A stretch of DNA of 64,000 nucleotides, taken from the NCBI GenBank assembly GCA_963666365.2, contig CAXXNF010000001.1:1-64000 (forward strand). Direction: 5' to 3'. Shown here piece after piece: positions 1 to 64,000 of this stretch; the first letter of the stretch is position 1; each line of letters begins with the position of its first letter. The notes under the pieces are model-generated. The model was given only the letters and a program-made list of their open reading frames with translations. It was not told the origin of the DNA and made no database searches. Source of the stretch: Syntrophales bacterium. GTDB taxonomy: Bacteria > Desulfobacterota > Syntrophia > Syntrophales > UBA2210. The position numbers and the translations under genes are program-made.

Positions 1-3000
1 TGATGTGCTGGTGTGCGTCGAGGCGTCGGTGACGGTGAAGCTCCCTGTGGCCTTCTTGAAGGCGAGGCTCCCCGTCGAGGCTGACAAAGCCGAAGACGTC
101 CAGGGTCAGGTTCGTCATGGACCGCCAGCAGCACCCCCTCGTCGCCGTCGATGTCAAGCACCACATCGGCCGTGTCGGGGCCCGTGGCGATGGTCACGCT
201 GGCCGCGGTGGTGTCGGTGGTGTTGATCGTCTCGTCGCTGTTCACGAAGTCGAGGACGCTGTTCGGGGCCGTGAGGCTGCTCGTCTTGTTCACCTCTACG
301 GATAAAGTATTTACTGATGCGGTCAGGCCGTCGATCCCTACGAGACCGGCGCTCGCCACATCGGCCTTCAACGCCATGTAGTTCACGTCGTCGGTGGTCA
401 CTGCGGTGCCCTTGGTGTCCCCCACCATAAGGATGCCGAAGTCCACGCCGTGTGAGTGCGAAGCCGATGCTCCCCACGCCGGCGAAGGCACTATTCACAT
501 GACCGCCCACTTCCAGGTAGCTGACATTGGTCAGGGCGGTGGAGGTTGTGCGTCGAGGCGTCGGTGACGGTGAAGCTTCCCGTGGCCTTCTTGAAGGCCA
601 GGCTCCCGTCGAGGCTGACAAAGCCGAAGGACGTCCAGGGTCAGGTTCGTCATGACCGCCAGCAGCACCCCCTCGTCGCCGTCGATGTCAAGCACCACAT
701 CGGCCGTGTCGGGGCCCGTGGCGATGGTCACGCTGGCCGCGTTGGTGTCGGTGGTGTTGATCGTCTCGTCGCTGTTCACGAAGGTCGAGGACGGTGTTCG
801 GGGCCGTGAGGCTGCTCGTCTTGTTCACCTCTACGGATAAAGTATTTACTTCAGCGGTCAGGCCGTCGATCCCTACGAGACCGGCGCTCGCCACATCGGC
901 CTTCAACGCCATGTAGTTCACGTCGTCGGTGGTCACTGCGGTGCCCTTGGTGTCCCCCACCATAAGGATGCCGAAGTCCACGCCGGTGAGTGCGAAGCCG
1001 ATGCTCCCCACGCCGGCGAAGGCACTATTCACATGACCGCCCACTTCGAGGTAGCTGACGTTGGTCAGGGCGGTGGAGGTGTGCGTCGAGGCGTCGGTGA
1101 CGGTGAAGCTCCCTGTGGCCTTCTTGAAGGCGAGGCTCCCGTCGAGGCTGACAAAGCCGAAGACGTCCAGGGTCAGGTTCGTCATGACCGCCAGCAGCAC
1201 CCCCTCGTCGCCGTCGATGTCAAGCACCACATCGGCCGTGTCGGGGCCCGTGGCGATGGTCACGCTGGCCGCGTTGGTGTCGGTGGTGTTGATCGTCTCG
1301 TCGCTGTTCACGAAGTCGAGGACGGTGTTCGGGGCCGTGAGGCTGCTCGTCTTGTTCACCTCTACGGATAAAGTATTTACTGATGCGGTCAGGCCGTCGA
1401 TCCCTACGAGACCGGCGCTCGCCACATCGGCCTTCAACGCCATGTAGTTCACGTCGTCGGTGGTCACTGCGGTGCCCTTGGTGTCCCCCACCATGAGGAT
1501 GCCGAAGTCCACGCCGGTGAGTGCGAAGCCGATGCTCCCCACGCCGGCGAAGGCACTATTCACATGACCGCCCACTTCCAGGTAGCTGACATTATTTAAT
1601 GATGTGCTGGTGTGCGTCGATGCGTCGGTGACGGTGAAGCTTCCCGTGGCCTTCTTGAAGGCGAGGCTCCCGTCAAGGCTGACGAAACCGAAGACGTCCA
1701 GGGTCAGGTTCGTCATGACCGCCAGCAGCACCCCCTCGTCGCCGTCGATGTCAAGCACCACGTCGGCCGTGTCGGGACCCGTGGCGATGGTCACGCTGGC
1801 CGCGTTGGTGTCGGTGGTGTTGATCGTCTCGTCGCTGTTCACGAAGTCGAGGACGCTGTTCGGGGCCGTGAGGCTGCTCGTCTTGTTCACCTCTACGGAG
1901 AGGGTGGTCACTTCAGCGGTGAGGCCGTCGATCCCTACGAGACCGGCGCTCGCCACATCGGCCTTCAACGCCATGTAGTTCACGTCGTCGGTGGTCACTG
2001 CGGTGCCCTTCGTGTCCCCCACCATGAGGATGCCGAAGTCCACGCCGGTGAGTGCGAAGCCGATGCTCCCCACGCCGGCGAAGGCACTATTCACATGACC
2101 GCCCACTTCCAGGTAGCTGACATTGGTCAGGGCGGTGGAGGTGTGCGTCGAGGCGTCGGTGACGGTGAAGCTCCCTGTGGCCTTCTTGAAGGCGAGGCTC
2201 CCGTCGAGGCTGACAAAGCCGAAGACGTCCAGGGTCAGGTTCGTCATGACCGCCAGCAGCACCCCCTCGTCGCCGTCGATGTCAAGCACCACATCGGCCG
2301 TGTCGGGGCCCGTGGCGATGGTCACGCTGGCCGCGGTGGTGTCGGTGGTGTTGATCGTCTCGTCGCTGTTCACGAAGTCGAGGACGCTGTTCGGGGCCGT
2401 GAGGCTGCTCGTCTTGTTCACCTCTACGGATAAAGTATTTACTTCAGCGGTCAGGCCGTCGATCCCTACGAGACCGGCGCTCGCCACATCGGCCTTCAAC
2501 GCCATGTAGTTCACGTCGTCGGTGGTCACTGCGGTGCCCTTGGTGTCCCCCACCATGAGGATGCCGAAGTCCACGCCGGTGAGTGCGAAGCCGATGCTCC
2601 CCACGCCGGCGAAGGCACTATTCACATGACCGCCCACTTCCAGGTAGCTGACATTATTTAATGATGTGCTGGTGTGCGTCGATGCGTCGGTGACGGTGAA
2701 GCTTCCCGTGGCCTTCTTGAAGGCGAGGCTCCCGTCGAGGCTGACGAAACCGAAGACGTCCAGGGTCAGGTTCGTCATGACCGCCAGCAGCACCCCCTCG
2801 TCGCCGTCGATGTCAAGCACCACGTCGGCCGTGTCGGGGCCCGTGGCGATGGTCACGCTGGCCGCGGTGGTGTCGGTGGTGTTGATCGTCTCGTCGCTGT
2901 TCACGAAGTCGAGGACGCTGTTCGGGGCCGTGAGGCTGCTCGTCTTGTTCACCTCTACGGATAAAGTATTTACTTCAGCGGTGAGGCCGTCGATCCCTAC

Positions 3001-3830
3001 GAGACCGGCGCTCGCCACGTCCGCCTTCAACGCCATGTAGTTCACGTCGTCGGTGGTCACTGCGGTGCCCTTGGTGTCCCCCCACCATGAGGATGCCGAA
3101 GTCCACGCCGGTGAGTGCGAAGCCGATGCTCCCCACGCCGGCGAAGGCACTATTCACATGACCGCCCACTTCCAGGTAGCTGACGTTGGTCAGGGCGGTG
3201 GAGGTGTGCGTCGATGCGTCGGTGACGGTGAAGCTCCCTGTGGCCTTCTTGAAGGCCAGGCTCCCGTCGAGGCTGACGAAACCGAAGACGTCCAGGGTCA
3301 GGTTCGTCATGACCGCCAGCAGCACCCCCTCGTCGCCGTCGATGTCAAGCACCACGTCGGCCGTGTCGGGGCCCGTGGCGATGGTCACGCTGGCCGCGTT
3401 GGTGTCGGTGGTGTTGATCGTCTCGTCGCTGTTCACGAAGTCGAGGACGCTGTTCGGGGCCGTGAGGCTGCTCGTCTTGTTCACCTCTACGGATAAAGTA
3501 TTTACTTCAGCGGTGAGGCCGTCGATCCCTACGAGACCGGCGCTCGCCACGTCCGCCTTCAACGCCATGTAGTTCACGTCGTCGGTGGTCACTGCGGTGC
3601 CCTTGGTGTCCCCCACCATGAGGATGCCGAAGTCCACGCCGGTGAGTGCGAAGCCGATGCTCCCCACGCCGGCGAAGGCACTATTCACATGACCGCCCAC
3701 TTCGAGGTAGCTGACGTTGGTCAGGGCGGTGGAGGTGTGCGTCGAGGCGTCGGTGACGGTGAAGCTCCCTGTGGCCTTCTTGAAGGCGAGGCTCCCGTCA
3801 AGGCTGACGAAACCGAAGACGTCCAGGGCG
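1..3830 (-). repeat. Tandem coding repeat, 531-bp (177-aa) unit, 7 full copies plus a partial
   Basis: The anchor gaagacgtccaggg recurs at about 3814, 3284, 2752, 2221, 1690, 1159, 626 and 92. Unit: LDVFGFVSLDGSLAFKKATG...VLLAVMTNLT. Confidence 0.97.
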
Positions 3831-6800
3831 ACGTTGCCGGCTGCCTCGATCAGCTCCCCTTCCGCGCCGTCCATGTCGATTGTAAGGCTGGTCCCCGGAC
3901 CGGTCAGCACCTCCAGGTTGCGCGCGGCAAAGTCGATGACCTGATCATCTGCCTTCCCTGCCTGATTGATCTTCACTGAAAGAGACGTGGATGAAGCCGT
4001 AAATCCGGTAATGCCTGTCAAGGCAATGCTGTTTGCCGTGGCCTGCAGTGTCGTCCATGTCCGCGTTATATCCGCTCGGCTGGTGAACAGCACCAGGGCA
4101 AAGTCAACTTCTTCCAGGGAAAGGCCCAGCGCGCTGTCGCCGCCGCCGTTCACTCCCGCAAAGGCGTTCAATCCGCCACCGCCCACGGCGAGCATGTCGG
4201 TGACGACTTCCGTCGTCCCGTCGGCAAGCACTACCGTCTCGCTGGATTTCTCAAAGGCCAGATTGCCTTCAAGCATGAAGAATCCGAAAAGGTCCAGCGT
4301 CATGTGACCGTATGCGCGGATCAGATCGCCCTCGAGGCCGTCCATGGTGAGCGTCAGGGTCGTGGCGGGACCGGTTGTTATCTCCATGTTCTGAACGGCA
4401 AAATCCACCACCAGGTTCGGATCGGCATCGGGAACGATATCCGGACGCGCTATCGACTCGCCTTTGGCTTCCACTGTCAGTGTGGCCGAGGCCACATCAG
4501 GCGTCGCCGTCACTTCCAGCAGCGGAAGGTCCGTGCCACCAAGGCTCCCGCCGAATTGAACATCCCATACCCCGGAAGAAATGTAGGTCGCGGTGAACTG
4601 CGCACCCGCAAGGTCTGTAAATGCCGCTGCCAGGGCTGACTGCACGTCCGACGCCGTGGCAGTAAATCCGATCGCCATCGTCGTGCGGGTCATGCTGTCG
4701 TATGTCAAACTCAGGGTGAACGTGCCGCCGCCTTCTGCTTCTATCCGCACGCGCTGCACTTCGTCTACCGCCGCCGTGCTGTAGGTTGTGCTCTCCGTTC
4801 GCGTCAGGCCGCGTTCAATTACCAGCAGCGTACCCGTTACCGGCGCCACCGTCGTGGCTACCGTCATGCGCGCGATTTCCTTCCCGGTAAAGCTGCCGCC
4901 AAAGACTACATCCCATATTCCCCCGGCTGAGCTGCTTACGGTGACACTTGCCCCTGCAATCGTAACGAAGGCCGTGTTCAGCGCATCCTGAACCTGCACC
5001 GCCGTCGCATCGAAGGACAGTGACGCTGTCGTATAGGTTGTCCCTTCGTATGAAAGCGAAAGGGTGAAGTCGCCGGCAGATTCGGATTGTACCCGCACCC
5101 GCTGCTCGGCCGATACGTCGGTCACCGTCTCGGTAGTCGTCTTCGACTGCCCCTCAACCGACGTCGATACGACGACCGTTACGTTGCTCGACGATACCAC
5201 GGTGATTTGCGGAACATCCTGATAGGCGAGTGCACCGGTAAAGGTCACGAAGTAACGGGGCGCCGCAGATGTTGATTTCTGATCGAACTCTACATAGACA
5301 TTCCCCTTCTTTATCGTCGTTAAACTCTCCAGACCCGCCTGCAGTATCGCCCGGTTATAGGTGGGACTGTTCACCGAAAAATCGAGAAGTCCCGTGGTCA
5401 GACCGTTGAACTCCAGCTCATAACGGGTGTTCGTGCTCCGGAATCCATCAGAAAAAGATATGATCTGACGCTCGCGTACATTGGCGCCCGTCGTCTCCGT
5501 GCCGGTCACCACCTGCCCGCCGGCCACTATCGTGGTGACGGATGCCTCAACTCCGGGTGTGCGCACCGACAGCTGCAGGTCGCTCAGATCCTTACCGGCA
5601 CAGTCGTTTATAAACTCAATCGCATAACCGGCGGCACGGGTCCCGCTTACGGTGACATTGCCCGCACCTACTGCCGCAAAACCTGAAAGCGCTGTCGTCA
5701 GCAATCCGGAAAGCGCCGCATCGCTCGTACCCGCCGCTATATCAACGCTCCGTGTCTCTCCCCTCAAGGTAAAGACCAGAGCACCTGTCTGGATATCGGT
5801 CTCCAGTGTGAGTTTTGTGTTTACCGTAACCGGCGTCAGCTCGACATCTGTCTGCTCAGGCACTCCGGCCACACGCTCGATTACCGCCGTGGATACCTCG
5901 GGGCTCTCCGCCCGCACCGTCAGGCCGCTCAGGTCCTGACCAAGTAATGTGTTATTAAAGGTGAGAATGAACCCTTCCGCCCGCGTACCGCTTATTGTGA
6001 CATTGCCCGCTCCCACTCCGGAAAGACTCTCGAGAGCGGATCTGAGCTTCACCCACATTATTGTCGTCGTATCCTCAGCCGTTACCTGCACTTCGGCTGT
6101 CTCGGCGTCAAGCCCGAAAACAAGCGTTCCCACCGTCAGGTCCGTCTCAAGCTTAAGCACTGTCGCCGTCAGCTCCGGATTCTGCGCAACCGGCGTCCCG
6201 GCACTACCGATGTTGCGGTTGATCTCGACGGTCAGGGTATCCACTTCCACCGTCAGGCCATCGACGCCCACGAATCCCAAGGAACCGACCTCGCTCTTCA
6301 GGGCCATCCATTTGCGCGCCGGATTCGACGAATCCGTTATGAGCGCCAAGGCAAAAGCGGCATCGGTCAAATCGAAACCAAGAGCGGACTCAGTGCCGCC
6401 GTTGAGACCGGCAAAGGCGGTCACTTCGCTCGCGCCGATTGTGATCAGATCGACGTCAACCGAACTGCCGTCGGAAAGACGAACGCTGCTGCTGGAACTG
6501 ACAAAGGCAAAGTTTCCGGACACGAGAAAGAAATCCGCAAGCTCGATCTCTACCGTCCCCGATGCCTGGATCAGTTCTCCATCGGCGCCGGCCATCTCGA
6601 ACGTTACGGTGTCTTCTGGGCCTACGGAGACCGCCAGTGGATCAGCCGAAAAATCTATTACCGTACTGTCGGCGGCAGACAGATTCAGCTCAATGCCGAA
6701 TGTGGTGACGCTCAGCGTCAAACCGGGAATGCCCACCACCGAGGCGCTGCCCACCGAACCCTGCAGCGCCGTCCAGCTCCGCTGCGAACCGCCTTCTTCG

Positions 6801-9800
6801 CTCATCAGTGCAAGCGCAAAGTCAACTCCTGAAAGCTGAAGACCTATCGCATGGTCAGTGCCGCCGCTGTACCCGGCAAAGGCCGAAAGATCACTCCCTC
6901 CGATCGTCAGCAGGTCTGCGGTAAGGGCACTCTCCCCTGTAGGCTTCACCGATTGGGTATCCATATGAACCGCAACGTTACCCGAAATCTGCACGAAGCC
7001 GCCCACGGACACATTGGCATTACCGATAGCTACCTCCAGAAGCGTCGATGATGCTTCCATCGTACCGAAGGTATAGACAAGCTCACATGCCGCTATTGAA
7101 ACACCGGTATATGCGATACCTGTTTCGTTCAGCCGAACCGATACCGTGTCTGCACTGAGGGTTACCGAATCTCCGGCAACGGCATAAAGCGAGCCGGATG
7201 CTTCAAGCACACGGGTCCCGCTGTTTACCACCAGACCCAGTGAAGCGTTTTCTACACCGACCGCAAAATCACCGGCACCGAGAAATGCACGGGCGCTTTG
7301 TGCAATCACATGCATCGTGTCGCCATCTGCTTCAAATCCGAAATCACCGGCAATCTGCAAACCACCGCCCAGACTGGCTTCGAGACCCGTCACCGAAACG
7401 CTCTTTAATGTTGAAGAGGCGGGGAGGGAGGCGAAGGTATACCGCACATCTCCCACCGATACTGATTGACCCGTATACAACTCGCCGGTGGTGTTGTAGC
7501 GCACCAGCACCGATGCAGCCGTCATAGAGGCGAATCCGCCGCCCACCATCGAAAGGGCGCCCGAGGCCTCAAGGGCTACGTTGCTGTTCTCATCTATTAC
7601 AAGACCCAGGCTTGCGCTGCTGACACCGACTGAGAAGGAACCGGCGTTCACCGATGCAGCCGCATCAGTGGCCACCGCCTTCACAACCGAACCCTCCTTC
7701 AGAAAGCCGTAATTTCCGGAAAGAGAGAATATCCCCCCCAACTCGCAGTCAAGACCGGTTACGTAGACACCGCGGATTGTCGTAGATCCGGGAAGTTCTT
7801 CAAAACCGAAGCTTGTACCTCCCGCTGATATCTCCTGACCGATATAGGGAATACCCGTCTCGTTCAGAAGCACCTTCACCTTGTCGGCGCTGCAGGCAAA
7901 GCCGGCGCCTTCCAGGACAAGGGTCCCGTCAACCTCGAATGCCTTTGTGCCGTCTCCCCTGATCACAAGACCGAGGGAACCGTTGTCAACCCCTACCTTG
8001 AAATCACCTACACTGAGAATCGCTTCCGCATCCGACGCAATAATTTGAACATCCGAACCGTTCTTTTCAAAATCAAAATTGCCGCCGATCAAAAATACGC
8101 CACCGAACTCGGCCGTCAATCCCGTGATCGATAGGGCCACCAACGACGTCGATGCAGGAAGGTTCGTAAAGGTGTAGCTCACCTCGCCCACCGATACTGT
8201 CTGACCAGTATAGAGTGCACCGGTGGTGTTGTAGCGCACCAGAACCGAGGTCGCCGTTACCGAAGCAAATTCTCCGCCCGAGATCGCGAGGGCGCCCGAG
8301 GCTTCCAGGGCGACGGCGCCCGACTCGTTCAACACCAGGCCCAGCGTCGCCGCACTCACTTCGACGGAAAAAGATCCCGACTGCAACGTGGCGGTCACAT
8401 TCCGTGCCCCTGCCCGTATCACCGTGTCGGGACTGGTGCCAGTCTTTTCAAATCCGAAATCCCCGGTTACCGATACGAATCCGCTTATGCCCAGGCTGAT
8501 CCCGGTTCCCTGGATCACGATGATTTCCGTTCCATCGTCAAAGGAAACCGTTACATCGCCGCCGGAGGTGGTGACCGTCTCGTTCACCGCGGCGCCGGTC
8601 TTGTTCACTTCGGCAGCGAGGGTCGCTGTAATGCTGAAGTTATTATAGCCGACAAGTGTACCGGTCCCCGACGCGTACAGCGCATAGACAGAAGGAGTAC
8701 CTTCAATGATTACCAGACCGAGCGTGGCGCCTGTTATTTGAACCCCCCGGGCATTCTCGGTACCGTACCCGGTACCCATAAAGATGGTCACATCGGTGGC
8801 CCCGGCCACAATTTTCATATTGGGAGAAGCGCCGGTTTTTTCGAATCGAAACGATCCGGAGAGAACCGCAAAGGAATCGATCGTAAGAGAGGCGCTCCCG
8901 GCGATCCTCACAAAGGCGCCTTCCGTGAAATCAAGAGTTGTGGTCTGACCACCCACAGTGATCGATTTGCTGACCGCCCCACCGGTATTATTGAACTCCG
9001 CAGCCATGGCCGCCGTCATGGCAACCCCGGAAAGACCGCTGAGACTCACCGTCCCGTTTGCCTTGCCGGCCGTCCCCGACGCGGTCATAAAGAAGGCGCC
9101 GGCGCCTTCCGTCAGACTTACCGATGCGCCTCCGGCGGCGAAGACCATATTCACATTTGCTGCAGCAACACTGTAGTCGTCACCGCTTTTTTCAAAGGTA
9201 AAGCTTCCTCCCATGCTCTGACCAAGTACGGTCACCGAACCGGTGATGCCGATGGAAACTTCCGACGTTTTGCCGGCAAACCAGGCGAGCAGTTCGTCCA
9301 TGGTCGAGGGGGATCCTTCGTCAACGGCGATATCCACATCGCCGCCGGGCGTCTCGGCCACTTCGAGCATGTAGGCGCTGCTATCCGCGTCAAGGACCGG
9401 CTTGAAGTAGAGACCACCGCCGATCTCCAGTCCGGTGAAGGATGCAAAATCACCCGTCACAGACCCGAAGGTCATGAAGGTGAAGGTCTGTCCGAGGGTG
9501 GGGGTATAGGTGTCGAGCAGGTCTATGGCCAGGGCACCGTCGAGGGAGGCGAGATTCGCCACATTGATGACGTCGTAGTCAGTACCGGAGAGGGGGCCCC
9601 ATATCTCGATCAGCAATGTCCCATCGGATAACTGGGTGAAGCTGTCAACGTTGTCACTGCCGGGAGAATGTCCGGGACTGTAAATACCTTCGTTCAGGAA
9701 GGACTCGTAATCCGAATCGGTCTCTTCGGCGACACTATATATAAGGGATATGATTTCCGATGAACCGGCAGGGTAAAAAGTCAGGCCGGAAGATTCCGCC

Positions 9801-10792
9801 TTCAGGCGCCTGAGTTCTTCCAGAGAAATCAGGCCGTCGGATCCGGTCAATGCCTCGACATCCAGGAGGCTCTTCGCCGTCAGATTCGAGCCATCATCGA
9901 AGTAAACGGTTGTTTCGGCTGACAGGCTATAGATGGCAAGATAAAAAGAGCCATCAACATCGGGATCGAGTCCGATGGCAAGGGACGCGTCATAATTGAG
10001 CGACAGCGCTGTAACTGAATGATTTTGCGCAGCATACAGCAAATCAAGCGCCGCACACAGTTCAGACGCCGACCCGAGATTAATAGCGGAACCCAAGGCA
10101 ACACTCATATGCACACTGCCGGATTCGCTACTCAATTCTCCGGTTACATTGAAATATGTATCGCCCTGCGCCTCGTTTTGCTGCAAAAGGGCGAGAAGGT
10201 ATTCAAGATTTTGCGCGTCGGGGGGGTCCAGTGCATCCCCGTAGTATTCATACACGGGGGTCATAAGTCGAGTGTCAAGAAGTTCATAAAATGCGATGCC
10301 GGTGGCTCCGGTATCGGTCGTGAGGCTTTTGAAAAGGGCGAAGATTTCTTCTTTTTCGACTTCAACCGCCCTATCCGCAAGCAGATCAAGCCCCTCAACG
10401 AGGGCATCCGTATCCAGTGAAGCGGCAGCAACTGCCGGTGTCGAGTCCTCTTCCGATCCATCGTCGGTACTGGAATGTTCAAGATCGCTCTTGTCAGTTG
10501 ATGCTGAATCGGAGAGTAGATCCAGATCAGCCAGATCCTGGAACAGGTCGTCGTTTCCTTCCCCAAAACCCTGAAAAAAAGTGTCCGATGAGGCCGTTGC
10601 CGAGCTTCCGTCGGCAGTGAGCACAATCTCTTCAACGGCTGAGGTGGATGCAATCCCTTTGGAAAGAAGATCTTCCTGATCGATCTGCCAGGCCGCGGCA
10701 GCCCCCAGCAAGGGATCCGCAGAAAGCATCACCCGCTGCTCGAGCGCTTCAAGCTCAAATAACCTATCCGGATCTATCCGCGACATCGGCAT
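1..10792 (-). CDS. Giant repetitive extracellular protein with N-terminal LEPR-XLL motif; 3' end outside the window; broken by single-base insertions
   Basis: ORF 2975-10792 (2605 aa) starts MPMSRIDPDRLFELEALEQRVMLSAD (LEPRxLLSA-type motif). It is Gly/Ser/Thr/Ala/Val-rich with beta-strand repeats. The same repeat reading continues in ORF 688-3150 and below after +1 insertions at about 3080, 783, 630, 547, 451, 120 and 70. Confidence 0.9.
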
Positions 10793-10911
10793 CTACTTCT
10801 TGTTACGTCGGTTAAAAACCCCTGCAAAACAGTACACTCGAGCAGCAAAAGTTGTCACTGCACGAACTTTCAGCGCGCGTCACCAATTCCATACCGTTCC
10901 ACAGAAGTTCT

Positions 10912-11059
10912 GAGACCTGTTTTGCAGAACCTCATAAAATCATCAATTTCGTCATACCGGCAGGTCCCGGATCAAGTCCGGAAGGTATCCAGTTTTTTCA
11001 AGCACTTTCTGGATTCCGGGTCAAGTCCAGACAGAAAAGGGGAATTATGCAAAGGTCTC
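10912..11059. repeat. MITE/REP-like palindromic element, copy 1
   Basis: Ends GAGACCtgTTTTGCA...TGCAAAGGTCTC. Internal GTCATACCGG...ATCCAG...CTGGATTCCGGGTCAAG palindrome. Aligns with 27605-27726. Confidence 0.7.
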
Positions 11060-11253
11060 GTTCTTTATACGTTTTAAAGATCACGCCGGCATTTGCTCAT
11101 GCTGCGCGTATCGGCGGGAGCGATCAGTCTCCCTTATTTAAATGATGTCTAACACTACCTGTCTCCCTCATGTTTAGCAACTAAAAAATGACCTCTACAC
11201 TGTGACACATTTCACACTGAGGCTGTTTTTTACTGCGAAACCGAAAAGGGCGA

Positions 11254-13245
11254 TCAGAATTGTGCCGACGTTCCTGTAAAAGACAGCGCCTCTTCAAGCC
11301 ACGTATCCATCTTGAGCACATTCCGTCTCTGGCGGAACGCCATACGCTGGGCCGCTCTCTGGGCCTGCAGCACAGCCTGATGGGCCAGGAGCGCTCCACC
11401 GGGAATTCCTGATTTCACGGCGACCGCCAGTTGCCGTCTCAGTACGGCAGGAACAAAACGCCGGATAAGCTCGTCATCGGCGCTCATATAGGCCTGCGCG
11501 CTTCCCTTGTCTCCCTGGCGGGAACAGCGGCCGAAGAGCTGCCGATCTATTCTTCCCGACTCATGTCGTTCCGTGGCGATTACGTGCAATCCTCCGAGTT
11601 CAGCGATTCCCCGTCCCAGTTTTATATCGGTCCCTCTGCCCGCCATGTTCGTCGCGATGGTAATGCGCCCATACTCCCCCGCAGCCGCCACGATGCGGGC
11701 CTCTTCCTTGTGTCTGACTGCATTGAGAAGATTGAATTCCAGACCTTTGGCCGTGAGCATGTCCGCAAGCCGTTCACTGGCCTTCACGCTGCGCGTTCCC
11801 ACCAGAATCGGTCGTCCGCGGGCGTGCATATCACTGATGTCATCGACAATAGCCCGCCACTTTTCCTCCTCGCCGGCATAGGTCCTGTCGGGGAATACTT
11901 CTCGTATACAGGGCCGGTTTGTGGGTATCGCCATCACCGGCAGGCCGTAAATATGCCAGAACTCGCCGGCGGCCTCCTTTGCGGTACCGGTCATACCGGA
12001 GAGCTTCCTGAAAAACCGGAAGAATCTCTGAAAACTGAGCCGTGCAAGGGTTTCGCTGGGATTGCTGACTTCAAGGCCCTCCTTGGCCTCCACCGACTGG
12101 TGCAGTCCATGCCTCCAGGTCCTGTTGGCCATCAATCTGCCGGTAAACTCGTCAACGATGGCCACCTTGCCCTCCTGGACTACATACTGCTTGTCGCGAT
12201 CGTAAAATTCTCTGGCCGTCAGCGCCTGGGTCACCAATTCCTCGCGCCGGGACGCTCCCTGCCATATGGCCGGCATCAGAGCGGCCATATCCTCGATTTT
12301 CCTTTCCCCCTCCTTGGTAAGCCGTATTTCACGGTACTTCATGTCCACCTTGTAATCAGCGTCACGCACCAGACGGGAACAGACCTGATAGGAGGAGGCA
12401 CAGGCATCCACAAGAGGCTGATTTTCCTGCGCTCTTGAAATGATAAGGGGCGTTACCGCCTCGTCTATCAGCAGACTGTCCGCTTCGTCCACGATCACCG
12501 TATCTATTCCCCGCTGGACAAGCCCCTGAAACGCCCGAATCCGCGGCTGCAGTGCATAGCGAAGCGCCCTTCGTTCAGCATTCTGGTACCGTCCCAGTAT
12601 GATGCGGTCTCTCAGAAAATCAGCCACCAATTCTTTGCTGGTAGTGTAGACGATCCCCCTGCCGTAGTTCTCCTGCCGTTCATGCGGGTCCATCGTTCCG
12701 GTCACACTGCCGACGGTGACGCCGCAATAGGAATAAAACGGCCGCATCTCTACTGCATCGCGGTCTGCCAGATAATCGTTTATCGTCACGATATGACAGG
12801 GTCTTCCGCTCCATCCGGCAAGCGCGGCGGCAAGTGAGGCGGTCAGGCTCTTTCCTTCACCGGTCGCCATTTCGATAAGATAGTCGTCATGGAGTGCCAT
12901 GGCCCCCCAGACCTGCACCATGAAGGGCCTGAGTCCCAGCGTGCGCTCCGCCGCCTCCACCAACAGCGCAAGGGATTCATCCACTATATCATCGGAAGTC
13001 TTTTCAATGCGTCTGAATTTTTCTGCAAGTTCCGCCAGACGGGAGGAAATTCTGCGGTCCGCTACATTGCGCATCACCTTCGACTTCTCCAGTATCGCCT
13101 CGGCCCTCATGCGGTATTTTCGAAAACGGTCGGGCAATACCCTGTACTTTCCCACAAGCCCGTAGACTACGTTGTCCAGCCCCTGGTGAAGTTTTGCGGG
13201 GGTGACAATTTTGGTTCGACGGTAATCCTGAGCCGGGATCATCAT
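11254..13245 (-). CDS. Accessory SecA-like DEAD ATPase, C-terminally truncated (663 aa)
   Basis: Motifs MATGEGKS, VTINDYLADRD, IVDEADSLLIDEA.TPLIIS, TNMAGRGTDI and RHESGRIDRQL.GR..RQGD.GS. ATG at 13245 overlaps the upstream stop codon (ATGA). Confidence 0.93.
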   Translation of the reverse strand: MMIPAQDYRRTKIVTPAKLHQGLDNVVYGLVGKYRVLPDRFRKYRMRAEAILEKSKVMRNVADRRISSRLAELAEKFRRIEKTSDDIVDESLALLVEAAERTLGLRPFMVQVWGAMALHDDYLIEMATGEGKSLTASLAAALAGWSGRPCHIVTINDYLADRDAVEMRPFYSYCGVTVGSVTGTMDPHERQENYGRGIVYTTSKELVADFLRDRIILGRYQNAERRALRYALQPRIRAFQGLVQRGIDTVIVDEADSLLIDEAVTPLIISRAQENQPLVDACASSYQVCSRLVRDADYKVDMKYREIRLTKEGERKIEDMAALMPAIWQGASRREELVTQALTAREFYDRDKQYVVQEGKVAIVDEFTGRLMANRTWRHGLHQSVEAKEGLEVSNPSETLARLSFQRFFRFFRKLSGMTGTAKEAAGEFWHIYGLPVMAIPTNRPCIREVFPDRTYAGEEEKWRAIVDDISDMHARGRPILVGTRSVKASERLADMLTAKGLEFNLLNAVRHKEEARIVAAAGEYGRITIATNMAGRGTDIKLGRGIAELGGLHVIATERHESGRIDRQLFGRCSRQGDKGSAQAYMSADDELIRRFVPAVLRRQLAVAVKSGIPGGALLAHQAVLQAQRAAQRMAFRQRRNVLKMDTWLEEALSFTGTSAQF

Positions 13246-15398
13246 ATCTGGTACCTCTTCTGAAGCAGCTGAAGCAGCTTTCTGCCCCACTGAACCAAAA
13301 GGGCCTCGGAATCAAGGGTGAATCGCAACTTGCCCGATCTCCCGTGCACAAACATGACCTTATTCTGCGGCGCCACTGAGGCATATATCTGAAAAAAGGG
13401 TTCCGCAGCCTGAATGCCCTTTTCGTCGGAGGGGGACACCGCCACCTGCCCTCCCCCGCGCCAGCCCAGCGCTGCCGAGGGAAGTTTCTCGAACTGAAAG
13501 GGTATTATCTGAATGTCGGTGACTTCCAGATTTTCACCCACCTGCCCATAGAGGCGCACTTCCGCCTTTCGTATCTGATCGACGAACAGGTTGGACGCCT
13601 CTTCCTGGGACACTACCGCCGAGAAACGAAAGACCTCCGGGTCGACGATTTCACCGAGCATTGTGCCCCTCGGCAGCCACGACCCCACCATCTCGGTACT
13701 TCGCGGAGATACCCATATGCCGCGCTGTCTGGCACGCACAGTAAGCTCTTCCACCTGCCGCTGAAGGTTCTGCAAATTCGCTTCGATTGTTTCCAATCGT
13801 TTATTGATGGGCTCTATATCGGCTGATCTTTCCGTACGCGCCCGCAACATCATCGCCAGCGTCTCCTCCCGCTGCGCCCGGACTTTTTGAATTTCCAGTT
13901 CCAGCTCCCTGTCTTTAAGCAGCATCAGCGGCATCCCCGGGGAAACCTCCGTTCCCGAAGGCGCCGACACTTCACGCACATAGCCCGGCGCATCGTTCAC
14001 CACCCGCATGTAATTGACCGATTCGAGCACCCCGGGGGCCCTGAAGCGATTCGGCGCCGGGAATATGAAAAGAAGACCGAAAATCAGGCAGAAAAGCAGC
14101 AGGCTCACCCCGACCGCCCGTATACGATTCCTGGCCAGTTTGGGACTGGAGGCAAGATAGACCACAAATTTGTAGAGCGGTACCACGCCCCAGGCAAATA
14201 CGCAGAAAAAGGCCATTATGAGACCGAGGATGAGAAATTTATCGGCCACAAAAAGGATAATGCCGGTAAAGACCACCACCTTGTAGATGCCGCTCAGGAT
14301 TCCGAAGACGGTCAGCCAGAAGGCCTCCTTCCCCGTTTCCGCCGGGCTCTGTGAATCGCGGCAGCCGAAGAGGTAATACTCGAAAAGATGCCGGAGATGA
14401 CGATTTGATCTGGTGCTTAGATTAGGGATATCCATAATATCCGACAGGATATAATAGCCGTCGAACCGAAGCAGCGGGTTCGCGTTAAACAGCACCGTTG
14501 AGACCGAAGCGACTACCATCATGTTATAGGCGATGCTGTGCAGGATGCCCGGTGCGGAATATGCCCAGTAAAAGGCGGCCAGCGCCGCAACGAATATCTC
14601 GGCAATCATCCCGGAGGCGCCTACAAGCGCCCGCTGCCACCGACTGCGAAAGGACCAGCTGGAAGTGGCGTCTATATAAGGCAGGGGGGTAAAGACCAGC
14701 AACATTACCCCCATGACATGCACCTCTCCCCCGAATCGTTTGCATACGAAGGCATGACCGAATTCATGAATCGTTTTTACGACAACCAGTCCGACATAGA
14801 GCAGGGGAAGATTGGCGGGCACCAGTATGCCTTGGAATTGTGAAGTGGCGGCATCAAAATTGTCGAAGACCACCTTCAGCGCGGCAGCGACGACCGCAAG
14901 CCAGACAATCGCGCCTGCGGGACCCACAAGAAGCTTCAGCAGCAGCGTGATGCGACGGAGCATGAACTCCGGATCGAGCAGGGGAAGCCGGAAAAACATA
15001 ATGCTCAGGAACTTGGAACGGACCTCCCGGCTGCGGCGCTTTTTGTAGCGCTCGAAGAGTTTGGCACTGTCCGCGGGCACATCAAAATAGAGAAGGTTTG
15101 CGAAATAGAGCTGCGTCAGCAGCTGGAGCACGTCTTCCTGACCGGGCGCCTTGTCCGGGCTCCGACTGAGGCATTCCTCCCACACTTCCTCCACCGTGCG
15201 GGTTCGGCGCAGCCTTATCACAAATTCATAGGCTTCCGGGCGAAGGCGGAAATACTGGTTGTTAAAGGGATCGTACAGCACATACCAGATTTCCCCCCTG
15301 AAGAGCTGCTTTCTCGCCTTGACCGTCGGACCGAGACTGATCCTGAGTTTGGCGATGCGATGCCAGGACTCGCTGAATGTTCTCCCGGACTTTGCCAT
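13242..15398 (-). CDS. PqqD-like N-domain + M50 (site-2) metalloprotease membrane domain + HlyD/MFP domain fusion
   Basis: HEFGH and NANPLLRFDGYYILSD M50 motifs with several TM helices. The C-terminal part has a lipoyl/coiled-coil MFP pattern. The N-terminal YVLYDP...YFRL...TVEEVWE...LLTQLYFANLL resembles a winged-helix RRE. Confidence 0.85.
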   Translation of the reverse strand: MAKSGRTFSESWHRIAKLRISLGPTVKARKQLFRGEIWYVLYDPFNNQYFRLRPEAYEFVIRLRRTRTVEEVWEECLSRSPDKAPGQEDVLQLLTQLYFANLLYFDVPADSAKLFERYKKRRSREVRSKFLSIMFFRLPLLDPEFMLRRITLLLKLLVGPAGAIVWLAVVAAALKVVFDNFDAATSQFQGILVPANLPLLYVGLVVVKTIHEFGHAFVCKRFGGEVHVMGVMLLVFTPLPYIDATSSWSFRSRWQRALVGASGMIAEIFVAALAAFYWAYSAPGILHSIAYNMMVVASVSTVLFNANPLLRFDGYYILSDIMDIPNLSTRSNRHLRHLFEYYLFGCRDSQSPAETGKEAFWLTVFGILSGIYKVVVFTGIILFVADKFLILGLIMAFFCVFAWGVVPLYKFVVYLASSPKLARNRIRAVGVSLLLFCLIFGLLFIFPAPNRFRAPGVLESVNYMRVVNDAPGYVREVSAPSGTEVSPGMPLMLLKDRELELEIQKVRAQREETLAMMLRARTERSADIEPINKRLETIEANLQNLQRQVEELTVRARQRGIWVSPRSTEMVGSWLPRGTMLGEIVDPEVFRFSAVVSQEEASNLFVDQIRKAEVRLYGQVGENLEVTDIQIIPFQFEKLPSAALGWRGGGQVAVSPSDEKGIQAAEPFFQIYASVAPQNKVMFVHGRSGKLRFTLDSEALLVQWGRKLLQLLQKRYQI

Positions 15399-15399
15399 A

Positions 15400-17274
15400 T
15401 CACCACCACAGAAGCATTCGGAAAAAGTCTACCGTGCGGTGCGTCACAATCCACAGCACATTTCTCTTTCCCACGTTAATCTTTGTGATGCCGGTCATAC
15501 CGGGACGCCACCAGGAAGGAATGTCCTGCTGGACCTGTGCCCTCACAAGAAATACACTCCCCTCTTCCTTGGCCAGCGCCACCGGGTCGATACGTTCCAC
15601 CACAATGGGAAACTTCAGTTCCGGCCGGCTGACAAAGGCGATCTCTCCATCGGAACCGACGGAGATTTCATGTATATCGCGTTCCTTGACTTCAATTTCA
15701 GTATAGAGCATCGCCAGGCGGGCCACCTTGAACAGCACATCCCCTTTTCTTACCGGGGCACCGAGCAGCTCTTTGAGATCCCCTTCCACAATGATCCCAT
15801 CGAAGGGCGTTTTGATCTGCGCATTGGCAAGATGATACCGTACGAGGGCCAGCTGGGCTTCCGCCTGATCCGCCAGGGCCCGGGCGATTTTCATATCGGC
15901 AAGGGCGTTTTGGGCCCGGGCCTTTTCGGCTTCACGGATGTATCGATGCTGATTGGCCAGGGCGTTGGACTCCTCCAGAAGCAACTCGCGGGTATCAAGA
16001 GACAGCAAGGGGTCGCCCTTTGCAACCACATCGCCGACCCTCACATGGACATCACTGATATAGCCTTCGAATGGCGCCGGCAGATAGGCAAGATCATCGG
16101 TCTTGACGATGAAATTCCCTTCCACCCGATAATTCAAATGTCCGAAAAGCATGAAGGCGAGCGCAACCGCCAGGATCAGTCCCAGCAGTTTCGGAAATGT
16201 ATGCTCCACTCCCAGGAACCATGCACACCCTTCCCGGACCGAGGATACCGCTCGCGCGCCGAACCATCGATCGTGTTTCTTGAGATCGGACATCAGTCGC
16301 GCCGTCTGATCGCACATAACCCGCAGCCCCCGCACATCCCATTCGGTAAAGGGCTCGGTGCGTTCGCAACTGAGTACCGCCACAGGTTCCTCATCTGCTC
16401 GTATCGGCAGGGACACCATATGTTCAGTGCCTTGGGTCCGGCAGTAGGACTCGTGATCCCTAACGACCGTAAAGGCGCCTTCGGGTCGGGGATAGAGGAC
16501 CTCCTCGTCCTGGTCGAAGGCCTCTTCCATGGCCGCTTCCAGCCCCTGCACGGAATCCATCTTCTTTTCGAACTGCTCCATGTGGCTGATGGCCTGTACC
16601 CTGATATAGGCATCCTTAACCCATCCCAGAGCCACTCTCTGGCAACGGTACCGGGCGGCCACCTCGTTGCACAACGCCATCGCAGCCCCCATGAACTTCT
16701 TTTCCCTGTTGAGCACCGCCATGAGATCGAGGGCTTCCGAGAACAGCACCACGTCATTTCGGGCCTGCTGCGCCATGCGGTTCATCTGATAGGTGGTAGG
16801 AATGCCGGCCACCAGTTGGAGCCGCAGGAAGAGTTCTTCCAGAATATCCTCTCCTGCCCCTTCAACAAAAAACACAACCACGCTTCGCCGTCCCTCGTCC
16901 TGAATTTCAAGCCGAAGGCCCAGGGTGACGCCGGAAGGACTGCCTGCGCCGGGCACACCCGACGTTGTCCAGGCCCTGCCGTCGGCGCCGGATTCATCGG
17001 CGATCTGCTCTACCACAGGCCCCAAACCCAATTTGCGCACTTCACCAACGCCGCCTCTGGGCCAGAGAGAGACCGTTTTCCAGGCGTCTTCTTCATCCCC
17101 CCGGATCAGGAGAAATCCAAAACGGGCCCCTGCCAGCATGGATGCCCCTTCCAGAAAGGCGGGCCAGAAATCCTGCGGCTGACCCTCGAAATGCCGTAAC
17201 TGCTCCAGCGTCTGGAGCAACTGATCCATTCTTTCTTGAGGGTTTTCATATTCTCGTTGGCTGTGCAACATCAC
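15400..17274 (-). CDS. GAF domain + HlyD-family membrane fusion protein
   Basis: GAF-like RVALGW...AAMEEAFDQ...VSLPI...VAVLSCER, one TM helix, then APFEGYISDVHVRVGDVVAKGDPL and WWRPGMTG. Confidence 0.85.
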   Translation of the reverse strand: MMLHSQREYENPQERMDQLLQTLEQLRHFEGQPQDFWPAFLEGASMLAGARFGFLLIRGDEEDAWKTVSLWPRGGVGEVRKLGLGPVVEQIADESGADGRAWTTSGVPGAGSPSGVTLGLRLEIQDEGRRSVVVFFVEGAGEDILEELFLRLQLVAGIPTTYQMNRMAQQARNDVVLFSEALDLMAVLNREKKFMGAAMALCNEVAARYRCQRVALGWVKDAYIRVQAISHMEQFEKKMDSVQGLEAAMEEAFDQDEEVLYPRPEGAFTVVRDHESYCRTQGTEHMVSLPIRADEEPVAVLSCERTEPFTEWDVRGLRVMCDQTARLMSDLKKHDRWFGARAVSSVREGCAWFLGVEHTFPKLLGLILAVALAFMLFGHLNYRVEGNFIVKTDDLAYLPAPFEGYISDVHVRVGDVVAKGDPLLSLDTRELLLEESNALANQHRYIREAEKARAQNALADMKIARALADQAEAQLALVRYHLANAQIKTPFDGIIVEGDLKELLGAPVRKGDVLFKVARLAMLYTEIEVKERDIHEISVGSDGEIAFVSRPELKFPIVVERIDPVALAKEEGSVFLVRAQVQQDIPSWWRPGMTGITKINVGKRNVLWIVTHRTVDFFRMLLWW

Positions 17275-17365
17275 TCACGACCCCGTACCAATCATGATCG
17301 GAACAAAATCAATATCATATAAAAGCAAATTTACAGCGACTGGCAACGATTCACCACCAATCAGA

Positions 17366-18241
17366 TTACTCACTCTTTAGATCGACTTCCATAGTCGCCG
17401 CAGTGCCCGGTCGGACCGCATTGTCCATGTTTTCAAACTCCACTTTCACTTCCATCAGACCGCTCGCCGAGTCAACCAGCGGGGACACGAATGAAATCGT
17501 ACCCTTTTTCCGGACGGACGTGCCACCGGTTCCGATCACAAGATCGACCTGCTGCCCGACTTTGAGAAATCTTCCGATATTTTCCTCCAGGTTGCTGACA
17601 AAGCGTCCGCGGCCGGTATCCACCACACGGACAAGCGGCTGGTGCTCTTCGAAACTCTCCCCCTCATCATAAAACAGTGTGATCACCGTTCCATCTATGG
17701 GGGACCGAAGATTTCGCTTTTCCAGCGTCTCCACTGCTATTTCGTATTCAATTTTCTCGCGTTTTTCCGCGGCGGCAAGCCGATCTCGTTCCGCGACGGC
17801 CAATCGCAGTTCCAATTCCTGTTTTTTCAGTTCTTCTTCACTGACGGATTTCGTCGATTTAAAGAGCATGAGCGTCGCATCATATATTTCCTTCAATGTC
17901 CGCGCGCGGGCCTGGGCACCTTCATATTCCGACTTGCTCTCCCAGACAAGCTTGCGCCGCGCGACTTCCAGTTCCTCTGTGCGCTTGTCAAGATGGAGAA
18001 TCCGCTGACCCTTGCGCAGGCGATCCCCCTCTTTGACGGATATGGTGGACACTATGCCGGGAACGGACAGACTCAATGTCACATCGCTGATCGGCTCGGT
18101 AATCCCTGATATCCCGATCGGCTCCCGGGCAATGCATTCCCCGCCACAAGAAATTGCGATACTGCAGGCGAGGACACACAGCAACACAGCACGCACAGAA
18201 AAGCGCCTTCCTGAAATTCCACCTTCTTTGCTCATTATCAC
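17366..18241 (-). CDS. RND/HlyD-type periplasmic adaptor (MFP)
   Basis: N-terminal hydrophobic segment, VPGIVSTISVKEGDRLRKGQ, coiled coil, LRSPIDG and VRPG motifs. Confidence 0.88.
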   Translation of the reverse strand: MIMSKEGGISGRRFSVRAVLLCVLACSIAISCGGECIAREPIGISGITEPISDVTLSLSVPGIVSTISVKEGDRLRKGQRILHLDKRTEELEVARRKLVWESKSEYEGAQARARTLKEIYDATLMLFKSTKSVSEEELKKQELELRLAVAERDRLAAAEKREKIEYEIAVETLEKRNLRSPIDGTVITLFYDEGESFEEHQPLVRVVDTGRGRFVSNLEENIGRFLKVGQQVDLVIGTGGTSVRKKGTISFVSPLVDSASGLMEVKVEFENMDNAVRPGTAATMEVDLKSE

Positions 18242-19806
18242 GACTCCTTGCTGAGATCTATTCCATGCATCTGGAGCAGCGTGCCTTTGACTGCCTCGAG
18301 CGCCACCAGCGCCTTTTCGACATTGACAAGACTTTCCAGATAATATTCCTTCGCCCTGTTCAGCTCTTCGTCCCGCTCCAGAACCAGCCTGCTGTTACTT
18401 TTTCCTGCACTGAGACGGGCCAGTTCGACTTCAAGCAGCCGTTTGTTGATCTGTACCGCCGACGCATAATTTTTCCCCTGCGCCACGGCATTCATTACAT
18501 TTTTAATCGACGTGTCAACGGCATTGGCAAGAGCCACTTCCGTTGCCTTCAATTCCAGCAGTATCTGCGCCTTTCTTTTTTTCGCCGCCGCCAGTTCGCT
18601 TTTTGTCTTCTTGCCCCCCATGAGAGGGATGCTGAGTTCAAGACCGACAGACCAGCTTTCATAGTCCATGCCCTTGGCCACATCCAAAGAGTCAATGGGC
18701 CCGTCGTTGTCGCGATCGAGCCCGTTGACGCCATAGCTGGCCTTGAGATCCAGCTGAGGCCATCGCTGATTTTCCGCGTAGGCGATACGTATGCCTTCCC
18801 TTTCCACCTTCATGAGTGCGGAAAGATATTCGGGGCGATTTTTTATGGACTTCAGATAACTGCTTTCGTACTCGACTGCCACCTCCCTGGCGGCGAGATT
18901 GTCCATGGCGATCACCATGCCGTCCATATCTCCCATGGGAAGAGACAACAATGTCTTTATATTGTTCACCGCCGCCGTCAGCTCCTGGCTCGCGGCAATT
19001 TCCAGTGATTTTCTTAGGGCCAGGCCGGCCTCCGCTTCGAGCACCTCGGTCTCGGCCATTTTCCCGGTCCGAAATCGCTCTTTGTTGTCTCGCAGGATAT
19101 CTTCGGCAATTCTGAGCGATTCGCGCCTCACCTTGAGCTTTTCCTGGGCCAGACACAGATTCCAGTATGACGAGGCGGCTTCGGCCACCACCTGAAGCAG
19201 CTCCCTTCGGTACCCCTGAAGGGAGATTGCGGATTCCTTTTCGGCCACACGGATATTGGCCATGGTCGTATCGACGCCGGCGTTTTTCAGGAGCGGCTGC
19301 ACGACGGTGGTTCCTACAAAGGTCTGGTACTGAGAATCGTAGGCATAATTATCCATCAGACTGTTTTGCAGCCGTTTCAAAGAATAGCCAAACCGCACCT
19401 GGGCGCCGGTGGGAAGCACCCCTTCGACGGCGGCGTTATATTCGTTATTCCGCTTCCAGTAATTATCGTTGCCGGAATCCATGAAACCGATGCTTGAATA
19501 ATCTTCCACTGTTTTGGGAATGTGGCTTTTATCATGAAGGTAGGATGCCACGAAGCGAGGCTCGAAAATGGACCCGGCGCTTTTCACGGCATCCCGGCTG
19601 ATGTCCCATTCAAGTTTCTGGTAGCGAATCCTCTCGTTCCTCTCGCAGACTCGTGCAATCAGCTCGTCGAGACTGAGATGCCAGTCCGCGGCGCCGATCC
19701 TCCCGTGCGTCGCAGGATCCTCCCCCCAGACAAGGCTGAAGGGAGATAGGAGGGCGGCCACTACAAAGACAATCACTGCACAGGGCCAAAACATTCTGCC
19801 TTTCAA
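18238..19806 (-). CDS. TolC-family outer-membrane channel
   Basis: Signal peptide, QPLLKNAG, AYWNL-like helix, RPEY and WPQLDL motifs, with two OEP-like repeats. Confidence 0.88.
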   Translation of the reverse strand: MKGRMFWPCAVIVFVVAALLSPFSLVWGEDPATHGRIGAADWHLSLDELIARVCERNERIRYQKLEWDISRDAVKSAGSIFEPRFVASYLHDKSHIPKTVEDYSSIGFMDSGNDNYWKRNNEYNAAVEGVLPTGAQVRFGYSLKRLQNSLMDNYAYDSQYQTFVGTTVVQPLLKNAGVDTTMANIRVAEKESAISLQGYRRELLQVVAEAASSYWNLCLAQEKLKVRRESLRIAEDILRDNKERFRTGKMAETEVLEAEAGLALRKSLEIAASQELTAAVNNIKTLLSLPMGDMDGMVIAMDNLAAREVAVEYESSYLKSIKNRPEYLSALMKVEREGIRIAYAENQRWPQLDLKASYGVNGLDRDNDGPIDSLDVAKGMDYESWSVGLELSIPLMGGKKTKSELAAAKKRKAQILLELKATEVALANAVDTSIKNVMNAVAQGKNYASAVQINKRLLEVELARLSAGKSNSRLVLERDEELNRAKEYYLESLVNVEKALVALEAVKGTLLQMHGIDLSKES

Positions 19807-19919
19807 TTTAGTGCTCCTTTCTGACTGTTTATGCTTCGGCCTTCAACCGGTTCGCGCATAGGACCCCACGGAAAGGGAGGAGAATAACAGGAGTGTCATT
19901 CTCCTGTGGTGCGATGGTT

Positions 19920-20699
19920 CTATTTGAGTTTTGCAAGGTTTTCCTTTGCGATGTCAACAAGCTTTTTGCCTGTTGCCCCTGTCTGATTGCTTACAAAGGC
20001 AACATCCTCCGGATTCAGCGCAATCAGTATTTCGTAGGTGCTTCGTGCAAGATCGGCGCGCTCCGTGTTCTGATATACCACACCCAGGTTCAGAAGCGCA
20101 TAGGGGTTCTCCGGGTTTTTTGACAGTGCCCTCAGGAGATACTTCTCCGCTTCGGCATAGTCATTTTGCTGGAGGGCCTGGAACCCCAAGTTGGCCAGCG
20201 TGACGTCTTCCGGCGCCGGTACGGAATAGGGGGGGAACTGGGCAAGAATATCCTGTACCGCCTTCCTCAGTTCGCCGGAGGCCATATCGACATGAATGGA
20301 ACCCGATGCGGTGCCCCGCCAGAGCAACTCTTTACTCTCAGCCCGATATATATTAAGGGTCAGCATGCTGAGACGATAACTCAACGGGGTATAATCTTCA
20401 TACTCATACTTGAGCAGGATGTTAAAATCCGGTTTTTCCGACGACTCGCGAAACCCCTTCTGACTGAGTTGATGGTTGGCAAGAACCCTCACATTTTCAT
20501 CAACGAGCCTGTCCTGCCTGGAAAGCGCCACAATGGACGAAGGTGCATCCCACACATAGCACTTCAGTCCCGAAAAATCCTGGTTGAGGCCGTAAAAATG
20601 GTTAATGTCAGCCTTTTTCGCACAGCCTCCCGCCATCAGAAGGATAACCAGAACCATGATCGCCGGCACACACCGGGCGCCTATATTGAAACCTTTCAT
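19920..20699 (-). CDS. Lipoprotein, DUF4136-like domain + TPR
   Basis: Lipobox AGGC, LSQKGF...PDF...LLWRGTA, and a C-terminal TPR (ALSKNPENPYALLNLGVVYQ). Confidence 0.7.
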   Translation of the reverse strand: MKGFNIGARCVPAIMVLVILLMAGGCAKKADINHFYGLNQDFSGLKCYVWDAPSSIVALSRQDRLVDENVRVLANHQLSQKGFRESSEKPDFNILLKYEYEDYTPLSYRLSMLTLNIYRAESKELLWRGTASGSIHVDMASGELRKAVQDILAQFPPYSVPAPEDVTLANLGFQALQQNDYAEAEKYLLRALSKNPENPYALLNLGVVYQNTERADLARSTYEILIALNPEDVAFVSNQTGATGKKLVDIAKENLAKLK

Positions 20700-20929
20700 T
20701 ACTCCTCCTCCATATGAAAATGACCATTCCCGGACATCTATAAGCGTATGAAACTATCATTAATCATCGGACTCTGTCAACAATCTTTGACGCAATGCAG
20801 GTGATGGTCGTCACCTGCCAAAAACATCAAATAAAATGAAGGAGCGATTCAGATTAATGATTGTTTCCATCCCCAAAATGTTTTATGATTTTTACAATAT
20901 ATCCCTAATCAGAATGAAGGAGGATCTTC

Positions 20930-21724
20930 ATGAAACTGAAGGACAAGGTAGCCATCGTAACGGGAAGCGGCAGGGGCATCGGACGCGCCATCGCCCTCGT
21001 GTTTGCGCAGGAGGGGGCGAAGCTGGTCCTTATGGCGCGGTCGCAGGACCAGTTGGATGGCGTAAAAGCCGAGATTGAAGCACGGGGCGGTCAGGCGATG
21101 GCCCTGGCGGGGGATCTCGCCAAAAAGTCGGATATCGAACGGGTGGTGGCAGAGACCGTCGACCGGTTCGGCGGCCCGGACATATTGGTAAATAACGCCA
21201 GCCTTCAGAGCAGATCACTCACGCTCGATGTCGATGACGATGCATGGCAACACGTGATCCAGGTAAACCTGGTCGGCTCATTCCTTCTTACCAAGAGCTG
21301 TCTGAAATATATGATCCCCAGGAAGAGTGGGCGCATTATCAATGTGCTCTCAGTAAATGCAAAAGTCGGCCATGTGTTTGGAAGCGCCTATGCTGCAGCA
21401 AAGCACGGAATGCTTGGCGTCACGAGATCGTTGGCGCTCGAAATGGGATTTCTTGAAATCCCCGGTATTACGGTAAACGCTATTTGTCCCGGAGCGGTGC
21501 GGACGGAAATGATGGAAGGCGAAGGAGGACTTCTCGATTTTGTCGCCAAGGCCCTCAAGGGCGGCAGGGAAGATGCAATCGCATATATAACCGAGAAGAA
21601 CATGCAGAAGCGGATGCTGGAGCCGGAAGAAATCGCGGGGCTTGCCCTCTATCTGGCCTCAGACGACGCACGGGGCGTGACGGGCCAGGCGATAAATCTG
21701 GATGCGGGCCAAGTCATGTACTGA
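20930..21724 (+). CDS. Short-chain dehydrogenase/reductase (SDR)
   Basis: TGSGRGIG, NNA, YAAAK and VNAICPG motifs. Confidence 0.92.
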   Translation: MKLKDKVAIVTGSGRGIGRAIALVFAQEGAKLVLMARSQDQLDGVKAEIEARGGQAMALAGDLAKKSDIERVVAETVDRFGGPDILVNNASLQSRSLTLDVDDDAWQHVIQVNLVGSFLLTKSCLKYMIPRKSGRIINVLSVNAKVGHVFGSAYAAAKHGMLGVTRSLALEMGFLEIPGITVNAICPGAVRTEMMEGEGGLLDFVAKALKGGREDAIAYITEKNMQKRMLEPEEIAGLALYLASDDARGVTGQAINLDAGQVMY

Positions 21725-21736
21725 TCCGACGACCCC

Positions 21737-23381
<1,645 letters not shown>

Positions 23382-23613
23382 AGCCACCTCCCTCAATTCG
23401 CTGCGTTACCTGCACGCATCTCACTGACATATTCATATGACAGATTACCACGATACCATTTTACACAGGACTTTGCACTGAATTGTTGCGGCATTCGAAA
23501 GCCCCCCGATATAGACTGGAGAAACAGGCCTTATCTTTTCCGTCACTGTACGGATTACCGTGACACCGCCATTTTTATTGTATTTTTCAGAAAAGATACG
23601 GTAAAACACCGGT

Positions 23614-24528
23614 ATGCAACCAGCCTGCAATCGAAGCTCATCAACGGCGGTCACCTTGGTGCGCAGGGTCTATCGCCTCGAAGAGATCGCCACGTTCTTC
23701 ATGTGCGTCTTGCTCAACACGATGATACTCCTTTTTACGGACTTCGACAGAGCGGCGCACCTGTTCATACTGAATCTGGCGCTGGTTTTAATTATCTTTG
23801 CCGTGGTATGGATCGAGCGAATATGGAAGAGGCCGGCAATGACCTTTCTTCGCGACTGGTATCCACTGCCTCTATTAATCACTATCTACCTGGAACTGAG
23901 GCATATCGTCCCCCTTGTCAATCCCCATGACGTGGACGATATACTCATCGCACTGGATCGAATTCTGTGCAGAGGGCACGATCCTACTGTCCTGATGGAA
24001 TACTGCACCACGCCTCCCCTATCGGAATTTCTTCAGATTGTGTATGCAAGTTTCTATCTGCTGCCCCTGTCGCTGTGCGTGATTACCTATTGGAAAGGCC
24101 GAAAGGATGCGTTTCATACAGTTGCCTCAACCATCATTATCGGTTTTTATATTTCCTATCTCGGATACTTTCTGACGCCGGCCATCGGACCGCGGTATAC
24201 GCTGACCCACCTTCAAACATCCGAGCTTACGGGTCTCTGGAGCTTCGACTGTATACGGTCGATGCTCGACAGCGCCTCAGGCGTGATGAGAGACTGCTGC
24301 CCCAGTGGCCATACAATGCTGAGCACGGTGACGGTGCTCCTGGCCTGGCGCCGGGAAAGAAGATGTATGCCCTTTGCAACGGTATGGGCGGCATTCATCA
24401 TTTTTTCGGCGGTATACCTTCGGTATCACTACATAACCGACATTCTTGCCGGCTTTGTATGCGCTTTGGCCTTTTCGCTGGTCTTCCCCCTTATCGAAAA
24501 ATACCACCGCAGCAGATCTGCTTCCTAG
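23614..24528 (+). CDS. PAP2-superfamily membrane protein (AUR1/inositol-phosphoceramide-synthase-like)
   Basis: Multi-TM, with LRDWYP, PAIGPRY, CPSGHT and YLRYHYITD. Confidence 0.78.
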   Translation: MQPACNRSSSTAVTLVRRVYRLEEIATFFMCVLLNTMILLFTDFDRAAHLFILNLALVLIIFAVVWIERIWKRPAMTFLRDWYPLPLLITIYLELRHIVPLVNPHDVDDILIALDRILCRGHDPTVLMEYCTTPPLSEFLQIVYASFYLLPLSLCVITYWKGRKDAFHTVASTIIIGFYISYLGYFLTPAIGPRYTLTHLQTSELTGLWSFDCIRSMLDSASGVMRDCCPSGHTMLSTVTVLLAWRRERRCMPFATVWAAFIIFSAVYLRYHYITDILAGFVCALAFSLVFPLIEKYHRSRSAS

Positions 24529-25655
24529 GAAATGTTTTTTTCGAAGATGCGGTAGGTTTTGTAATTTTCCGCCTTTAATGCGGATATGGCGCCGATCATC
24601 CTGCGGTTGGTCTCCACGATAAGGGAACAGTCGGACGCATTGAACCCCATCCCTACCCCCGTTTCAATGGTCTTCAGGTAAAATACGTCGTCTATATGGC
24701 GCCCCCGGTATTCGGGGAGGACTCCCATGACGATCGTACGGATCTTTTTGCTCTTTTTGATCGCTCTCAGGACCTTGAACAGGCGCCAGGGATAGAGCCT
24801 CCCGTTCAGTATTTTGAGGCCGATATTCGCGTCGGCGATAGAAATACAGAACCCTACAGTTGTATCGCCATCTTCGGCAAAGATGGCAAGCTCCGGAATC
24901 ACTACCATTTTGAGTTCATCGAAGAAGATCTTGAACTGCCTGTCCGTGAGGGGAAGGTGCCCCCAGTTTCCGTCCCAGGCGACATTAAATATTTCCTTGA
25001 TCTCACGGGCCCGCCGTTTCATGTCCCGCTTTTCCAGGGTGTGGTAGGTAATGTTCTGCCCTTTCATGAATTCTTCCCTTACCTCGGCGAGATAGGGCTG
25101 GTAGTCCTGTATGTCGCGCACCAAGTAACAGTACCAGTCAATGCACTTGCGAAATCCGTAGTTCTCTGCAAGATCCTTGTAATAGGGGGCAAAATGGAAA
25201 AGGCCTACCACAGGTATGATGTCGTTCCCCTCAATATCGAACCCGACGGCATCGTATACGGAAAAACTCTGGGGCCCCTGTATGATGGTTTTCCCGCGCC
25301 TGTTCAGCCATTCGGCGGCACTGTCGAACAGCGCATTGGCAACCTCCTGCGAGGGGATACATTCGAAGAATCCGAAAAACCCCGTATGGGCATCATATTT
25401 TCCCTCGTAGAGTCGATTGATGTGGGCGCTGATCCTCCCTACTGGCATGCCATTCCGATAGGCGAGAAAGAGCGCCGCATCACCGATTTCGTAGAAGTAC
25501 CCCTTCCGCCGGTCCAGAAATTTCATCTGCTCCGAGATGAGGGGAGGCACCCAGGCGGAATCGCCCTTGTATATTCCGGAAGTCCAGGGGAAAAGGACAA
25601 ATGTCTTGAGCGACTTTGCGTCATTTACGGTCTTTACGATAATATCTCCAGCCAT
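24525..25655 (-). CDS. YghO-like GNAT acyltransferase (bacterial ceramide-synthase-like)
   Basis: WVPPLISE, FLAYRNG.PVGRISA, GFFGFFE, WDGNWGH.PLT, MGVLPEYRG and YKTYRIFEK motifs. Confidence 0.75.
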   Translation of the reverse strand: MAGDIIVKTVNDAKSLKTFVLFPWTSGIYKGDSAWVPPLISEQMKFLDRRKGYFYEIGDAALFLAYRNGMPVGRISAHINRLYEGKYDAHTGFFGFFECIPSQEVANALFDSAAEWLNRRGKTIIQGPQSFSVYDAVGFDIEGNDIIPVVGLFHFAPYYKDLAENYGFRKCIDWYCYLVRDIQDYQPYLAEVREEFMKGQNITYHTLEKRDMKRRAREIKEIFNVAWDGNWGHLPLTDRQFKIFFDELKMVVIPELAIFAEDGDTTVGFCISIADANIGLKILNGRLYPWRLFKVLRAIKKSKKIRTIVMGVLPEYRGRHIDDVFYLKTIETGVGMGFNASDCSLIVETNRRMIGAISALKAENYKTYRIFEKNIS

Positions 25656-25732
25656 CACGCCCTCCCTGCACTCTATCTTTTCAGTTTATTCGATTAAGAA
25701 ATATGTAGGGGAAGGATATCAAGGAAATCGGT

Positions 25733-26650
25733 TTATTTTATTTCCCTCACCGTAGCCATGGCCGTCGCGATGAGACCTGCAACGTCAGCCACGTTGCTGG
25801 GCATAATAACCGTGTTGGTCGTCTTGGCAAGGTTCCCGAACTGCAAAATATACTGCTCCGCCAGTCGCATGTTAAGCGCTTCGATTCCACCCTCATCCTT
25901 AATGGCGGCGGCGACCTTGCTGATTCCCTCGCCCGTCGCCTTCGCGATCAGTTCGATCCGTTTTGCATCGGCTTCGGCCACCAGCGTCACCTGTGCCGCT
26001 TTGCCCTGGGCCTCGTTGATCTGCTTTTGCTTTTCACCCTCGGACTGATTGATCATGCTCTGCCGCACACCTTCGGACGTGGCTATGTTGGCCCGTTTCT
26101 GGCGCTCGGCTGTCATTTGGGCCTCCATGGCCTCTTTCACCGATACGGGCGGTGTAATATCCTTGATCTCATAGCGAAGCACCTTCACGCCCCACGAGAG
26201 GGCTGCCTGGTCAATGGCGTCGATCACCTCCGTGTTGATTTTTTCCCGCTCCTCGAAAGTTTTATCGAGGTCGATCTTGCCGATGGCCGAGCGCAGGGTT
26301 GTTTGCGCCAACTGCGACGCCGCCCGGAGATAGTTGTCAATGCCGTAGGCAGCCTTTTTCGCATCCTGGACCTCAAGGTAAATAAGGCCGTCTACCTCAA
26401 CGCTGACATTATCTTTGGTGATGCAAATCTGGGCGGGGATGTCCATCACCTGTTCTTTCAGACTGAATTTATAGGCAGCCCGATCCATAAATGGGATCAG
26501 AATGTGGAAGCCCGCATCGAGGGCGCGATGGAACTTTCCCAGACGCTCAACGATGACGGAACTTTTTTGAGGGACAATGATGGCGCCTTTGAAGAGCACT
26601 ACAACTACCAATACGGCGATGGCGATCAAGGCAACAAGGGTTGAAGTCAT
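25733..26650 (-). CDS. SPFH/stomatin-like (paraslipin, QmcA-type) protein
   Basis: IVERLGKF, QICITKDNVSVEVDG, AQTTLRSAIG, WGVKVLRYEIKDI and QMTAERQKRA. Confidence 0.93.
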   Translation of the reverse strand: MTSTLVALIAIAVLVVVVLFKGAIIVPQKSSVIVERLGKFHRALDAGFHILIPFMDRAAYKFSLKEQVMDIPAQICITKDNVSVEVDGLIYLEVQDAKKAAYGIDNYLRAASQLAQTTLRSAIGKIDLDKTFEEREKINTEVIDAIDQAALSWGVKVLRYEIKDITPPVSVKEAMEAQMTAERQKRANIATSEGVRQSMINQSEGEKQKQINEAQGKAAQVTLVAEADAKRIELIAKATGEGISKVAAAIKDEGGIEALNMRLAEQYILQFGNLAKTTNTVIMPSNVADVAGLIATAMATVREIK

Positions 26651-26765
26651 ATGCAATAATCCTCCTTATAAGGGCTTACATGGTGAGAATTCGGTGGAGA
26701 CAGCCACCACTGCACCCCCTCGGCGGGGGAGATGAGCTATGAACTCTCCTCTGCAGAACTCTATT

Positions 26766-27230
26766 TCACGCAGGGGAGACACTTTTAATCTTGAGACAGG
26801 ACCGATTGGCCTTGTCCACTCCCGTGATTTCGGCATCAGATCCGGCAGGGATTCGATCTTCGGAAACGGCATCCCACATGGTTCCACGAAAGCGCACCCG
26901 CCCTATCCGTCCCGGTTCCATATCCTGGTCGAGGGTAATCCGCGCTCCTACGGCAACATTTTCGGAATCATCGGCCTCCGGGCCTTCGCTTTTTCCGACA
27001 AAGACGCGCATGGCCACTTTTCGCAGCGTCATCAGAAAGGCGACGGACACTACTACAAAAACGATGACTTGCGCTGAATAGGCATCCGGAGCAAAGCCTG
27101 CGACGACTGCGGCGCCCCAGCACCCCAATCCAAAGAAGATGATCACAAAACCGGGCACGGCAAGCTCAGCGAGCATGACGGCAATGCCGGCCAAGAACCA
27201 GATGAGCCACGGCGAAAGTGTGATATCCAT
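26766..27230 (-). CDS. NfeD-like partner of SPFH protein
   Basis: WLIWFLAGI...AELAVPGFVIIFFGLG and C-terminal OB-fold GRVRFRGTMWDA; directly upstream of the SPFH gene. Confidence 0.88.
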   Translation of the reverse strand: MDITLSPWLIWFLAGIAVMLAELAVPGFVIIFFGLGCWGAAVVAGFAPDAYSAQVIVFVVVSVAFLMTLRKVAMRVFVGKSEGPEADDSENVAVGARITLDQDMEPGRIGRVRFRGTMWDAVSEDRIPAGSDAEITGVDKANRSCLKIKSVSPA

Positions 27231-27337
27231 TAATTCCCCTTTGTCCGGATGTGACAAAAACGGTTGATAACACATCGATTTTTAAGCGTAGACTTTAGAT
27301 AGAACCGACCGATAAGTCAAGGAAATATTCAGCAGGG

Positions 27338-27452
27338 GAGTTTCGGGGACACATAATTCAGCATTCCTGCGAAAAAAGTGTCTGTGTTTCTTACCGGCTT
27401 TCATAGGATTCTTAAGATAAGATCGTTAATTAAGTATACTGTCCCCGGAATT
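27338..27452. repeat. Short element bounded by imperfect inverted repeats TTCGGGGACA...TGTCCCCGGAA (MITE-like relic)
   Basis: tttcggggacacata at 27341 versus tatactgtccccggaatt at 27435-27452, with no ORF inside. Confidence 0.55.
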
Positions 27453-27470
27453 GGTGGTCTTTTTTTACGC

Positions 27471-27499
27471 TTGACAGGGATTTTTTTCGCTCGTATATT
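27471..27499 (+). promoter_or_regulatory. Candidate sigma70 promoter upstream of the RHS gene
   Basis: TTGACA-N17-TATATT. Confidence 0.55.
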
Positions 27500-27604
27500 T
27501 GCTTCATAGCATCAATATTAATAGCCATAAATTCAAAGAATTGCAAACCTACCTTAAGAACCGGACGTAACAAATCTGTGCAACCGGTTTTTTGAGCTTA
27601 TTGA

Positions 27605-27726
27605 AGAACCTCATAAAAATTATCGCCTTCGTCATACCGGCAAAAGCCGGCATCCAGTTTTTTCAAGTATTTCTGGATTCCGGGTCAAGCCCGGAATGAC
27701 AGAAAAGGAATTTACGCAAGGGTCTC
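27605..27726. repeat. MITE/REP-like palindromic element, copy 2
   Basis: AGAACCTCATAAAA...TTCGTCATACCGGCA...ATCCAG...CTGGATTCCGGGTCAAGCCCGGAATGACAGAAAAGG...GCAAGGGTCTC, homologous to 10926-11059. Confidence 0.75.
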
Positions 27727-27817
27727 TTTTCATGTGACCGGCGCCGGCCCTCCGGCATACCGCACACCTTTTGATTTCTATGAGAAGTATTCACCGCAGT
27801 GAAAGGAAGGGACGAAT

Positions 27818-30800
27818 ATGTGGCAACAGGTGAATCGGCACTGGGTATTTGCAGCGTTGCTGTCTGCTGTGTTGATGACGTTTCATGCCGGCTTTGCCAT
27901 GGCGATTCCCCTCTTTGACGACAACGGAAACGGAACGGTGTCAGACAGACAGACGAGCCTGGTGTGGCAGCAGGGGTGATGCACAAAACAGCGGCGTCAG
28001 ATACACCTGGCAGGAGAGTCTTACGTATTGCAACGGTCTTATCCTGGGGGGACGGTCGGACTGGCGCCTCCCCACCATTGATGAACTGCAAAGCATTGCC
28101 TGGAGTTACGATAAAGATCCAAAAATCCTCACTGACTTTTTCCCCGATTGCTATTCGGAGCTGTACTGGTCACGCACTGACTTCATAGAAAATACATGGC
28201 CTTACGATCCTGAAAAGGCACATGGCATTAATTTTTATTCGGGCGGGAAATACTACGGTGAGAAGAGCACCCCGGGGTGCGTCCGCTGCGTCCGCAACCA
28301 GGCGGATACGGACCCTGCGTCATTCTCGCAGACAACGCTGGAGTTCGGCGCGCCGGCGCCGGGCGAAAGCGTTGAAAAAACCATCGCAATCACGAACAAT
28401 ACCGCCTCCACATTCAGCAATATGCAAGTGACTTTCAGCGGGGGCGACGCCTCGCTGTTCACCGTTCTTTCACCCGATTTCACCGCTGATGAGTATAAAT
28501 ACCTCTCGCCCGGTCAGTCCGTCGATGTGACAATCCGCTACAGCGCCACACGAAAAGGCCTCGTTTTGGGAAAGGCCCTCTTCGATTACGAGTATCAAAC
28601 GACGCAGAGCGGCACGGGCACATTTCTGGTTCAGGCCGGCGCACGGGAGTATACGGCACTCACCTACGGAACAAAGAACAGACAACAGACAAGCGACGAG
28701 CCGGTCGCCCTGGCCACAGGCGAGTATCTTTGGGGACCGGAAAAAATCGTCAATCTCGGTGGTCCCCTGCCCCTTACCGTCTCCCTCTGGCACGCCGGCC
28801 GTCTGGCCCGGGAGAACCTCTCGGGCAACGCCGATTGTTTCATCGGCCACAACTGGCTGCACACCTACATGCTATCCATCGAACAGGAAGGTGATACGTC
28901 TATTACCATTTCATTCCTTCAGGGCAAGCGCCTGCGCTTTATTTACCAGGAAGGCCAGTGGCAACTGGCGGACGCCGACGCAGTCCCCTACCAGCTGCGT
29001 CAGGACGGAGGCGGATGTTTTCATCTGATGGACCCCAAGGCGGCGAGGATCTATAGTTTTCTCGCCGACGGCCGCCTCAAACGGGTGCAGGACCGAAACG
29101 GCAACGAACATGTGATCACCTATGTGGACGAGGTCCAGGAGACTGATATTCGCTCTATCAATACCATCACAGACGGATTGGGCCGCTCGCTCACATCGGG
29201 GCCATTCCGGATAGATGCCAACCGGATGGCAGTGCTGTACCAAACCAACGGCTACATCACTTCCATCAAGGACATGCTCGGCAACACCACCCAGTTCCGG
29301 TACACCAGCGAAATAGGCGACAGCGGATACCAATTGACCGCCGAGACACGTCCTTTGGGCAACACCCCCTGGACAAACACCTACGACAGCCAGGGCCGGG
29401 TCGTCTCACAGACCGACGCCTACGGGAATACCTGGACCTTCGATTACGACGCCCCTGAAGCAGGCGTGACCCGCATTACCGATCCAGAGGGACAGGAATT
29501 CTTCTCACGGCATGATGACGGTGCGGTATGGACGGGCTTCAGCGATCCATCGGGAAAGGGATACAGCCTCATCAACGATGAGACGGGCAGGCCGACGGAA
29601 CTGACCGACCGCCTGGGTGATACCACCGTTTTCACCTATCACGCCCCCTCGGGCCGGCTGGCCTCCATGACTGACGCCAAGGGGCACACCACAACATGGA
29701 CCTACGAACCGCAGGAACAGATCTTTACGAATCCCGACAACGAACAGACCTTCACTTTTACGTTTTATCACCTGTCCCGTATCGACCATGCGGACGGCAC
29801 CTTCGACGCATTTTCCTACGACGGGAAGGGCAATCTCCTGTCCCAGACCGACCGGGGGGGGCACGCCTGGTCTTACATCTATAACGAGCGAGGGCAGGTA
29901 CTGACGGCAACCAACCCGCTCGGCGGGAAGATCACCTACACTTACAACGCCGACGCCACGCCGGCAAGCCGAACCGACAGCGACACAGGAACAACGACAT
30001 ACGGCTACGACAATTACAAGCGTCTCGTCCTTGTCACCTATCCGGACAAATCCACCTTGAAATCAGCCTACGACAAAGAGGATCACCTTACCTCATTGAC
30101 CGATGAACTGAACCGGACCACGAACTTTACCTGGGACGCCAACGGCAACCTTGTCGCCACCACTGGCCCGGACGGCGGAACGGTTCTGTACGAATACGAC
30201 TTGATGGATCGCCTGGTAAAAACCACGAACCGTCTGGGAACCGCATCGACCCGGACTTATGACCGGCTGGATCGTCTCGCAGGCACGGCAGACGCCACAG
30301 GAGTTGCAGATGCCTATCAATACGATTCCCGGGGATGGCTTGACCGGGTGACCCGGGGAGGCAAGACATGGACGATGACTTACGATGACGAAGGGGTACC
30401 GGTGACTCGCACCACGCCTCTCGGAAGAACAACGACTGACATTACCGACACGCTGGGTCTCGTTGCCTCCGTTGTGGACCCTATGAACGGAACGACGAGT
30501 TATGGCCGGGATGCAATGAACCGCATTACCTCCATCACCGCCCCCGACAGCATGATCACCACCTATGCCTACAACGCCCTTGGACTCCTGTCCGGCGTGA
30601 CACTGCCCGGAGGGGAAACGGTCGCCTATAGCTATGGCAACATGGGCAACCTCACCCGGATCAAGGACTTCAATGGCAGTTCCTGGGACTTTGACTATAC
30701 GACGATGGGGCGTCTCGGAACACTTACGGATCCGTTGAGCCGGACCGTTCAATATACCTATGACAGCCGGGGACAATTAAATTCCGCCACTTATCCCGAC

Positions 30801-32531
30801 GCAAGCACCCAGAACATCACCTATGACGCCGCCGGCAACGTCACTCGCAGGCAGTACAGCACGGGGCTCGATCTGGCCTATAGCTACGACGCCCGGAACC
30901 GTCTCCTGACAACGAATGACCTTTCACTGACACGGGACACCGAAGGACGGATTACCGCAACGGCAGATGGCGAAGCCCTTTTCGGAGCAACCTATGATGA
31001 CGCGGGCCGTCTCAAGACGGCCACCTATAACAGTGTCTTTACCGTGACCTACACCTACGATGTGGGTGAAAACGGCACGGGCCTGCTCACCCGGATCAGC
31101 GACGACCTGACCAACACACAAATAACCTTCACCTATGACGACGATAAACGCCTGACCGCCACAGGCCTACCAAACGACAAATCAATCACACAGACCTGGG
31201 ATAAGGCGGATCGCCTTCTCCGTCTCCAATCGGGAGATCACGTTGATCTTTCATTCACCTACGATACGGGGGGGCGCATAACCGCCATGAACATGACGGC
31301 GCCCCTTACATTGGAATCATACATGCCCACGGTAAAACGCGCCTTGAGCTACGACGCCGCCTCCCAGATCAGCACCACCGGCTTCAATTACGACGCCCGG
31401 GGCCGCATGACCGCAGCACCGGGGTGGGCCTACGGCTGGGACGGCGCCTCGCGCCTGACCACAGTCGGCGATGCGATCCTGGCATATAACGGTATGGGAG
31501 ATCTCAGAACGCGCACCAGCGGAGGCGCAACCTCCCATTTTTACACCAATCATGCCATCGGCCTTTCACCGGTTGTCGCCGAAAAGAACGATACGACCGG
31601 CCTGATTACCCGCTATTACGTGTGGACTCCCGAGGGGCGTCTGCTCTACATGATCGATACTACCGACGGCAACAAGGTCTATCTCTATCATTTCGATCAG
31701 GCAGGAAACACCCTTGCCCTGACCGACGCCGTCGGCGCCGTCGTCAACGCCTATGCCTACGACCCCTATGGCCGTTTGCTCGCCCGCACCGGAACCGTTA
31801 CTCAGCCTTTCACGTTTGCCGGGGCTTGGGGCGTCCGCCAGGAAGGCGAAAGCGGCACGCTCTATCATATGGGCGCCCGTTATTACGATGCGGAGAAGGT
31901 GCGTTTTATCACGCCTGAACCTCTGTGGCCGCAGTTGGAAGAACCCAGGGCCGTCAATCCCTATCAGTATGCTTACGCCGATCCTCTCAGATATATTGAT
32001 CCGACAGGTCTTGATGCCGCATCGGACAAACTTGCGGATCGTATCTTTTATTTGCGTACAATGATATTCATTATCAAGGAGAGGGAAAGGGAGAGTAAAC
32101 TACAGGAAGCGGCCAATAAACTGGCGGGAAAATGGTGGAGGCCGATAGTGCAAGCGAAACGCGAGAAGGAACTGCAAGCGGAACGTGAGCAGAAAATGAA
32201 AGAACTTGCAGCGAAACTGAATAATGATCTGATGGGGTTGATCTTGCGGGAACACGCACGGGTGCGTCCGGCGGAACTGGAAAAACAAATTCACGATAAC
32301 GAGCAGTGGCTCCCAGGCGCGTGGAACGACTTTTTGAAAGGCCTCGCATTGCGGGATCGAATGCTCGCCGATATAGAGGCAAAACGCAAGGCGGGCAAGA
32401 AATTGGAACGTGGGGAGCTGCATGAATTGAAAAATGTTATCATCGGTCTCGCAATGCTATTGAGTAATATAGAATCGGCATTGCGCGAGATCGATCAGTC
32501 ACGGGCGGAACTGAATGAAATTCGACAATGA
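27818..32531 (+). CDS. Secreted RHS/YD-repeat protein: signal peptide, DUF1566, Ig-like domain, RHS core, helical C-terminal domain; apparent +1 frameshift at GGGG 27973-27976
   Basis: ATG 27818 gives MWQQ...FAMA-IPLFDDNGNGTVSDRQTSLVWQQG, which joins DAQNSGVRYTWQESL.YC...DWRLPTIDELQS. Many YD repeats follow, then ARYYD...NPYQYAYADPLRYIDPTG. Confidence 0.88.
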
Positions 32532-32619
32532 TGTGCACGCCGGGTTTGTTTCCGCCATGCGGGGTACAAGGCCGCTACGAGCATGAAAATCACGATATGT
32601 GCATAATGGAGAATGGGAT

Positions 32620-33024
32620 ATGAAGAAAAAAATCTTACTGCCTTTCCTGACGATACTTCTTCTGGGTGGAGCGTTGATGCTGTCCGTCCAGTCTATTCAC
32701 GCAGTTACGATTCACTTCTCCTACGACGACACCGGTCGGCTCGTAAGGGCCGATTACGGCATCGGCAAGAGGATCACTTATACCTACGACGCCAACGGCA
32801 ACCTCCTGACAAACGCGATTATCGGCGAGATCGCTCAGGGGGACGTAAATATCGACGGCGAGGTGAATCTTCAGGATGCCCTGGTGACACTGCGTCTTCT
32901 CGCAGGCCTTTCCACCCCCGAACAGGATATCGCTGATTATCTGGCCGGCAAGAAGAGCGTGAGCGAAACGATAGGCCTTCCCGAAACCCTCTGGATTCTG
33001 CAGAAAATCGCCGGTCTCCGGTAG
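32620..33024 (+). CDS. Small secreted protein with one YD/RHS repeat and a dockerin-like domain
   Basis: Signal peptide MKKKILL...IHA, then YDDTGRLVRADY...ITYTYDANGNLL and GDVNIDGEVNLQDAL. Confidence 0.8.
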   Translation: MKKKILLPFLTILLLGGALMLSVQSIHAVTIHFSYDDTGRLVRADYGIGKRITYTYDANGNLLTNAIIGEIAQGDVNIDGEVNLQDALVTLRLLAGLSTPEQDIADYLAGKKSVSETIGLPETLWILQKIAGLR

Positions 33025-33033
33025 CGAAACGGC

Positions 33034-34827
33034 CTAGTGACCCACGATATGCACCTTCGCGCAGGCAATGGCAAGACGCCATGCTGCCCCGTGCAGAGCC
33101 ACAGACCGCCAGTAGACTGCCTTCTCTACCGGCGGTTCACCCACCTTGAGATAGAATCGATATTCGCCTTCGCCCTCATCGGTGAGAGCCATTCTGCGGA
33201 CCAGGGCTACCAGTTCCGGAAAGGGCTGATAGAGAGGATCGGTAATGACATTGAGACCTATCTGTTTCGTATCGACGTCATAGATGACCAGACCGTCCGT
33301 CTGCATCAGAAATATGTCGACAGGCAGATTGGACGCGACAGGCCCGATGATGCCGGACAGGAGATATTCAGGGGCAAAAAGCGTCGCCACAGACCCCCTG
33401 AACTGGTGACTCTGCGAAAATATGGGATGATGAATAACCACAGCCCGGGGTCCTTCGACTGACTGGAATGATCCACTCATCACCGGTGTATGCGTTTTGA
33501 ACAGCCTGATCATATGCGCCTGCCCACTGATGTCGGCGCCCTCGGACGATTTGTGCGCCTGCGGTTCGACCGCCACCATAATTCCCTGATCGTTAACCGT
33601 CTCACAGTCGATAATGTAAGGATTGCCCCGGTAGAGCTTGTTGAGCACGTCCCGTGCGAGAGCACTCTTCAAATCTTTACCGGCCAGCCTCCAGGCGCTG
33701 TGCAGAAGATCGCCGTCCAGCTTTTCGAGAGCCTCCATGATCTCTATTTGCAGCTGCGACAACAGGTCCTGCAGCTCTTCCCGTGAAAACATACGGGTTT
33801 GATTGTTGACGGCGGGAACAACAAGCGTCCCCGCAATAATATTTTTCTGCAACGCCAGAACGATATCGAGCATGTCCTCAGGAATCAGCTCCCGGTTGTT
33901 TCTATTATAGACAAAGCCCACCCCCCCCTCTTTCAGACCGAATGATTTCAGCCCGCCGGAGAATTTGCCCTCTACAAAAGACTTGACGCTCTCGAAGACT
34001 GCCACGTCGACATACTTGACCATGCTGGTCAGCACATACCCGGGCGCCTGCGCGCTTTGATCGGTATCCACGCCGATCGCCAGCCGGTTCATCTCCTTTG
34101 CCGCCTTGAAAAGACCCTCACCGGTACCACCCGATGCGTGATAGATAATATCCGCACCCTGCCGGTACATAGAGGTGGCGATCTCGTATCCTTTTTGCGG
34201 ATCGTTGAAAGCCCGATTGGTTATCCCCGCAAATTGCGACAGCAGTTCCACATCCGGCCGCAGGGCATGCGCCCCTGCCAGATAGCCTGCCTGAAACCTT
34301 CGGATGACGGGAATATCCATGCCGCCTATGAAGCCGATCTTGCCGGCTGCGCTCTTCAGGGCCGCCATGGCGCCCACCAGGTAGGACCCTTCTTCTTCCC
34401 TGAAGATAAGCCCTGCAAGATTGGCGGGCAGCGGTGCCATCCGCTCCCTGTCATCGTATTTCACGCCATAGTCGACACAGACAAACTTTTTGTCGGGGTA
34501 TTGCAGTGCCAATGAATAAAGCTTTTCGGAAAAGGCATAGCCTACGCCGATAACCATCCCCGCATCGGAGGCCGCCGACTCATTTACGGCGCGCTCCAGA
34601 TCCAGATTTCGCTTGTGTTCTATATAGACGGCTGTTACGCCCAGCGAGGCGACGGCTCTTTCCAGTCCACGGTAGGCGGAATCATTAAAGCCTCCGTCGC
34701 CTCTTCCTCCGACATCAAAGAGGAGTGCAACCTTTAAGGATCCTGCATCACGGGCGGGAGTGTCATTCACAGCGATAAAACAGGCCGCACAGGCACAAAA
34801 CACCACCAGTATCTTTATTAGTTTCAT
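33034..34827 (-). CDS. BMP (PnrA-like) substrate-binding domain fused to a C-terminal Cache-like domain
   Basis: DVGGRGDGGFNDSAYRGL, FREEEGSYLVG, GADIIYHASG and IGVDTDQS, then GADISGQAHM...QTDGLVIYD.D..QIGLN...Y..FPEL. Confidence 0.8.
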   Translation of the reverse strand: MKLIKILVVFCACAACFIAVNDTPARDAGSLKVALLFDVGGRGDGGFNDSAYRGLERAVASLGVTAVYIEHKRNLDLERAVNESAASDAGMVIGVGYAFSEKLYSLALQYPDKKFVCVDYGVKYDDRERMAPLPANLAGLIFREEEGSYLVGAMAALKSAAGKIGFIGGMDIPVIRRFQAGYLAGAHALRPDVELLSQFAGITNRAFNDPQKGYEIATSMYRQGADIIYHASGGTGEGLFKAAKEMNRLAIGVDTDQSAQAPGYVLTSMVKYVDVAVFESVKSFVEGKFSGGLKSFGLKEGGVGFVYNRNNRELIPEDMLDIVLALQKNIIAGTLVVPAVNNQTRMFSREELQDLLSQLQIEIMEALEKLDGDLLHSAWRLAGKDLKSALARDVLNKLYRGNPYIIDCETVNDQGIMVAVEPQAHKSSEGADISGQAHMIRLFKTHTPVMSGSFQSVEGPRAVVIHHPIFSQSHQFRGSVATLFAPEYLLSGIIGPVASNLPVDIFLMQTDGLVIYDVDTKQIGLNVITDPLYQPFPELVALVRRMALTDEGEGEYRFYLKVGEPPVEKAVYWRSVALHGAAWRLAIACAKVHIVGH

Positions 34828-34929
34828 GCTGTCACCGTTCACTCTTCCTCACGACGCAAAGGAGTGTCATGCCCCATTCCGTGGTCTCGTATTTCTTCGC
34901 CGTCTGCACGGCATGCTCTTCCTCTCTTT

Positions 34930-36228
34930 TTATGGATTTCTAAGCTTTTTGGCAAAGCACCCCGGATAAATTTCTGCAAGTTTCTTTTCTTTTATGAAGA
35001 CCAGAGCCTCATCTGCATCAGTGAAAGAGCCGAGCAAGACCAGATGCCACAGAATGCCGGCCTTTGATCTTACGGTGCGCATCTGCGCGTCGAATCCTCT
35101 GTCTTCCGCCCTTTCCAGCATTTCGTAGGCAAATTCCTTAACGCGCATGGCCCCGATTTGAACGACATAGCCGCCCTTCGCTTCCGGTTTCGGAACTATC
35201 TTTTCGGCAGGAGTGTCTGTTCTCGTCTCCCCTGCCCGCGTTGCCCCGTGTGAAACCGGCGTATCAGACTCCCCTGCAGGCGCAGCGATATCCTTTGTTG
35301 CCGACGCTGCTGCAGTAACAGTCTCTTTCACTGTATTTTCTTCAGATTTCACCTGCACGGTCTCTGCTGCATCTTCCGCCTGCGCTTCCCGGTCGCGTTC
35401 GGCCTCACTTGCTTCAGACTGTTTTTCTCCTGCGGCAACCATTTTATCTTCATGCGCAGCAGGCTCTTCGACGGGTACAGGCGGCGATGTTCCTTCCGAC
35501 GAAGACACTTCCTCTTTCGGTTCTGTCTCCGGCGGCGGTATTGAGGGCGCCACTGCCTGTGTCTGCAACTCTTTTGTGATCGACCCCCGACCTTCTTCAG
35601 ACTCCGCTTCTTTCGGCGCCGGGGCTGCCTTCACCGGCACACTGATACGGCCACGATAGGTTGATGTATCGGCAGGCGGCGCGTTTAGCCACTTTTCTCC
35701 CACACGATACTCCTGGTCTCCCGTCAGCCTGTGCGTACGCAGGGCGTAGGTAGTTCCCTGGATTGTTGCGGTTCCATGCTCATAGATAGTCGGCCATACA
35801 AAGTAGGCTGCCGCAATAAGAAGCGCCAGCACCACCGCAAGCACTATCGTCATCCGTGAACTGTGCGGCCGGGCGATTTTTTCCGGTTGCTCATCGAGGG
35901 GCTCATTTCTGCCTTTTTCGGGCGGCGGCCCTGCGATATCCAGCCCCTCTTCAGGGTGCCCCGCCTCTTCAGGAACATCTTCATTCAGGGTCTCCGCTTC
36001 GGGTCCGCCTTCTTCAGGAGATGAATCCTCAGGCGATTGTTCTTCAAAAGGTCTTTCCAAAATGAGTCCGTCCTGCGGATATTCGGGAGCAGCCGCTTCC
36101 TCTGATTCTATCGTTTCTTCAGTGACTGGATCGTTCTCTGCAGCTGAATCCTTTTCTTCACACCTCTTCGCCTCGAAACGTTCCAGTTCAGCGACGATTT
36201 CTTCCATAGACTTGTCTTCATCGCTCAT
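34930..36228 (-). CDS. SPOR-domain membrane protein with acidic low-complexity regions
   Basis: Glu/Pro-rich N-terminus, one TM helix, C-terminal YVVQIGAM...WHLVLLGSFTDADEA. Confidence 0.78.
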   Translation of the reverse strand: MSDEDKSMEEIVAELERFEAKRCEEKDSAAENDPVTEETIESEEAAAPEYPQDGLILERPFEEQSPEDSSPEEGGPEAETLNEDVPEEAGHPEEGLDIAGPPPEKGRNEPLDEQPEKIARPHSSRMTIVLAVVLALLIAAAYFVWPTIYEHGTATIQGTTYALRTHRLTGDQEYRVGEKWLNAPPADTSTYRGRISVPVKAAPAPKEAESEEGRGSITKELQTQAVAPSIPPPETEPKEEVSSSEGTSPPVPVEEPAAHEDKMVAAGEKQSEASEAERDREAQAEDAAETVQVKSEENTVKETVTAAASATKDIAAPAGESDTPVSHGATRAGETRTDTPAEKIVPKPEAKGGYVVQIGAMRVKEFAYEMLERAEDRGFDAQMRTVRSKAGILWHLVLLGSFTDADEALVFIKEKKLAEIYPGCFAKKLRNP

Positions 36229-36272
36229 GGCACACCCCTGAGTAGCAAAGCTACTTAAAGTTTTTAAATATT

Positions 36273-36596
36273 TCAGTTATCTATCTCTTTACCACTGTCA
36301 TCCCGGAATGAAAAATACCAGTTATCGCAGTTGCAGCCGAGAATTTTACAGTCGCCGGGGCAGTATTTTTCTTTACACTGCCTGCGGTAAGTATCCTGGC
36401 TGTGACAGGGTTTGCAGCCCGTCCAGCTCCAGCAGGTACCGTAGGACATAGGCCCCTCAGCCTTAGGCCCGCAGCTTGCATTGGGACAATTCGGCACGGC
36501 CCAACAGGTCCCCACTCGATCTGGACAGTCGGCGCCTGCAACCATGGGCAGACACAGGACTGCGATAACCGTCAAAATCAACATCAGAGTTTTCAT
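36273..36596 (-). CDS. Small secreted Cys-rich protein (12 Cys in about 85-aa mature part)
   Basis: GGAGG RBS, signal peptide MKTLMLILTVIAVLCLPMVAGA. Confidence 0.72.
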   Translation of the reverse strand: MKTLMLILTVIAVLCLPMVAGADCPDRVGTCWAVPNCPNASCGPKAEGPMSYGTCWSWTGCKPCHSQDTYRRQCKEKYCPGDCKILGCNCDNWYFSFRDDSGKEIDN

Positions 36597-36722
36597 ACGA
36601 CGCCTCCCTTATTTGCGTTGCCAAATATGGTAATGGATTTACTGAGCGATTCTATAAAGTTTTCTTAGGATATGCGCCAATACACAGGGATTGTCAAGGA
36701 GAACATGCCGCGGCGATTGCCA

Positions 36723-36812
36723 TTGAACGGTCGGGGAGGGGGATTATCAACCAGTTCTAATGACATTAGTCTCACCACCCCCACATCAAATCTCTTCCCT
36801 CAAGGGAGAGGG
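36723..36812. repeat. Degenerate REP-like hairpin
   Basis: GGGGAGGGGGA...CTCACCACCCCC...TCTCTTCCCTCAAGGGAGAGGG. Confidence 0.4.
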
Positions 36813-36850
36813 TTTTTTTGCGGAACCGTCACTCTTCGCATGGTTTCAAT

Positions 36851-37048
36851 TTACCATGTCTTTTTGATTCCCAGTTTCACATAGAGGGGGCAGTATCCTG
36901 AAATTACGCTGGAAAGAAGCATGCCGGCAATGACGGCGAGCACGGTGCCCGCAATACCAGTTATCCAGCCGGCAATATTGGCCGCGATAAAAAAAACGGC
37001 CACCATAAACCGCACGATCCTGTCGATAGTCCCTACATTTCGTTCCAT
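36851..37048 (-). CDS. DUF2892 (YgaP-like) small membrane protein
   Basis: MERNVGTIDRIVR...GYCPLYVKLGI. Confidence 0.85.
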   Translation of the reverse strand: MERNVGTIDRIVRFMVAVFFIAANIAGWITGIAGTVLAVIAGMLLSSVISGYCPLYVKLGIKKTW

Positions 37049-37122
37049 ATACATTCCTCCCTGCAGTTCCCTTTCTCCTGTGGTAATCAAATATCTCTCA
37101 CAGTATCGGGTAAAGGGGCCAT

Positions 37123-37186
37123 CCCTGCCGGCAGCGCCGGTTGCCTCGTCGATAAAGCCCAGACATGCATAGCCCCCCCCTTTTGA
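37123..37186 (+). repeat. Orphan copy of the 3'-UTR sequence found after the duplicated AtpZ-like gene
   Basis: 33 of the first 34 nt match 45869-45902 (CCCTGCCGGCRGCGCCGGTTGCCTCGTCGATAAA), and similarity continues to CCCCCCTTTTGA. Confidence 0.75.
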
Positions 37187-37209
37187 CATATGGAGTTTCT
37201 AAACCATCC

Positions 37210-38121
37210 TTACGTGTCCTCAATCGGTTCAACGGGGATCCGATCTTCACAGGGAACGCCGGTCTGGCAAAGCCCGCAGCCCGCATATTGCCCTATGTAT
37301 CCTTCCCCATGCGCACCCTCAATCCAGGGTTTCTGGCTCACGAAAAGCACTTCAAGACATTTTGACTTGTCGTGTCCCTTTTCGCTGATCGCCCCTCCGG
37401 GACAGCGCCGTATGCAGGCGCCGCATGTGCCCGAACTGAAAAAGAGACAGTTCGCGAAAGGACCGGCATAGGGCCGAATGGACGGCGTAAGCTTTATGCC
37501 GGCAACCACGCTCCCGCAGCGCATTGCCATCCCCCGGGGGGTGATGAATCCTTCGTTGAGGCTGAATGTGCCCAGCCCCGCCGCATACGCCATATGCCTC
37601 TGCGACCAGTTGGACGCTATGCCGCCGGAGAACCGGTCGATCTTAAAGGCCGACGTCAGGTCCGGGGCGATTGCGGAAACGCCCCTTTTTTCGAGAAAAC
37701 TCACCAGATGCCGCTCCAGCTCATCTATGAATTCCTGACCCTTCCAGCGCGTGTGATTCCATCTCAGCGAGGGCCCCTCTTCTTCCAGGGCGTTACTGGA
37801 GCTGGTTCCCCGATCTATGGGAAGCACGAAAGAAATGACACTCAACGGCAACGGGCTCGTCAATGCAGTCCGCCCCTCCTCATCATGCAGAGCGAGTGCC
37901 TCCCGCGGCGTGAGATGCTTTTCTGAAACCACTGTCTTGTACTCAGTAAAGATCGGATCGTCACCGTCTGCAAAGCCGACCAGTGGTTCATTAAAAATCT
38001 GCGTATTATCGAATGCTTCGAGACGGTTCATCGGACTGGTTCTTACAAAGTCCCTAATGACGTCCTCTATTGTTCGATTCGTTACCGGATCTGCTGCCGT
38101 TATAGGGTTCACGATTCTCAT
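37210..38121 (-). CDS. Epoxyqueuosine-reductase-like (QueG/RdhA-related) 4Fe-4S protein
   Basis: PLVGFADGDDPIF, SNWSQRHMAYAAGLGTFSLN, CGACIRRCP and CGLCQTGVPC. Confidence 0.8.
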   Translation of the reverse strand: MRIVNPITAADPVTNRTIEDVIRDFVRTSPMNRLEAFDNTQIFNEPLVGFADGDDPIFTEYKTVVSEKHLTPREALALHDEEGRTALTSPLPLSVISFVLPIDRGTSSSNALEEEGPSLRWNHTRWKGQEFIDELERHLVSFLEKRGVSAIAPDLTSAFKIDRFSGGIASNWSQRHMAYAAGLGTFSLNEGFITPRGMAMRCGSVVAGIKLTPSIRPYAGPFANCLFFSSGTCGACIRRCPGGAISEKGHDKSKCLEVLFVSQKPWIEGAHGEGYIGQYAGCGLCQTGVPCEDRIPVEPIEDT

Positions 38122-38243
38122 GCATTCCTGCTCCATTATATTCTGTGTAAAAATTCGACCGCTATTTTTATACCAACCGATACAATCTCCTTTACCGACG
38201 TTCCACAGGAATCTTCCCGGCTGCACAGGTGGTCTGTGTCCTT

Positions 38244-38645
38244 TTAGTCAATTTTAATGCCGGCAGGCGTAATTATGATTGTCTTTGGGGACTCATATGA
38301 ATACTGGCTAAACTCAATGTCCCACGTGGCTGGTGCACAAATGTGCGGATCGCCCGTTGTCTGGCCGCACTGCACTGCAACCTTGTATAGTATGGGGCCC
38401 GTACATTCTTCGATGCAGGGGCATTCGACAGCGGTCTGGTCATAACCGGGCAGTGCGAGAAGCGGTGCTTCACTGTAGCATGCGTGTGTGTGTCCGCAAG
38501 TGGCCGTCATTTCGATGGTGCACGTGCAATGGGGGATCTGAAAATAGACAGGAAACATCAAAAACCTTTCTGCGTATACCTTCGCAGTGAATGTTAATGG
38601 TACACACAGGAACATTGCAGCGACGAGGAAGCTGATTGTTTTCAT
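38244..38645 (-). CDS. Small secreted Cys-rich hypothetical protein
   Basis: GGAG RBS, signal peptide ending VYA, 9 Cys in the mature part. Confidence 0.62.
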   Translation of the reverse strand: MKTISFLVAAMFLCVPLTFTAKVYAERFLMFPVYFQIPHCTCTIEMTATCGHTHACYSEAPLLALPGYDQTAVECPCIEECTGPILYKVAVQCGQTTGDPHICAPATWDIEFSQYSYESPKTIIITPAGIKID

Positions 38646-38691
38646 ATTATTCTCCGTTCTATCAATGAGGGAACCATCAATTACACATCAC

Positions 38692-39435
38692 TCAACCATT
38701 TATTTTTTTAACATCATCCTCTGACTCGCCAACAGTAATTTCCGGATATAATTTTTTTGCACAGTCCGGGCAAATTCCGTGGCTGAATTCAGCCCCCGAA
38801 TGAGCTTTAATGTACCCTTCTATCTGCTCCCAGTACCCTTCATCATTACGTATTTTTTTACAGGAAGCACAGATAGGAAGCAATCCGCTCAGCTGTTTGA
38901 CTTCTGAAACTGCTTTCTGCAGCTTTTTGATAAGTGTTTCTCTTTCCTCCTCCATTTTTTTGCGTTCGGTGATGTCCCTGGAAATAGCGCGGAAACCGAT
39001 TGGAGTTCCTTCAGCATTTTTCATAAGCGTCACTGACGTTTCGTAGAATACCTTCGTGCCGTCTTTTCTACTCGCCTCAACTTCCAGTGATTCTATAGGT
39101 TTTCCTGTTTGGTAGAGACCTGTGTACGCCTGGACTAATTTCTTGAAGTTTTCCTCTGACGGAGAATGCTTCCGGGCATTCATCCCGATCAGTTCTTCTC
39201 TGGCATATCCGAGGAATCTACAGTTTGCGTCGTTGACAAAAGTATAATTGCCGGCAAGGTCAAGCTCGAAATAGCCCTCCTGAATACTTTCCAGGATATT
39301 GCGGTATCTCTGTTCACTCCTGCGCAGCGCCTCCTCTGTCTGAGTCTCGTACCTTAATGCTTCTTCGAGCTCTCTGATTCTTTTTTCCAACTCTTCGTAA
39401 GTAGGCTTTACGTCCATCGGTACGTACTCCTCCAT
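38692..39435 (-). CDS. PAS-domain protein with C-terminal LLPICxxCKKIR...SHGICPxC domain
   Basis: SEQRYRNILESIQEGYFELDLAGNYTFVND...GFRAISRDITERK, then LSGLLPICASCKKIRNDEGYWEQIE...FSHGICPDC. Confidence 0.88.
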   Translation of the reverse strand: MEEYVPMDVKPTYEELEKRIRELEEALRYETQTEEALRRSEQRYRNILESIQEGYFELDLAGNYTFVNDANCRFLGYAREELIGMNARKHSPSEENFKKLVQAYTGLYQTGKPIESLEVEASRKDGTKVFYETSVTLMKNAEGTPIGFRAISRDITERKKMEEERETLIKKLQKAVSEVKQLSGLLPICASCKKIRNDEGYWEQIEGYIKAHSGAEFSHGICPDCAKKLYPEITVGESEDDVKKING

Positions 39436-39739
39436 TTGCGCGGGCAGAATTCAAATCATTCATTTTTTCACAATGCAATGACCGGATGAAGGGCGCCTCC
39501 CTACGACCGTAACCGGCCGGTCATCAGCCCCGGTTCGCTCGCTGTCGTTTCTTCCCCACAAGACATTCCGCATTCGCCAACGCATGGCAGTAAATAAGAA
39601 AAACCATACGATGGTCGAAATGAGTAGCTCCTTTCAGAGGTTTTGTCAATAATTTTTAAGAATATTAAATATTTCAACCGGTAATGACTTGACAATCACA
39701 GAGAGACACAGGAAGCGGCGAAAGCCCTTTTACACTACG

Positions 39740-40648
39740 TTACGTCTTTCGATTCGACAGCCAATCCAGCCACATAATATAGGCAATCAAAAAGACGCTG
39801 TAAATGGCAGACGGCAGCGCCGCCTCTTGTTCGAACAGGGCTATGGCCAATCCTCCGGCAATCCCCTGGTTTTTCAAAGTGCCCAGAAGGATGAGACCGG
39901 GCCACTTGCGTTCCTCAATGCCCACCAGTTGCGCTCCTTTCCGGATCACAGCTCCCATCACAAAGGTCGCGCAAAAGATAATCGCGACGACGGGTCCCAG
40001 GATATGAGGCTGCCCGAAGATCAAATCCCGGTTTACCGCGACCATTGAATACAGAACAATAAAAAAACTCCAGTCGGTTATGCCTCCCCGGGCGGAGGCG
40101 AGACGATGGTGAAGATTAAAGTGTAACATCGTTCTGGAGGCGACAAGCGGCAGGATAATGAGCAGGATCAGAATATAAAGCAACTTCAAAGGATCGGCAA
40201 GCTCCGTCCCGATAAACACCCCCATGATAGCCGGCGTGACAACCAGCGCGGCAAGATAGGACGCCACCGTACCTGACAAAGTAAAGGCGACATTTCCCCT
40301 CAAGATGGCGGTAAAGGGGATGACTGCAACGGCCGGAGGAGCGGCGGCAATCAGGACGAATCCGATCCATAGGTTTCGGTCATTGAGAAAAATCGCGGCA
40401 GACGCAAGAAGAAATCCTCCCAGGAGGACATAGGTTGCCACAATTCCGGCAACAAAGGGGACGATATGCGTTCGGAGGTCTTGAAAATAATTGTTCGGAA
40501 CACTCAGCGTCGCCATCGTCATGGCAACGGCCAATGCCGGCATCATGAGATAGCGAGTCACTTCCGAAGGACCGGGGAACGCAAAAGCTCCCACAATGGC
40601 CAGAATAAATATGAAATTCCGATTATTCAGAAGATGAATTCCGGGCAA
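39740..40648 (-). CDS. Bile acid:sodium symporter (BASS)-like membrane protein
   Basis: About 10 TM helices, GFVLIAAAPPAVAVIPFT...GN and GTLKNQGIA. Confidence 0.72.
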   Translation of the reverse strand: MPGIHLLNNRNFIFILAIVGAFAFPGPSEVTRYLMMPALAVAMTMATLSVPNNYFQDLRTHIVPFVAGIVATYVLLGGFLLASAAIFLNDRNLWIGFVLIAAAPPAVAVIPFTAILRGNVAFTLSGTVASYLAALVVTPAIMGVFIGTELADPLKLLYILILLIILPLVASRTMLHFNLHHRLASARGGITDWSFFIVLYSMVAVNRDLIFGQPHILGPVVAIIFCATFVMGAVIRKGAQLVGIEERKWPGLILLGTLKNQGIAGGLAIALFEQEAALPSAIYSVFLIAYIMWLDWLSNRKT

Positions 40649-41081
40649 AGTCCCTCCAATTCATAACGGCCTATAGAATTGATAAAAATTGTTTTAATTA
40701 GAAGTATATGGGGAGAAAAGGGGACCTGTCAAGAGATATCAGCCGATATACACTGCCGGGACTACTTCAGAGGTTCCGGGTACCGGCTGGTGTATGAGGT
40801 TTTATCAATGCTATTGATCGCTACGAGCTGAACGCTTCCTGCTCAAGCGACGACTGATCCATTGATCACTATGACAGGGAAACCCATAAATGGGAAAGCG
40901 CCCGACCATCAGGCATCTTCTGTTCCCATAGGGCGTTTGGATAGTTGTTGACGCTTCACGCTGGATGTGTAAGTATTGCGGTTTACAAAATACTCACAAA
41001 AGGGCTGCCATATTCAAGCCCTCTGATACGCTGCGGGATAGCAGTGATAATAACTGGCCAGTGCCAGTAAGGGAAGAAACT

Positions 41082-41426
41082 ATGCCTCTGCCCGAATTCA
41101 CAAGAAAACTCATAGAAACAAAGCTTGAAGAATACTGTACCGGGAAGATCCCGGAACATGCTCGGAATCAGGTCCAGCTCATTTATAAAATTGCAGGGAA
41201 CAAGGCAACCCTTATTGAGACCAGGCCCTATTTTCGCGATCCTAACACATGGACAGAGACACCTCTGGCACAATTCCGGTTTGATACTGAAACCAAGAAA
41301 TGGGCGCTCTATTACATGGATCGGAACTCGCGGTGGCAGCCCTATGACCTGGCGGAAGAAAGTGCCGACTTTGAGAAGTTGCTTGAAGGACTGGACAAGG
41401 ATCGGACTGGGATATTCTGGGGATGA
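41082..41426 (+). CDS. DUF3024 domain protein
   Basis: IPEHARNQV.L...TLIETRP...PLAQFRFD...WALYYMDRNSRW...DRTGIFWG. Confidence 0.85.
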   Translation: MPLPEFTRKLIETKLEEYCTGKIPEHARNQVQLIYKIAGNKATLIETRPYFRDPNTWTETPLAQFRFDTETKKWALYYMDRNSRWQPYDLAEESADFEKLLEGLDKDRTGIFWG

Positions 41427-41567
41427 CGGGAAGATTGACATTCTGGGTGTGTTGTTTGAAAAACTGGACACATATTTGACCTCTTATGAACCGGTTCATG
41501 ATAGCGTATTGAAAACTGATATGCATCAACAGGATATGTACTGCTGAATCTTAAATCGAATCCGCAT

Positions 41568-41810
41568 ATGGCTATTCACAGAATACCCCTGGACAGACTC
41601 AGCCCTGAAGCGCTGGAAGGCGTCATCAGGGAATGTATCTCCCGATACGGAACCGATTACGGCGAGATCGAGCTGTCCTGGGACGCAAAGTGCACTCAGG
41701 TGAAATCCAGGCTTGGAAGTGGACTGGCCGTTCTTCTCTATGACGACGATACCGAAACCATAACCATTGTGCCGGCAACTGATCCGACTCTAAAAAACTT
41801 GACCCTGTGA
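41568..41810 (+). CDS. YheU (UPF0270) family protein
   Basis: IPLDRLSPEALEGVIRE.ISRYGTDYGE.E...QV...L.SG.AVLLYD. Confidence 0.82.
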   Translation: MAIHRIPLDRLSPEALEGVIRECISRYGTDYGEIELSWDAKCTQVKSRLGSGLAVLLYDDDTETITIVPATDPTLKNLTL

Positions 41811-41845
41811 CCGAATCGCTGTCCGATCCACATTGAGGAAGCCAG

Positions 41846-42367
41846 ATGGGGACAATAGAAAAAATCATATCCGGTGGACAAACCGGAGCGGATCGGGCGG
41901 CACTCGATTTTGCCATTGAGCATCACATCCCCTATGGCGGTTGGCTTCCCAGGGGCAGAAAGACGGAAGACGGCGCCCTTGACCTGAAATATCATTTAGA
42001 GGAGATGCCCACATCGAATTACTCAAAAAGAACAGAAAAGAACGTCCTCGAATCCGACGGCACGGTAATCGTATCCCACGGGTTTCTCACTGAAGGGTCG
42101 GCATTGACCGGGGAATTCGCCGCACGGCACAGAAAGCATTGGATTCATATCGACTTGAAAGAATTGACCATCAAGGAAGCGGCAGTGAAGCTTCACCTCT
42201 GGCTGACACGCTATGAAATTAAAGTCCTCAATGTGGCCGGTCCGAGGGCCCGCAAAGATCCTGCAATCTACGAGGCGACATTTCACCTGCTGGAAGAAAC
42301 GTTAACAGTTCTTCCCCCGGTTCCCTGGAAATTCCCCCAAGGGTGGGATTATGAGGGGACAAAATGA
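41846..42367 (+). CDS. Putative molybdenum-carrier / SLOG-superfamily protein
   Basis: KIISGGQTGADRAALD, GGWLPRGRKTEDG, RTEKNV..SDGT and LNVAGPR. Confidence 0.88.
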   Translation: MGTIEKIISGGQTGADRAALDFAIEHHIPYGGWLPRGRKTEDGALDLKYHLEEMPTSNYSKRTEKNVLESDGTVIVSHGFLTEGSALTGEFAARHRKHWIHIDLKELTIKEAAVKLHLWLTRYEIKVLNVAGPRARKDPAIYEATFHLLEETLTVLPPVPWKFPQGWDYEGTK

Positions 42368-42379
42368 ATTGCAATCATC

Positions 42380-42409
42380 TTGACATACAAAGCGATATTT
42401 CATTAGTAT
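42380..42409 (+). promoter_or_regulatory. Candidate sigma70 promoter for the aspartate 4-decarboxylase gene
   Basis: TTGACA-N18-TAGTAT, about 35 nt before the ATG. Confidence 0.45.
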
Positions 42410-42443
42410 AGATTCCTATTTCATCCAAAGGGGGGGTCATCGG

Positions 42444-44144
42444 ATGCAGTGTCTTCGTATATTATTGGCATCTTTTATATTACTGGTTATTTGTGCAGGA
42501 CAGGCATTTGCTGAGACAATTAGACCCCTGGCGGAAGAACAACGTCAGGAGTATGTCGCGTTAAGTCCTTTTGAATTTAAGAATGTATTGATTGAGAAAG
42601 CATGTAAGGATGGAAGAGCAATTCTGAATGCAGGTCGCGGAAACCCAAACTTTCTGAACAGGCCTGCGCGTCTCGCCTTTAGCATGCTTCATCGTTTTGC
42701 CGTTGACTGTTCAATTGACAATGCTGCGCCAAAGGATCTTGGATTTTCACCAACAGCATCTGCAGGTATGGCGGACCGTTTCAAGGAATTTCTGATAAAA
42801 GAACAGGATAGGAAAACTGCTGAATTTTTGATCAATGCCATGGTCTATTGTAGGAATAAACTGGCTATTGCTCCTGATACATTTGTGGCCGATATGGTCG
42901 ACGCAATTCTCGGAGATCATTATCCAACACCATCGCGAATGCTGAATACGCCGGCAAACATCGTTGAAGCCTATTTAAAATCCATTCATTTCACGAAGGG
43001 GAAAATCCCTGCAGGTTCATTTGATTTGTTTGCAACGGAAGGTGCTACTGCGGCGATGATCTATGTGTTCACTACACTGAAAGAGAACTTTATTTTGAAG
43101 CCCGGTGATACTATCGCTATTATCACCCCCATTTTTTCTCCCTATCTTGAAATTCCCCTGCTGAATGATTTCGATCTCAAGCCTGTGTATGTAAGCGGTT
43201 CTGAAAATGCGGGCTGGCAGGTTTCAGACAAAGAACTGGATAAATTGAGACACAAGAAAATAAAGGCGCTGTTCATGGTAAATCCGATGAATCCGGGTGC
43301 GGTAAGTATGGATGAGAAAAGCGTCCAGAAAATCGCCACCCTCATCAAGCAAGAACGGTCCGACTTGATTGTGCTGACAGATACCGTCTATTGTCCTTTC
43401 GTCAATGAGTTTCACGATCTCCTTGAGGCGATTCCGCAGAATTGTATAGGCGTCTATTCGTATTCTAAATATTTCGGTGTCACTGGTTGGCGGTTAGGTG
43501 TGATTTTTGTGTATGAGGACAACATTATTGATCAGATGATCGCTGCCCTTCCCTCCCATCAGAAAAGTCTCTTAAACACACGTTATTCTATTGATTCAAC
43601 GGAACCTGTGAAAATCCGTTTCATTGATCGTCTCCTCATGGACAGTCGCGATGTGGCATTGGCACATACGGGTGGACTTTCCACACCACAGCAGTGCATC
43701 ATGTCGCTGTTTGCTTTGTATGATCTCCTGGACAGCGAGCATTCATATAAGAAAAGCATTCAATCGCTGTTGAGGAAAAGGATGGGAAATCTCTACTCAT
43801 CACTGAAAATGGATCCTCCCTCTGGGGCAGAGCATACGCACTATTACAATTTGGTAAATATCCGTACATTGGCGGAGCGCTTGCATGGGGCTGATTTTTC
43901 AAAATACCTGACAGACACTTATTCACCATTTGGTTTTCTGCTGGAGCTGGCGGATCGCTACCAAACGGTTCTATTGCCCGGCGTCGGTTTTGCGGGTCCC
44001 GAGTGGTCGGTACGCGTTTCTCTGGCGAACCTTCCCGATGATGATTATGTTGCAATCAGCAAAAGATTGGTTGCTCTTCTGGATGAATACTTTGCAGGTT
44101 GGCAGCAAAAGGCCTTTCCCAGGGAAAACTCGACCGAAAAGTGA
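42444..44144 (+). CDS. Aspartate 4-(beta)-decarboxylase / aspartate aminotransferase (PLP), with predicted signal peptide
   Basis: LSPFEFK..LI, LNAGRGNPN, FDLFATEGATAAM.Y, YSYSKYFGVTGWRLG, DSRDVALAHTGGLSTPQQ and RVSLANL. Confidence 0.9.
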   Translation: MQCLRILLASFILLVICAGQAFAETIRPLAEEQRQEYVALSPFEFKNVLIEKACKDGRAILNAGRGNPNFLNRPARLAFSMLHRFAVDCSIDNAAPKDLGFSPTASAGMADRFKEFLIKEQDRKTAEFLINAMVYCRNKLAIAPDTFVADMVDAILGDHYPTPSRMLNTPANIVEAYLKSIHFTKGKIPAGSFDLFATEGATAAMIYVFTTLKENFILKPGDTIAIITPIFSPYLEIPLLNDFDLKPVYVSGSENAGWQVSDKELDKLRHKKIKALFMVNPMNPGAVSMDEKSVQKIATLIKQERSDLIVLTDTVYCPFVNEFHDLLEAIPQNCIGVYSYSKYFGVTGWRLGVIFVYEDNIIDQMIAALPSHQKSLLNTRYSIDSTEPVKIRFIDRLLMDSRDVALAHTGGLSTPQQCIMSLFALYDLLDSEHSYKKSIQSLLRKRMGNLYSSLKMDPPSGAEHTHYYNLVNIRTLAERLHGADFSKYLTDTYSPFGFLLELADRYQTVLLPGVGFAGPEWSVRVSLANLPDDDYVAISKRLVALLDEYFAGWQQKAFPRENSTEK

Positions 44145-44153
44145 GCCGGCTGC

Positions 44154-44760
44154 TCAAAAATGGCCGCCGCAAATCCTCATTTGTTCGAACGGTTCCAGGC
44201 CGAAAACGCAGGACGGGGATTTCTCGGTTTCGTCGGTCTCCTTCGACGTTCTCACCTCGACCCGTTCCGCCGGCAGACCTTCGGGACCCGTGATCAGCAT
44301 CTCAAAAGACTGCGCCCTCTCGTGTGCCAGGCGTTCCAGCGCGCCGTGCTTGATCTGTGCTTTCTGCACCAGCTCTTCGAAGATCCGTTGTGCGACCGCG
44401 GCGCGTTCTTTCTCCTTGTCTCTTACAGGCTCTTCCTCGTCCGCTTCTCCTTCATCATCGGCTGCGGACGGTTTCACCTCCTCCTGCAGGACCTTGAATG
44501 CTTCCCTGCCCTGGCGTTCAATGAACAGCTTCTGCAATTTTTCCGTTGTTGCAGAATCGCTGAAATCGAGCGGACCGGGTTCCACCGCTCTCTTTCCGGG
44601 TTCTTCCTTTCCCTCCTCCAGGTCCCGCCTGACCTGGAGATCGCGGATGGCCCGGCCGTCTGCTTCGGCGTGATACCGACCGCTTACAGTAAGTCTCAGT
44701 TGCTGCCGCTGAAGCAGCGTTTCCGCGAGTTTCGCGAGTTTTTCCCGCGCCGGAGGTGTT
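44154..44760 (-). pseudogene. 5'-truncated fragment of a DUF748/OmpA-like C-terminal region
   Basis: The frame upstream of ORF 44154-44585 reads PPAREKLAKLAETLLQRQQLRLTVSGRYHAEAD...EPGPLDFSD...LERLAHERA. Stops lie immediately upstream and there is no start codon. Confidence 0.6.
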
Positions 44761-44892
44761 CGCGGTGATGTGAGTCCTGCCCTTGTTCAGGTTCAAGATT
44801 TCGAAATACCAGGGATGTGTCCGGTCGGCATTGGCATTATACTGCAAAGTAACACAGTTGTTTGAGCAGCGTACCGGGAATAAAATAACAAC

Positions 44893-44971
44893 ATTTCTCG
44901 CAGAGGCGCAGGGGCGCTGAGGACAAACCAATAAAAATAGTTTTTCTCTGCGAACTCGGCGTCTTGCGGGA
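44893..44971. repeat. REP-like palindrome (CGCAGAGGCGCAG...CTCTGCG type)
   Basis: tctcgcagaggcgcagggg ... ctctgcgaactcggcgtcttgcggga. Confidence 0.55.
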
Positions 44972-45066
44972 TAAAATGAATACGTTGCTTAGAAGCTCCG
45001 CTATGCCGAACTATCGGCATTACAATAGGAAGTAACCTGTGATCGATGAAATCCGCCTTCCTCTGG

Positions 45067-45224
45067 ACATTTCGTTCAACGGTGTTTCACATTTCATCGA
45101 ATGGGGGTGTGCAACGCTCCCGAGTTTGCGTCCGTCCCCGTTCCGGTTTAATCAAATATCATCAATAATAACGAGCATATAAAAAATATTATGAACGGAT
45201 GCCCGCTTTGGCACGGTTCTTCCT
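45067..45224 (+). promoter_or_regulatory. sigma54-like promoter plus conserved upstream element (copy 1)
   Basis: TTGGCACGGTTCTTCC at 45208. CGTTCAA.GG...TTTCATCGAATG about 110 bp upstream is shared with copy 2. Confidence 0.55.
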
Positions 45225-45272
45225 ACATCATAAGGCAAAGACAAACGAACACACCAAAAGGAGGAAAAGGAT

Positions 45273-45548
45273 ATGAAACGGACACTTCAGACACTGATCA
45301 TGGCGGTCTTCGTGGTTCTGATTACGGCATCCTTCAGCTTTGCCGAGTATGTGGCATCGACGGCGGGGAATTTCCCCTACTTCCAGCTGGGCTGCCTGGT
45401 GGTGGGCGGTCTGATCATCACCTCTCTGAAGCACAAATACTCCAAGATCTACATGAGCGAAGCCGTCGGTTCCTTCGCGCTCTACGCGGTGCTGGTGGCG
45501 CTCTTCACGGCCCCGGTGGTGGATGCGCTGAAGGCCCTGGTCAGCTAG
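45273..45548 (+). CDS. Small membrane protein, 91 aa (copy 1)
   Basis: AGGAGG RBS; signal-like N-terminus plus 2 TM; 87/91 identical to 48761-49036. Confidence 0.85.
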   Translation: MKRTLQTLIMAVFVVLITASFSFAEYVASTAGNFPYFQLGCLVVGGLIITSLKHKYSKIYMSEAVGSFALYAVLVALFTAPVVDALKALVS

Positions 45549-45612
45549 GAAAAGAAGATACGGATTCACCCTGCCCCAAGGGCGGGCATCCTCGGAAAGG
45601 AGGACAACGACA

Positions 45613-45867
45613 ATGACAGTACTACGACATCATCTGCATCATAGGCATCATATGGAGGACAGAGCGAACTACACGTCGGTCTTCATGATAAGCGTGTGGG
45701 GATTTGTGATCGCCATTTCGTCCTTCCTCTTTCTCTATGCGGGGTACTGGCTTGACCAGCAGTTCGGTTCCGCGCCGACCTTCATGCTGGGACTCTTCTT
45801 TCTCGGGGTATTCCTCTGCGTGGGTCGCCTCTACTGGGAAGTCTGGGTGAGACGGGGAAAGGACTAG
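45613..45867 (+). CDS. AtpZ/AtpI-like (ATPase gene 1) small membrane protein (copy 1)
   Basis: AGGAGG RBS; AGYWLDQQFGSAP.FMLGLFFLG motif. Confidence 0.78.
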   Translation: MTVLRHHLHHRHHMEDRANYTSVFMISVWGFVIAISSFLFLYAGYWLDQQFGSAPTFMLGLFFLGVFLCVGRLYWEVWVRRGKD

Positions 45868-45916
45868 ACCCTGCCGGCGGCGCCGGTTGCCTCGTCGATA
45901 AAACCCGGGTATATAT

Positions 45917-45953
45917 AATCCCCCCTTTTGATGGAAAAAGGGGGGATTTTTTT
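45917..45953 (+). terminator. Intrinsic terminator
   Basis: AATCCCCCCTTTT-loop-AAAAGGGGGGATT followed by a T-run. Confidence 0.8.
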
Positions 45954-45964
45954 GTGTCTTGGGA

Positions 45965-46157
45965 GGTGATGTGTTACTGACAATGCCATATCGTATGCGA
46001 TAACTTATTATATTTACTCACTGCTTCCTCCTTTTCCTTTTATTGCAGCTCACAACTCTGAGCAAGGATAGCAGTGTGGGCCGCCTATTTGGCCATACCC
46101 ATTCGGGACTGGCACAGCCAATCCCACATGACCACACCCACAGGGTGTGGGTTTCCA
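45965..46157 (-). mobile_element. IS200/IS605-family left-end remnant with truncated tnpA
   Basis: Perfect hairpin CCACACCC-ACA-GGGTGTGG (46132-46150). AGGAGG RBS, then GTG 46021 reads MSKYNKLSHTIWHCQ*HI, matching the TnpA N-terminus (LSHTxWxCxYHI) with a premature stop. Confidence 0.72.
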
Positions 46158-46670
46158 GAATCAACTAAAATATCGTTGTATAAGAAGAATGTTCCCATGG
46201 CGCAATTTTATAATCTCCTCCAATCAGTCCTGATTCTTTGCCTCTTGATACTGTGTACGAATTGGCTAAAACAACGCTGCATTGTCTCGCAGGTACATGC
46301 GTTTGCAGGAAATGCCGATGCGATGATGGATGGAATGATTATCGGCGAGTTCGGTGCATGTGCATCCCCGCATTTACGAACGGCTCTTCCTTTGCGTTTT
46401 TGCAATGATAAATCAATAAGGACACTTGAAATGGACCTTTTCATGCCCATTCGCGGAAGCCGCAGAGGCAGCAGAGGCGCACTTTTCCTCGTGTTCGATA
46501 ATGCCGCCGCGCGGATTTGGGCAACAGCTCGTTGACGCCCGACTCCATTTCTATCTATTCTGGAGCCGGCGAAGCATTAATGCTACCCAAAAGAGTTCAT
46601 ATTCAAAGAATGATGTTATGAATGCTATGACCATCTCTGCCTTTTTTCTCTTGTTAATACTGTATTCATT

Positions 46671-46800
46671 GCATACCGAAAAAGTCAGCGACGTGGCCTG
46701 TCTGGGAGGTAGGGAGATACCAATCACGCTGGGCGATGCAGCGGGCCGAAAACAGCCGGATACACCGCAACGTTCTCTGCACTGCACTGGCTTGTTATGC
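46671..46800 (-). other. attC-like integron recombination site (130 bp, R' core mutated to GGTATGC)
   Basis: Minus strand reads GCATAAC AAGCCAGTGCAG ... GTCGCTGACTTTTTC GGTATGC. The R'' box overlaps the stop codon, and the L boxes GTGCAG/CTGAC pair with one extra base. Confidence 0.72.
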
Positions 46801-47160
46801 ATTTTTTAAGAATTCAATGGCTGAGTCTTGTTCTTCGGTTGAGAAACACTTCATTTCAATATTCTTGAATATCCTGCCCTCAATATTTACAATCATTTCT
46901 ATCCACTTTTTGTCAGTTATTACTGCTGCTTTCTTTATATTTGATATTCCAACCTTAAATATATATTCGAACTCATCTACTATTGCCGATAGTTCGATAC
47001 CCTCAAATGAATCGATTCTCTCAAAAAGAACAATGTTGCCATATTGCTCAATTTTTTTCTTTGCATCAGAAAGAACCAAAGACATCTCTCTTTCTGTAAT
47101 TTTTCCTGACATACAGAAAGCAACAGCATTATCAATTCCAATTTCCATCGTTTTTAACAT
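46795..47160 (-). CDS. STAS/SEC14 (SpoIIAA-like) domain protein, gene cassette
   Basis: VAFCMSGKITERE...IKKAAVITDKKWI...EMKCFSTEEQDSAIEFL; low GC; GGAG RBS. Confidence 0.82.
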   Translation of the reverse strand: MLKTMEIGIDNAVAFCMSGKITEREMSLVLSDAKKKIEQYGNIVLFERIDSFEGIELSAIVDEFEYIFKVGISNIKKAAVITDKKWIEMIVNIEGRIFKNIEMKCFSTEEQDSAIEFLKNA

Positions 47161-47187
47161 AATTATCTCCTTTCCATCAGTCTGGAT

Positions 47188-47229
47188 GCATAACAATCAA
47201 GCTCACCGACGGCAATGGAGCGCAGCGGC
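47188..47229 (-). other. 3' half of an upstream attC-like site
   Basis: Minus strand CCGCTGCGCTCCATTGCCGTCGGTGAGCTTGATT-GTTATGC. The core GTTATGC is the exact complement of the GCATAAC at the cassette end. Confidence 0.65.
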
Positions 47230-47374
47230 AGATATAATATTTTCTTCAACCATTATTGTTTGATCAAATAAGTCATGATATCTTCATACCGGCTTGCAGG
47301 TCGGTATCTTCTGCCCTACAAGGTTAAAAGAAAAAGTGAGAAAGATCATTTATGCCCTTCCCACGTTACAGAGT

Positions 47375-47659
47375 CATACCTTTTATTCCCTGGGACTTTG
47401 TCTCAGGGAAGCAACGACACTGCAAGTTGGAAACATTCTTTCCGATCGGGGTCTGGTTCACATCCATGCGGGGAAAGGGTCGCTGGATCGGACAGTCCCC
47501 TTACCCAAAATCACCCTTTTAGTTTTACGTGAGTACCATAAAAGTAACCGCAATCCAGAATGGATCTTTACTGCTTGGGTCACAACGGAGGCAAAAATGC
47601 ACAATTTGCAAAAGCACATGTCAGCGACAGCGTCGGAATATCCAGCCAAGGGGAGGTAA
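47375..47659 (+). pseudogene. Tyrosine recombinase/integrase fragment
   Basis: YSLGLCLREATTLQVGNI...VHIHAGKGSLDRTVPLP...RNPEWIF. Box I Arg is replaced by Cys, and the HxLRH/Tyr C-terminal region is absent. Confidence 0.75.
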
Positions 47660-47746
47660 TGGGTTCAGGCCGTTGACTATTGACTGGATGTGGAGACGAT
47701 TCGTTAATCTCAGTCAATAGTCAAGGTCCGATCACCAATAGACCCC
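47659..47746. repeat. Short inverted-repeat element (MITE-like)
   Basis: Perfect 14-bp IR TTGACTATTGACTG (47673-47686) / CAGTCAATAGTCAA (47711-47724), with weaker outer GGGTTCAGG...GACCCC arms. Confidence 0.7.
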
Positions 47747-47757
47747 CTAAATATATA

Positions 47758-47798
47758 TTGACCACATGTATGGCATGTATTAGTATGTAACACATGTA
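47758..47798 (+). promoter_or_regulatory. sigma70 promoter/operator of the TA operon
   Basis: TTGACC-N17-TAGTAT overlapped by four ATGTA repeats, including two ACATGT palindromes. Confidence 0.7.
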
Positions 47799-47820
47799 AA
47801 ATAAATTTCGAGGTTACACG

Positions 47821-48039
47821 ATGTCTAAAATATTAAATATCCGACTTACCGATGAAATATCGGCACGTCTCGACTATCTGGCCGAAAAAACAAAACGTCC
47901 TAAAAGCTTCTACATAAAAGAAATGCTCGAGCAGCATCTTTCTGAGTACGAGGACGCCTACCTTGCCCTTGATCGCCTGAATGACAGAAACGCCAGGTAT
48001 TTATCGACAGAAGACGTGGAGAAGATCCTTGATCTATAG
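47821..48039 (+). CDS. RHH antitoxin (RelB/CopG-like)
   Basis: LNIRLTDEISARLDYLAEKTKRPKSFYIKE...YEDAYLALDRL. Confidence 0.88.
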   Translation: MSKILNIRLTDEISARLDYLAEKTKRPKSFYIKEMLEQHLSEYEDAYLALDRLNDRNARYLSTEDVEKILDL

Positions 48040-48304
48040 TATCAAATGGCATGAAAAGGCAATTAAGGATCTTCAAAAGATTGACAGCCAAAAGCAAAAA
48101 AAGGTCGTGGACAGGATAAAAAACTATCTTTCAAAAGATCCTCTTGGTTTAGGAAAGCCACTCAAGGGAATCTTCAAGGGCCTGTATCGTTACCGTTATG
48201 GATCGTACCGGATAGTATACGCCATCGACAGAAATGCTTTGATTATATTGATATTAAGAATAGCGGACAGGAAAGGTGTGTACAAAGATCCCACCCTTAA
48301 ATAA
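48029..48304 (+). CDS. RelE/ParE-family toxin
   Basis: TTG start overlapping the antitoxin; AIKDLQKID...GKPLKG.FKGLYRYRYGSYRIVYAI...IADRKGVY. Confidence 0.9.
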   Translation: MIYSIKWHEKAIKDLQKIDSQKQKKVVDRIKNYLSKDPLGLGKPLKGIFKGLYRYRYGSYRIVYAIDRNALIILILRIADRKGVYKDPTLK

Positions 48305-48371
48305 AACGCTGCCGGACCTTCGTCTTTTATGGGAGAAATTAGTATTGATGTCCCCTTAATTTCCATGAAGC

Positions 48372-48405
48372 AAAAAATCCCTCCTTTTGAATAAAGAAGG
48401 GATTT
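48372..48405. terminator. Probable bidirectional terminator between relE and module copy 2
   Basis: AAAAAATCCCTCCTTT-loop-AAAGAAGGGATTT. Confidence 0.65.
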
Positions 48406-48450
48406 CACGTTACGCTTTCGTTTGTGAGACAACCGGCGCTTCGGCAGGGA

Positions 48451-48696
48451 TTATCCCTTCCCCCGTCTCACCCAGACTTCCCAGTATAGACGACCCACAC
48501 AGAGGAACACCCCGAGAAAGAAGAGACCCAGCATGAAGCTCGGCGCCGAACCGAACTGCTGATCAAGCCAGTATCCCGCATAGAGAAACAGGAAGGATGA
48601 AATCACGATCACGAATCCCCACACGCTTATCATAAATACCGACGTGTAGTTCGATCTGTCCTCTATCCGGTGCATATGTTCTCTCAATATTGTCAT
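48451..48696 (-). CDS. AtpZ/AtpI-like small membrane protein (copy 2)
   Basis: Near-identical to 45613-45867. Confidence 0.78.
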   Translation of the reverse strand: MTILREHMHRIEDRSNYTSVFMISVWGFVIVISSFLFLYAGYWLDQQFGSAPSFMLGLFFLGVFLCVGRLYWEVWVRRGKG

Positions 48697-48760
48697 TGCC
48701 TTTTTCCTCCTTTCCGAGGATGCCTGCCTTGATGGCAGGTGAAGTGCGCTTTTTCTATAT

Positions 48761-49036
48761 CTAACTGACCAATGCTTTTAATCCGTCGATAACCGGGGTC
48801 GTGAACAGGGCAACCAGCACTGCATACAGTGCAAAGGAACCGACGGCTTCGCTCATGTAAATCTTGGAATATTTGTGTTTGAGTGACGTGATGATCAGAC
48901 CGCCCACCACCAGGCAGCCCAACTGAAAATAGGGGAAGTTGCCTGCAGTGCTCGCCACATACTCGGCAAAGCTGAAGGATGCCGTAATCAATACCACAAA
49001 TGCTGCCATGATCAGTGTCTGAAGTGTTCGTTTCAT
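48761..49036 (-). CDS. Small membrane protein, 91 aa (copy 2)
   Basis: AGGAGG RBS; 87/91 identical to 45273-45548. Confidence 0.85.
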   Translation of the reverse strand: MKRTLQTLIMAAFVVLITASFSFAEYVASTAGNFPYFQLGCLVVGGLIITSLKHKYSKIYMSEAVGSFALYAVLVALFTTPVIDGLKALVS

Positions 49037-49083
49037 TTTTTGTTCCTCCTTTTGGGTTTGTTCTTGTCTTTGTCTTTTGATAA

Positions 49084-49245
49084 TGGAAAAACCGTGCCAA
49101 AGGCGGGACAAAGAAAAATATATTTAATATATAGCTAATATTATAAGCATTATTTTACACAGAACAGCCGGAGGGAAGGTTTGAAATAGGGCGCTCTTCG
49201 TCCATGCATTCGATGAAACGTTGAGTGCCATTGAACGGAATATCG
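49084..49245 (-). promoter_or_regulatory. sigma54-like promoter plus conserved upstream element (copy 2)
   Basis: Minus strand TTGGCACGGTTTTTCC and CGTTCAATGG...TTTCATCGAATG. Confidence 0.55.
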
Positions 49246-49446
49246 ATTGGAGACTGGGTTAGTTGTCGACTGTCTCTTTGCAGCCTCGCTTCGCTTCCGG
49301 TTGGCCTCTTTCTGGATGCGCCGGTTTTTATGGTGCAAGAAAGTAAATAAGCCCAATTTTTCATTCACGCGGGTTACACAGCGGTTACACAAACTCAATA
49401 CCAAAAAAGGCCTTACATCAAAAAACGACGTAACCCCTTGATTTTA

Positions 49447-49523
49447 TGGTACGCCCAGAAGGATTCGAACCTTCGACCTTCGGATTCGTAGTCCGACGCT
49501 CTATCCAGCTGAGCCATGGGCGC
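49447..49523 (-). tRNA. tRNA-Arg (ACG)
   Basis: Cloverleaf GCGCCCA...TCGGA-CTACGAA-TCCGA...GGTTCGAATCC...TGGGCGTACCA. Confidence 0.96.
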
Positions 49524-49541
49524 ACGCTTTTTTTATTAATA

Positions 49542-49635
<94 letters not shown>

Positions 49636-49661
49636 GCTGGGTTTCCCGAACATATATATAC

Positions 49662-49747
49662 TGGCGGAGGGAGCAGGATTCGAACCCGCGAACCTTTCGG
49701 TTAACGGTTTTCAAGACCGCCGCCTTCGACCTCTCGGCCATCCCTCC
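49662..49747 (-). tRNA. tRNA-Ser (TGA)
   Basis: GGAGGGA...GCGGT-CTTGAAA-ACCGT, variable arm, TTCGAATCC, CCA end. Confidence 0.96.
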
Positions 49748-49792
49748 GACTCTTTCTGTGAACCAACTGCCTTTTGCAAAAGAAGTTGAAGT

Positions 49793-51073
49793 TTACTTAA
49801 TGGGAACGATCCTGTCAACTCCATTCATGTAGGGAATAAGCGCATCGGGAATTTTTACCGATCCGTCTTTTTGCTGGTAGTTTTCCAGCACCGCGACGAA
49901 GGTTCTCCCCACGGCAAGACCGGAACCATTCAAGGTATGCACATGTTCAACCTTGCCCGTATCCTCGCGGCGATAGCGAATGCCTGCCCTTCTCGCCTGA
50001 AAATCCTCGAAATTACTGCACGAGGATATTTCCCGGTAGGCGTCCTGTCCGGGCATCCAGGCTTCTACATCATAGGTTTTGGCAGAGGAAAATCCCAGAT
50101 CTCCCGTACAAAGATTCACCGTACGATAGGCTATGCCCAGTCTTCGCAGAACTTCCTCCGCATTCAGGGTCAGTTTTTCCAGTTCATCATAGGAGCTGTC
50201 CGGTTTGGAAAACTTTACCATTTCCACCTTGTTAAACTGGTGCTGACGGATCAATCCCCGCGTATCCTTCCCGTATGAACCTGCCTCGGCGCGGAAACAT
50301 GCCGAATAGGATACGTAATAGATGGGAAGATCCTTTTCATCCAGTATTTCTCCATTGTGGAGGTTTGTCACGGGAACCTCCGCCGTGGGTATGAGGAAAT
50401 AATCGGTCCCGGCGATTTTAAAAAGATCCTCTTCGAACTTGGGCAACTGCCCCGTGCCGGTCATCGCCTCGCGATTCACCATGTAGGGGGTCAGTATCTC
50501 CGTGTACCCATGATCCTGGGTATGAAGATCGAGCATGAAGTTTATCAATGCCCGCTCCAACCGGGCGCCGGCGCCCCGGTAGACCGCAAAGCGGGCGCCT
50601 GCAATCTTGGCAGCCCTGCCGAAATCGAGAATATTGAGGCTTTCTCCTATTTCCCAGTGCGGTCGCGGCTCGAAATCAAAGACAGGTTTTTCTCCCCAGG
50701 TCCTGACAACGGGATTGTCCTCTTCGCCGGTCCCCATGGGCACCGATGCGTGAGGAATATTGGGAATCACCATGACCAGACTCGAGAGTTGCCCCTCAAT
50801 CCCTTTCAGTTCTTCCTCGAGTTCCTTTATTCTTGCCGACACAGAACCCATTTGTTCAATCAGTTCATCGGCATTTTCCTTTTCCTTTTTTCTCCGACCG
50901 ATCTCTTTCGACACGCTGTTCCGCTCGCTTCGAAGCCCCTCCACCTCCTGAAGGACATCCCGCCGCTTCTGATCGTAGCGGGAAAAGCCGTCCAGATCGA
51001 AATCGGTTCCCCGCTCGCCCAGCTTTTTGCTCACGAAATCGAGGTTTTCTCGTACATATTTTATATCTAGCAT
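49793..51073 (-). CDS. serS: Serine--tRNA ligase
   Basis: [55 protein letters not shown] and HTLNGSGLA. Confidence 0.98.
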
Positions 51074-51198
51074 ATGCGCTCTTCCATTTCTTGCTGTTGC
51101 GGGTTCCCTCACTATCATTTCGATCCGCGCAAGTCAATATCTTTGTCCCTGCGTTCTTTTACATGTCGGCGGTGCAATGGATAGGAACGATATGTTTT

Positions 51199-52818
51199 TT
51201 ATCCCGCTTTTTTACCCAGTTTTCTTTTGACCAGGTCCACGACTACGCGCATTTCGCTTCCCCCGAGCATAAAGGAGGCCGTCACGAACACAGTGCCGCC
51301 CACCACCACCGCAATGATCAATGTAAAAATTCGCCCCATCAAATCACCGGCCACACACCACTCCATGAAAAACAGGACCGCGATGATCGCCGCCCCCATG
51401 ATCAGCGAAGCAACAATGCCCCTTGCCGCAGCCCGGAGAAAATCATCTTCAAAGAAAGGGCCGATTTTTTTACGGAGGATGAGCACCAATACGGTGATAT
51501 TCACTGACGAGGCAATCGAAACGGCAAGGGCAAGACCGCCATGTTGGAGGGGGCCCATAAGGATCAGGCTTGCAATTACATTAACGATGAAGGCAAGAAA
51601 GGCGACTTTTACCGGTGTTTTTGTATCCTGTAGTGCATAGAAGGCCGACACAACAACCCGGATGCCCGAAAAGGCCCAGAGCCCCAATGTGTAAAATAAC
51701 AGCGCGTCGGCGGTGCGGATTGTTGCTGAAGCGTCGAAGCGTCCATGCTGAAAGAGCACCGATATGATGGGAATCCGAAGCGCAATGAAGGCAACCATAC
51801 AAGGAATGGTGACAAAAAGAATGATTCTGAGTGAAAAAGAAATGGTCCGCTTCAACTCCCCGTAATCGCCCCGTGCGGCCTGATCTGAAAAGCTGGGAAG
51901 CGATGCCGTTCCCACGGCGAGGGCGAACACTCCCAGCGGAAGCTGAACAATGCGGTCGGCGTAATAGAGGTACGATACGCTTCCGCTGGGCAAAAAAGAC
52001 GCCAGAAGGGTGCCCACAAATAGGTTGATCTGGTATACGGCGGCGCCGAAAAGGGCGGGAAGCATCAGAAGGCTGATACGTGCTACCCCGGGATGCGTGA
52101 AGTGAAAATCCGGCCGCAATCTTACCCCCATTCTCGAGAGGGCGGGAAACTGCACGACCAGCTGAAGGACCCCTCCGATGAGTACTCCTACGGCAAGGGC
52201 CACTACCGGCTCTCTGAAACAGTCTCTGAGAAAGAGGGCCGCGGCAATGATGGCGATATTCAACAGCACCGGTGAAAGGGCCGGCGTGGCAAAATGGCGA
52301 AGAGAGTTCAAAATCCCCATGCAGAGGGCGACGAGCGACATGAAAAATATATAGGGAAACATAAGCCGCGTGAGAAATACCGTCAATTGGTATTTTGCGG
52401 GATCGTCGCCGAAACCGAAGGCGATCAGCTTTACAATCCAGGGAGCAAGCAATACTCCCGCAACCGACACACAGGCAAGGATGATCGACAGGAGCGTCAT
52501 CGCCACATTCGCAAGCTCGAAGGCGCTTTTTTTCGAATGCCGTTTCAGATACTCCGTAAAGACGGGCACAAAGGCAATGGTCAATGATCCCTCTGCGAGG
52601 ATGCTTCGCAGAAGATTGGGTATTCTGAAGGCGACGAAGAAGGCATCCGTCGCGAAACCGGCCCCGAAGAAGGCCGCAACGACCATATCGCGAAGAAAGC
52701 CGAAAATCCGACTGAGCAGCGTTCCAAGCCCCACCACTCCGGCCGCTTTGACGACTCGGGATCGCTCGCTTTCTTTGATGTGCTCACTTTCGGATGAGGA
52801 AATACCTTGATGAGTCAT
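51199..52818 (-). CDS. murJ: Lipid II flippase MurJ (MviN)
   Basis: SRIFGFLRD, DAFFVAFRIPNLLR..AEG and YYADRIVQLPLG. Confidence 0.96.
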   Translation of the reverse strand: MTHQGISSSESEHIKESERSRVVKAAGVVGLGTLLSRIFGFLRDMVVAAFFGAGFATDAFFVAFRIPNLLRSILAEGSLTIAFVPVFTEYLKRHSKKSAFELANVAMTLLSIILACVSVAGVLLAPWIVKLIAFGFGDDPAKYQLTVFLTRLMFPYIFFMSLVALCMGILNSLRHFATPALSPVLLNIAIIAAALFLRDCFREPVVALAVGVLIGGVLQLVVQFPALSRMGVRLRPDFHFTHPGVARISLLMLPALFGAAVYQINLFVGTLLASFLPSGSVSYLYYADRIVQLPLGVFALAVGTASLPSFSDQAARGDYGELKRTISFSLRIILFVTIPCMVAFIALRIPIISVLFQHGRFDASATIRTADALLFYTLGLWAFSGIRVVVSAFYALQDTKTPVKVAFLAFIVNVIASLILMGPLQHGGLALAVSIASSVNITVLVLILRKKIGPFFEDDFLRAAARGIVASLIMGAAIIAVLFFMEWCVAGDLMGRIFTLIIAVVVGGTVFVTASFMLGGSEMRVVVDLVKRKLGKKAG

Positions 52819-53105
52819 AACGAGGAGATGACGGACTCAATGTCGCTCTTTGCAATTCCCATAATGGCAATCCGTTTATTTTTCGAGCTCGCGCCCCCGG
52901 TGATAACGATCTGTTTTCGTGCCACACCAAAGAGGCCGGAAAGAAATCGAATACATTCTTCGTTGGCCTTTCCCTCAACGGGCGGAGCGGTGATCCTCAA
53001 CTTAAGGGCATCACCCTGAATTCCTACAATCGCGGACTTTGATGATCGTGGGATGACCCGCACATTGAAGACAATGCCTTCCTTGGTTTCGTTGATCTCA
53101 AGCAC
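52815..53105 (-). CDS. DUF167/YggU family protein
   Basis: VRVIPRSS...LKLRITAPPVEGKAN. Confidence 0.92.
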   Translation of the reverse strand: MLEINETKEGIVFNVRVIPRSSKSAIVGIQGDALKLRITAPPVEGKANEECIRFLSGLFGVARKQIVITGGASSKNKRIAIMGIAKSDIESVISSL

Positions 53106-53107
53106 AG

Positions 53108-53533
53108 TTATTCGGCAGATCCCTTGTTCCAGGTTCTGAGTAATTCTATGTTGAATTTGAGAAAGGAGTCAAAATAGGCTTCTAGGCTTTTCTTCTCGGT
53201 TTTAAGCTGGGCTACTCGATGCCCCAACCGCTCTGCCTCGTTGTGCGCAGCCTCCAGCATCTTGTTGGTCGTTTCCTGAGCCTTGGCAATCATTTCTTCA
53301 CAACGAAGATGCGTCTCTTCCACCTCGCGCCTGCGCGTCGCCTCCGCATCTTTGTATTCAGCTACAATCACTTCCATTTCAGCAATTTTCTGCTTCAGCG
53401 ACCGGTTTTCCCTGGTCTGATCCTCTAGTTCATCCGCAACGAGGCGCAGAAAATTTTCAACTTCCGTTGTATCAAAGCCCCTGAATCGGACTTTAAACAT
53501 CTGGCTGCTGACATCCAGTGGAGAAATCTTCAT
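53108..53533 (-). CDS. DivIVA domain protein
   Basis: MKISPLDV...FKVRFRGFD..EVENFL followed by coiled coil. Confidence 0.9.
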   Translation of the reverse strand: MKISPLDVSSQMFKVRFRGFDTTEVENFLRLVADELEDQTRENRSLKQKIAEMEVIVAEYKDAEATRRREVEETHLRCEEMIAKAQETTNKMLEAAHNEAERLGHRVAQLKTEKKSLEAYFDSFLKFNIELLRTWNKGSAE

Positions 53534-53545
53534 AGATACACCTCG

Positions 53546-53845
53546 TTATTTAAAGTAGAGCGCAATCTGCAGCAGGCTTTTCACCAAAAAGCTCTGAATG
53601 AAAATAATCACCAGTATGACTATGATCGGCGATATGTCGATTCCGATTCCTCTCAGGGGTATCCATCGCCTGACGTAGTACAGAACCGGTTCCGTGGCAC
53701 GATAGAGGAATCGTACGATGGGATTGTAGGGGTCGGGATTCACCCACGAAATGAGCGCCCTGATAATGATAAGCCACATGTAAATCGTAAGGGCGATGTC
53801 AACGATTCTTGCTATCGCACCGATAAAATTTCCTATCACAAACAT
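53546..53845 (-). CDS. YggT family membrane protein
   Basis: IRALISWVNPDPYNPIVRFLYRATEPVL...IDISP. Confidence 0.93.
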   Translation of the reverse strand: MFVIGNFIGAIARIVDIALTIYMWLIIIRALISWVNPDPYNPIVRFLYRATEPVLYYVRRWIPLRGIGIDISPIIVILVIIFIQSFLVKSLLQIALYFK

Positions 53846-53999
53846 CCTTCGTCCTTGCGGGAATAATATAAGCTTTCGGTTTAAATAATGATTGCTCATT
53901 TAAAAGTCAAGGGTTATATTGTAACGGTTATTTGCGGTTCCACCCGTGATCGGGCCGGGCACACTGATCTGCAAAGAAAAAATAGAGGCGGCCATTTAC

Positions 54000-54821
54000 A
54001 TGATACAAGAAAAACGCATCGGCATTATCGGCGCCGGCACTATGGGCGAAGTGCTTACCAAGGCCCTTATTTCCGGCTGTTCGGTTTCACCCGAGCATAT
54101 CACGCTTGCCGACATTGAAGGACATCGTCTGGAACAGCTTCATGCTGACTACGGCATTCAGACAACAACCGACAACAGTCGCGCAATTGAAGGAGCGGAC
54201 ATTCTGATCCTCGCCGTAAAGCCCCAGATTCTCGGCACGGTTCTCAACGGCATTGCCGGCATCCTGGAAACGGAAACACTTGTGGTTTCTATCGCAGCGG
54301 GCATCGCTATTGTAACTATTGAAGAGTCTTTAGGCCCGGCACACCGGGTTATTCGGGTTATGCCCAACACCCCCGCAATGATCGGTCAGGGCGCTACGGC
54401 AATCGCCGCAGGCCGAAACGCCCGTGAAGAAGACCTGGCAATAGTGCGCCGGATTTTCGATGCCGTGGGACTCACGGTCACGGTTGACGAAGATCTTATG
54501 GACGCGGTTACCGGTCTCAGCGGAAGCGGTCCCGCCTACGGTTTCATAATTATTGAAGCCCTTGCCGACGCGGGCGTCAACATGGGACTTCCCAGGGGCA
54601 TCGCTTTGAAGCTCGCCTCACAGACAATGCTGGGCGCGGCCCAATTCTGTCTGAACGGCGACAAAACACCGTCGCAGCTGAAAGACATGGTAACCTCTCC
54701 CGGCGGCACCACCATCGAAGGGATCAAGGCCCTTGAACGGGGAAGATTGCGCGCCACACTCATGGACGCCGTTGAAGCGGCAACGAATAGATCGATGGCA
54801 CTGGGCAAAAAGAAACCCTGA
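54000..54821 (+). CDS. proC: Pyrroline-5-carboxylate reductase
   Basis: IGAGTMG, LAVKPQ, RVMPNTP, GLSGSGPAY and VTSPGGTT. Confidence 0.97.
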   Translation: MIQEKRIGIIGAGTMGEVLTKALISGCSVSPEHITLADIEGHRLEQLHADYGIQTTTDNSRAIEGADILILAVKPQILGTVLNGIAGILETETLVVSIAAGIAIVTIEESLGPAHRVIRVMPNTPAMIGQGATAIAAGRNAREEDLAIVRRIFDAVGLTVTVDEDLMDAVTGLSGSGPAYGFIIIEALADAGVNMGLPRGIALKLASQTMLGAAQFCLNGDKTPSQLKDMVTSPGGTTIEGIKALERGRLRATLMDAVEAATNRSMALGKKKP

Positions 54822-54880
54822 TCTATCCTGAAACGAAAGAGGGAGAAAAGAAAGAGCTCATCGGAAAGCATGAGAATACC

Positions 54881-55357
54881 ATGGGAACCGAACCACATAT
54901 AGTACAAACTGTAACTGTACGGGGCATGACTATCGATGATCTTCCCAGGGTCTTTCACCTGGGAGAAAAACTGTTCACCCTGCAGAGATTTCCCAACCTC
55001 TACCGTGTGTGGGATGAATTCGAGGTTATCGACACCTTCTCGGGAAATCCCGACCACTGTTTTGTGGCCGTCGACGCCGCCGATCGGGTCGTAGGATTTT
55101 TTCTGGCCAGCATCATCGAAAAAAGGCATTCGCCCCGCTACGGCTACCTGAAGTGGCTCGGCGTGGACAAGGCCTACGAGGGACAAGGCATCGCACAGCA
55201 TCTTTTCACCACCTTTTATGCGATTATGGAAAATGAAGAAATACCCATGCTCCTGGTCGATACGGAAGCGATCAACACACGGGCGCTTCGTTTTTTTGAG
55301 AGACAGGGGTTCAGTTCTCCCCGCGATCATTTTTTCCTAACGCTGAAATTAAAATGA
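54881..55357 (+). CDS. GNAT family N-acetyltransferase
   Basis: YLKWLGVDKAYEGQGIA...VDTEAINTRALRFFERQGF. Confidence 0.88.
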   Translation: MGTEPHIVQTVTVRGMTIDDLPRVFHLGEKLFTLQRFPNLYRVWDEFEVIDTFSGNPDHCFVAVDAADRVVGFFLASIIEKRHSPRYGYLKWLGVDKAYEGQGIAQHLFTTFYAIMENEEIPMLLVDTEAINTRALRFFERQGFSSPRDHFFLTLKLK

Positions 55358-55376
55358 ATATACCGGACGTTTTGTA

Positions 55377-56459
55377 ATGGGCATGCACTCAGAATATATA
55401 ATTAACGATGCGCGTTTGGGGTCCCTCCTGCGAGACATGGTCGATATCTACAGTCCGTCATGGAAAGAGGAGGAACTGACCGATTTTCTCTATTCGTACC
55501 TCTCCCGCGCCGGCATTCATCCCGTCAGGCAATCCGTAGACGAAACAAGAGCCAATCTTCTCATACTCCCCGAAAAGGGCGCGGCCGATGTTTTTTTCAT
55601 CGGTCACATAGACACGGTCCCTGCCTTCGATTATGAACGATTCAAATCGGATCAGCAGGATGATCGGATCAGCGGACTGGGTGCCGCTGACATGAAAGGC
55701 GGTTGCGCCGCCATGATCGAGGCCTTTTGCACCTTTGCCGAAAACGACGGCCCACGATTTCCCGCCGCACTGGCACTGGTGGTGGGAGAAGAAGAAGGGG
55801 GCGATGGCATCCTGGCCTTTTTGAAGGATTTCAGCCCTTCCTGGGCAATCGTAGGAGAACCGACGAATCTCGTTCCCTGTCTGGGACACTTCGGCTACCT
55901 GGAACTTCTCCTGAAAACATCGGGGAGAAGGGTGCATGCATCCCTCGCCGGCCCCGAAGAAAACGCCGTTCGGACCATGCTTGAACTCCTCCTGAAACTG
56001 ACACAGCATTTGAACGAAGCACGGGGTGACGTGGTCTACAATATACGTGATGTGAGCAGTTCACAGGCCGGCTTTGCCGTACCCGACCTTTGCGAGGCCT
56101 CGGTAGATCTCCATGTACCGCCTCATTTTCACATTGGAGAACTCGCCGTCGAGCTGGAAGAAATTGCGGAAGGCGCATCGTCTCTGTCAACGATACATTC
56201 AGGCTATCTTCTACCGGACAAAGGTATGGTCCCCGACATACTGAAGGATAGTTTTACCAGAGGGAACCTCCCCTGGAACCCCGGTCTTTTTCGAAGCGAT
56301 TCCGATGCCAATCTCCTCTGGCAGGAAGGGGTCAAACCGGTTATTCTGGGTCCCGGGGAGCTCGAAAAGGCTCACACCCAGGAGGAATGCATATCGTTCA
56401 GCCAAGTCGTCGCGGCATCACGCATCTATCTCGACGCACTGCTTTCAATGAAGTCATGA
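55377..56459 (+). CDS. M20 family metallohydrolase (ArgE/DapE-like)
   Basis: GHIDTV, GLGAADMKGG, VGEEEGGDG, GEPT and GPG...AHT.EE. Confidence 0.9.
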   Translation: MGMHSEYIINDARLGSLLRDMVDIYSPSWKEEELTDFLYSYLSRAGIHPVRQSVDETRANLLILPEKGAADVFFIGHIDTVPAFDYERFKSDQQDDRISGLGAADMKGGCAAMIEAFCTFAENDGPRFPAALALVVGEEEGGDGILAFLKDFSPSWAIVGEPTNLVPCLGHFGYLELLLKTSGRRVHASLAGPEENAVRTMLELLLKLTQHLNEARGDVVYNIRDVSSSQAGFAVPDLCEASVDLHVPPHFHIGELAVELEEIAEGASSLSTIHSGYLLPDKGMVPDILKDSFTRGNLPWNPGLFRSDSDANLLWQEGVKPVILGPGELEKAHTQEECISFSQVVAASRIYLDALLSMKS

Positions 56460-56507
56460 AATAGAGCCTGCCTGCACTTCTGCACAAAACGGTTTTTGTG
56501 AGACCTT

Positions 56508-58307
56508 TCAGATTTTAAGCAGGTTGTAAAAGCGGGTTATGATGCCTCTTTTTTCTTTCTGCTCCTCCGTTTCTTCCTCAGGCAATGAAGGCGGCGCCAG
56601 GTCTTTTTCCATGTCTTTTTCCATGCCTTTTCCCAGATCCTTTTCCACATTTCCTGCCGCCTCCGCGTCAGGTTCCTCCGAGGGCGCAGTTTCGCTATCT
56701 GCCGTAGGAGCGACCTCGGGCTGCGCGGCCGTTGTTTTCGGCTTTCTCCTTCTGCTTCGCCTCCTCGGTTTGGATGTCCGCTCTTCTCCGCTCTTCTCCT
56801 CCCGCTCGATGCCCTCTTTTTTCACCTGACCGTTGACGACAGCCTCCTGAGGCTCCATCATTGCCGGTTCTCTCTTTATTACCTTGAACTGAGACTCGGG
56901 CCAGTGCATGTCCGTGCTTCCGAAAACCCGCACTGCCACATCGTAGGTCTGTTCAAGCTTGCTGATCTCACGTCTCTTGTAATTGAGCAAATAGGAAGCC
57001 ACGTCTGAGGGAAGGGTAATTTCGATCTCCGATGCGTCCCGTCTGACAGCTTCCGACTTGATCTTTCGATAAGTGCTCAAGGCCAGATACTCGATTGAAG
57101 GCACCCAGCCGCTTCCCTTGCAGTGGGCGCAGGTGGTGTAGCTGATTTCCTGAATGGTCGACTGTTTTTTCTGTCGGGAAAGTTCGAGAATGCCGAATTT
57201 TGAGATCTTTGCAAGCTGTATCCGCGAACGATCGCTTTTAAGCGCATTTTTAAAGGTCCGCTCCACCTCCATATTGTGCTTGCGATCCATCATGTCGATG
57301 AAGTCGATGACGATCAGCCCGCCCAGATCACGCAATCTCAACTGTTTCGCGATTTCTTCGGCCGCTTCGAGATTCGTCCTGAAGGCGGTTTCTTCTGCGT
57401 CCCGTTTATTCAAGCGTCCTGAATTTACATCAATGGTAATGACCGCCTCGGTGGGTTCGATTACAAGCGACCCGCCCGATTTCAATTCCACCCTCTCTCT
57501 GTAGATCGCATTGATCTGTTCTTCCACTTTAAATTTGTCGAATATGGGCGTCTCTCCGCGGTACTGTTTTACGGACTTGACGCTTCGTGGCGAAACAGCC
57601 TTGCAGTAGGCCTTCATTTTCTTAAGAGTTTCACTGTTATCCACGAGGATTTCATCGATGTCGGAAGAAAAATAATCGCGCAGCACCCTCACGGCAAATT
57701 CACTTTCCTTATAAACCAGGGCGGGCGCAGCAGAACTCTCGGCTTTCTTCTCAATATCCTTCCAGAGCCGAGCCAGCATCTGGTAATCCCGCAACAGTTC
57801 CTGTTTGGTCCGATTTATACCCGCGGTACGCACGATAAACCCCATGCTCTCCTTCTGGCTTATTTCGTCCATGAACTGTTTGAGCTTTTTGCGGTCTGCC
57901 TCGCTTTCGATCTTCCTTGATACGCCCCGACTTTCTTTGTTCGGCATCAGAACGAGGTACCGTCCCGGCAGGGAAACGTAGGTTGTCAGCATTGCGCCTT
58001 TCGCACCTTTTTCTTCTCTCACCACCTGAACGAAAAGATTTGTTCCTACCTTGAGGGCGCCATCGCTCTCCAGATAGGTAGGGCTTACATCGCGCAGGGG
58101 AAGAAACCCGCTTTTTCCCGCTCCGTAATCGACGAAGGCCGCTCTCAACCCCCGCTGAATATTACGCACCACCGCCTTATAGACATTCCCCGTAATGGGT
58201 TCCCTCATGGACATTTTTATGCTGTATTCGGTCAACTGACCGTCTTCGACGATGGCCATCCGGCTTTCTTCTTCGTCAATTGTATTGATAAGCATTTGCT
58301 TGGTCAT
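56508..58307 (-). CDS. rne: Ribonuclease E/G family
   Basis: GNVYKA, AAFVDYG, LPGRYLVLMP, IDVNSG, LRLRDLGGLIVIDFIDM, with a disordered Arg/Glu-rich tail. Confidence 0.93.
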   Translation of the reverse strand: MTKQMLINTIDEEESRMAIVEDGQLTEYSIKMSMREPITGNVYKAVVRNIQRGLRAAFVDYGAGKSGFLPLRDVSPTYLESDGALKVGTNLFVQVVREEKGAKGAMLTTYVSLPGRYLVLMPNKESRGVSRKIESEADRKKLKQFMDEISQKESMGFIVRTAGINRTKQELLRDYQMLARLWKDIEKKAESSAAPALVYKESEFAVRVLRDYFSSDIDEILVDNSETLKKMKAYCKAVSPRSVKSVKQYRGETPIFDKFKVEEQINAIYRERVELKSGGSLVIEPTEAVITIDVNSGRLNKRDAEETAFRTNLEAAEEIAKQLRLRDLGGLIVIDFIDMMDRKHNMEVERTFKNALKSDRSRIQLAKISKFGILELSRQKKQSTIQEISYTTCAHCKGSGWVPSIEYLALSTYRKIKSEAVRRDASEIEITLPSDVASYLLNYKRREISKLEQTYDVAVRVFGSTDMHWPESQFKVIKREPAMMEPQEAVVNGQVKKEGIEREEKSGEERTSKPRRRSRRRKPKTTAAQPEVAPTADSETAPSEEPDAEAAGNVEKDLGKGMEKDMEKDLAPPSLPEEETEEQKEKRGIITRFYNLLKI

Positions 58308-58319
58308 AATTATTCCTTC

Positions 58320-58937
58320 CTACACACTCCCATAGAAGATAGAAACATCGCCACGCCCTTCCCTGATGATTTCGGGCGTCTCGTCCACAAGGCTTACCAC
58401 GCTGGAGAGCTCCGCACCTACAATCCCACCATCAATGACTAGATCTACCGCATACCGGTACACTGCTTCCATGTCGGCCGGATCAGTCATAATTTCGCCG
58501 TCCTCGCTCTTTACACTGGTGCTGATGATGGGACGGCCGAATTCCTTTACCAGGGCGAGACATATCTGATTGTCGGGAACCCTGATACCGACTTCCTTTC
58601 TTTTCGGCAAGAGAATCTTCGGCACCATGCGCGACGCCCCCAGCACAAAGGTATATGGTCCGGGGAGAAGGTGTCTCATCAGTTTGTAAGCATAATTGGG
58701 AACGACTGCGTAGTTGCTTATGTCGCTCAAATCGGCGCAGACGAAACTAAAGGGTTGATTTCTGCTTCTTCGTTTTATTTCGTATATTTTTTCAATGCTC
58801 CGTTTGTTAAAAAGATCGCACCCGAGTCCATACACGGTATCAGTGGGATAGATAATGATCCCCCCTTCATTGAGAATGTCAACCGCTTTTCTGATTAAAC
58901 GCATTTGCGGATTATCTTTGTGTATCGTGAATATCAT
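58320..58937 (-). CDS. Sua5/YciO/YrdC family threonylcarbamoyl-AMP synthase
   Basis: YPTDTVYGLGC, LPGPYTF, GIRVPD and PIISTS. Confidence 0.93.
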   Translation of the reverse strand: MIFTIHKDNPQMRLIRKAVDILNEGGIIIYPTDTVYGLGCDLFNKRSIEKIYEIKRRSRNQPFSFVCADLSDISNYAVVPNYAYKLMRHLLPGPYTFVLGASRMVPKILLPKRKEVGIRVPDNQICLALVKEFGRPIISTSVKSEDGEIMTDPADMEAVYRYAVDLVIDGGIVGAELSSVVSLVDETPEIIREGRGDVSIFYGSV

Positions 58938-59091
58938 CGGGCACTATCTCTCAGCTCTTCCCCAGCACATTTTTTACTTGCTGCAACCGGGCGAAGATGA
59001 ATAGCGAAAAACGTCTAAACCTATCCGTATTTCGGCATGCTGTCAACATCTTTCCACTGCCCGGATATCGAGGCGCCGCAGGCACCCTGCA

Positions 59092-60771
59092 TCAGATGAC
59101 CACCTCGTCTATCTGCGAAGGCGAAAGTTCCTTTTCGGCATAGGCGAGATACACTTTTTCCTTTACAAACAGATCGACTATGTCCCCATCGATGTGGTTA
59201 TCTTTCACCATGAATCCGAGGATTTTCAAAGCGCCTGAAAGCGTGTTCGCTGTGCGGTAGGGACGGTCCGGGGCGGTAATTGCTTCAAAAATGTCAGCCA
59301 CCGCCATGATCCTGGACTGAAGCGGTATTTCGTCGCCTTTCAGCCCCCAGGGATATCCACTGCCGTTGATACATTCGTGATGCGTTGACGCATATTCGGG
59401 CACACGTTTTAGTTTTTTTGGAAAAGGCAACTGGGAAAGCATTTTGTGAGTAATAGTCACATGACTATTGATGACTCGTCGCTCCTCATCGGTAAGCGTG
59501 CCTTTTCTGACGGAGAGATTCTTTATTTCTTCCTCATTGAGCAGGGGCATTTTATTGCCGTCAACAGACCAGGTTCTGCAGGCAATCGATTGGATGCGCT
59601 CGATGGATTCATCGGACATGAATTCCCCGCCCTGATTTGCACGGGCGATGAATTCATAATCGTCCTGAATTCTGCTCAGTTCATCGTCGCAATCGACGGC
59701 CCCCCCGCCCTCTTCTGTCGACACATCTCCCGTTACGATTGCCTTTTTGAGACGGGCAATCTCCACATCCCTTTTCATTAATTCGAAGCGGGTACGAAGC
59801 AGCTCGATGCGGTCGAAAAGTCCGTCCAGCTTCGTAGACTTATCCATCACGTACTCGGGCACGGCTACCTTTCCCACATCGTGAAGCCACGCAGCAATCC
59901 GGAGTTCGTTCATTTGATCGTCGTTGAGACGAACATTGCAAAACGGGCCTTCCTGCGCCTTGTTGACCGCCTCAGCAATCATCATGGTCAGTTCCACCAC
60001 CCTTCTTCCATGATCCCCTGTATAGGGCGACTTTTCGTCGATTGCCGTAGCGATGGTTTTTATAAATGCCTCGAAAAGCGTTTCCAGATCATGGATAAGG
60101 CGGTTGTTGGTCAGTGACACTGCCGCCTGAGATGCCAGTGACTCAGTTAACTCCTGACATTCAGGGGAAAAGGCAATAGTGGTTCCCGTAAAACGATCTC
60201 TGGCGTTGAGAAGCTGCAATACGCCGATGATGTCATTTTCATGATTACGCATGGGGACAACAAGCATGGATTGCGACCGGTAGCCTGTGGCGGCATCGAA
60301 TGTTCTGGTCCCTTCAAAGTTGAATCGGTCGGCATGATACACATCGGGAATGTTGACGACATTGCCGGAGAGCGCGGCATGGGAGGAAACGTTGGCATGA
60401 TTCGGATTGCCTGACTCATCGTAGAGATTGACCGGCGACCAGGTAATATCCCCCGATGTACCCCCCATTCTGGTTTTAAGTGATTCGTTCTGTACAATGG
60501 CAAAGCGCAATTTTTTTTCGTCGTCGCTTACGATATACAGTGTTCCCCCGTCGGCATTGGTAAATTGGCGCGCCTCGTCGACAATCATCTCGAGCAGGCG
60601 GCCGATGTTCCGTTCTGCAGAAAGCGCGGCACCGATTCGTGTCAGCCTCCGTATCTGCTCTCTCTGACTTTCCGTGAAATCGCGGACGGAGTCCACTACC
60701 GTGTTCAGCAGTCTGTTGATGTCGGCATTGCAGGTAAAATCAAACCCTTTGGATTCATGGGCATCATCCAT
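59092..60771 (-). CDS. GAF + HD-GYP c-di-GMP phosphodiesterase
   Basis: GAF (TGYRSQSMLVVPM...GVLQL), WLHDVGK, HHECINGSGYP and ADIFEAITA.DRPY. Confidence 0.92.
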   Translation of the reverse strand: MDDAHESKGFDFTCNADINRLLNTVVDSVRDFTESQREQIRRLTRIGAALSAERNIGRLLEMIVDEARQFTNADGGTLYIVSDDEKKLRFAIVQNESLKTRMGGTSGDITWSPVNLYDESGNPNHANVSSHAALSGNVVNIPDVYHADRFNFEGTRTFDAATGYRSQSMLVVPMRNHENDIIGVLQLLNARDRFTGTTIAFSPECQELTESLASQAAVSLTNNRLIHDLETLFEAFIKTIATAIDEKSPYTGDHGRRVVELTMMIAEAVNKAQEGPFCNVRLNDDQMNELRIAAWLHDVGKVAVPEYVMDKSTKLDGLFDRIELLRTRFELMKRDVEIARLKKAIVTGDVSTEEGGGAVDCDDELSRIQDDYEFIARANQGGEFMSDESIERIQSIACRTWSVDGNKMPLLNEEEIKNLSVRKGTLTDEERRVINSHVTITHKMLSQLPFPKKLKRVPEYASTHHECINGSGYPWGLKGDEIPLQSRIMAVADIFEAITAPDRPYRTANTLSGALKILGFMVKDNHIDGDIVDLFVKEKVYLAYAEKELSPSQIDEVVI

Positions 60772-61099
60772 CTTGTCCGTCCTTTCGCCTGTCGACCCCC
60801 CTCGGTCATTTTTTTTAAGAGAATAATTTTAAAAATTTATAGCACTGAATAATAATGCATTCAAGCCTTTAAGCGAATAGTGACCTATCGTTCCAATTAA
60901 CATATTGATAAAAAGCGATAAATCTGGCATGTATCGCAAATACTGCTGAGGATTAGAAACTATCCATTGACAAATATTGATCCATGTGTATGAAATACAG
61001 AACGCACTTTTTGGCTTTCAGCCGTAAAAGACGAGTGAATATCTCACAAAGCAATGCCCGATAGGGGCCGGATATCAATTATTGACAAGGAGGAAGAAA

Positions 61100-61882
61100 A
61101 TGGCGTACGAATATGAAAAGTTGGTAGTGGAACAGGATGGCATGGTAGTGATAGCGGCAATTAATCATCCGCCTGCAAATTCCATGGGCCAGGGTGTGTT
61201 AAGGGATATCAACGACCTGCTCGACAAGTGCGAAAATGACGATAATGTCAGGGTCATCGTGCTGACCGGCACGGGGGAGAAACTCTTCTCAGCCGGCGCC
61301 GACATTACGGAATTTGCAGATATTCAGGCAGGCAAAACTCCCAAGTACGACGGCAATGAAATTTATTTCAGAATCGAGAACTATCCGAAGGTCATAATCG
61401 CCGCGATTCAGGGCGGCGCCTACGGCGGCGGTCTCGAGCTGGCATGCTGCTGCCATCTGAGAGTCATGGCTGAAGAAGCCACGCTGGGGCTCCCCGAAGT
61501 GAAACTGGGCCTCAACCCGGGGTGGGGAGGCACACAGCGTCTTCCCAGGTTCATCGGAAAAACCAAGGCCCTCGAACTGATGTTGACGGGCGACTTCATG
61601 CCTGCAAAGGATGCCTTGACGCTGGGACTCCTGAATAAGGTAGTGCCGAAGGCTCAGGTACTGGAAGAAGCCAAGGCCCTGGCGAAGAAGCTTGCCGCCG
61701 GCGCCCCTGTGGCACAGCGTGAAATCATGAAAGCGGTAAGAGAAGGACTGGAAGCGAGTATTCGGGAAGGCGTTCTCGTAATCGAGCGTGGGGCAAGCGC
61801 GGCGCTGAGATATACGGAAGACTTTGCCGAAGGCTCCAGAGCATTCCTGGAGAAGAGAAAACCCAACTTCAAGGGACGCTAA
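61100..61882 (+). CDS. Enoyl-CoA hydratase/isomerase family
   Basis: FSAGADI, AYGGGLELA, LGLPEVKLG..PGWGGTQRL and AFLEKRKPNFKGR. Confidence 0.95.
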   Translation: MAYEYEKLVVEQDGMVVIAAINHPPANSMGQGVLRDINDLLDKCENDDNVRVIVLTGTGEKLFSAGADITEFADIQAGKTPKYDGNEIYFRIENYPKVIIAAIQGGAYGGGLELACCCHLRVMAEEATLGLPEVKLGLNPGWGGTQRLPRFIGKTKALELMLTGDFMPAKDALTLGLLNKVVPKAQVLEEAKALAKKLAAGAPVAQREIMKAVREGLEASIREGVLVIERGASAALRYTEDFAEGSRAFLEKRKPNFKGR

Positions 61883-61923
61883 CCGAATTTTTTTCTCGCC
61901 TCGCAGCGAGCACTTGAACACCT

Positions 61924-61956
61924 GTCCCTCCCCGCCAAGGGGAGGGACCTTTTATT
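61924..61956 (+). terminator. Intrinsic terminator
   Basis: GTCCCTCCCC-GCCAA-GGGGAGGGAC followed by CTTTTATT. Confidence 0.7.
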
Positions 61957-61980
61957 ACTGCTATGAAAAATTTTTTTACT

Positions 61981-62988
61981 ATGTCAGAAAAGAAAAATCG
62001 TTTAAAGATCGACAATGTCGCACAGTTTATCACACACCATTTCCGGCATTTCAATGCGGCGGCTCTCGTCGATGCCGCTGAGGGATACCGGAAACTGATC
62101 GATGAAGGCGGCTGCATGTGCATGGTGCTTGCCGGCGCCATGAGTACGGCGGAACTGGGGTTGTCGCTTGCAGAGATGATCAGACAGGACAAAGTGCACG
62201 CGGTGTGCTGCACCGGAGCGAACCTGGAAGAGGACATCTTCAATCTGGTGGCTCACGATCACTACCGGCGCATTCCACACTACCGCGATTTGACGCCTTC
62301 CGACGAAGCGGCGCTTCTGGAACGCCACCTGAATCGCGTCACCGACACCTGTATTCCGGAAGAAGAAGCAATCAGGCGCATCGAACAGGCCATCTTCGAC
62401 CTCTGGAAAGAAGCCGACGACAGAGGGGAACGGCTTTTCCCTCACGAATTCATATATCGCCTTCTTGAAAGCGAACGGCTCGTTCCCTCCTACCAGATCG
62501 ATCCGCTGGATAGCTGGGTGATCGCCGCCCACGAAAAGGGGCTTCCCATCATCGTACCGGGCTGGGAGGACTCGACGCTGGGCAACATATACGCGTCGCA
62601 CTGCATTCGGAACCACATAACCAATGTGCATACCGTGCGAAGCGGCATCGAATACATGATGATGCTCGCCGACTGGTACCGGAAAACGTCTGCGGAAGTA
62701 CCGATCGGGTTCTTCCAGATCGGCGGAGGCATTGCGGGGGATTTCCCTATTTGCGTGGTTCCCATGCTGCGTCAGGACATGGAGCTCGAGAACACGCCCC
62801 TGTGGAAATATTTCTGCCAGATCAGCGACTCCACCACCAGCTATGGCTCCTATTCCGGGGCTGTGCCGAACGAAAAGATCACCTGGGAAAAACTGGGCAT
62901 CGACACGCCGCGCTATGTGATAGAATCCGACGCAACTATTGTGGCGCCGCTTATCTTTGCCTATGTACTGGCAGACGCTCATCCCTGA
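61981..62988 (+). CDS. Deoxyhypusine-synthase-like protein (likely polyamine/homospermidine metabolism)
   Basis: HFNAA, LAGAMSTAELG, TGANLEED, PGWEDSTLGN, IGGGIAGDF, SYSGAVPNEKITW.K and ESDATIVAP. Confidence 0.92.
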   Translation: MSEKKNRLKIDNVAQFITHHFRHFNAAALVDAAEGYRKLIDEGGCMCMVLAGAMSTAELGLSLAEMIRQDKVHAVCCTGANLEEDIFNLVAHDHYRRIPHYRDLTPSDEAALLERHLNRVTDTCIPEEEAIRRIEQAIFDLWKEADDRGERLFPHEFIYRLLESERLVPSYQIDPLDSWVIAAHEKGLPIIVPGWEDSTLGNIYASHCIRNHITNVHTVRSGIEYMMMLADWYRKTSAEVPIGFFQIGGGIAGDFPICVVPMLRQDMELENTPLWKYFCQISDSTTSYGSYSGAVPNEKITWEKLGIDTPRYVIESDATIVAPLIFAYVLADAHP

Positions 62989-63035
62989 GGCATTCACGGA
63001 ACATCGCATAGCGACAATCCTCCAGAAAGGCGTAA

Positions 63036-64000
<965 letters not shown>

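Follow-up and report, generated by a model that had tools for sequence, protein, structure and literature searches.

How might a giant protein that carries no Sec signal peptide be exported by a group of genes that includes neither an ABC nor an RND transporter? This question is raised by the window, the whole stretch of 64,000 nucleotides that was analyzed, in which six genes, all on the minus strand, fill positions 1 to 19806. The features are as follows:

18238..19806, minus strand: TolC-family outer-membrane factor (OMF), 522 aa; PF02321 OEP, E 5.2e-39
17366..18241, minus strand: short periplasmic adaptor (MFP), 291 aa; TIGR01730 RND_mfp, 118 bits against a cut-off of 94.9
15400..17274, minus strand: GAF-adaptor (GAF-MFP), 624 aa; PF01590 GAF, E 1e-7; HlyD_D23, E 1.4e-17
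13242..15398, minus strand: PqqD-like/M50/MFP fusion, 718 aa; Peptidase_M50, 27.3 against a cut-off of 27.2
11254..13245, minus strand: short SecA paralog, 663 aa; SecA_DEAD, E 1.5e-89; PPXD, E 3.3e-28; P-loop_SecA, E 2e-57
1..10792, minus strand: 5' part of the giant gene, starting at 10792; 2,605 codons open (10792-2975)
10694..10759, minus strand: LEPR-XLL tag of the giant, residues 12-33, FELEALEQRVMLSAD...; LEPR-8K NF012209, 28 bits against a cut-off of 17
1..3877, no strand assigned: repeat array of near-identical 531-nt (177-residue) units, about seven in the window; 94-98% identity by self-BLAST

The five co-oriented genes that the sequence-only reading had named as a TolC-like duct, a short MFP, a GAF-MFP, a PqqD-like/M50/MFP protein and a short SecA were recovered as such with Pfam and NCBIfam. 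Their mostly overlapping or abutting arrangement was also confirmed, with 4-nt overlaps at the OMF/MFP and M50-MFP/SecA junctions and 1 nt between GAF-MFP and M50-MFP; the gap from MFP to GAF-MFP measures 91 nt and that from SecA to the giant 461 nt. As had been stated, none of the six genes is an ABC or RND gene, and no such gene was detected by Pfam in the rest of the 64-kb window. The OMF begins with a signal-like hydrophobic stretch, scored 105 bits against TIGR01844 (under the cut-off of 225) and has orthologues in the matching position in six of seven Thermodesulfobacteriota loci. The short MFP (HlyD_D23, E 7e-16) is kept across cassettes and is probably a lipoprotein, judging from a VLAC motif spotted by eye. 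The GAF-adaptor runs from about 360 cytoplasmic residues, including the GAF domain, through one membrane span to its MFP domain.

The giant had been read as a single frame exceeding 3,590 codons, which had to be corrected, since within the window the frame changes, after the open 2,605 codons, near 3040, 690 and 490. These breaks fall inside the near-identical repeats, whose lengths are 531, 532, 531, 531, 531, 533 and 535 nt; at least five breaks were counted in the whole assembly, and they may be sequencing errors or signs of a decaying gene. Tandem Repeats Finder, with a longest covered period of 500, made no call on the array. Because position 1 of the window is also position 1 of contig C1, the giant runs off the contig end; it resumes on contig C2 (C2:1-39175) with about 37 further repeat units, reaching a total of about 16,600 codons with an RTX block at the end. 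No Pfam family was found in residues 1-2,605. The protein has a pI of 4.05 and 44 GGxGxD motifs (HemolysinCabind, E 1e-70), and cysteine makes up 0.08-0.19% of its residues (0.19% in the part encoded by the 2,605 open codons), compared with 1.41% for long ORFs across the genome; judged from sequence, such acidity, scarcity of cysteine and RTX motifs are typical of proteins exported unfolded. The claimed lack of a Sec signal peptide held in a crude check, the most hydrophobic 15-residue stretch of the first 70 residues averaging 1.29 on the Kyte-Doolittle scale. The tag scored 35.9 bits in the genome search, and its residues E15, E18 and R20 are invariant across 12 giant N-termini.

We propose, with a probability of roughly 0.55, that the operon is a dedicated, leader-guided and TolC-dependent export and maturation machine for LEPR-XLL-tagged proteins, in which the short SecA would be the motor. 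Its cargo would probably be the neighboring surface-type giant (more than 16,000 residues), and two more tagged giants of the genome are probably additional cargo. The RRE/PqqD-like N-terminal domain of the M50 fusion would bind the tag in the cytoplasm. The short SecA, whose DEAD motor and preprotein clamp are intact, would take up the unfolded chain and, spending ATP, pass it N-terminus first to the M50 fusion and the GAF-adaptor, which together would form an assembly in the inner membrane. The three adaptors would join this platform to the TolC-like duct, the M50 active site would cut off the tag, and the RTX block would fold with calcium outside the cell, thus preventing back-sliding. The GAF domain probably serves to dock or control the short SecA. 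Export in one step and ATP-driven threading by SecA are what we infer from sequence.

The M50 fusion is composed of an RRE/PqqD-like domain (residues ~18-105), a membrane protease domain with the motifs HEFGH (211-215) and NPLLRFDG (307-314), and a MacA/MexA-like adaptor (residues ~447-716) that matches MacA, MexA and AcrA (E 1.6e-11 to MacA). The zinc and catalytic residues H211, E212, H215, N305, N307, P308 and D313 are invariant in 15/15 sequences. By sequence, PqqD scored 18.8, under the Pfam cut-off of 23.4. Structures were predicted as AF2 models, and the N-terminal domain model (pLDDT 82) best matched RRE domains that bind leader peptides: lasso B1 with leader (6jx3_B, Z 9.7, rmsd 2.9, 84 residues aligned), TbiB1 with leader (Z 9.3) and PqqD (Z 8.7); Foldseek returned nothing for this domain at E <= 0.001. 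When residues 1-135 of the fusion were co-folded with residues 1-45 of the giant, the score was 0.49, with 0.00 for the best of three controls. Among solved complexes, 116 of 157 passed the mark used, and among mismatched pairs 2 of 215 did; only 18 of the 157 scored 0.60 or less, as did both mismatched pairs that passed. At least 67% of the contacts agreed between runs, and the partner had a pLDDT of 45-47, leaving its fold uncertain; the models thus lend weak backing to a pairing of the RRE-like domain with the tag. The M50 domain had been suggested as the inner-membrane component, a role that was not supported as put forward: it resembles a leader peptidase with a leader-binding (RRE) domain more than a pore. 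M50 proteases are not known to act as conduits, and there is no obvious inner-membrane protein channel among the cassette components. Elsewhere in the genome, a second M50 protein adjoins a YcaO gene and an ORF with a weak radical SAM/B12-like match that stays below cut-off.

The short SecA is an accessory paralog, as had been supposed, and not the sole SecA: a housekeeping SecA (876-aa frame) is encoded on contig 2. The longest ORF of the short SecA (11254-13290) opens with GTG at 13290, and homologues (663 aa) point to the ATG at 13245 as its start codon. The protein consists of NBD1, PPXD, NBD2 and just the beginning of the scaffold helix. It lacks the C-terminal third of SecA, with the wing, the two-helix finger and the C-terminal tail, and its residues 74-666 align with residues 34-604 of the 778-residue SecA chain 7xha_A. 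Homologues are uniform in length (663-678 aa) and form a separate clade in the tree (SH-aLRT 100), and in NCBIfam the protein stays under the cut-off of all SecA and SecA2 equivalogs (e.g., 607 against 800).

The cassette was found again in both Thermodesulfobacteriota and Verrucomicrobiota. Among eight loci found with the short SecA, the gene order of the window is kept in 6/7 from Thermodesulfobacteriota, the seventh being cut by a contig end, and the one Verrucomicrobiales locus has the same genes. A tagged giant lies directly downstream in five of the eight; the contigs of the other three stop at most about 310 nt from SecA. When loci were searched for by the M50 fusion alone, the short SecA was adjacent in 19/19 high-scoring loci, and the numbers of short SecAs and cassettes were equal in 4/4 Verrucomicrobiota genomes tested. 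In one sample of the phylum, LEPR-8K exceeded its cut-off in 9 of 301 genomes, and the M50 fusion was present in seven of these nine (it was not found with this query in the other two) versus 17 of the remaining 292; since related genomes are not independent, such counts overstate the support. ABC genes are scarcer around the cassette than across the genome: ABC ATPase matches above 40 bits occurred in 3/49 loci (878 kb), where about 15 would be expected from the density in the window's own genome (71 per 4.0 Mb). In L080 and L084, both of them class A loci, an ABC ATPase gene is found together with an OMF gene some 3 kb upstream, on the opposite strand. The survey found an ABC-less cassette conserved across two phyla next to LEPR-XLL giants.

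By contrast, diverged M50-adaptor cassettes had no short SecA or other ATPase in 21/21 loci (no short SecA within ~10 kb). The sequence-only idea that SecA takes the place of the ABC ATPase is therefore not supported as a general rule. The GAF domain follows the same division, being present in 14/14 proteins with the short SecA (the window and 13 orthologues) versus 0/12 counterparts without it. In seven of the 21 loci the diverged cassette adjoins LEPR-like proteins of only ~500-2,000 residues. The motor is therefore an add-on that is not essential to the core and, as a core version without SecA exists, one that would have evolved for very long cargo. These loci also favor an alternative, which we consider unlikely, in which the core (M50 fusion, adaptors and TolC-like duct) exports with another energy source, such as the proton-motive force or folding outside, and the short SecA is just a cytoplasmic holdase, unfoldase or targeting factor, required only for extremely long cargo. 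It agrees with the single, housekeeping SecA of 6/6 genomes tested with diverged cassettes, with the frames of up to 19,211, 15,080 and 9,417 aa found beside short SecAs as opposed to the smaller SecA-less cargo, and with the absence of the finger and the wing. However, conservation of the ATPase motifs (Walker A, DEAD-like and motif VI each in 26/27 short SecAs) and of the preprotein clamp (PPXD) is strict, as a working motor would require, the SecA-linked cassette of locus L050 has a cargo of just 1,858 aa, and the 4-nt overlap of the short SecA and M50 fusion genes suggests matched stoichiometry.

A second alternative, quite improbable, is a two-step route in which the short SecA would drive the giant through SecYEG to the periplasm, where M50 would cleave off the tag, after which the adaptors and the TolC-like duct would carry the protein outward in the manner of MacAB. 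Gram-positive SecA paralogs can use SecYEG, the genome has one SecY (a secY2, which would have spoken against the sequence-only reading, was not found in it), and MacA, MexA and AcrA, which the adaptor domains resemble, serve periplasmic-entry pumps. Nevertheless, the tag lacks a hydrophobic signal core, as its top 15-residue mean indicates, and the AF2 model places the RRE-like domain before an odd number of predicted membrane spans, which would make it cytoplasmic. Moreover, the two-helix finger of SecA engages SecY, as does the wing according to passages of PMC4452313, and the short SecA has lost both of these parts. It is very improbable that a small, RiPP-like ribosomal peptide is instead what the cassette processes and exports (through RRE, M50 leader peptidase and adaptor/TolC), and that the giants adjoin it by chance and exit otherwise. 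Although the nearest curated M50 families of the cassette are RiPP leader peptidases (NCBIfam daptide_HExxH, E 3e-50; YydH/LiaK, E 3.5e-5; both below cut-off) and the second M50 protein has the neighbors mentioned above, the operon has no modifying enzyme, the SecA-giant gap has no frame of 25 or more residues resembling a conserved precursor, tagged giants adjoin the cassette in two phyla and three gene orders, tag and M50 fusion co-occur across genomes, and the genome offers no type I ABC system for an RTX giant (no HlyB-type ABC or HlyD over cut-off genome-wide, and a single ABC_membrane gene, MsbA-like).

The export machine proposed here belongs to a locus type described, in passages of Kamneva, Poudel and Ward (2015, PLoS One, PMC4452313), as a conserved set of secondary SecA_DEAD, Peptidase_M50/HlyD, HlyD and GAF/HlyD genes with or without OEP; the gene set, the loss of the SecA wing and scaffold, and the lack of an ABC gene are the same, and evidence of lateral transfer is common to both analyses. 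These authors hypothesized that SecA is the ATPase and the M50 protein the membrane part, which the sequence-only idea of SecA in place of the ABC ATPase essentially matches, although it is not supported as universal. Their main text names no cargo and does not use the words "giant", "adhesin" or "PqqD", nine of the 19 supplementary files lack "hemolysin", "RTX", "cadherin", "adhesin", "LEPR" and "calcium-binding", and the passages on distribution list Proteobacteria but not Thermodesulfobacteriota by that name. The RRE fold and the SecA-less variant are described here and not in those parts of the paper. The cargo link and leader recognition thus appear to be unpublished, whereas the locus type and the SecA-as-ATPase idea were published in 2015.

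As in type I systems (HlyB-HlyD-TolC; LapB-LapC-LapE), as far as passages of PMC4452313 and PMC8277102 present them, there is a TolC-family duct with HlyD/MFP-type adaptors, and the cargo resembles RTX proteins and giant adhesins in being acidic and cysteine-poor, with C-terminal RTX repeats and no Sec signal. Unlike them, the cassette has no ABC transporter, three different adaptors rather than one, an N-terminal tag instead of a C-terminal signal, a SecA-family ATPase and a metalloprotease fused to one adaptor. In the peptidase-containing ABC transporters of bacteriocins, the leader is recognized in the cytoplasm and cleaved by a protease, and the same protein is part of the exporter. This logic of recognition, cleavage and export would be shared, with RRE and M50 here versus C39 there, and a SecA-like motor versus ABC domains; a C39-like domain of HlyB is mentioned in a passage of bioRxiv 10.1101/2023.11.21.568195. 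Like Gram-positive and mycobacterial SecA2, the short SecA is a second paralog dedicated to few, often very large, surface proteins, but TIGR03714, TIGR04221, TIGR04397 and NF012136 all scored below cut-off (421-527 bits against 725-1100), there is no SecY2, the C-terminal third is absent, and it is partnered by adaptors and a TolC-like duct. Finally, passages of West-Roberts et al. (bioRxiv 10.1101/2023.11.21.568195) report SecA_DEAD/PPXD domains within giant proteins of Omnitrophota and Actinobacteria. A scaffold- and wing-less SecA motor tied to giants and proposed for their export is common to both cases, but here the motor is a protein of its own (663 aa), encoded in an operon with adaptors and a TolC-like duct, and there it is a domain of the giant, and the neighbors of those giants, in the same passages, are type II secretion-like genes.

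Six minus-strand genes fill positions 1-19806 of the window, which starts at the very first base of C1, one of the two contigs (C1 and C2) of a 4.0 Mb genome that is 94% complete. Gene identities were assigned by Pfam and NCBIfam as follows.

Genes of the operon
18238-19806, minus strand: TolC-family outer-membrane factor, the duct (OEP, E 5e-39)
17366-18241, minus strand: short adaptor (RND_mfp, 118 bits, cut-off 94.9)
15400-17274, minus strand: GAF-adaptor (GAF, E 1e-7; HlyD_D23, E 1e-17)
13242-15398, minus strand: PqqD-like/M50/adaptor fusion (Peptidase_M50, 27.3 bits vs 27.2)
11254-13245, minus strand: SecA paralog (SecA_DEAD, E 1.5e-89; PPXD, E 3e-28)
start at 10792, minus strand: giant gene (residues 12-33, LEPR-XLL, NF012209, 28 bits vs 17)

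Three junctions of the operon are tight, with two 4-nt overlaps and one 1-nt spacer, and together with the Pfam and NCBIfam domains they bore out the gene list of the sequence-only reading. No conserved-looking ORF of at least 25 residues was found in the gap between the SecA gene and the giant, and no small DUF3467 or SapC-like gene was observed in the window. The DUF4136/TPR lipoprotein gene at 19920-20699 was rejected as a part of the system, since it had no phmmer match in the annotated related loci; in the window's own genome this protein gave only five phmmer matches.

This type of locus was described by Kamneva, Poudel and Ward (2015; PMC4452313). In the available text of that paper, secondary SecA_DEAD proteins without wing and scaffold are accompanied by M50/HlyD, HlyD, GAF/HlyD and sometimes OEP genes, with no ABC gene; its authors propose that SecA provides the ATPase and that the M50 protein is the part in the membrane, and they call the biological role completely unknown. 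The Methylobacterium extorquens AM1 genes META1p2399-2402 are named there as a carrier of the locus. The window has both features, that is, a second SecA_DEAD protein without wing and scaffold, and the set of M50/HlyD, GAF/HlyD, HlyD and OEP genes with no ABC gene. The interpretation of the sequence-only reading, with SecA in place of the ABC ATPase and the M50 domain as the inner-membrane component, is in essence this published hypothesis, and is partly supported by the sequence comparisons presented here. Giants, adhesins and PqqD are not mentioned in the available text, and no RTX, hemolysin, cadherin, adhesin or LEPR term occurs in the nine of its 19 supplementary files that were searched. 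Literature searches returned LEPR-XLL in unrelated work only, and no relevant paper on SecA with adaptor, M50, TolC or type I secretion of giants, on DUF4347, or on M50/HlyD/PqqD; the term "secondary SecA_DEAD" appeared in only one paper besides PMC4452313. In the available part of West-Roberts et al. (bioRxiv 2023), wing-less SecA domains are reported within giant proteins of Omnitrophota, for which self-export is suggested.

The window is described as a Thermodesulfobacteriota member of the published locus type with an exceptionally large RTX cargo. New in this analysis are the link to the cargo, the RRE fold, the motor-GAF coupling and a class that lacks the motor. We propose, tentatively and with a probability of about 0.4, that the cassette is the hitherto missing system by which proteins with the orphan LEPR-XLL tag are sorted and exported, and a distinct type of secretion system with an RRE reader, a SecA-derived motor, an M50 protease and a separable motor-GAF module.

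The short SecA retains the preprotein cross-linking domain, the two nucleotide-binding domains and the beginning of the scaffold helix; wing, two-helix finger and C-terminal tail are missing. Its residues 74-666 align with residues 34-604 of a 778-residue SecA chain (7xha_A), and its homologues are uniformly 663-678 residues long among the 120 listed of the 8,000 scored. SecA and SecA2 translocases are recognized by the full domain set (NBD1, PPXD, NBD2, scaffold, wing, two-helix finger) and by scores over the equivalog cut-offs; the short SecA shows neither, falling below all NCBIfam SecA/SecA2 equivalogs (TIGR00963, 607 bits vs 800; SecA2 models, 421-527 vs 725-1100), although its ATPase motifs (MATGEGKS, DEADS, NMAGRGTDI) are intact. 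Walker A, the DEAD-like box and motif VI were each present in 26 of 27 short SecAs. The C-terminal SecA motif LKMDTWLEE was discarded as a general docking motif, being present in only nine of the 27. Four short SecA homologues (P0024, P0031, P0082 and P0115) are named "prepilin peptidase" in public records, with which their domains disagree.

The window's genome has two SecA_DEAD genes, the short paralog and a canonical SecA, so that the full-length housekeeping secA expected elsewhere in the genome by the sequence-only reading is present. No SecY2 channel partner was detected, and the genome gave a single SecY match. In a tree of 36 sequences, built from a quick search with one partial row left out and three rows on long branches, 27 short SecAs from two phyla were separated from nine housekeeping SecAs of the same phyla by a branch with SH-aLRT 100. 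The clade of the window's short SecA is nested in a 19-row clade that includes Verrucomicrobiota sequences, and eight other Thermodesulfobacteriota short SecAs form a separate clade. At the level of these sequences, the topology fits a transfer of the cassette between phyla.

Classical type I secretion relies on a dedicated HlyB/PrtD-type ABC transporter as ATPase and inner-membrane component, and the cassette has none. The earlier statement that the region carries no ABC gene held with Pfam, and it extended to the rest of the window. An ABC probe found 71 ABC ATPases in the genome. The HlyB/HlyD cut-offs were not reached anywhere in it (best for TIGR01846, 359 bits vs 725), and its single ABC-exporter membrane domain belongs to an MsbA-like gene of 597 residues that has no adaptor in its vicinity. 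The cassette does have adaptor and OEP domains, but they score below the cut-offs of the type I families (TIGR01843 type_I_hlyD, 51 bits vs 208.65; TIGR01844, 105 vs 225), and the nearest fold is MacA/MexA, the adaptor part of the M50 fusion matching MacA, MexA and AcrA (E 1.6e-11). Across 49 loci (878 kb), an ABC ATPase match above 40 bits was observed in three, vs about 15 expected at the genome's own density. Two of these three, the Verrucomicrobiota loci L080 (genome G361) and L084 (G400), qualify the absence of an ABC partner: a small ABC ATPase gene and an outer-membrane factor gene lie about 3 kb upstream on the opposite strand and the operon has neither duct nor short adaptor. Because of this arrangement, the cassette and a MacAB-like pump may use one duct at these two loci.

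The cargo of the classical systems is marked by RTX nonapeptide repeats and an uncleaved C-terminal signal. As to the repeats, the last 3,500 residues of the giant contain 44 GGxGxD motifs, and the RTX calcium-binding repeat (HemolysinCabind) was matched with E 1e-70. The giant is strongly acidic (pI 4.05), and its Cys content is 0.08-0.19% vs 1.41% in the long ORFs of the genome.

What the sequence-only reading had observed at the locus was real, except for the state of the giant, which it had taken as one long open frame. In the window the frame is open for 2,605 codons and is then followed by three frame changes. These breaks fall where a nearly identical 177-residue repeat is arrayed in units that measure 531, 532, 531, 531, 531, 533 and 535 nt in the window, and they may be consensus errors in the repeat or real lesions. 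The same repeat takes up the initial 19.6 kb of C2, oriented so as to continue the giant, whose frame extends to C2:39175 with two further breaks, at least five in all. The joined giant comprises about 16,600 codons, not counting repeats lost at the contig gap. Self-BLAST detected about 44 copies of the 531-nt repeat, 94-98% identical, in window positions 1-3877 and the start of C2, and these near-identical copies account for the assembly gap between C1 and C2; Tandem Repeats Finder reported nothing in 1-11300, its longest period being 500 vs the 531-nt unit. Past the giant's stop, C2:39176-64373 contains giant-like fragments in other frames and then an open frame of 7,438 residues, with RTX, FG-GAP and MAM-like domains within its first 2,000 residues. 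This frame carried no tag in the genome-wide LEPR-8K search, and may be a separate untagged giant or the first gene continued through further breaks.

LEPR-XLL (NF012209) scored above cut-off near the N-terminus of the giant and in two further genes of the genome, located at C2:64711-93666 and C2:2367392-2378938, with frames of 9,652 and 3,849 residues. Of the 1,288 long ORFs in this genome, a simple tag pattern retrieved three, which are the ones that the curated model had also found. Since three LEPR-XLL genes coexist with a single cassette, one machine may serve three cargoes.

The M50 fusion carries the candidate reader of this tag. Its full model (pLDDT 72.5) begins with a small N-terminal domain, continues with membrane helices at about 143-445 and also contains an adaptor, which has a short hairpin. 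Modelled alone (pLDDT 82), the N-terminal domain is predicted to form a three-stranded sheet followed by three helices, as in solved RRE domains. Among 48,161 representative chains, its best match was the lasso-peptide B1 protein with its leader (6jx3_B; Z 9.7, rmsd 2.9, 84 residues), followed among RRE proteins by TbiB1 with leader (5v1u_A, Z 9.3), PqqD (5sxy, Z 8.7) and the PbtF RRE (8t19, Z 7.1), in a range where unrelated wHTH-bearing enzymes also reach Z 8-9. Foldseek, queried with only this domain, returned nothing at E <= 0.001 (best E 0.018), and Pfam PqqD scored under its cut-off on the fusion (18.8 vs 23.4). Co-folding of the RRE-like domain with the first 45 residues of the giant weakly supported their contact, with a score of 0.49 (best control 0.00) in the range up to 0.60 that comprised only 18 of 157 solved complexes and both of the mismatches that passed. 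The mark of this assay was reached by 116 of the 157 solved complexes and by 2 of 215 mismatches. At least 67% of the contacts were common to the runs, and the pLDDT of the partner was 45-47.

Both motifs of the M50 (site-2 protease type) family, HExxH and NxxPxxxxDG, are present in the membrane helices of the fusion, with HEFGH at 211-215 and NPLLRFDG at 307-314. H211, E212, H215, N305, N307, P308 and D313 were invariant in all 15 orthologues, and because these HExxH and NxxPxxxxD residues are so conserved the protease is presumably active. Among curated families, the protease part is nearest to RiPP leader peptidases, whose cut-offs it does not reach (daptide type, 171 bits vs 300; YydH-LiaK, 23.6 vs 225), and the operon contains no RiPP modifying enzyme. 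The only other relative of the protease in the genome is a 569-aa protein without adaptor domain, encoded within C2:1838001-1850000 (locus L066). It adjoins a YcaO gene, an ORF whose radical SAM and B12-binding matches are weak and below cut-off, and IS21-type transposase genes, and this locus may be a RiPP cluster.

Conservation of the cassette was analyzed from two sides. A scan with the short SecA gave eight loci. The gene order of the window was found in six of the seven from Thermodesulfobacteriota, the seventh being cut by a contig end, and the Verrucomicrobiales locus comprised GAF-adaptor, M50 fusion, short SecA and duct. A tagged giant lay directly downstream in five of the eight; in the other three, the contig ends within about 310 nt of the SecA gene. 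A search with the M50 fusion detected it in 24 of the 301 genomes sampled from the window's phylum and in 46 of 201 Verrucomicrobiota genomes, and its profile retrieved 6,184 clusters at E <= 1e-30 among 1.84 billion representatives. Forty M50-fusion places, with about 10 kb on either side, were then scored with the window's proteins and divided by M50-fusion score, without use of SecA, into class A (at least 360 bits) and class B (150-360 bits).

Class A and class B loci compared
Loci: class A, 18 plus one cut by a contig end; class B, 21
Short SecA beside the M50 fusion: class A, 19/19; class B, 0/21
GAF on the long adaptor: class A, 13/13 tested plus the window; class B, 0/12 tested
SecA_DEAD genes per genome: class A, housekeeping plus one per cassette (4/4 genomes); class B, one only (6/6 genomes)
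Tagged neighbours: class A, frames up to 19,211 aa; class B, about 500-2,000 residues with a related motif (LEALEERIV...), 7 loci

A second gene order (giant, GAF-adaptor, M50 fusion, short SecA, short adaptor) was observed in three loci of the window's phylum, L045 (genome G201), L047 (G034) and L048 (G255), which have giant frames of 19,211, 9,417 and 15,080 residues, respectively, and no duct gene within 10 kb.

Tag and cassette were also associated across genomes. LEPR-8K scored above cut-off in nine genomes of the 301-genome sample, and the M50 fusion was present in seven of these nine vs 17 of the 292 others, counts that are indicative only, given the relatedness of the genomes and the frequent failure of giants to assemble.

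If the cassette sorts and exports the tagged giants, the RRE-like domain would bind the tag in the cytoplasm, reading it as the N-terminal leader of proteins that reach about 19,000 residues. The short SecA, a motor without the SecY-engaging parts, would thread the unfolded chain N-terminus first into the adaptor/TolC duct, the three adaptors linking the inner-membrane platform to the duct, and the M50 site would cleave the leader off. Calcium-dependent folding of the RTX block outside would render the transport one-way. The GAF domain might dock or control the motor, because presence or absence of the one is always matched by the other, and motor and GAF would constitute a separable module, joined to an older core without motor when cargo size increased. 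Were this true, the LEPR-XLL tag would gain a function, giant surface proteins of sediment and soil bacteria would become predictable from sequence, and some of the largest bacterial proteins would exit by a route outside the textbook secretion types. A SecA motor would then operate without SecY, together with a leader-recognition domain so far known only from peptide natural products. The locus was published in 2015 without cargo or experiment, and the cargo link renders it testable.

Two additional features were observed in the rest of the window. The region at about 38000-49900 has a lower G+C content (0.43-0.49 vs 0.52-0.63 elsewhere) and may be an island; seven consecutive ORFs at 44160-49829 matched no Pfam family. 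On the plus strand, 27885-33021 is a polymorphic-toxin-like locus. It encodes an RHS/YD-repeat protein of 1,548 residues, in which Lcl_C (N-terminal) and DUF6531 were identified, and then a small RHS-repeat fragment.

Follow-up and report, generated by a model that had tools for sequence, protein, structure and literature searches.

[quoted passage not shown] The operon described here, which lies in a stretch of 64,000 nucleotides (the window), resembles type I systems in its adaptors and TolC-type duct and in its large, repetitive and acidic probable cargo, but differs from them in having no ABC transporter (Pfam on the operon ORFs), three adaptors rather than one, and a SecA-like ATPase. If our reading holds, the transport machine would carry a fused protease to read and cut an N-terminal leader, as in bacteriocin exporters, although the protease would be of the M50 rather than the C39 type and the signal would be N-terminal rather than of the C-terminal RTX type.

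Other described systems are close as well. First, Kamneva, Poudel and Ward (2015, PLoS One, PMC4452313) reported from genomes a conserved locus of secondary SecA_DEAD, Peptidase_M50/HlyD, HlyD and GAF/HlyD genes, with or without OEP; in the accessible parts of their paper, its role is called completely unknown and the M50 protein is seen as a possible pore. Judged by gene content, the window operon is a member of this locus type, a gene set that the original prediction overlooked although it was published in 2015: the genes and their order agree, and both have a SecA paralog without wing and scaffold and lack an ABC transporter. Those same parts of the paper mention no cargo, no leader and no PqqD or RRE.

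Second, the accessible text on the daptide leader peptidase MpaP/DapP (NCBIfam NF041824; bioRxiv 10.1101/2023.03.08.531785) describes an intramembrane site-2 protease that carries an RRE at its N-terminus. The window protein shares this RRE plus M50 architecture, matching NCBIfam daptide_HExxH at 3.1e-50 over residues 46-406, a span that therefore takes in the RRE. Its score of 171 bits is far under the 300-bit equivalog cut-off, however, and unlike MpaP/DapP it carries an extra adaptor domain of ~270 residues. The cargo would be giant proteins rather than the peptides of ~25-40 residues reported for daptides, and the partner is a SecA-like ATPase rather than the ABC transporters of daptide clusters; by Pfam, the window operon ORFs include no aminotransferase, dehydrogenase or methyltransferase. 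The alanine scan reported in that preprint, as far as its accessible text goes, concerned another RRE (MpaB) and not the protease's own.

Third, giant proteins have been linked to export. The LEPR-XLL domain (NCBIfam NF012209, also called 'LEPR-8K') and the giant Cag_663 and Cag_665 of Chlorobium chlorochromatii belong here, since the same 24-residue N-terminal motif heads giant proteins there and in the window (bioRxiv 10.64898/2026.03.19.712371). The available portion of that preprint reports expression of such proteins and their transfer to the outside of the cell and proposes C-terminus-first export by SapC/TolC/HlyD; M50 does not occur in it. West-Roberts et al. (bioRxiv 10.1101/2023.11.21.568195) described SecA_DEAD domains that lack wing and scaffold and sit within giant proteins of Omnitrophota. 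A truncated SecA motor is thus tied to giant proteins in both cases, with export proposed, but it is part of the giant protein in Omnitrophota and a separate gene in the window; M50, HlyD and TolC have no occurrences in the text available from that study.

Architecture of the fusion protein

The fusion gene occupies exactly positions 13242-15398 on the minus strand in the ORF list of the window and encodes 718 aa in three parts: a PqqD/RRE-type winged helix (15084-15347, residues ~18-105), a multi-pass M50 core (14049-14945, residues ~152-450, delimited by hydropathy, positive-inside loops, Pfam M50 and NCBIfam daptide_HExxH), and a C-terminal HlyD-type periplasmic adaptor domain (13245-14048, residues ~451-718, delimited by PDB profile matches). 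The original prediction, which placed a PqqD-type winged helix of about 110 aa before an M50 protease with intact HEFGH and NxNPxxxxDG motifs and a membrane-fusion protein after it, was borne out in each part, as detailed below.

Both sequence profiles and a structural model support a PqqD/RRE-type fold for the N-terminal domain. Pfam PqqD matched the protein alone at E 0.002 (18.8 bits, residues 39-102), under the 23.4-bit cut-off, and reached 23.0 bits in a six-frame search of the genome and 23.5 bits with in-frame neighbours; 14 of 36 fusion-family members matched at E<=0.01, the best at 1.7e-5. When a profile of this domain only was run against 177,635 PDB sequences, three matches appeared at E<=10, every one a PqqD or RRE protein (3g2b, 0.0085; 5sxy, 0.28; TfuB1 6jx3_B, 1.3). 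In the AlphaFold2 model (pLDDT 85.7, and 92-97 across residues 11-100), three strands (27-33, 36-43 and 48-52) are followed by three helices (54-61, 69-79 and 87-99). Foldseek found nothing in the PDB at E<=0.001. In VIA, the top structural matches were the lasso-peptide RREs TfuB1 (Z 9.6) and TbiB1 (Z 9.4), both solved with leader peptide, and PqqD scored Z 8.6; because equally high scores go to several winged-helix domains outside RiPP systems (NovN, 9.4; Rv2067c, 9.2; PKMT2, 8.6), the fold alone is not specific for an RRE. Across 55 sequences, Arg51 and Gln87 are invariant and Leu94, Gln96 and Leu97 are retained in at least 90%. Arg51 in strand 3 and Gln87 in helix 3 presumably sit where solved RREs hold their leader.

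In the M50 core, HEFGH (14754-14768, residues 211-215) provides the zinc-binding and catalytic motif, and NANPLLRFDG (14457-14486, residues 305-314) the aspartate that is the third zinc ligand. His211, Glu212, Asn305, Asn307, Pro308 and Asp313 are invariant in the alignment of 36 family sequences, and His215 is retained in at least 90%; as identity to the fusion protein falls as low as 31% in this set, the invariance argues for selection on catalysis. Pfam Peptidase_M50 scored 27.3 bits, just over its cut-off of 27.2. Hydropathy, on which the topology rests, predicts seven transmembrane helices and a re-entrant stretch at 226-244; together with the positive-inside loop pattern across the 36 sequences, it would place the RRE and both catalytic motifs on the cytoplasmic side and the adaptor in the periplasm. 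RiPP-style leader recognition and cleavage had been suggested for this protease, and in the family daptide_HExxH matched 36/36 members and YydH/LiaK 33/36, supporting RiPP leader peptidases as the nearest curated relatives of the core. For the adaptor domain, a family profile matched MacA (2e-9), EmrA (2.8e-8), the HlyD-type 8dck (2.2e-7), MexA and HlyD in the PDB over residues 437-684; HlyD_3 matched 22 of the 36 members, and NCBIfam RND_mfp matched at 4.9e-8, under its cut-off.

The operon and its SecA paralog

The fusion is the fourth gene of a minus-strand operon that runs from a TolC-like duct through an adaptor, a GAF-adaptor and the fusion to a wingless SecA paralog. The TolC-like outer-membrane factor (18238-19806, 522 aa; Pfam OEP E 5.2e-39) has a stop that overlaps the start of a small HlyD-type periplasmic adaptor (17366-18241, 291 aa; HlyD_D23 6.8e-16, HlyD_3 1.4e-11), relatives of which occur in most related loci. 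The GAF-domain plus HlyD-type adaptor gene (15400-17274, 624 aa; GAF 1e-7, HlyD_D23 1.4e-17, HlyD_3 4.6e-14) immediately precedes the fusion in 58 of the 64 related loci whose upstream flank extends 2 kb or more. Spacing is tight: the TGA stop of the GAF-adaptor gene is separated by one base from the ATG of the fusion, whose own TGA stop is overlapped (ATGA) by the likely start of the SecA paralog, an ATG at 13245.

This truncated SecA paralog, which the original prediction did not include, would be the ATPase of the export system. Listed at 11254-13290 (minus strand, 678 aa), it contains SecA_DEAD (1.5e-89), SecA_PP_bind (3.3e-28) and P-loop_SecA (2.2e-57) and lacks SecA_SW and SEC-C by Pfam, whereas the housekeeping SecA encoded elsewhere in the genome, to which it is 44% identical over 566 aa, has both. 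It immediately follows the fusion in 60/68 related loci.

LEPR-XLL proteins as the probable cargo

Directly downstream of the operon is the gene of a giant LEPR-XLL protein, the probable cargo, whose first 2605 codons span 2975-10792 on the minus strand. It scored 28 bits with NF012209 (cut-off 17), and 35.9 bits when the genome was searched; no further Pfam family matched this ORF at E<=0.01. As predicted, it begins with a short motif and an acidic linker: the leader FELEALEQRVMLSAD (10715-10759) forms residues 12-26, and residues 27-140 contain 27 Asp/Glu and 2 Lys/Arg. The N-terminus has no hydrophobic Sec-type signal (maximum 19-residue hydropathy 1.08 in the first ~140 residues), which fits the leader-type N-terminal signal proposed earlier. 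In an alignment of 18 leaders, Glu15, Glu18 and Arg20 are invariant and Leu17 and Leu23 are retained in at least 90%. The leader pattern is F-x-L-E-x-L-E-P/Q-R-x-L-L-S-A-D, and LE[PQ]R was seen in 40/40 further leaders, counted by eye. ORFs headed by the motif range from hundreds to 24,360 codons.

Across genomes, LEPR-XLL proteins co-occur with the fusion. Among 201 genomes of the same order, 20 have the fusion, 18 have LEPR-XLL and 16 have both; LEPR-XLL occurs without the fusion in 2/181, both weak partial matches at contig ends, and the fusion without LEPR-XLL in 4/20. Among 201 genomes of Planctomycetota, LEPR-XLL is found in 22, all within the 57 that have the fusion family, and in none of the 144 others; 35 of the 57 have the fusion without LEPR-XLL. 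In genomes of many phyla reached through related loci, LEPR-XLL is present in 44/50 and absent in six, as against 0/14 controls. Kin within these sets are not independent, so that fewer independent events lie behind these counts than their size suggests. Synteny adds to the association: the examined flanks of 17/80 related loci from many phyla contain a LEPR-XLL ORF (HMM >=16 bits; next best 7), and fusion and LEPR-XLL genes lie near each other on one contig in five genomes, in one of them twice. Co-occurrence and synteny of the fusion with LEPR-XLL proteins extend over two phyla and many loci. This link is newly drawn here, and our literature search found no paper that connects the RRE with LEPR-XLL.

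A model for leader reading and its alternatives

We favor, at somewhat better than even confidence, a role for the fusion as the substrate-reading and processing subunit of a little-known, ABC-less and TolC-linked export machine for LEPR-XLL proteins, which are often giant; its probable task is to recognise a short N-terminal tag on giant surface proteins and take it off during export. The cytoplasmic PqqD/RRE domain would use the groove that lies between its strand 3 and helix 3 to capture the leader of cargo that is nascent or unfolded, and the wingless SecA paralog would supply ATP-driven pushing. The chain, moving N-terminus first, would enter an inner-membrane assembly to which the M50 core and, through their membrane anchors, the fusion, the GAF-adaptor and the 291-aa adaptor contribute; the periplasmic domains of these three adaptors would link it to the TolC-like duct. 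The M50 active site, facing the cytoplasmic leaflet, would remove the leader, perhaps at LE(P/Q)R or immediately past it, by analogy with daptides, in which ELExMEAP abuts the cut according to the accessible text. Daptide E(-8) L(-7) D(-6) P(-5) M(-4) E(-3) .. P(-1) is in register with Glu13 Leu14 Glu15 Ala16 Leu17 Glu18 Gln19 Arg20 of the giant protein, so that ELExMEAP resembles ELExLE(P/Q)R, but over eight residues this resemblance may be due to chance.

Cleavage is the step at which a different reading enters. The RRE may bind the leader solely for targeting or docking and leave it uncut, with the M50 core serving mainly for inner-membrane passage or clearing stalled substrates. Kamneva et al., in the part of their paper available, cast the M50 protein as a pore in place of an ABC transporter, and Pfam finds no other polytopic membrane protein encoded in the operon; the invariance of the six catalytic residues down to 31% identity and the kinship with leader peptidases nonetheless make an uncut leader unlikely. 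Recognition could also lie elsewhere, in the preprotein cross-linking domain that the SecA paralog keeps or in the GAF region of the adaptor, a ligand-binding fold within the ~360 residues before its adaptor domain (HlyD_D23 from residue 383), leaving the RRE to bind a small regulatory peptide or machine part, for example. We consider this distinctly unlikely, as RRE groove residues and leader core are both invariant across phyla and the leader on which the daptide RRE-M50 fusions act carries, in the accessible account, a similar motif.

Recognition and cleavage of the LEPR-XLL leader by the fusion also fit the locus better than a RiPP-type peptidase/exporter for a small, unannotated bacteriocin-like peptide, with the giant genes as neighbours for another reason. 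The characterised relatives, daptide MpaP and YydH/LiaK, all process small peptides as far as the available sources describe them, and a LEPR-XLL ORF is in view at only 17/80 loci. This reading is nevertheless very unlikely: the 461 bp that separate the SecA paralog from the giant gene hold no operon-strand ORF of at least 30 aa, Pfam detects no RiPP-modifying enzyme in the operon or in neighbouring ORFs up to 32.5 kb, the leader motif heads far longer ORFs, and it is LEPR-XLL proteins with which the fusion co-occurs across genomes. Most improbable is a signalling site-2 protease that cuts a membrane regulator to control giant-gene expression, which the M50 family assignment (Pfam) and the adjoining GAF sensory domain would allow, but the conserved core includes no gene for an anti-sigma factor, a sigma factor or a regulator, the curated relatives nearest to the protein are leader peptidases and not RseP/SpoIVFB-type enzymes, and a TolC-docking adaptor as fusion partner and a SecA-like ATPase coupled to it are in keeping with transport.

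By sequence, a single export module would serve several LEPR-XLL cargoes: the genome has three LEPR-XLL ORFs (9652, 3849 and 2605+ aa) and one close copy of the fusion, and the ~13 kb upstream of the 3849-aa gene contain housekeeping genes only. The giant gene of the window continues toward the contig start in another frame for 820 codons (688-3150, minus strand) and changes frame once more close to the end of that stretch; the repeat unit of the protein runs on across the first frame change, and at window position 3078 public contigs are one base short.

Domain architecture of the RRE-M50-adaptor fusion

A single ORF of 718 residues at window 13242–15398 (–) matches exactly the span for which a PqqD/RRE-like domain fused to an M50 protease and an MFP was originally predicted, and this description was confirmed by the motifs HEFGH (residues 211–215) and NANPLLRFDG (residues 305–314), a PqqD signal, and matches to adaptors. 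Searched alone with hmmscan, the fusion scored 18.8 bits against Pfam PqqD (PF05402; E 0.002, residues 39–102; gathering score 23.4). A six-frame search of the genome with PF05402 gave 23.0 bits for the fusion and 23.5 bits when neighbours were included, the latter over the cut-off of 23.4. PqqD matches at E ≤0.01 were obtained for 14 of 36 family members, the best at 1.7e-5. A profile from a domain-alone alignment, built from 55 loci, found just three matches at E ≤10 among 177,635 PDB sequences, and all were PqqD or RRE: PqqD 3g2b (E 0.0085), the PqqD part of PqqCD 5sxy (0.28), and the lasso-peptide RRE TfuB1 (1.3). PqqD was absent from the best 60 PDB matches of the full-length family profile, among which adaptors dominate.

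The same domain-alone alignment yielded an AlphaFold2 model (pLDDT 85.7; 92–97 across residues 11–100), in which the N-terminal domain adopts a winged helix-turn-helix fold, with a three-stranded sheet (strands 27–33, 36–43, and 48–52) followed by three helices (54–61, 69–79, and 87–99). In a VIA alignment against 48,161 chains, leader-bound TfuB1 ranked first (Z 9.6, rmsd 3.0, 84 of 85 residues aligned); leader-bound TbiB1 (Z 9.4), PqqD (8.6), and the PbtF RRE (7.2) also scored, and the list then gives MibB, MccB, the sactipeptide synthase 5wgg, the cyanobactin heterocyclase 4v1t, TbtB, NisB with leader, SuiB, and TglHI. Because non-RiPP winged helices score as high as RREs (NovN 9.4, Rv2067c 9.2, PKMT2 8.6), the fold alone is not specific, and it is the sequence signal, rather than the fold, that directs assignment of this putative reader domain to PqqD. 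Foldseek of the model against the PDB returned nothing at E ≤0.001, with RRE chains at E 0.035–0.09. Two further PqqD-family matches occur in the source genome (G000, contigs C1 and C2), one in a 105-codon ORF (locus L088, G000:C2:880672–880860, 49.2 bits) and one in a 491-codon ORF (L090, G000:C1:1061451–1061588, 21.1 bits).

H211, E212, N305, N307, P308, and D313 of the M50 core were invariant in an alignment of 36 family members with 31–83% identity to the fusion, and H215 was kept in at least 90%. Pfam Peptidase_M50 (PF02163) scored 27.3 bits on the fusion (cut-off 27.2) and was present in 34 of the 36. With its HExxH, its Asp-bearing motif, and this Pfam score over the cut-off, the core classifies by sequence as an M50 peptidase. 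Its closest curated families are RiPP leader peptidases, as judged by matches to daptide_HExxH (NF041824; 36/36 members) and YydH/LiaK (33/36). On the fusion itself, NF041824 gave 3.1e-50 and 171.4 bits over residues 46–406. Membership in this daptide family was rejected, given an equivalog cut-off of 300 bits and no daptide cluster genes by Pfam among the ORFs scanned in and around the operon, and the two are related only. A second M50 protease of the genome (569 residues, HEFGH, Pfam M50 5.6e-11; L005 1441–3150 (–), equal to G000:C2 ~1842201–1843910) is 30% identical to the fusion core and has no adaptor domain. The ORF immediately adjacent to its gene encodes a YcaO domain (5.8e-31), suggesting that the genome has a RiPP-type cluster at this second site.

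The C-terminal part (residues 437–684) matched MacA (2e-9), EmrA (2.8e-8), the HlyD-type protein 8dck (2.2e-7), and MexA (8.7e-5) when the family profile was compared with the PDB. HlyD_3 was found in 22 and HlyD_D23 in 15 of the 36 members, and RND_mfp scored 32.3 bits on the fusion alone, under its cut-off of 94.9. These matches classify the segment as a HlyD/MacA/EmrA-type adaptor, and hydropathy would place it in the periplasm. The fusion has eight hydrophobic stretches by hydropathy; stretch 226–244 was read as re-entrant because positively charged loops flank it on both sides, leaving seven transmembrane helices. Mean net charges over the 36 sequences were +4.8, +1.1, +1.7, +0.8, and +3.2 for predicted cytoplasmic loops and –1.8, –0.6, and –0.3 for predicted periplasmic loops, as the positive-inside rule predicts if the N-terminus is inside and the C-terminus outside. 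Hydropathy and loop charge, with a structural model covering the N-domain, thus predict a topology in which the RRE and both catalytic motifs would face the cytoplasm and the adaptor the periplasm.

The operon and its giant neighbour

Six genes are arranged on the minus strand in the order TolC-like outer-membrane factor (18238–19806; Pfam OEP 5.2e-39), 291-residue HlyD-type adaptor (17366–18241), GAF plus HlyD-type adaptor (15400–17274), fusion, 678-residue SecA paralog (11254–13290), and, after a gap of 461 bp, the giant LEPR-XLL ORF (2975–10792). One base separates the stop codon of the GAF-adaptor gene from the ATG of the fusion gene, whose TGA overlaps the first ATG of the SecA paralog as ATGA. 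No ORF of at least 30 residues was found on the operon strand between the SecA paralog and the giant gene. Sequence scans gave nine promoter-like sites against 6.2 ± 2.5 expected and seven terminator-like sites against 11.3 ± 3.4 expected. By Pfam, the SecA paralog contains SecA_DEAD, PP_bind, and a P-loop and lacks SecA_SW and SEC-C, both of which are carried by the housekeeping SecA of the same genome. Transporter domains of the ABC, RND, and MFS types were not detected by Pfam, either in the operon or in the ORFs around it that were scanned (688–32531). Classification as a type I secretion system was rejected, as no HlyB-type ABC transporter was found in the ORFs scanned over 688–32531. The TolC-like gene is closely preceded on its strand by a gene for a 259-residue DUF4136 plus TPR protein (19920–20699 (–)); a 1548-residue RHS-repeat protein (27885–32531 (+)), which carries DUF6531 and, N-terminally, an Lcl C-terminal-type domain, is unrelated to the operon.

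The giant ORF opens with MPMSRIDPDRLFELEALEQRVMLSAD. It had been described as beginning with a short motif and an acidic linker, and this was borne out: NCBIfam LEPR-XLL (NF012209) scored 28 bits at residues 12–33 (cut-off 17; 35.9 bits in the genome search), and residues 27–140 contain 27 acidic and 2 basic residues. No Sec-type hydrophobic stretch was detected in the first ~140 residues (maximum hydropathy 1.08). The gene switches frame within a tandem repeat of near-identical units and does so again close to its end (2975–10792 and 688–3150, both (–)), and its 3' end, broken by these frame changes, reaches the contig start. Since it runs toward the contig start, the gene is incomplete here, at >3,300 codons. 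At window 3078, in the frame-change zone, short-read contigs from three public runs (two studies) lack one base; the frame break may therefore be an assembly error, or these contigs may derive from another copy of the repeat.

The 4.0-Mb source genome, in two contigs, encodes three LEPR-XLL ORFs of 9652, 3849, and 2605+ codons. It has a single close copy of the fusion and, apart from the housekeeping SecA, one SecA paralog. Only housekeeping genes were present in the ~13 kb fetched upstream of the 3849-codon gene. With one close fusion copy and a LEPR-XLL gene amid housekeeping genes, one machine would serve unlinked cargo genes. In the region G000:C2:32500–65200 (L153 and L151), the 9652-codon gene follows other very long ORFs of the same strand: the first has at least 2225 codons, and the next, separated from it by 3 kb of short broken ORFs, has ~7,500 codons, starts near L153 9603, and lacks the LEPR motif at its first GTG.

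E15, E18, and R20 were invariant and L17 and L23 nearly so in 18 aligned leaders, and conservation ended after about position 27. All 40 further leaders from other genomes, counted by eye, have LE(P/Q)R (37 P, 3 Q), including L122, which is out of register, and L147, which falls outside the anchor pattern, both with LEPR.

Association of the fusion with LEPR-XLL proteins

Counts from several sets of genomes bear on this association; they overstate the number of independent events because relatives are not independent. First, among 201 genomes of the same order, with the fusion called at E ≤1e-30, the fusion was present in 20, LEPR-XLL in 18, and both in 16. The four with a fusion and no LEPR-XLL (G103, G008, G037, and G049) are assemblies of 50 to 230 contigs, and LEPR-XLL occurred in two of 181 fusion-less genomes (G129 and G155), both times as a partial match at a contig end. 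Second, among 201 Planctomycetota genomes, the fusion family profile matched in 57 and LEPR-XLL in 22, all of them within the 57, and none of the 144 genomes without the family had LEPR-XLL. A post hoc division by fusion-profile score placed LEPR-XLL in 19 of 22 Planctomycetota genomes at ≥720 bits versus 3 of 35 below. Third, 80 related loci were found in Verrucomicrobiota, Planctomycetota, Desulfobacterota, Beta- and Gammaproteobacteria, Nitrospira, Spirochaetota, Fibrobacter, Myxococcota, and others. Of 64 loci with sufficient flanking sequence, 58 have the GAF-adaptor gene immediately upstream of the fusion; 60 of 68 have the SecA paralog immediately downstream; and 17 of all 80 have a LEPR-XLL ORF in the flank that was fetched. 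The genomes behind the first 50 of these loci contain LEPR-XLL in 44 cases, with ORFs of up to 24,360 codons. Finally, LEPR-XLL was found in none of 14 control genomes. The association holds in two phyla and across many more.

Five of 20 distant-paralog loci that were fetched adjoin large ORFs with variant leaders missed by NCBIfam LEPR-XLL: LLLEPLEQRIMLDA (twice), SLEERILLSG, ELEPRVVLTA, and MEERIVLDG. These five loci (L092, L094, L102, L104, and L108) are from Planctomycetota, and some have no SecA paralog within 20 kb. Four betaproteobacterial loci (L027, L035, L037, and L051) have the leader LE(D/E)R..LLSAEP versus LEPR..LLSADP elsewhere and, at the start of RRE helix 3, ALTQ versus APxQ in others; this co-change comes from a single lineage and is therefore a lead only, not counted as evidence.

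Proposed mechanism and relation to known systems

Secondary SecA_DEAD proteins that lack the wing/scaffold domain were described by Kamneva, Poudel & Ward (2015; PMC4452313). Their genes lie beside those for Peptidase_M50/HlyD, HlyD, and GAF/HlyD proteins, with OEP sometimes included and the ABC transporter absent. The SecA paralog in the window fits that description in having no SecA_SW, unlike the housekeeping SecA, and the operon has the gene content that defines the module (a SecA_SW-less paralog, M50/HlyD, GAF/HlyD, and HlyD, without an ABC transporter). The module is thus already in print, and the window holds one more ordinary member. In proposing a cargo and a reader domain, our interpretation reaches further than the published work: in its accessible text, that paper calls the module's biological role "completely unknown" and does not mention PqqD, and our literature searches found no publication linking RRE, M50-adaptor fusion, and LEPR-XLL. 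These searches also returned nothing on a RiPP recognition element with M50 and HlyD, nothing relevant on site-2 protease, HlyD, SecA, and giant proteins in combination, nothing pertinent beyond Kamneva et al. on secondary SecA proteins, and, for LEPR-XLL, passing mentions plus one relevant preprint.

The original prediction that leader recognition and cleavage of the RiPP type serve export of the giant protein is supported in part. The three domains, the conservation of catalytic residues, the operon, and the LEPR-XLL association are observed. Our inferences concern binding and cleavage, where the cut falls, in which direction the chain travels, and the SecA paralog as motor. In the cytoplasm, the LEPR-XLL leader would be bound by the RRE of the fusion. 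Driven by the SecA paralog, the chain would enter, unfolded, an assembly that the M50 core and adaptor anchors form in the inner membrane; three adaptors would bridge this assembly to the TolC-like duct; and the M50 site would clip the leader near LE(P/Q)R. We consider this mechanism, from RRE-read leader through SecA-paralog push and three-adaptor/TolC route to leader removal by M50, fairly probable as a whole.

Parts of the mechanism have precedents, and some of these bear on alternatives. Kamneva et al. (PMC4452313) suggested that the SecA-like protein is the ATPase and that the M50 protein may form a pore. A leader that is bound and left uncleaved, with M50 acting as a conduit, would agree with the pore proposal and would leave the invariance of the catalytic residues to be explained; we regard it as unlikely. 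RRE-M50 fusions are known from daptides, whose available description reports a conserved leader motif ELExMEAP, numbered E(–8) L(–7) D(–6) P(–5) M(–4) E(–3) .. P(–1), and loss of processing by MpaB, another RRE protein, upon L(–7)A or M(–4)A mutation (bioRxiv 10.1101/2023.03.08.531785). This numbering implies that the daptide motif abuts the cut, and E(–8) through P(–1) are in register with E13 L14 E15 A16 L17 E18 Q19 R20 of the giant protein, a resemblance only. That another component reads the leader is slightly less likely again. A small-peptide RiPP system would fit the kinship of the core with leader peptidases, and aminotransferase, oxidative decarboxylase, and methyltransferase genes were not detected by Pfam in or around the operon ORFs scanned; we hold it to be very improbable. 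A signalling site-2 protease, to which the M50 class would be suited and the operon would not, is the least probable reading of all.

Work on other giant proteins is also relevant. A 2026 preprint on Chlorobium chlorochromatii, in its accessible portion, assigns "N-terminal 24 aa LEPRxLL CS domains" to two giant proteins, which the cell expresses and passes to its partner. According to this text, the two have no known transport signals, and export is proposed to run through SapC/TolC/HlyD with the C-terminus first; M50 goes unmentioned (bioRxiv 10.64898/2026.03.19.712371). For giant Omnitrophota proteins, another preprint describes wingless SecA domains that form part of the protein and are proposed to export it (bioRxiv 10.1101/2023.11.21.568195).

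More tentatively, and at somewhat less than even probability, LEPR-XLL may be the sorting signal of a distinct pathway, in which an RRE-M50-adaptor protein is the reader, a wingless SecA drives the cargo N-terminus first and possibly co-translationally, three adaptors and TolC form a conduit without an ABC transporter, and the leader is clipped at LE(P/Q)R. Fusion subfamilies would then read different leader variants; LLLEPLEQRIMLDA, SLEERILLSG, and MEERIVLDG are examples of variants found beside distant paralogs. To our knowledge, the export of bacterial proteins of 5,000 to 25,000 residues is largely unexplained, and LEPR-XLL is an orphan motif without assigned machinery. If this is correct, the largest bacterial proteins would have their own family of exporters addressed by leaders, a recognition principle known only from small natural-product peptides would have been reused as a secretion address reader, and a SecA paralog would power this secretion system in place of an ABC transporter. 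An N-terminal signal would let export start before synthesis of the giant protein ends. The hypothesis is directly testable because the module is present in bacteria that are in culture and non-pathogenic: carriers of related modules include Vreelandella aquamarina, Marinobacter suaedae, and Pseudomaricurvus alkylphenolicus, and the available text of Kamneva et al. (PMC4452313) names Methylobacterium extorquens AM1 as a carrier.
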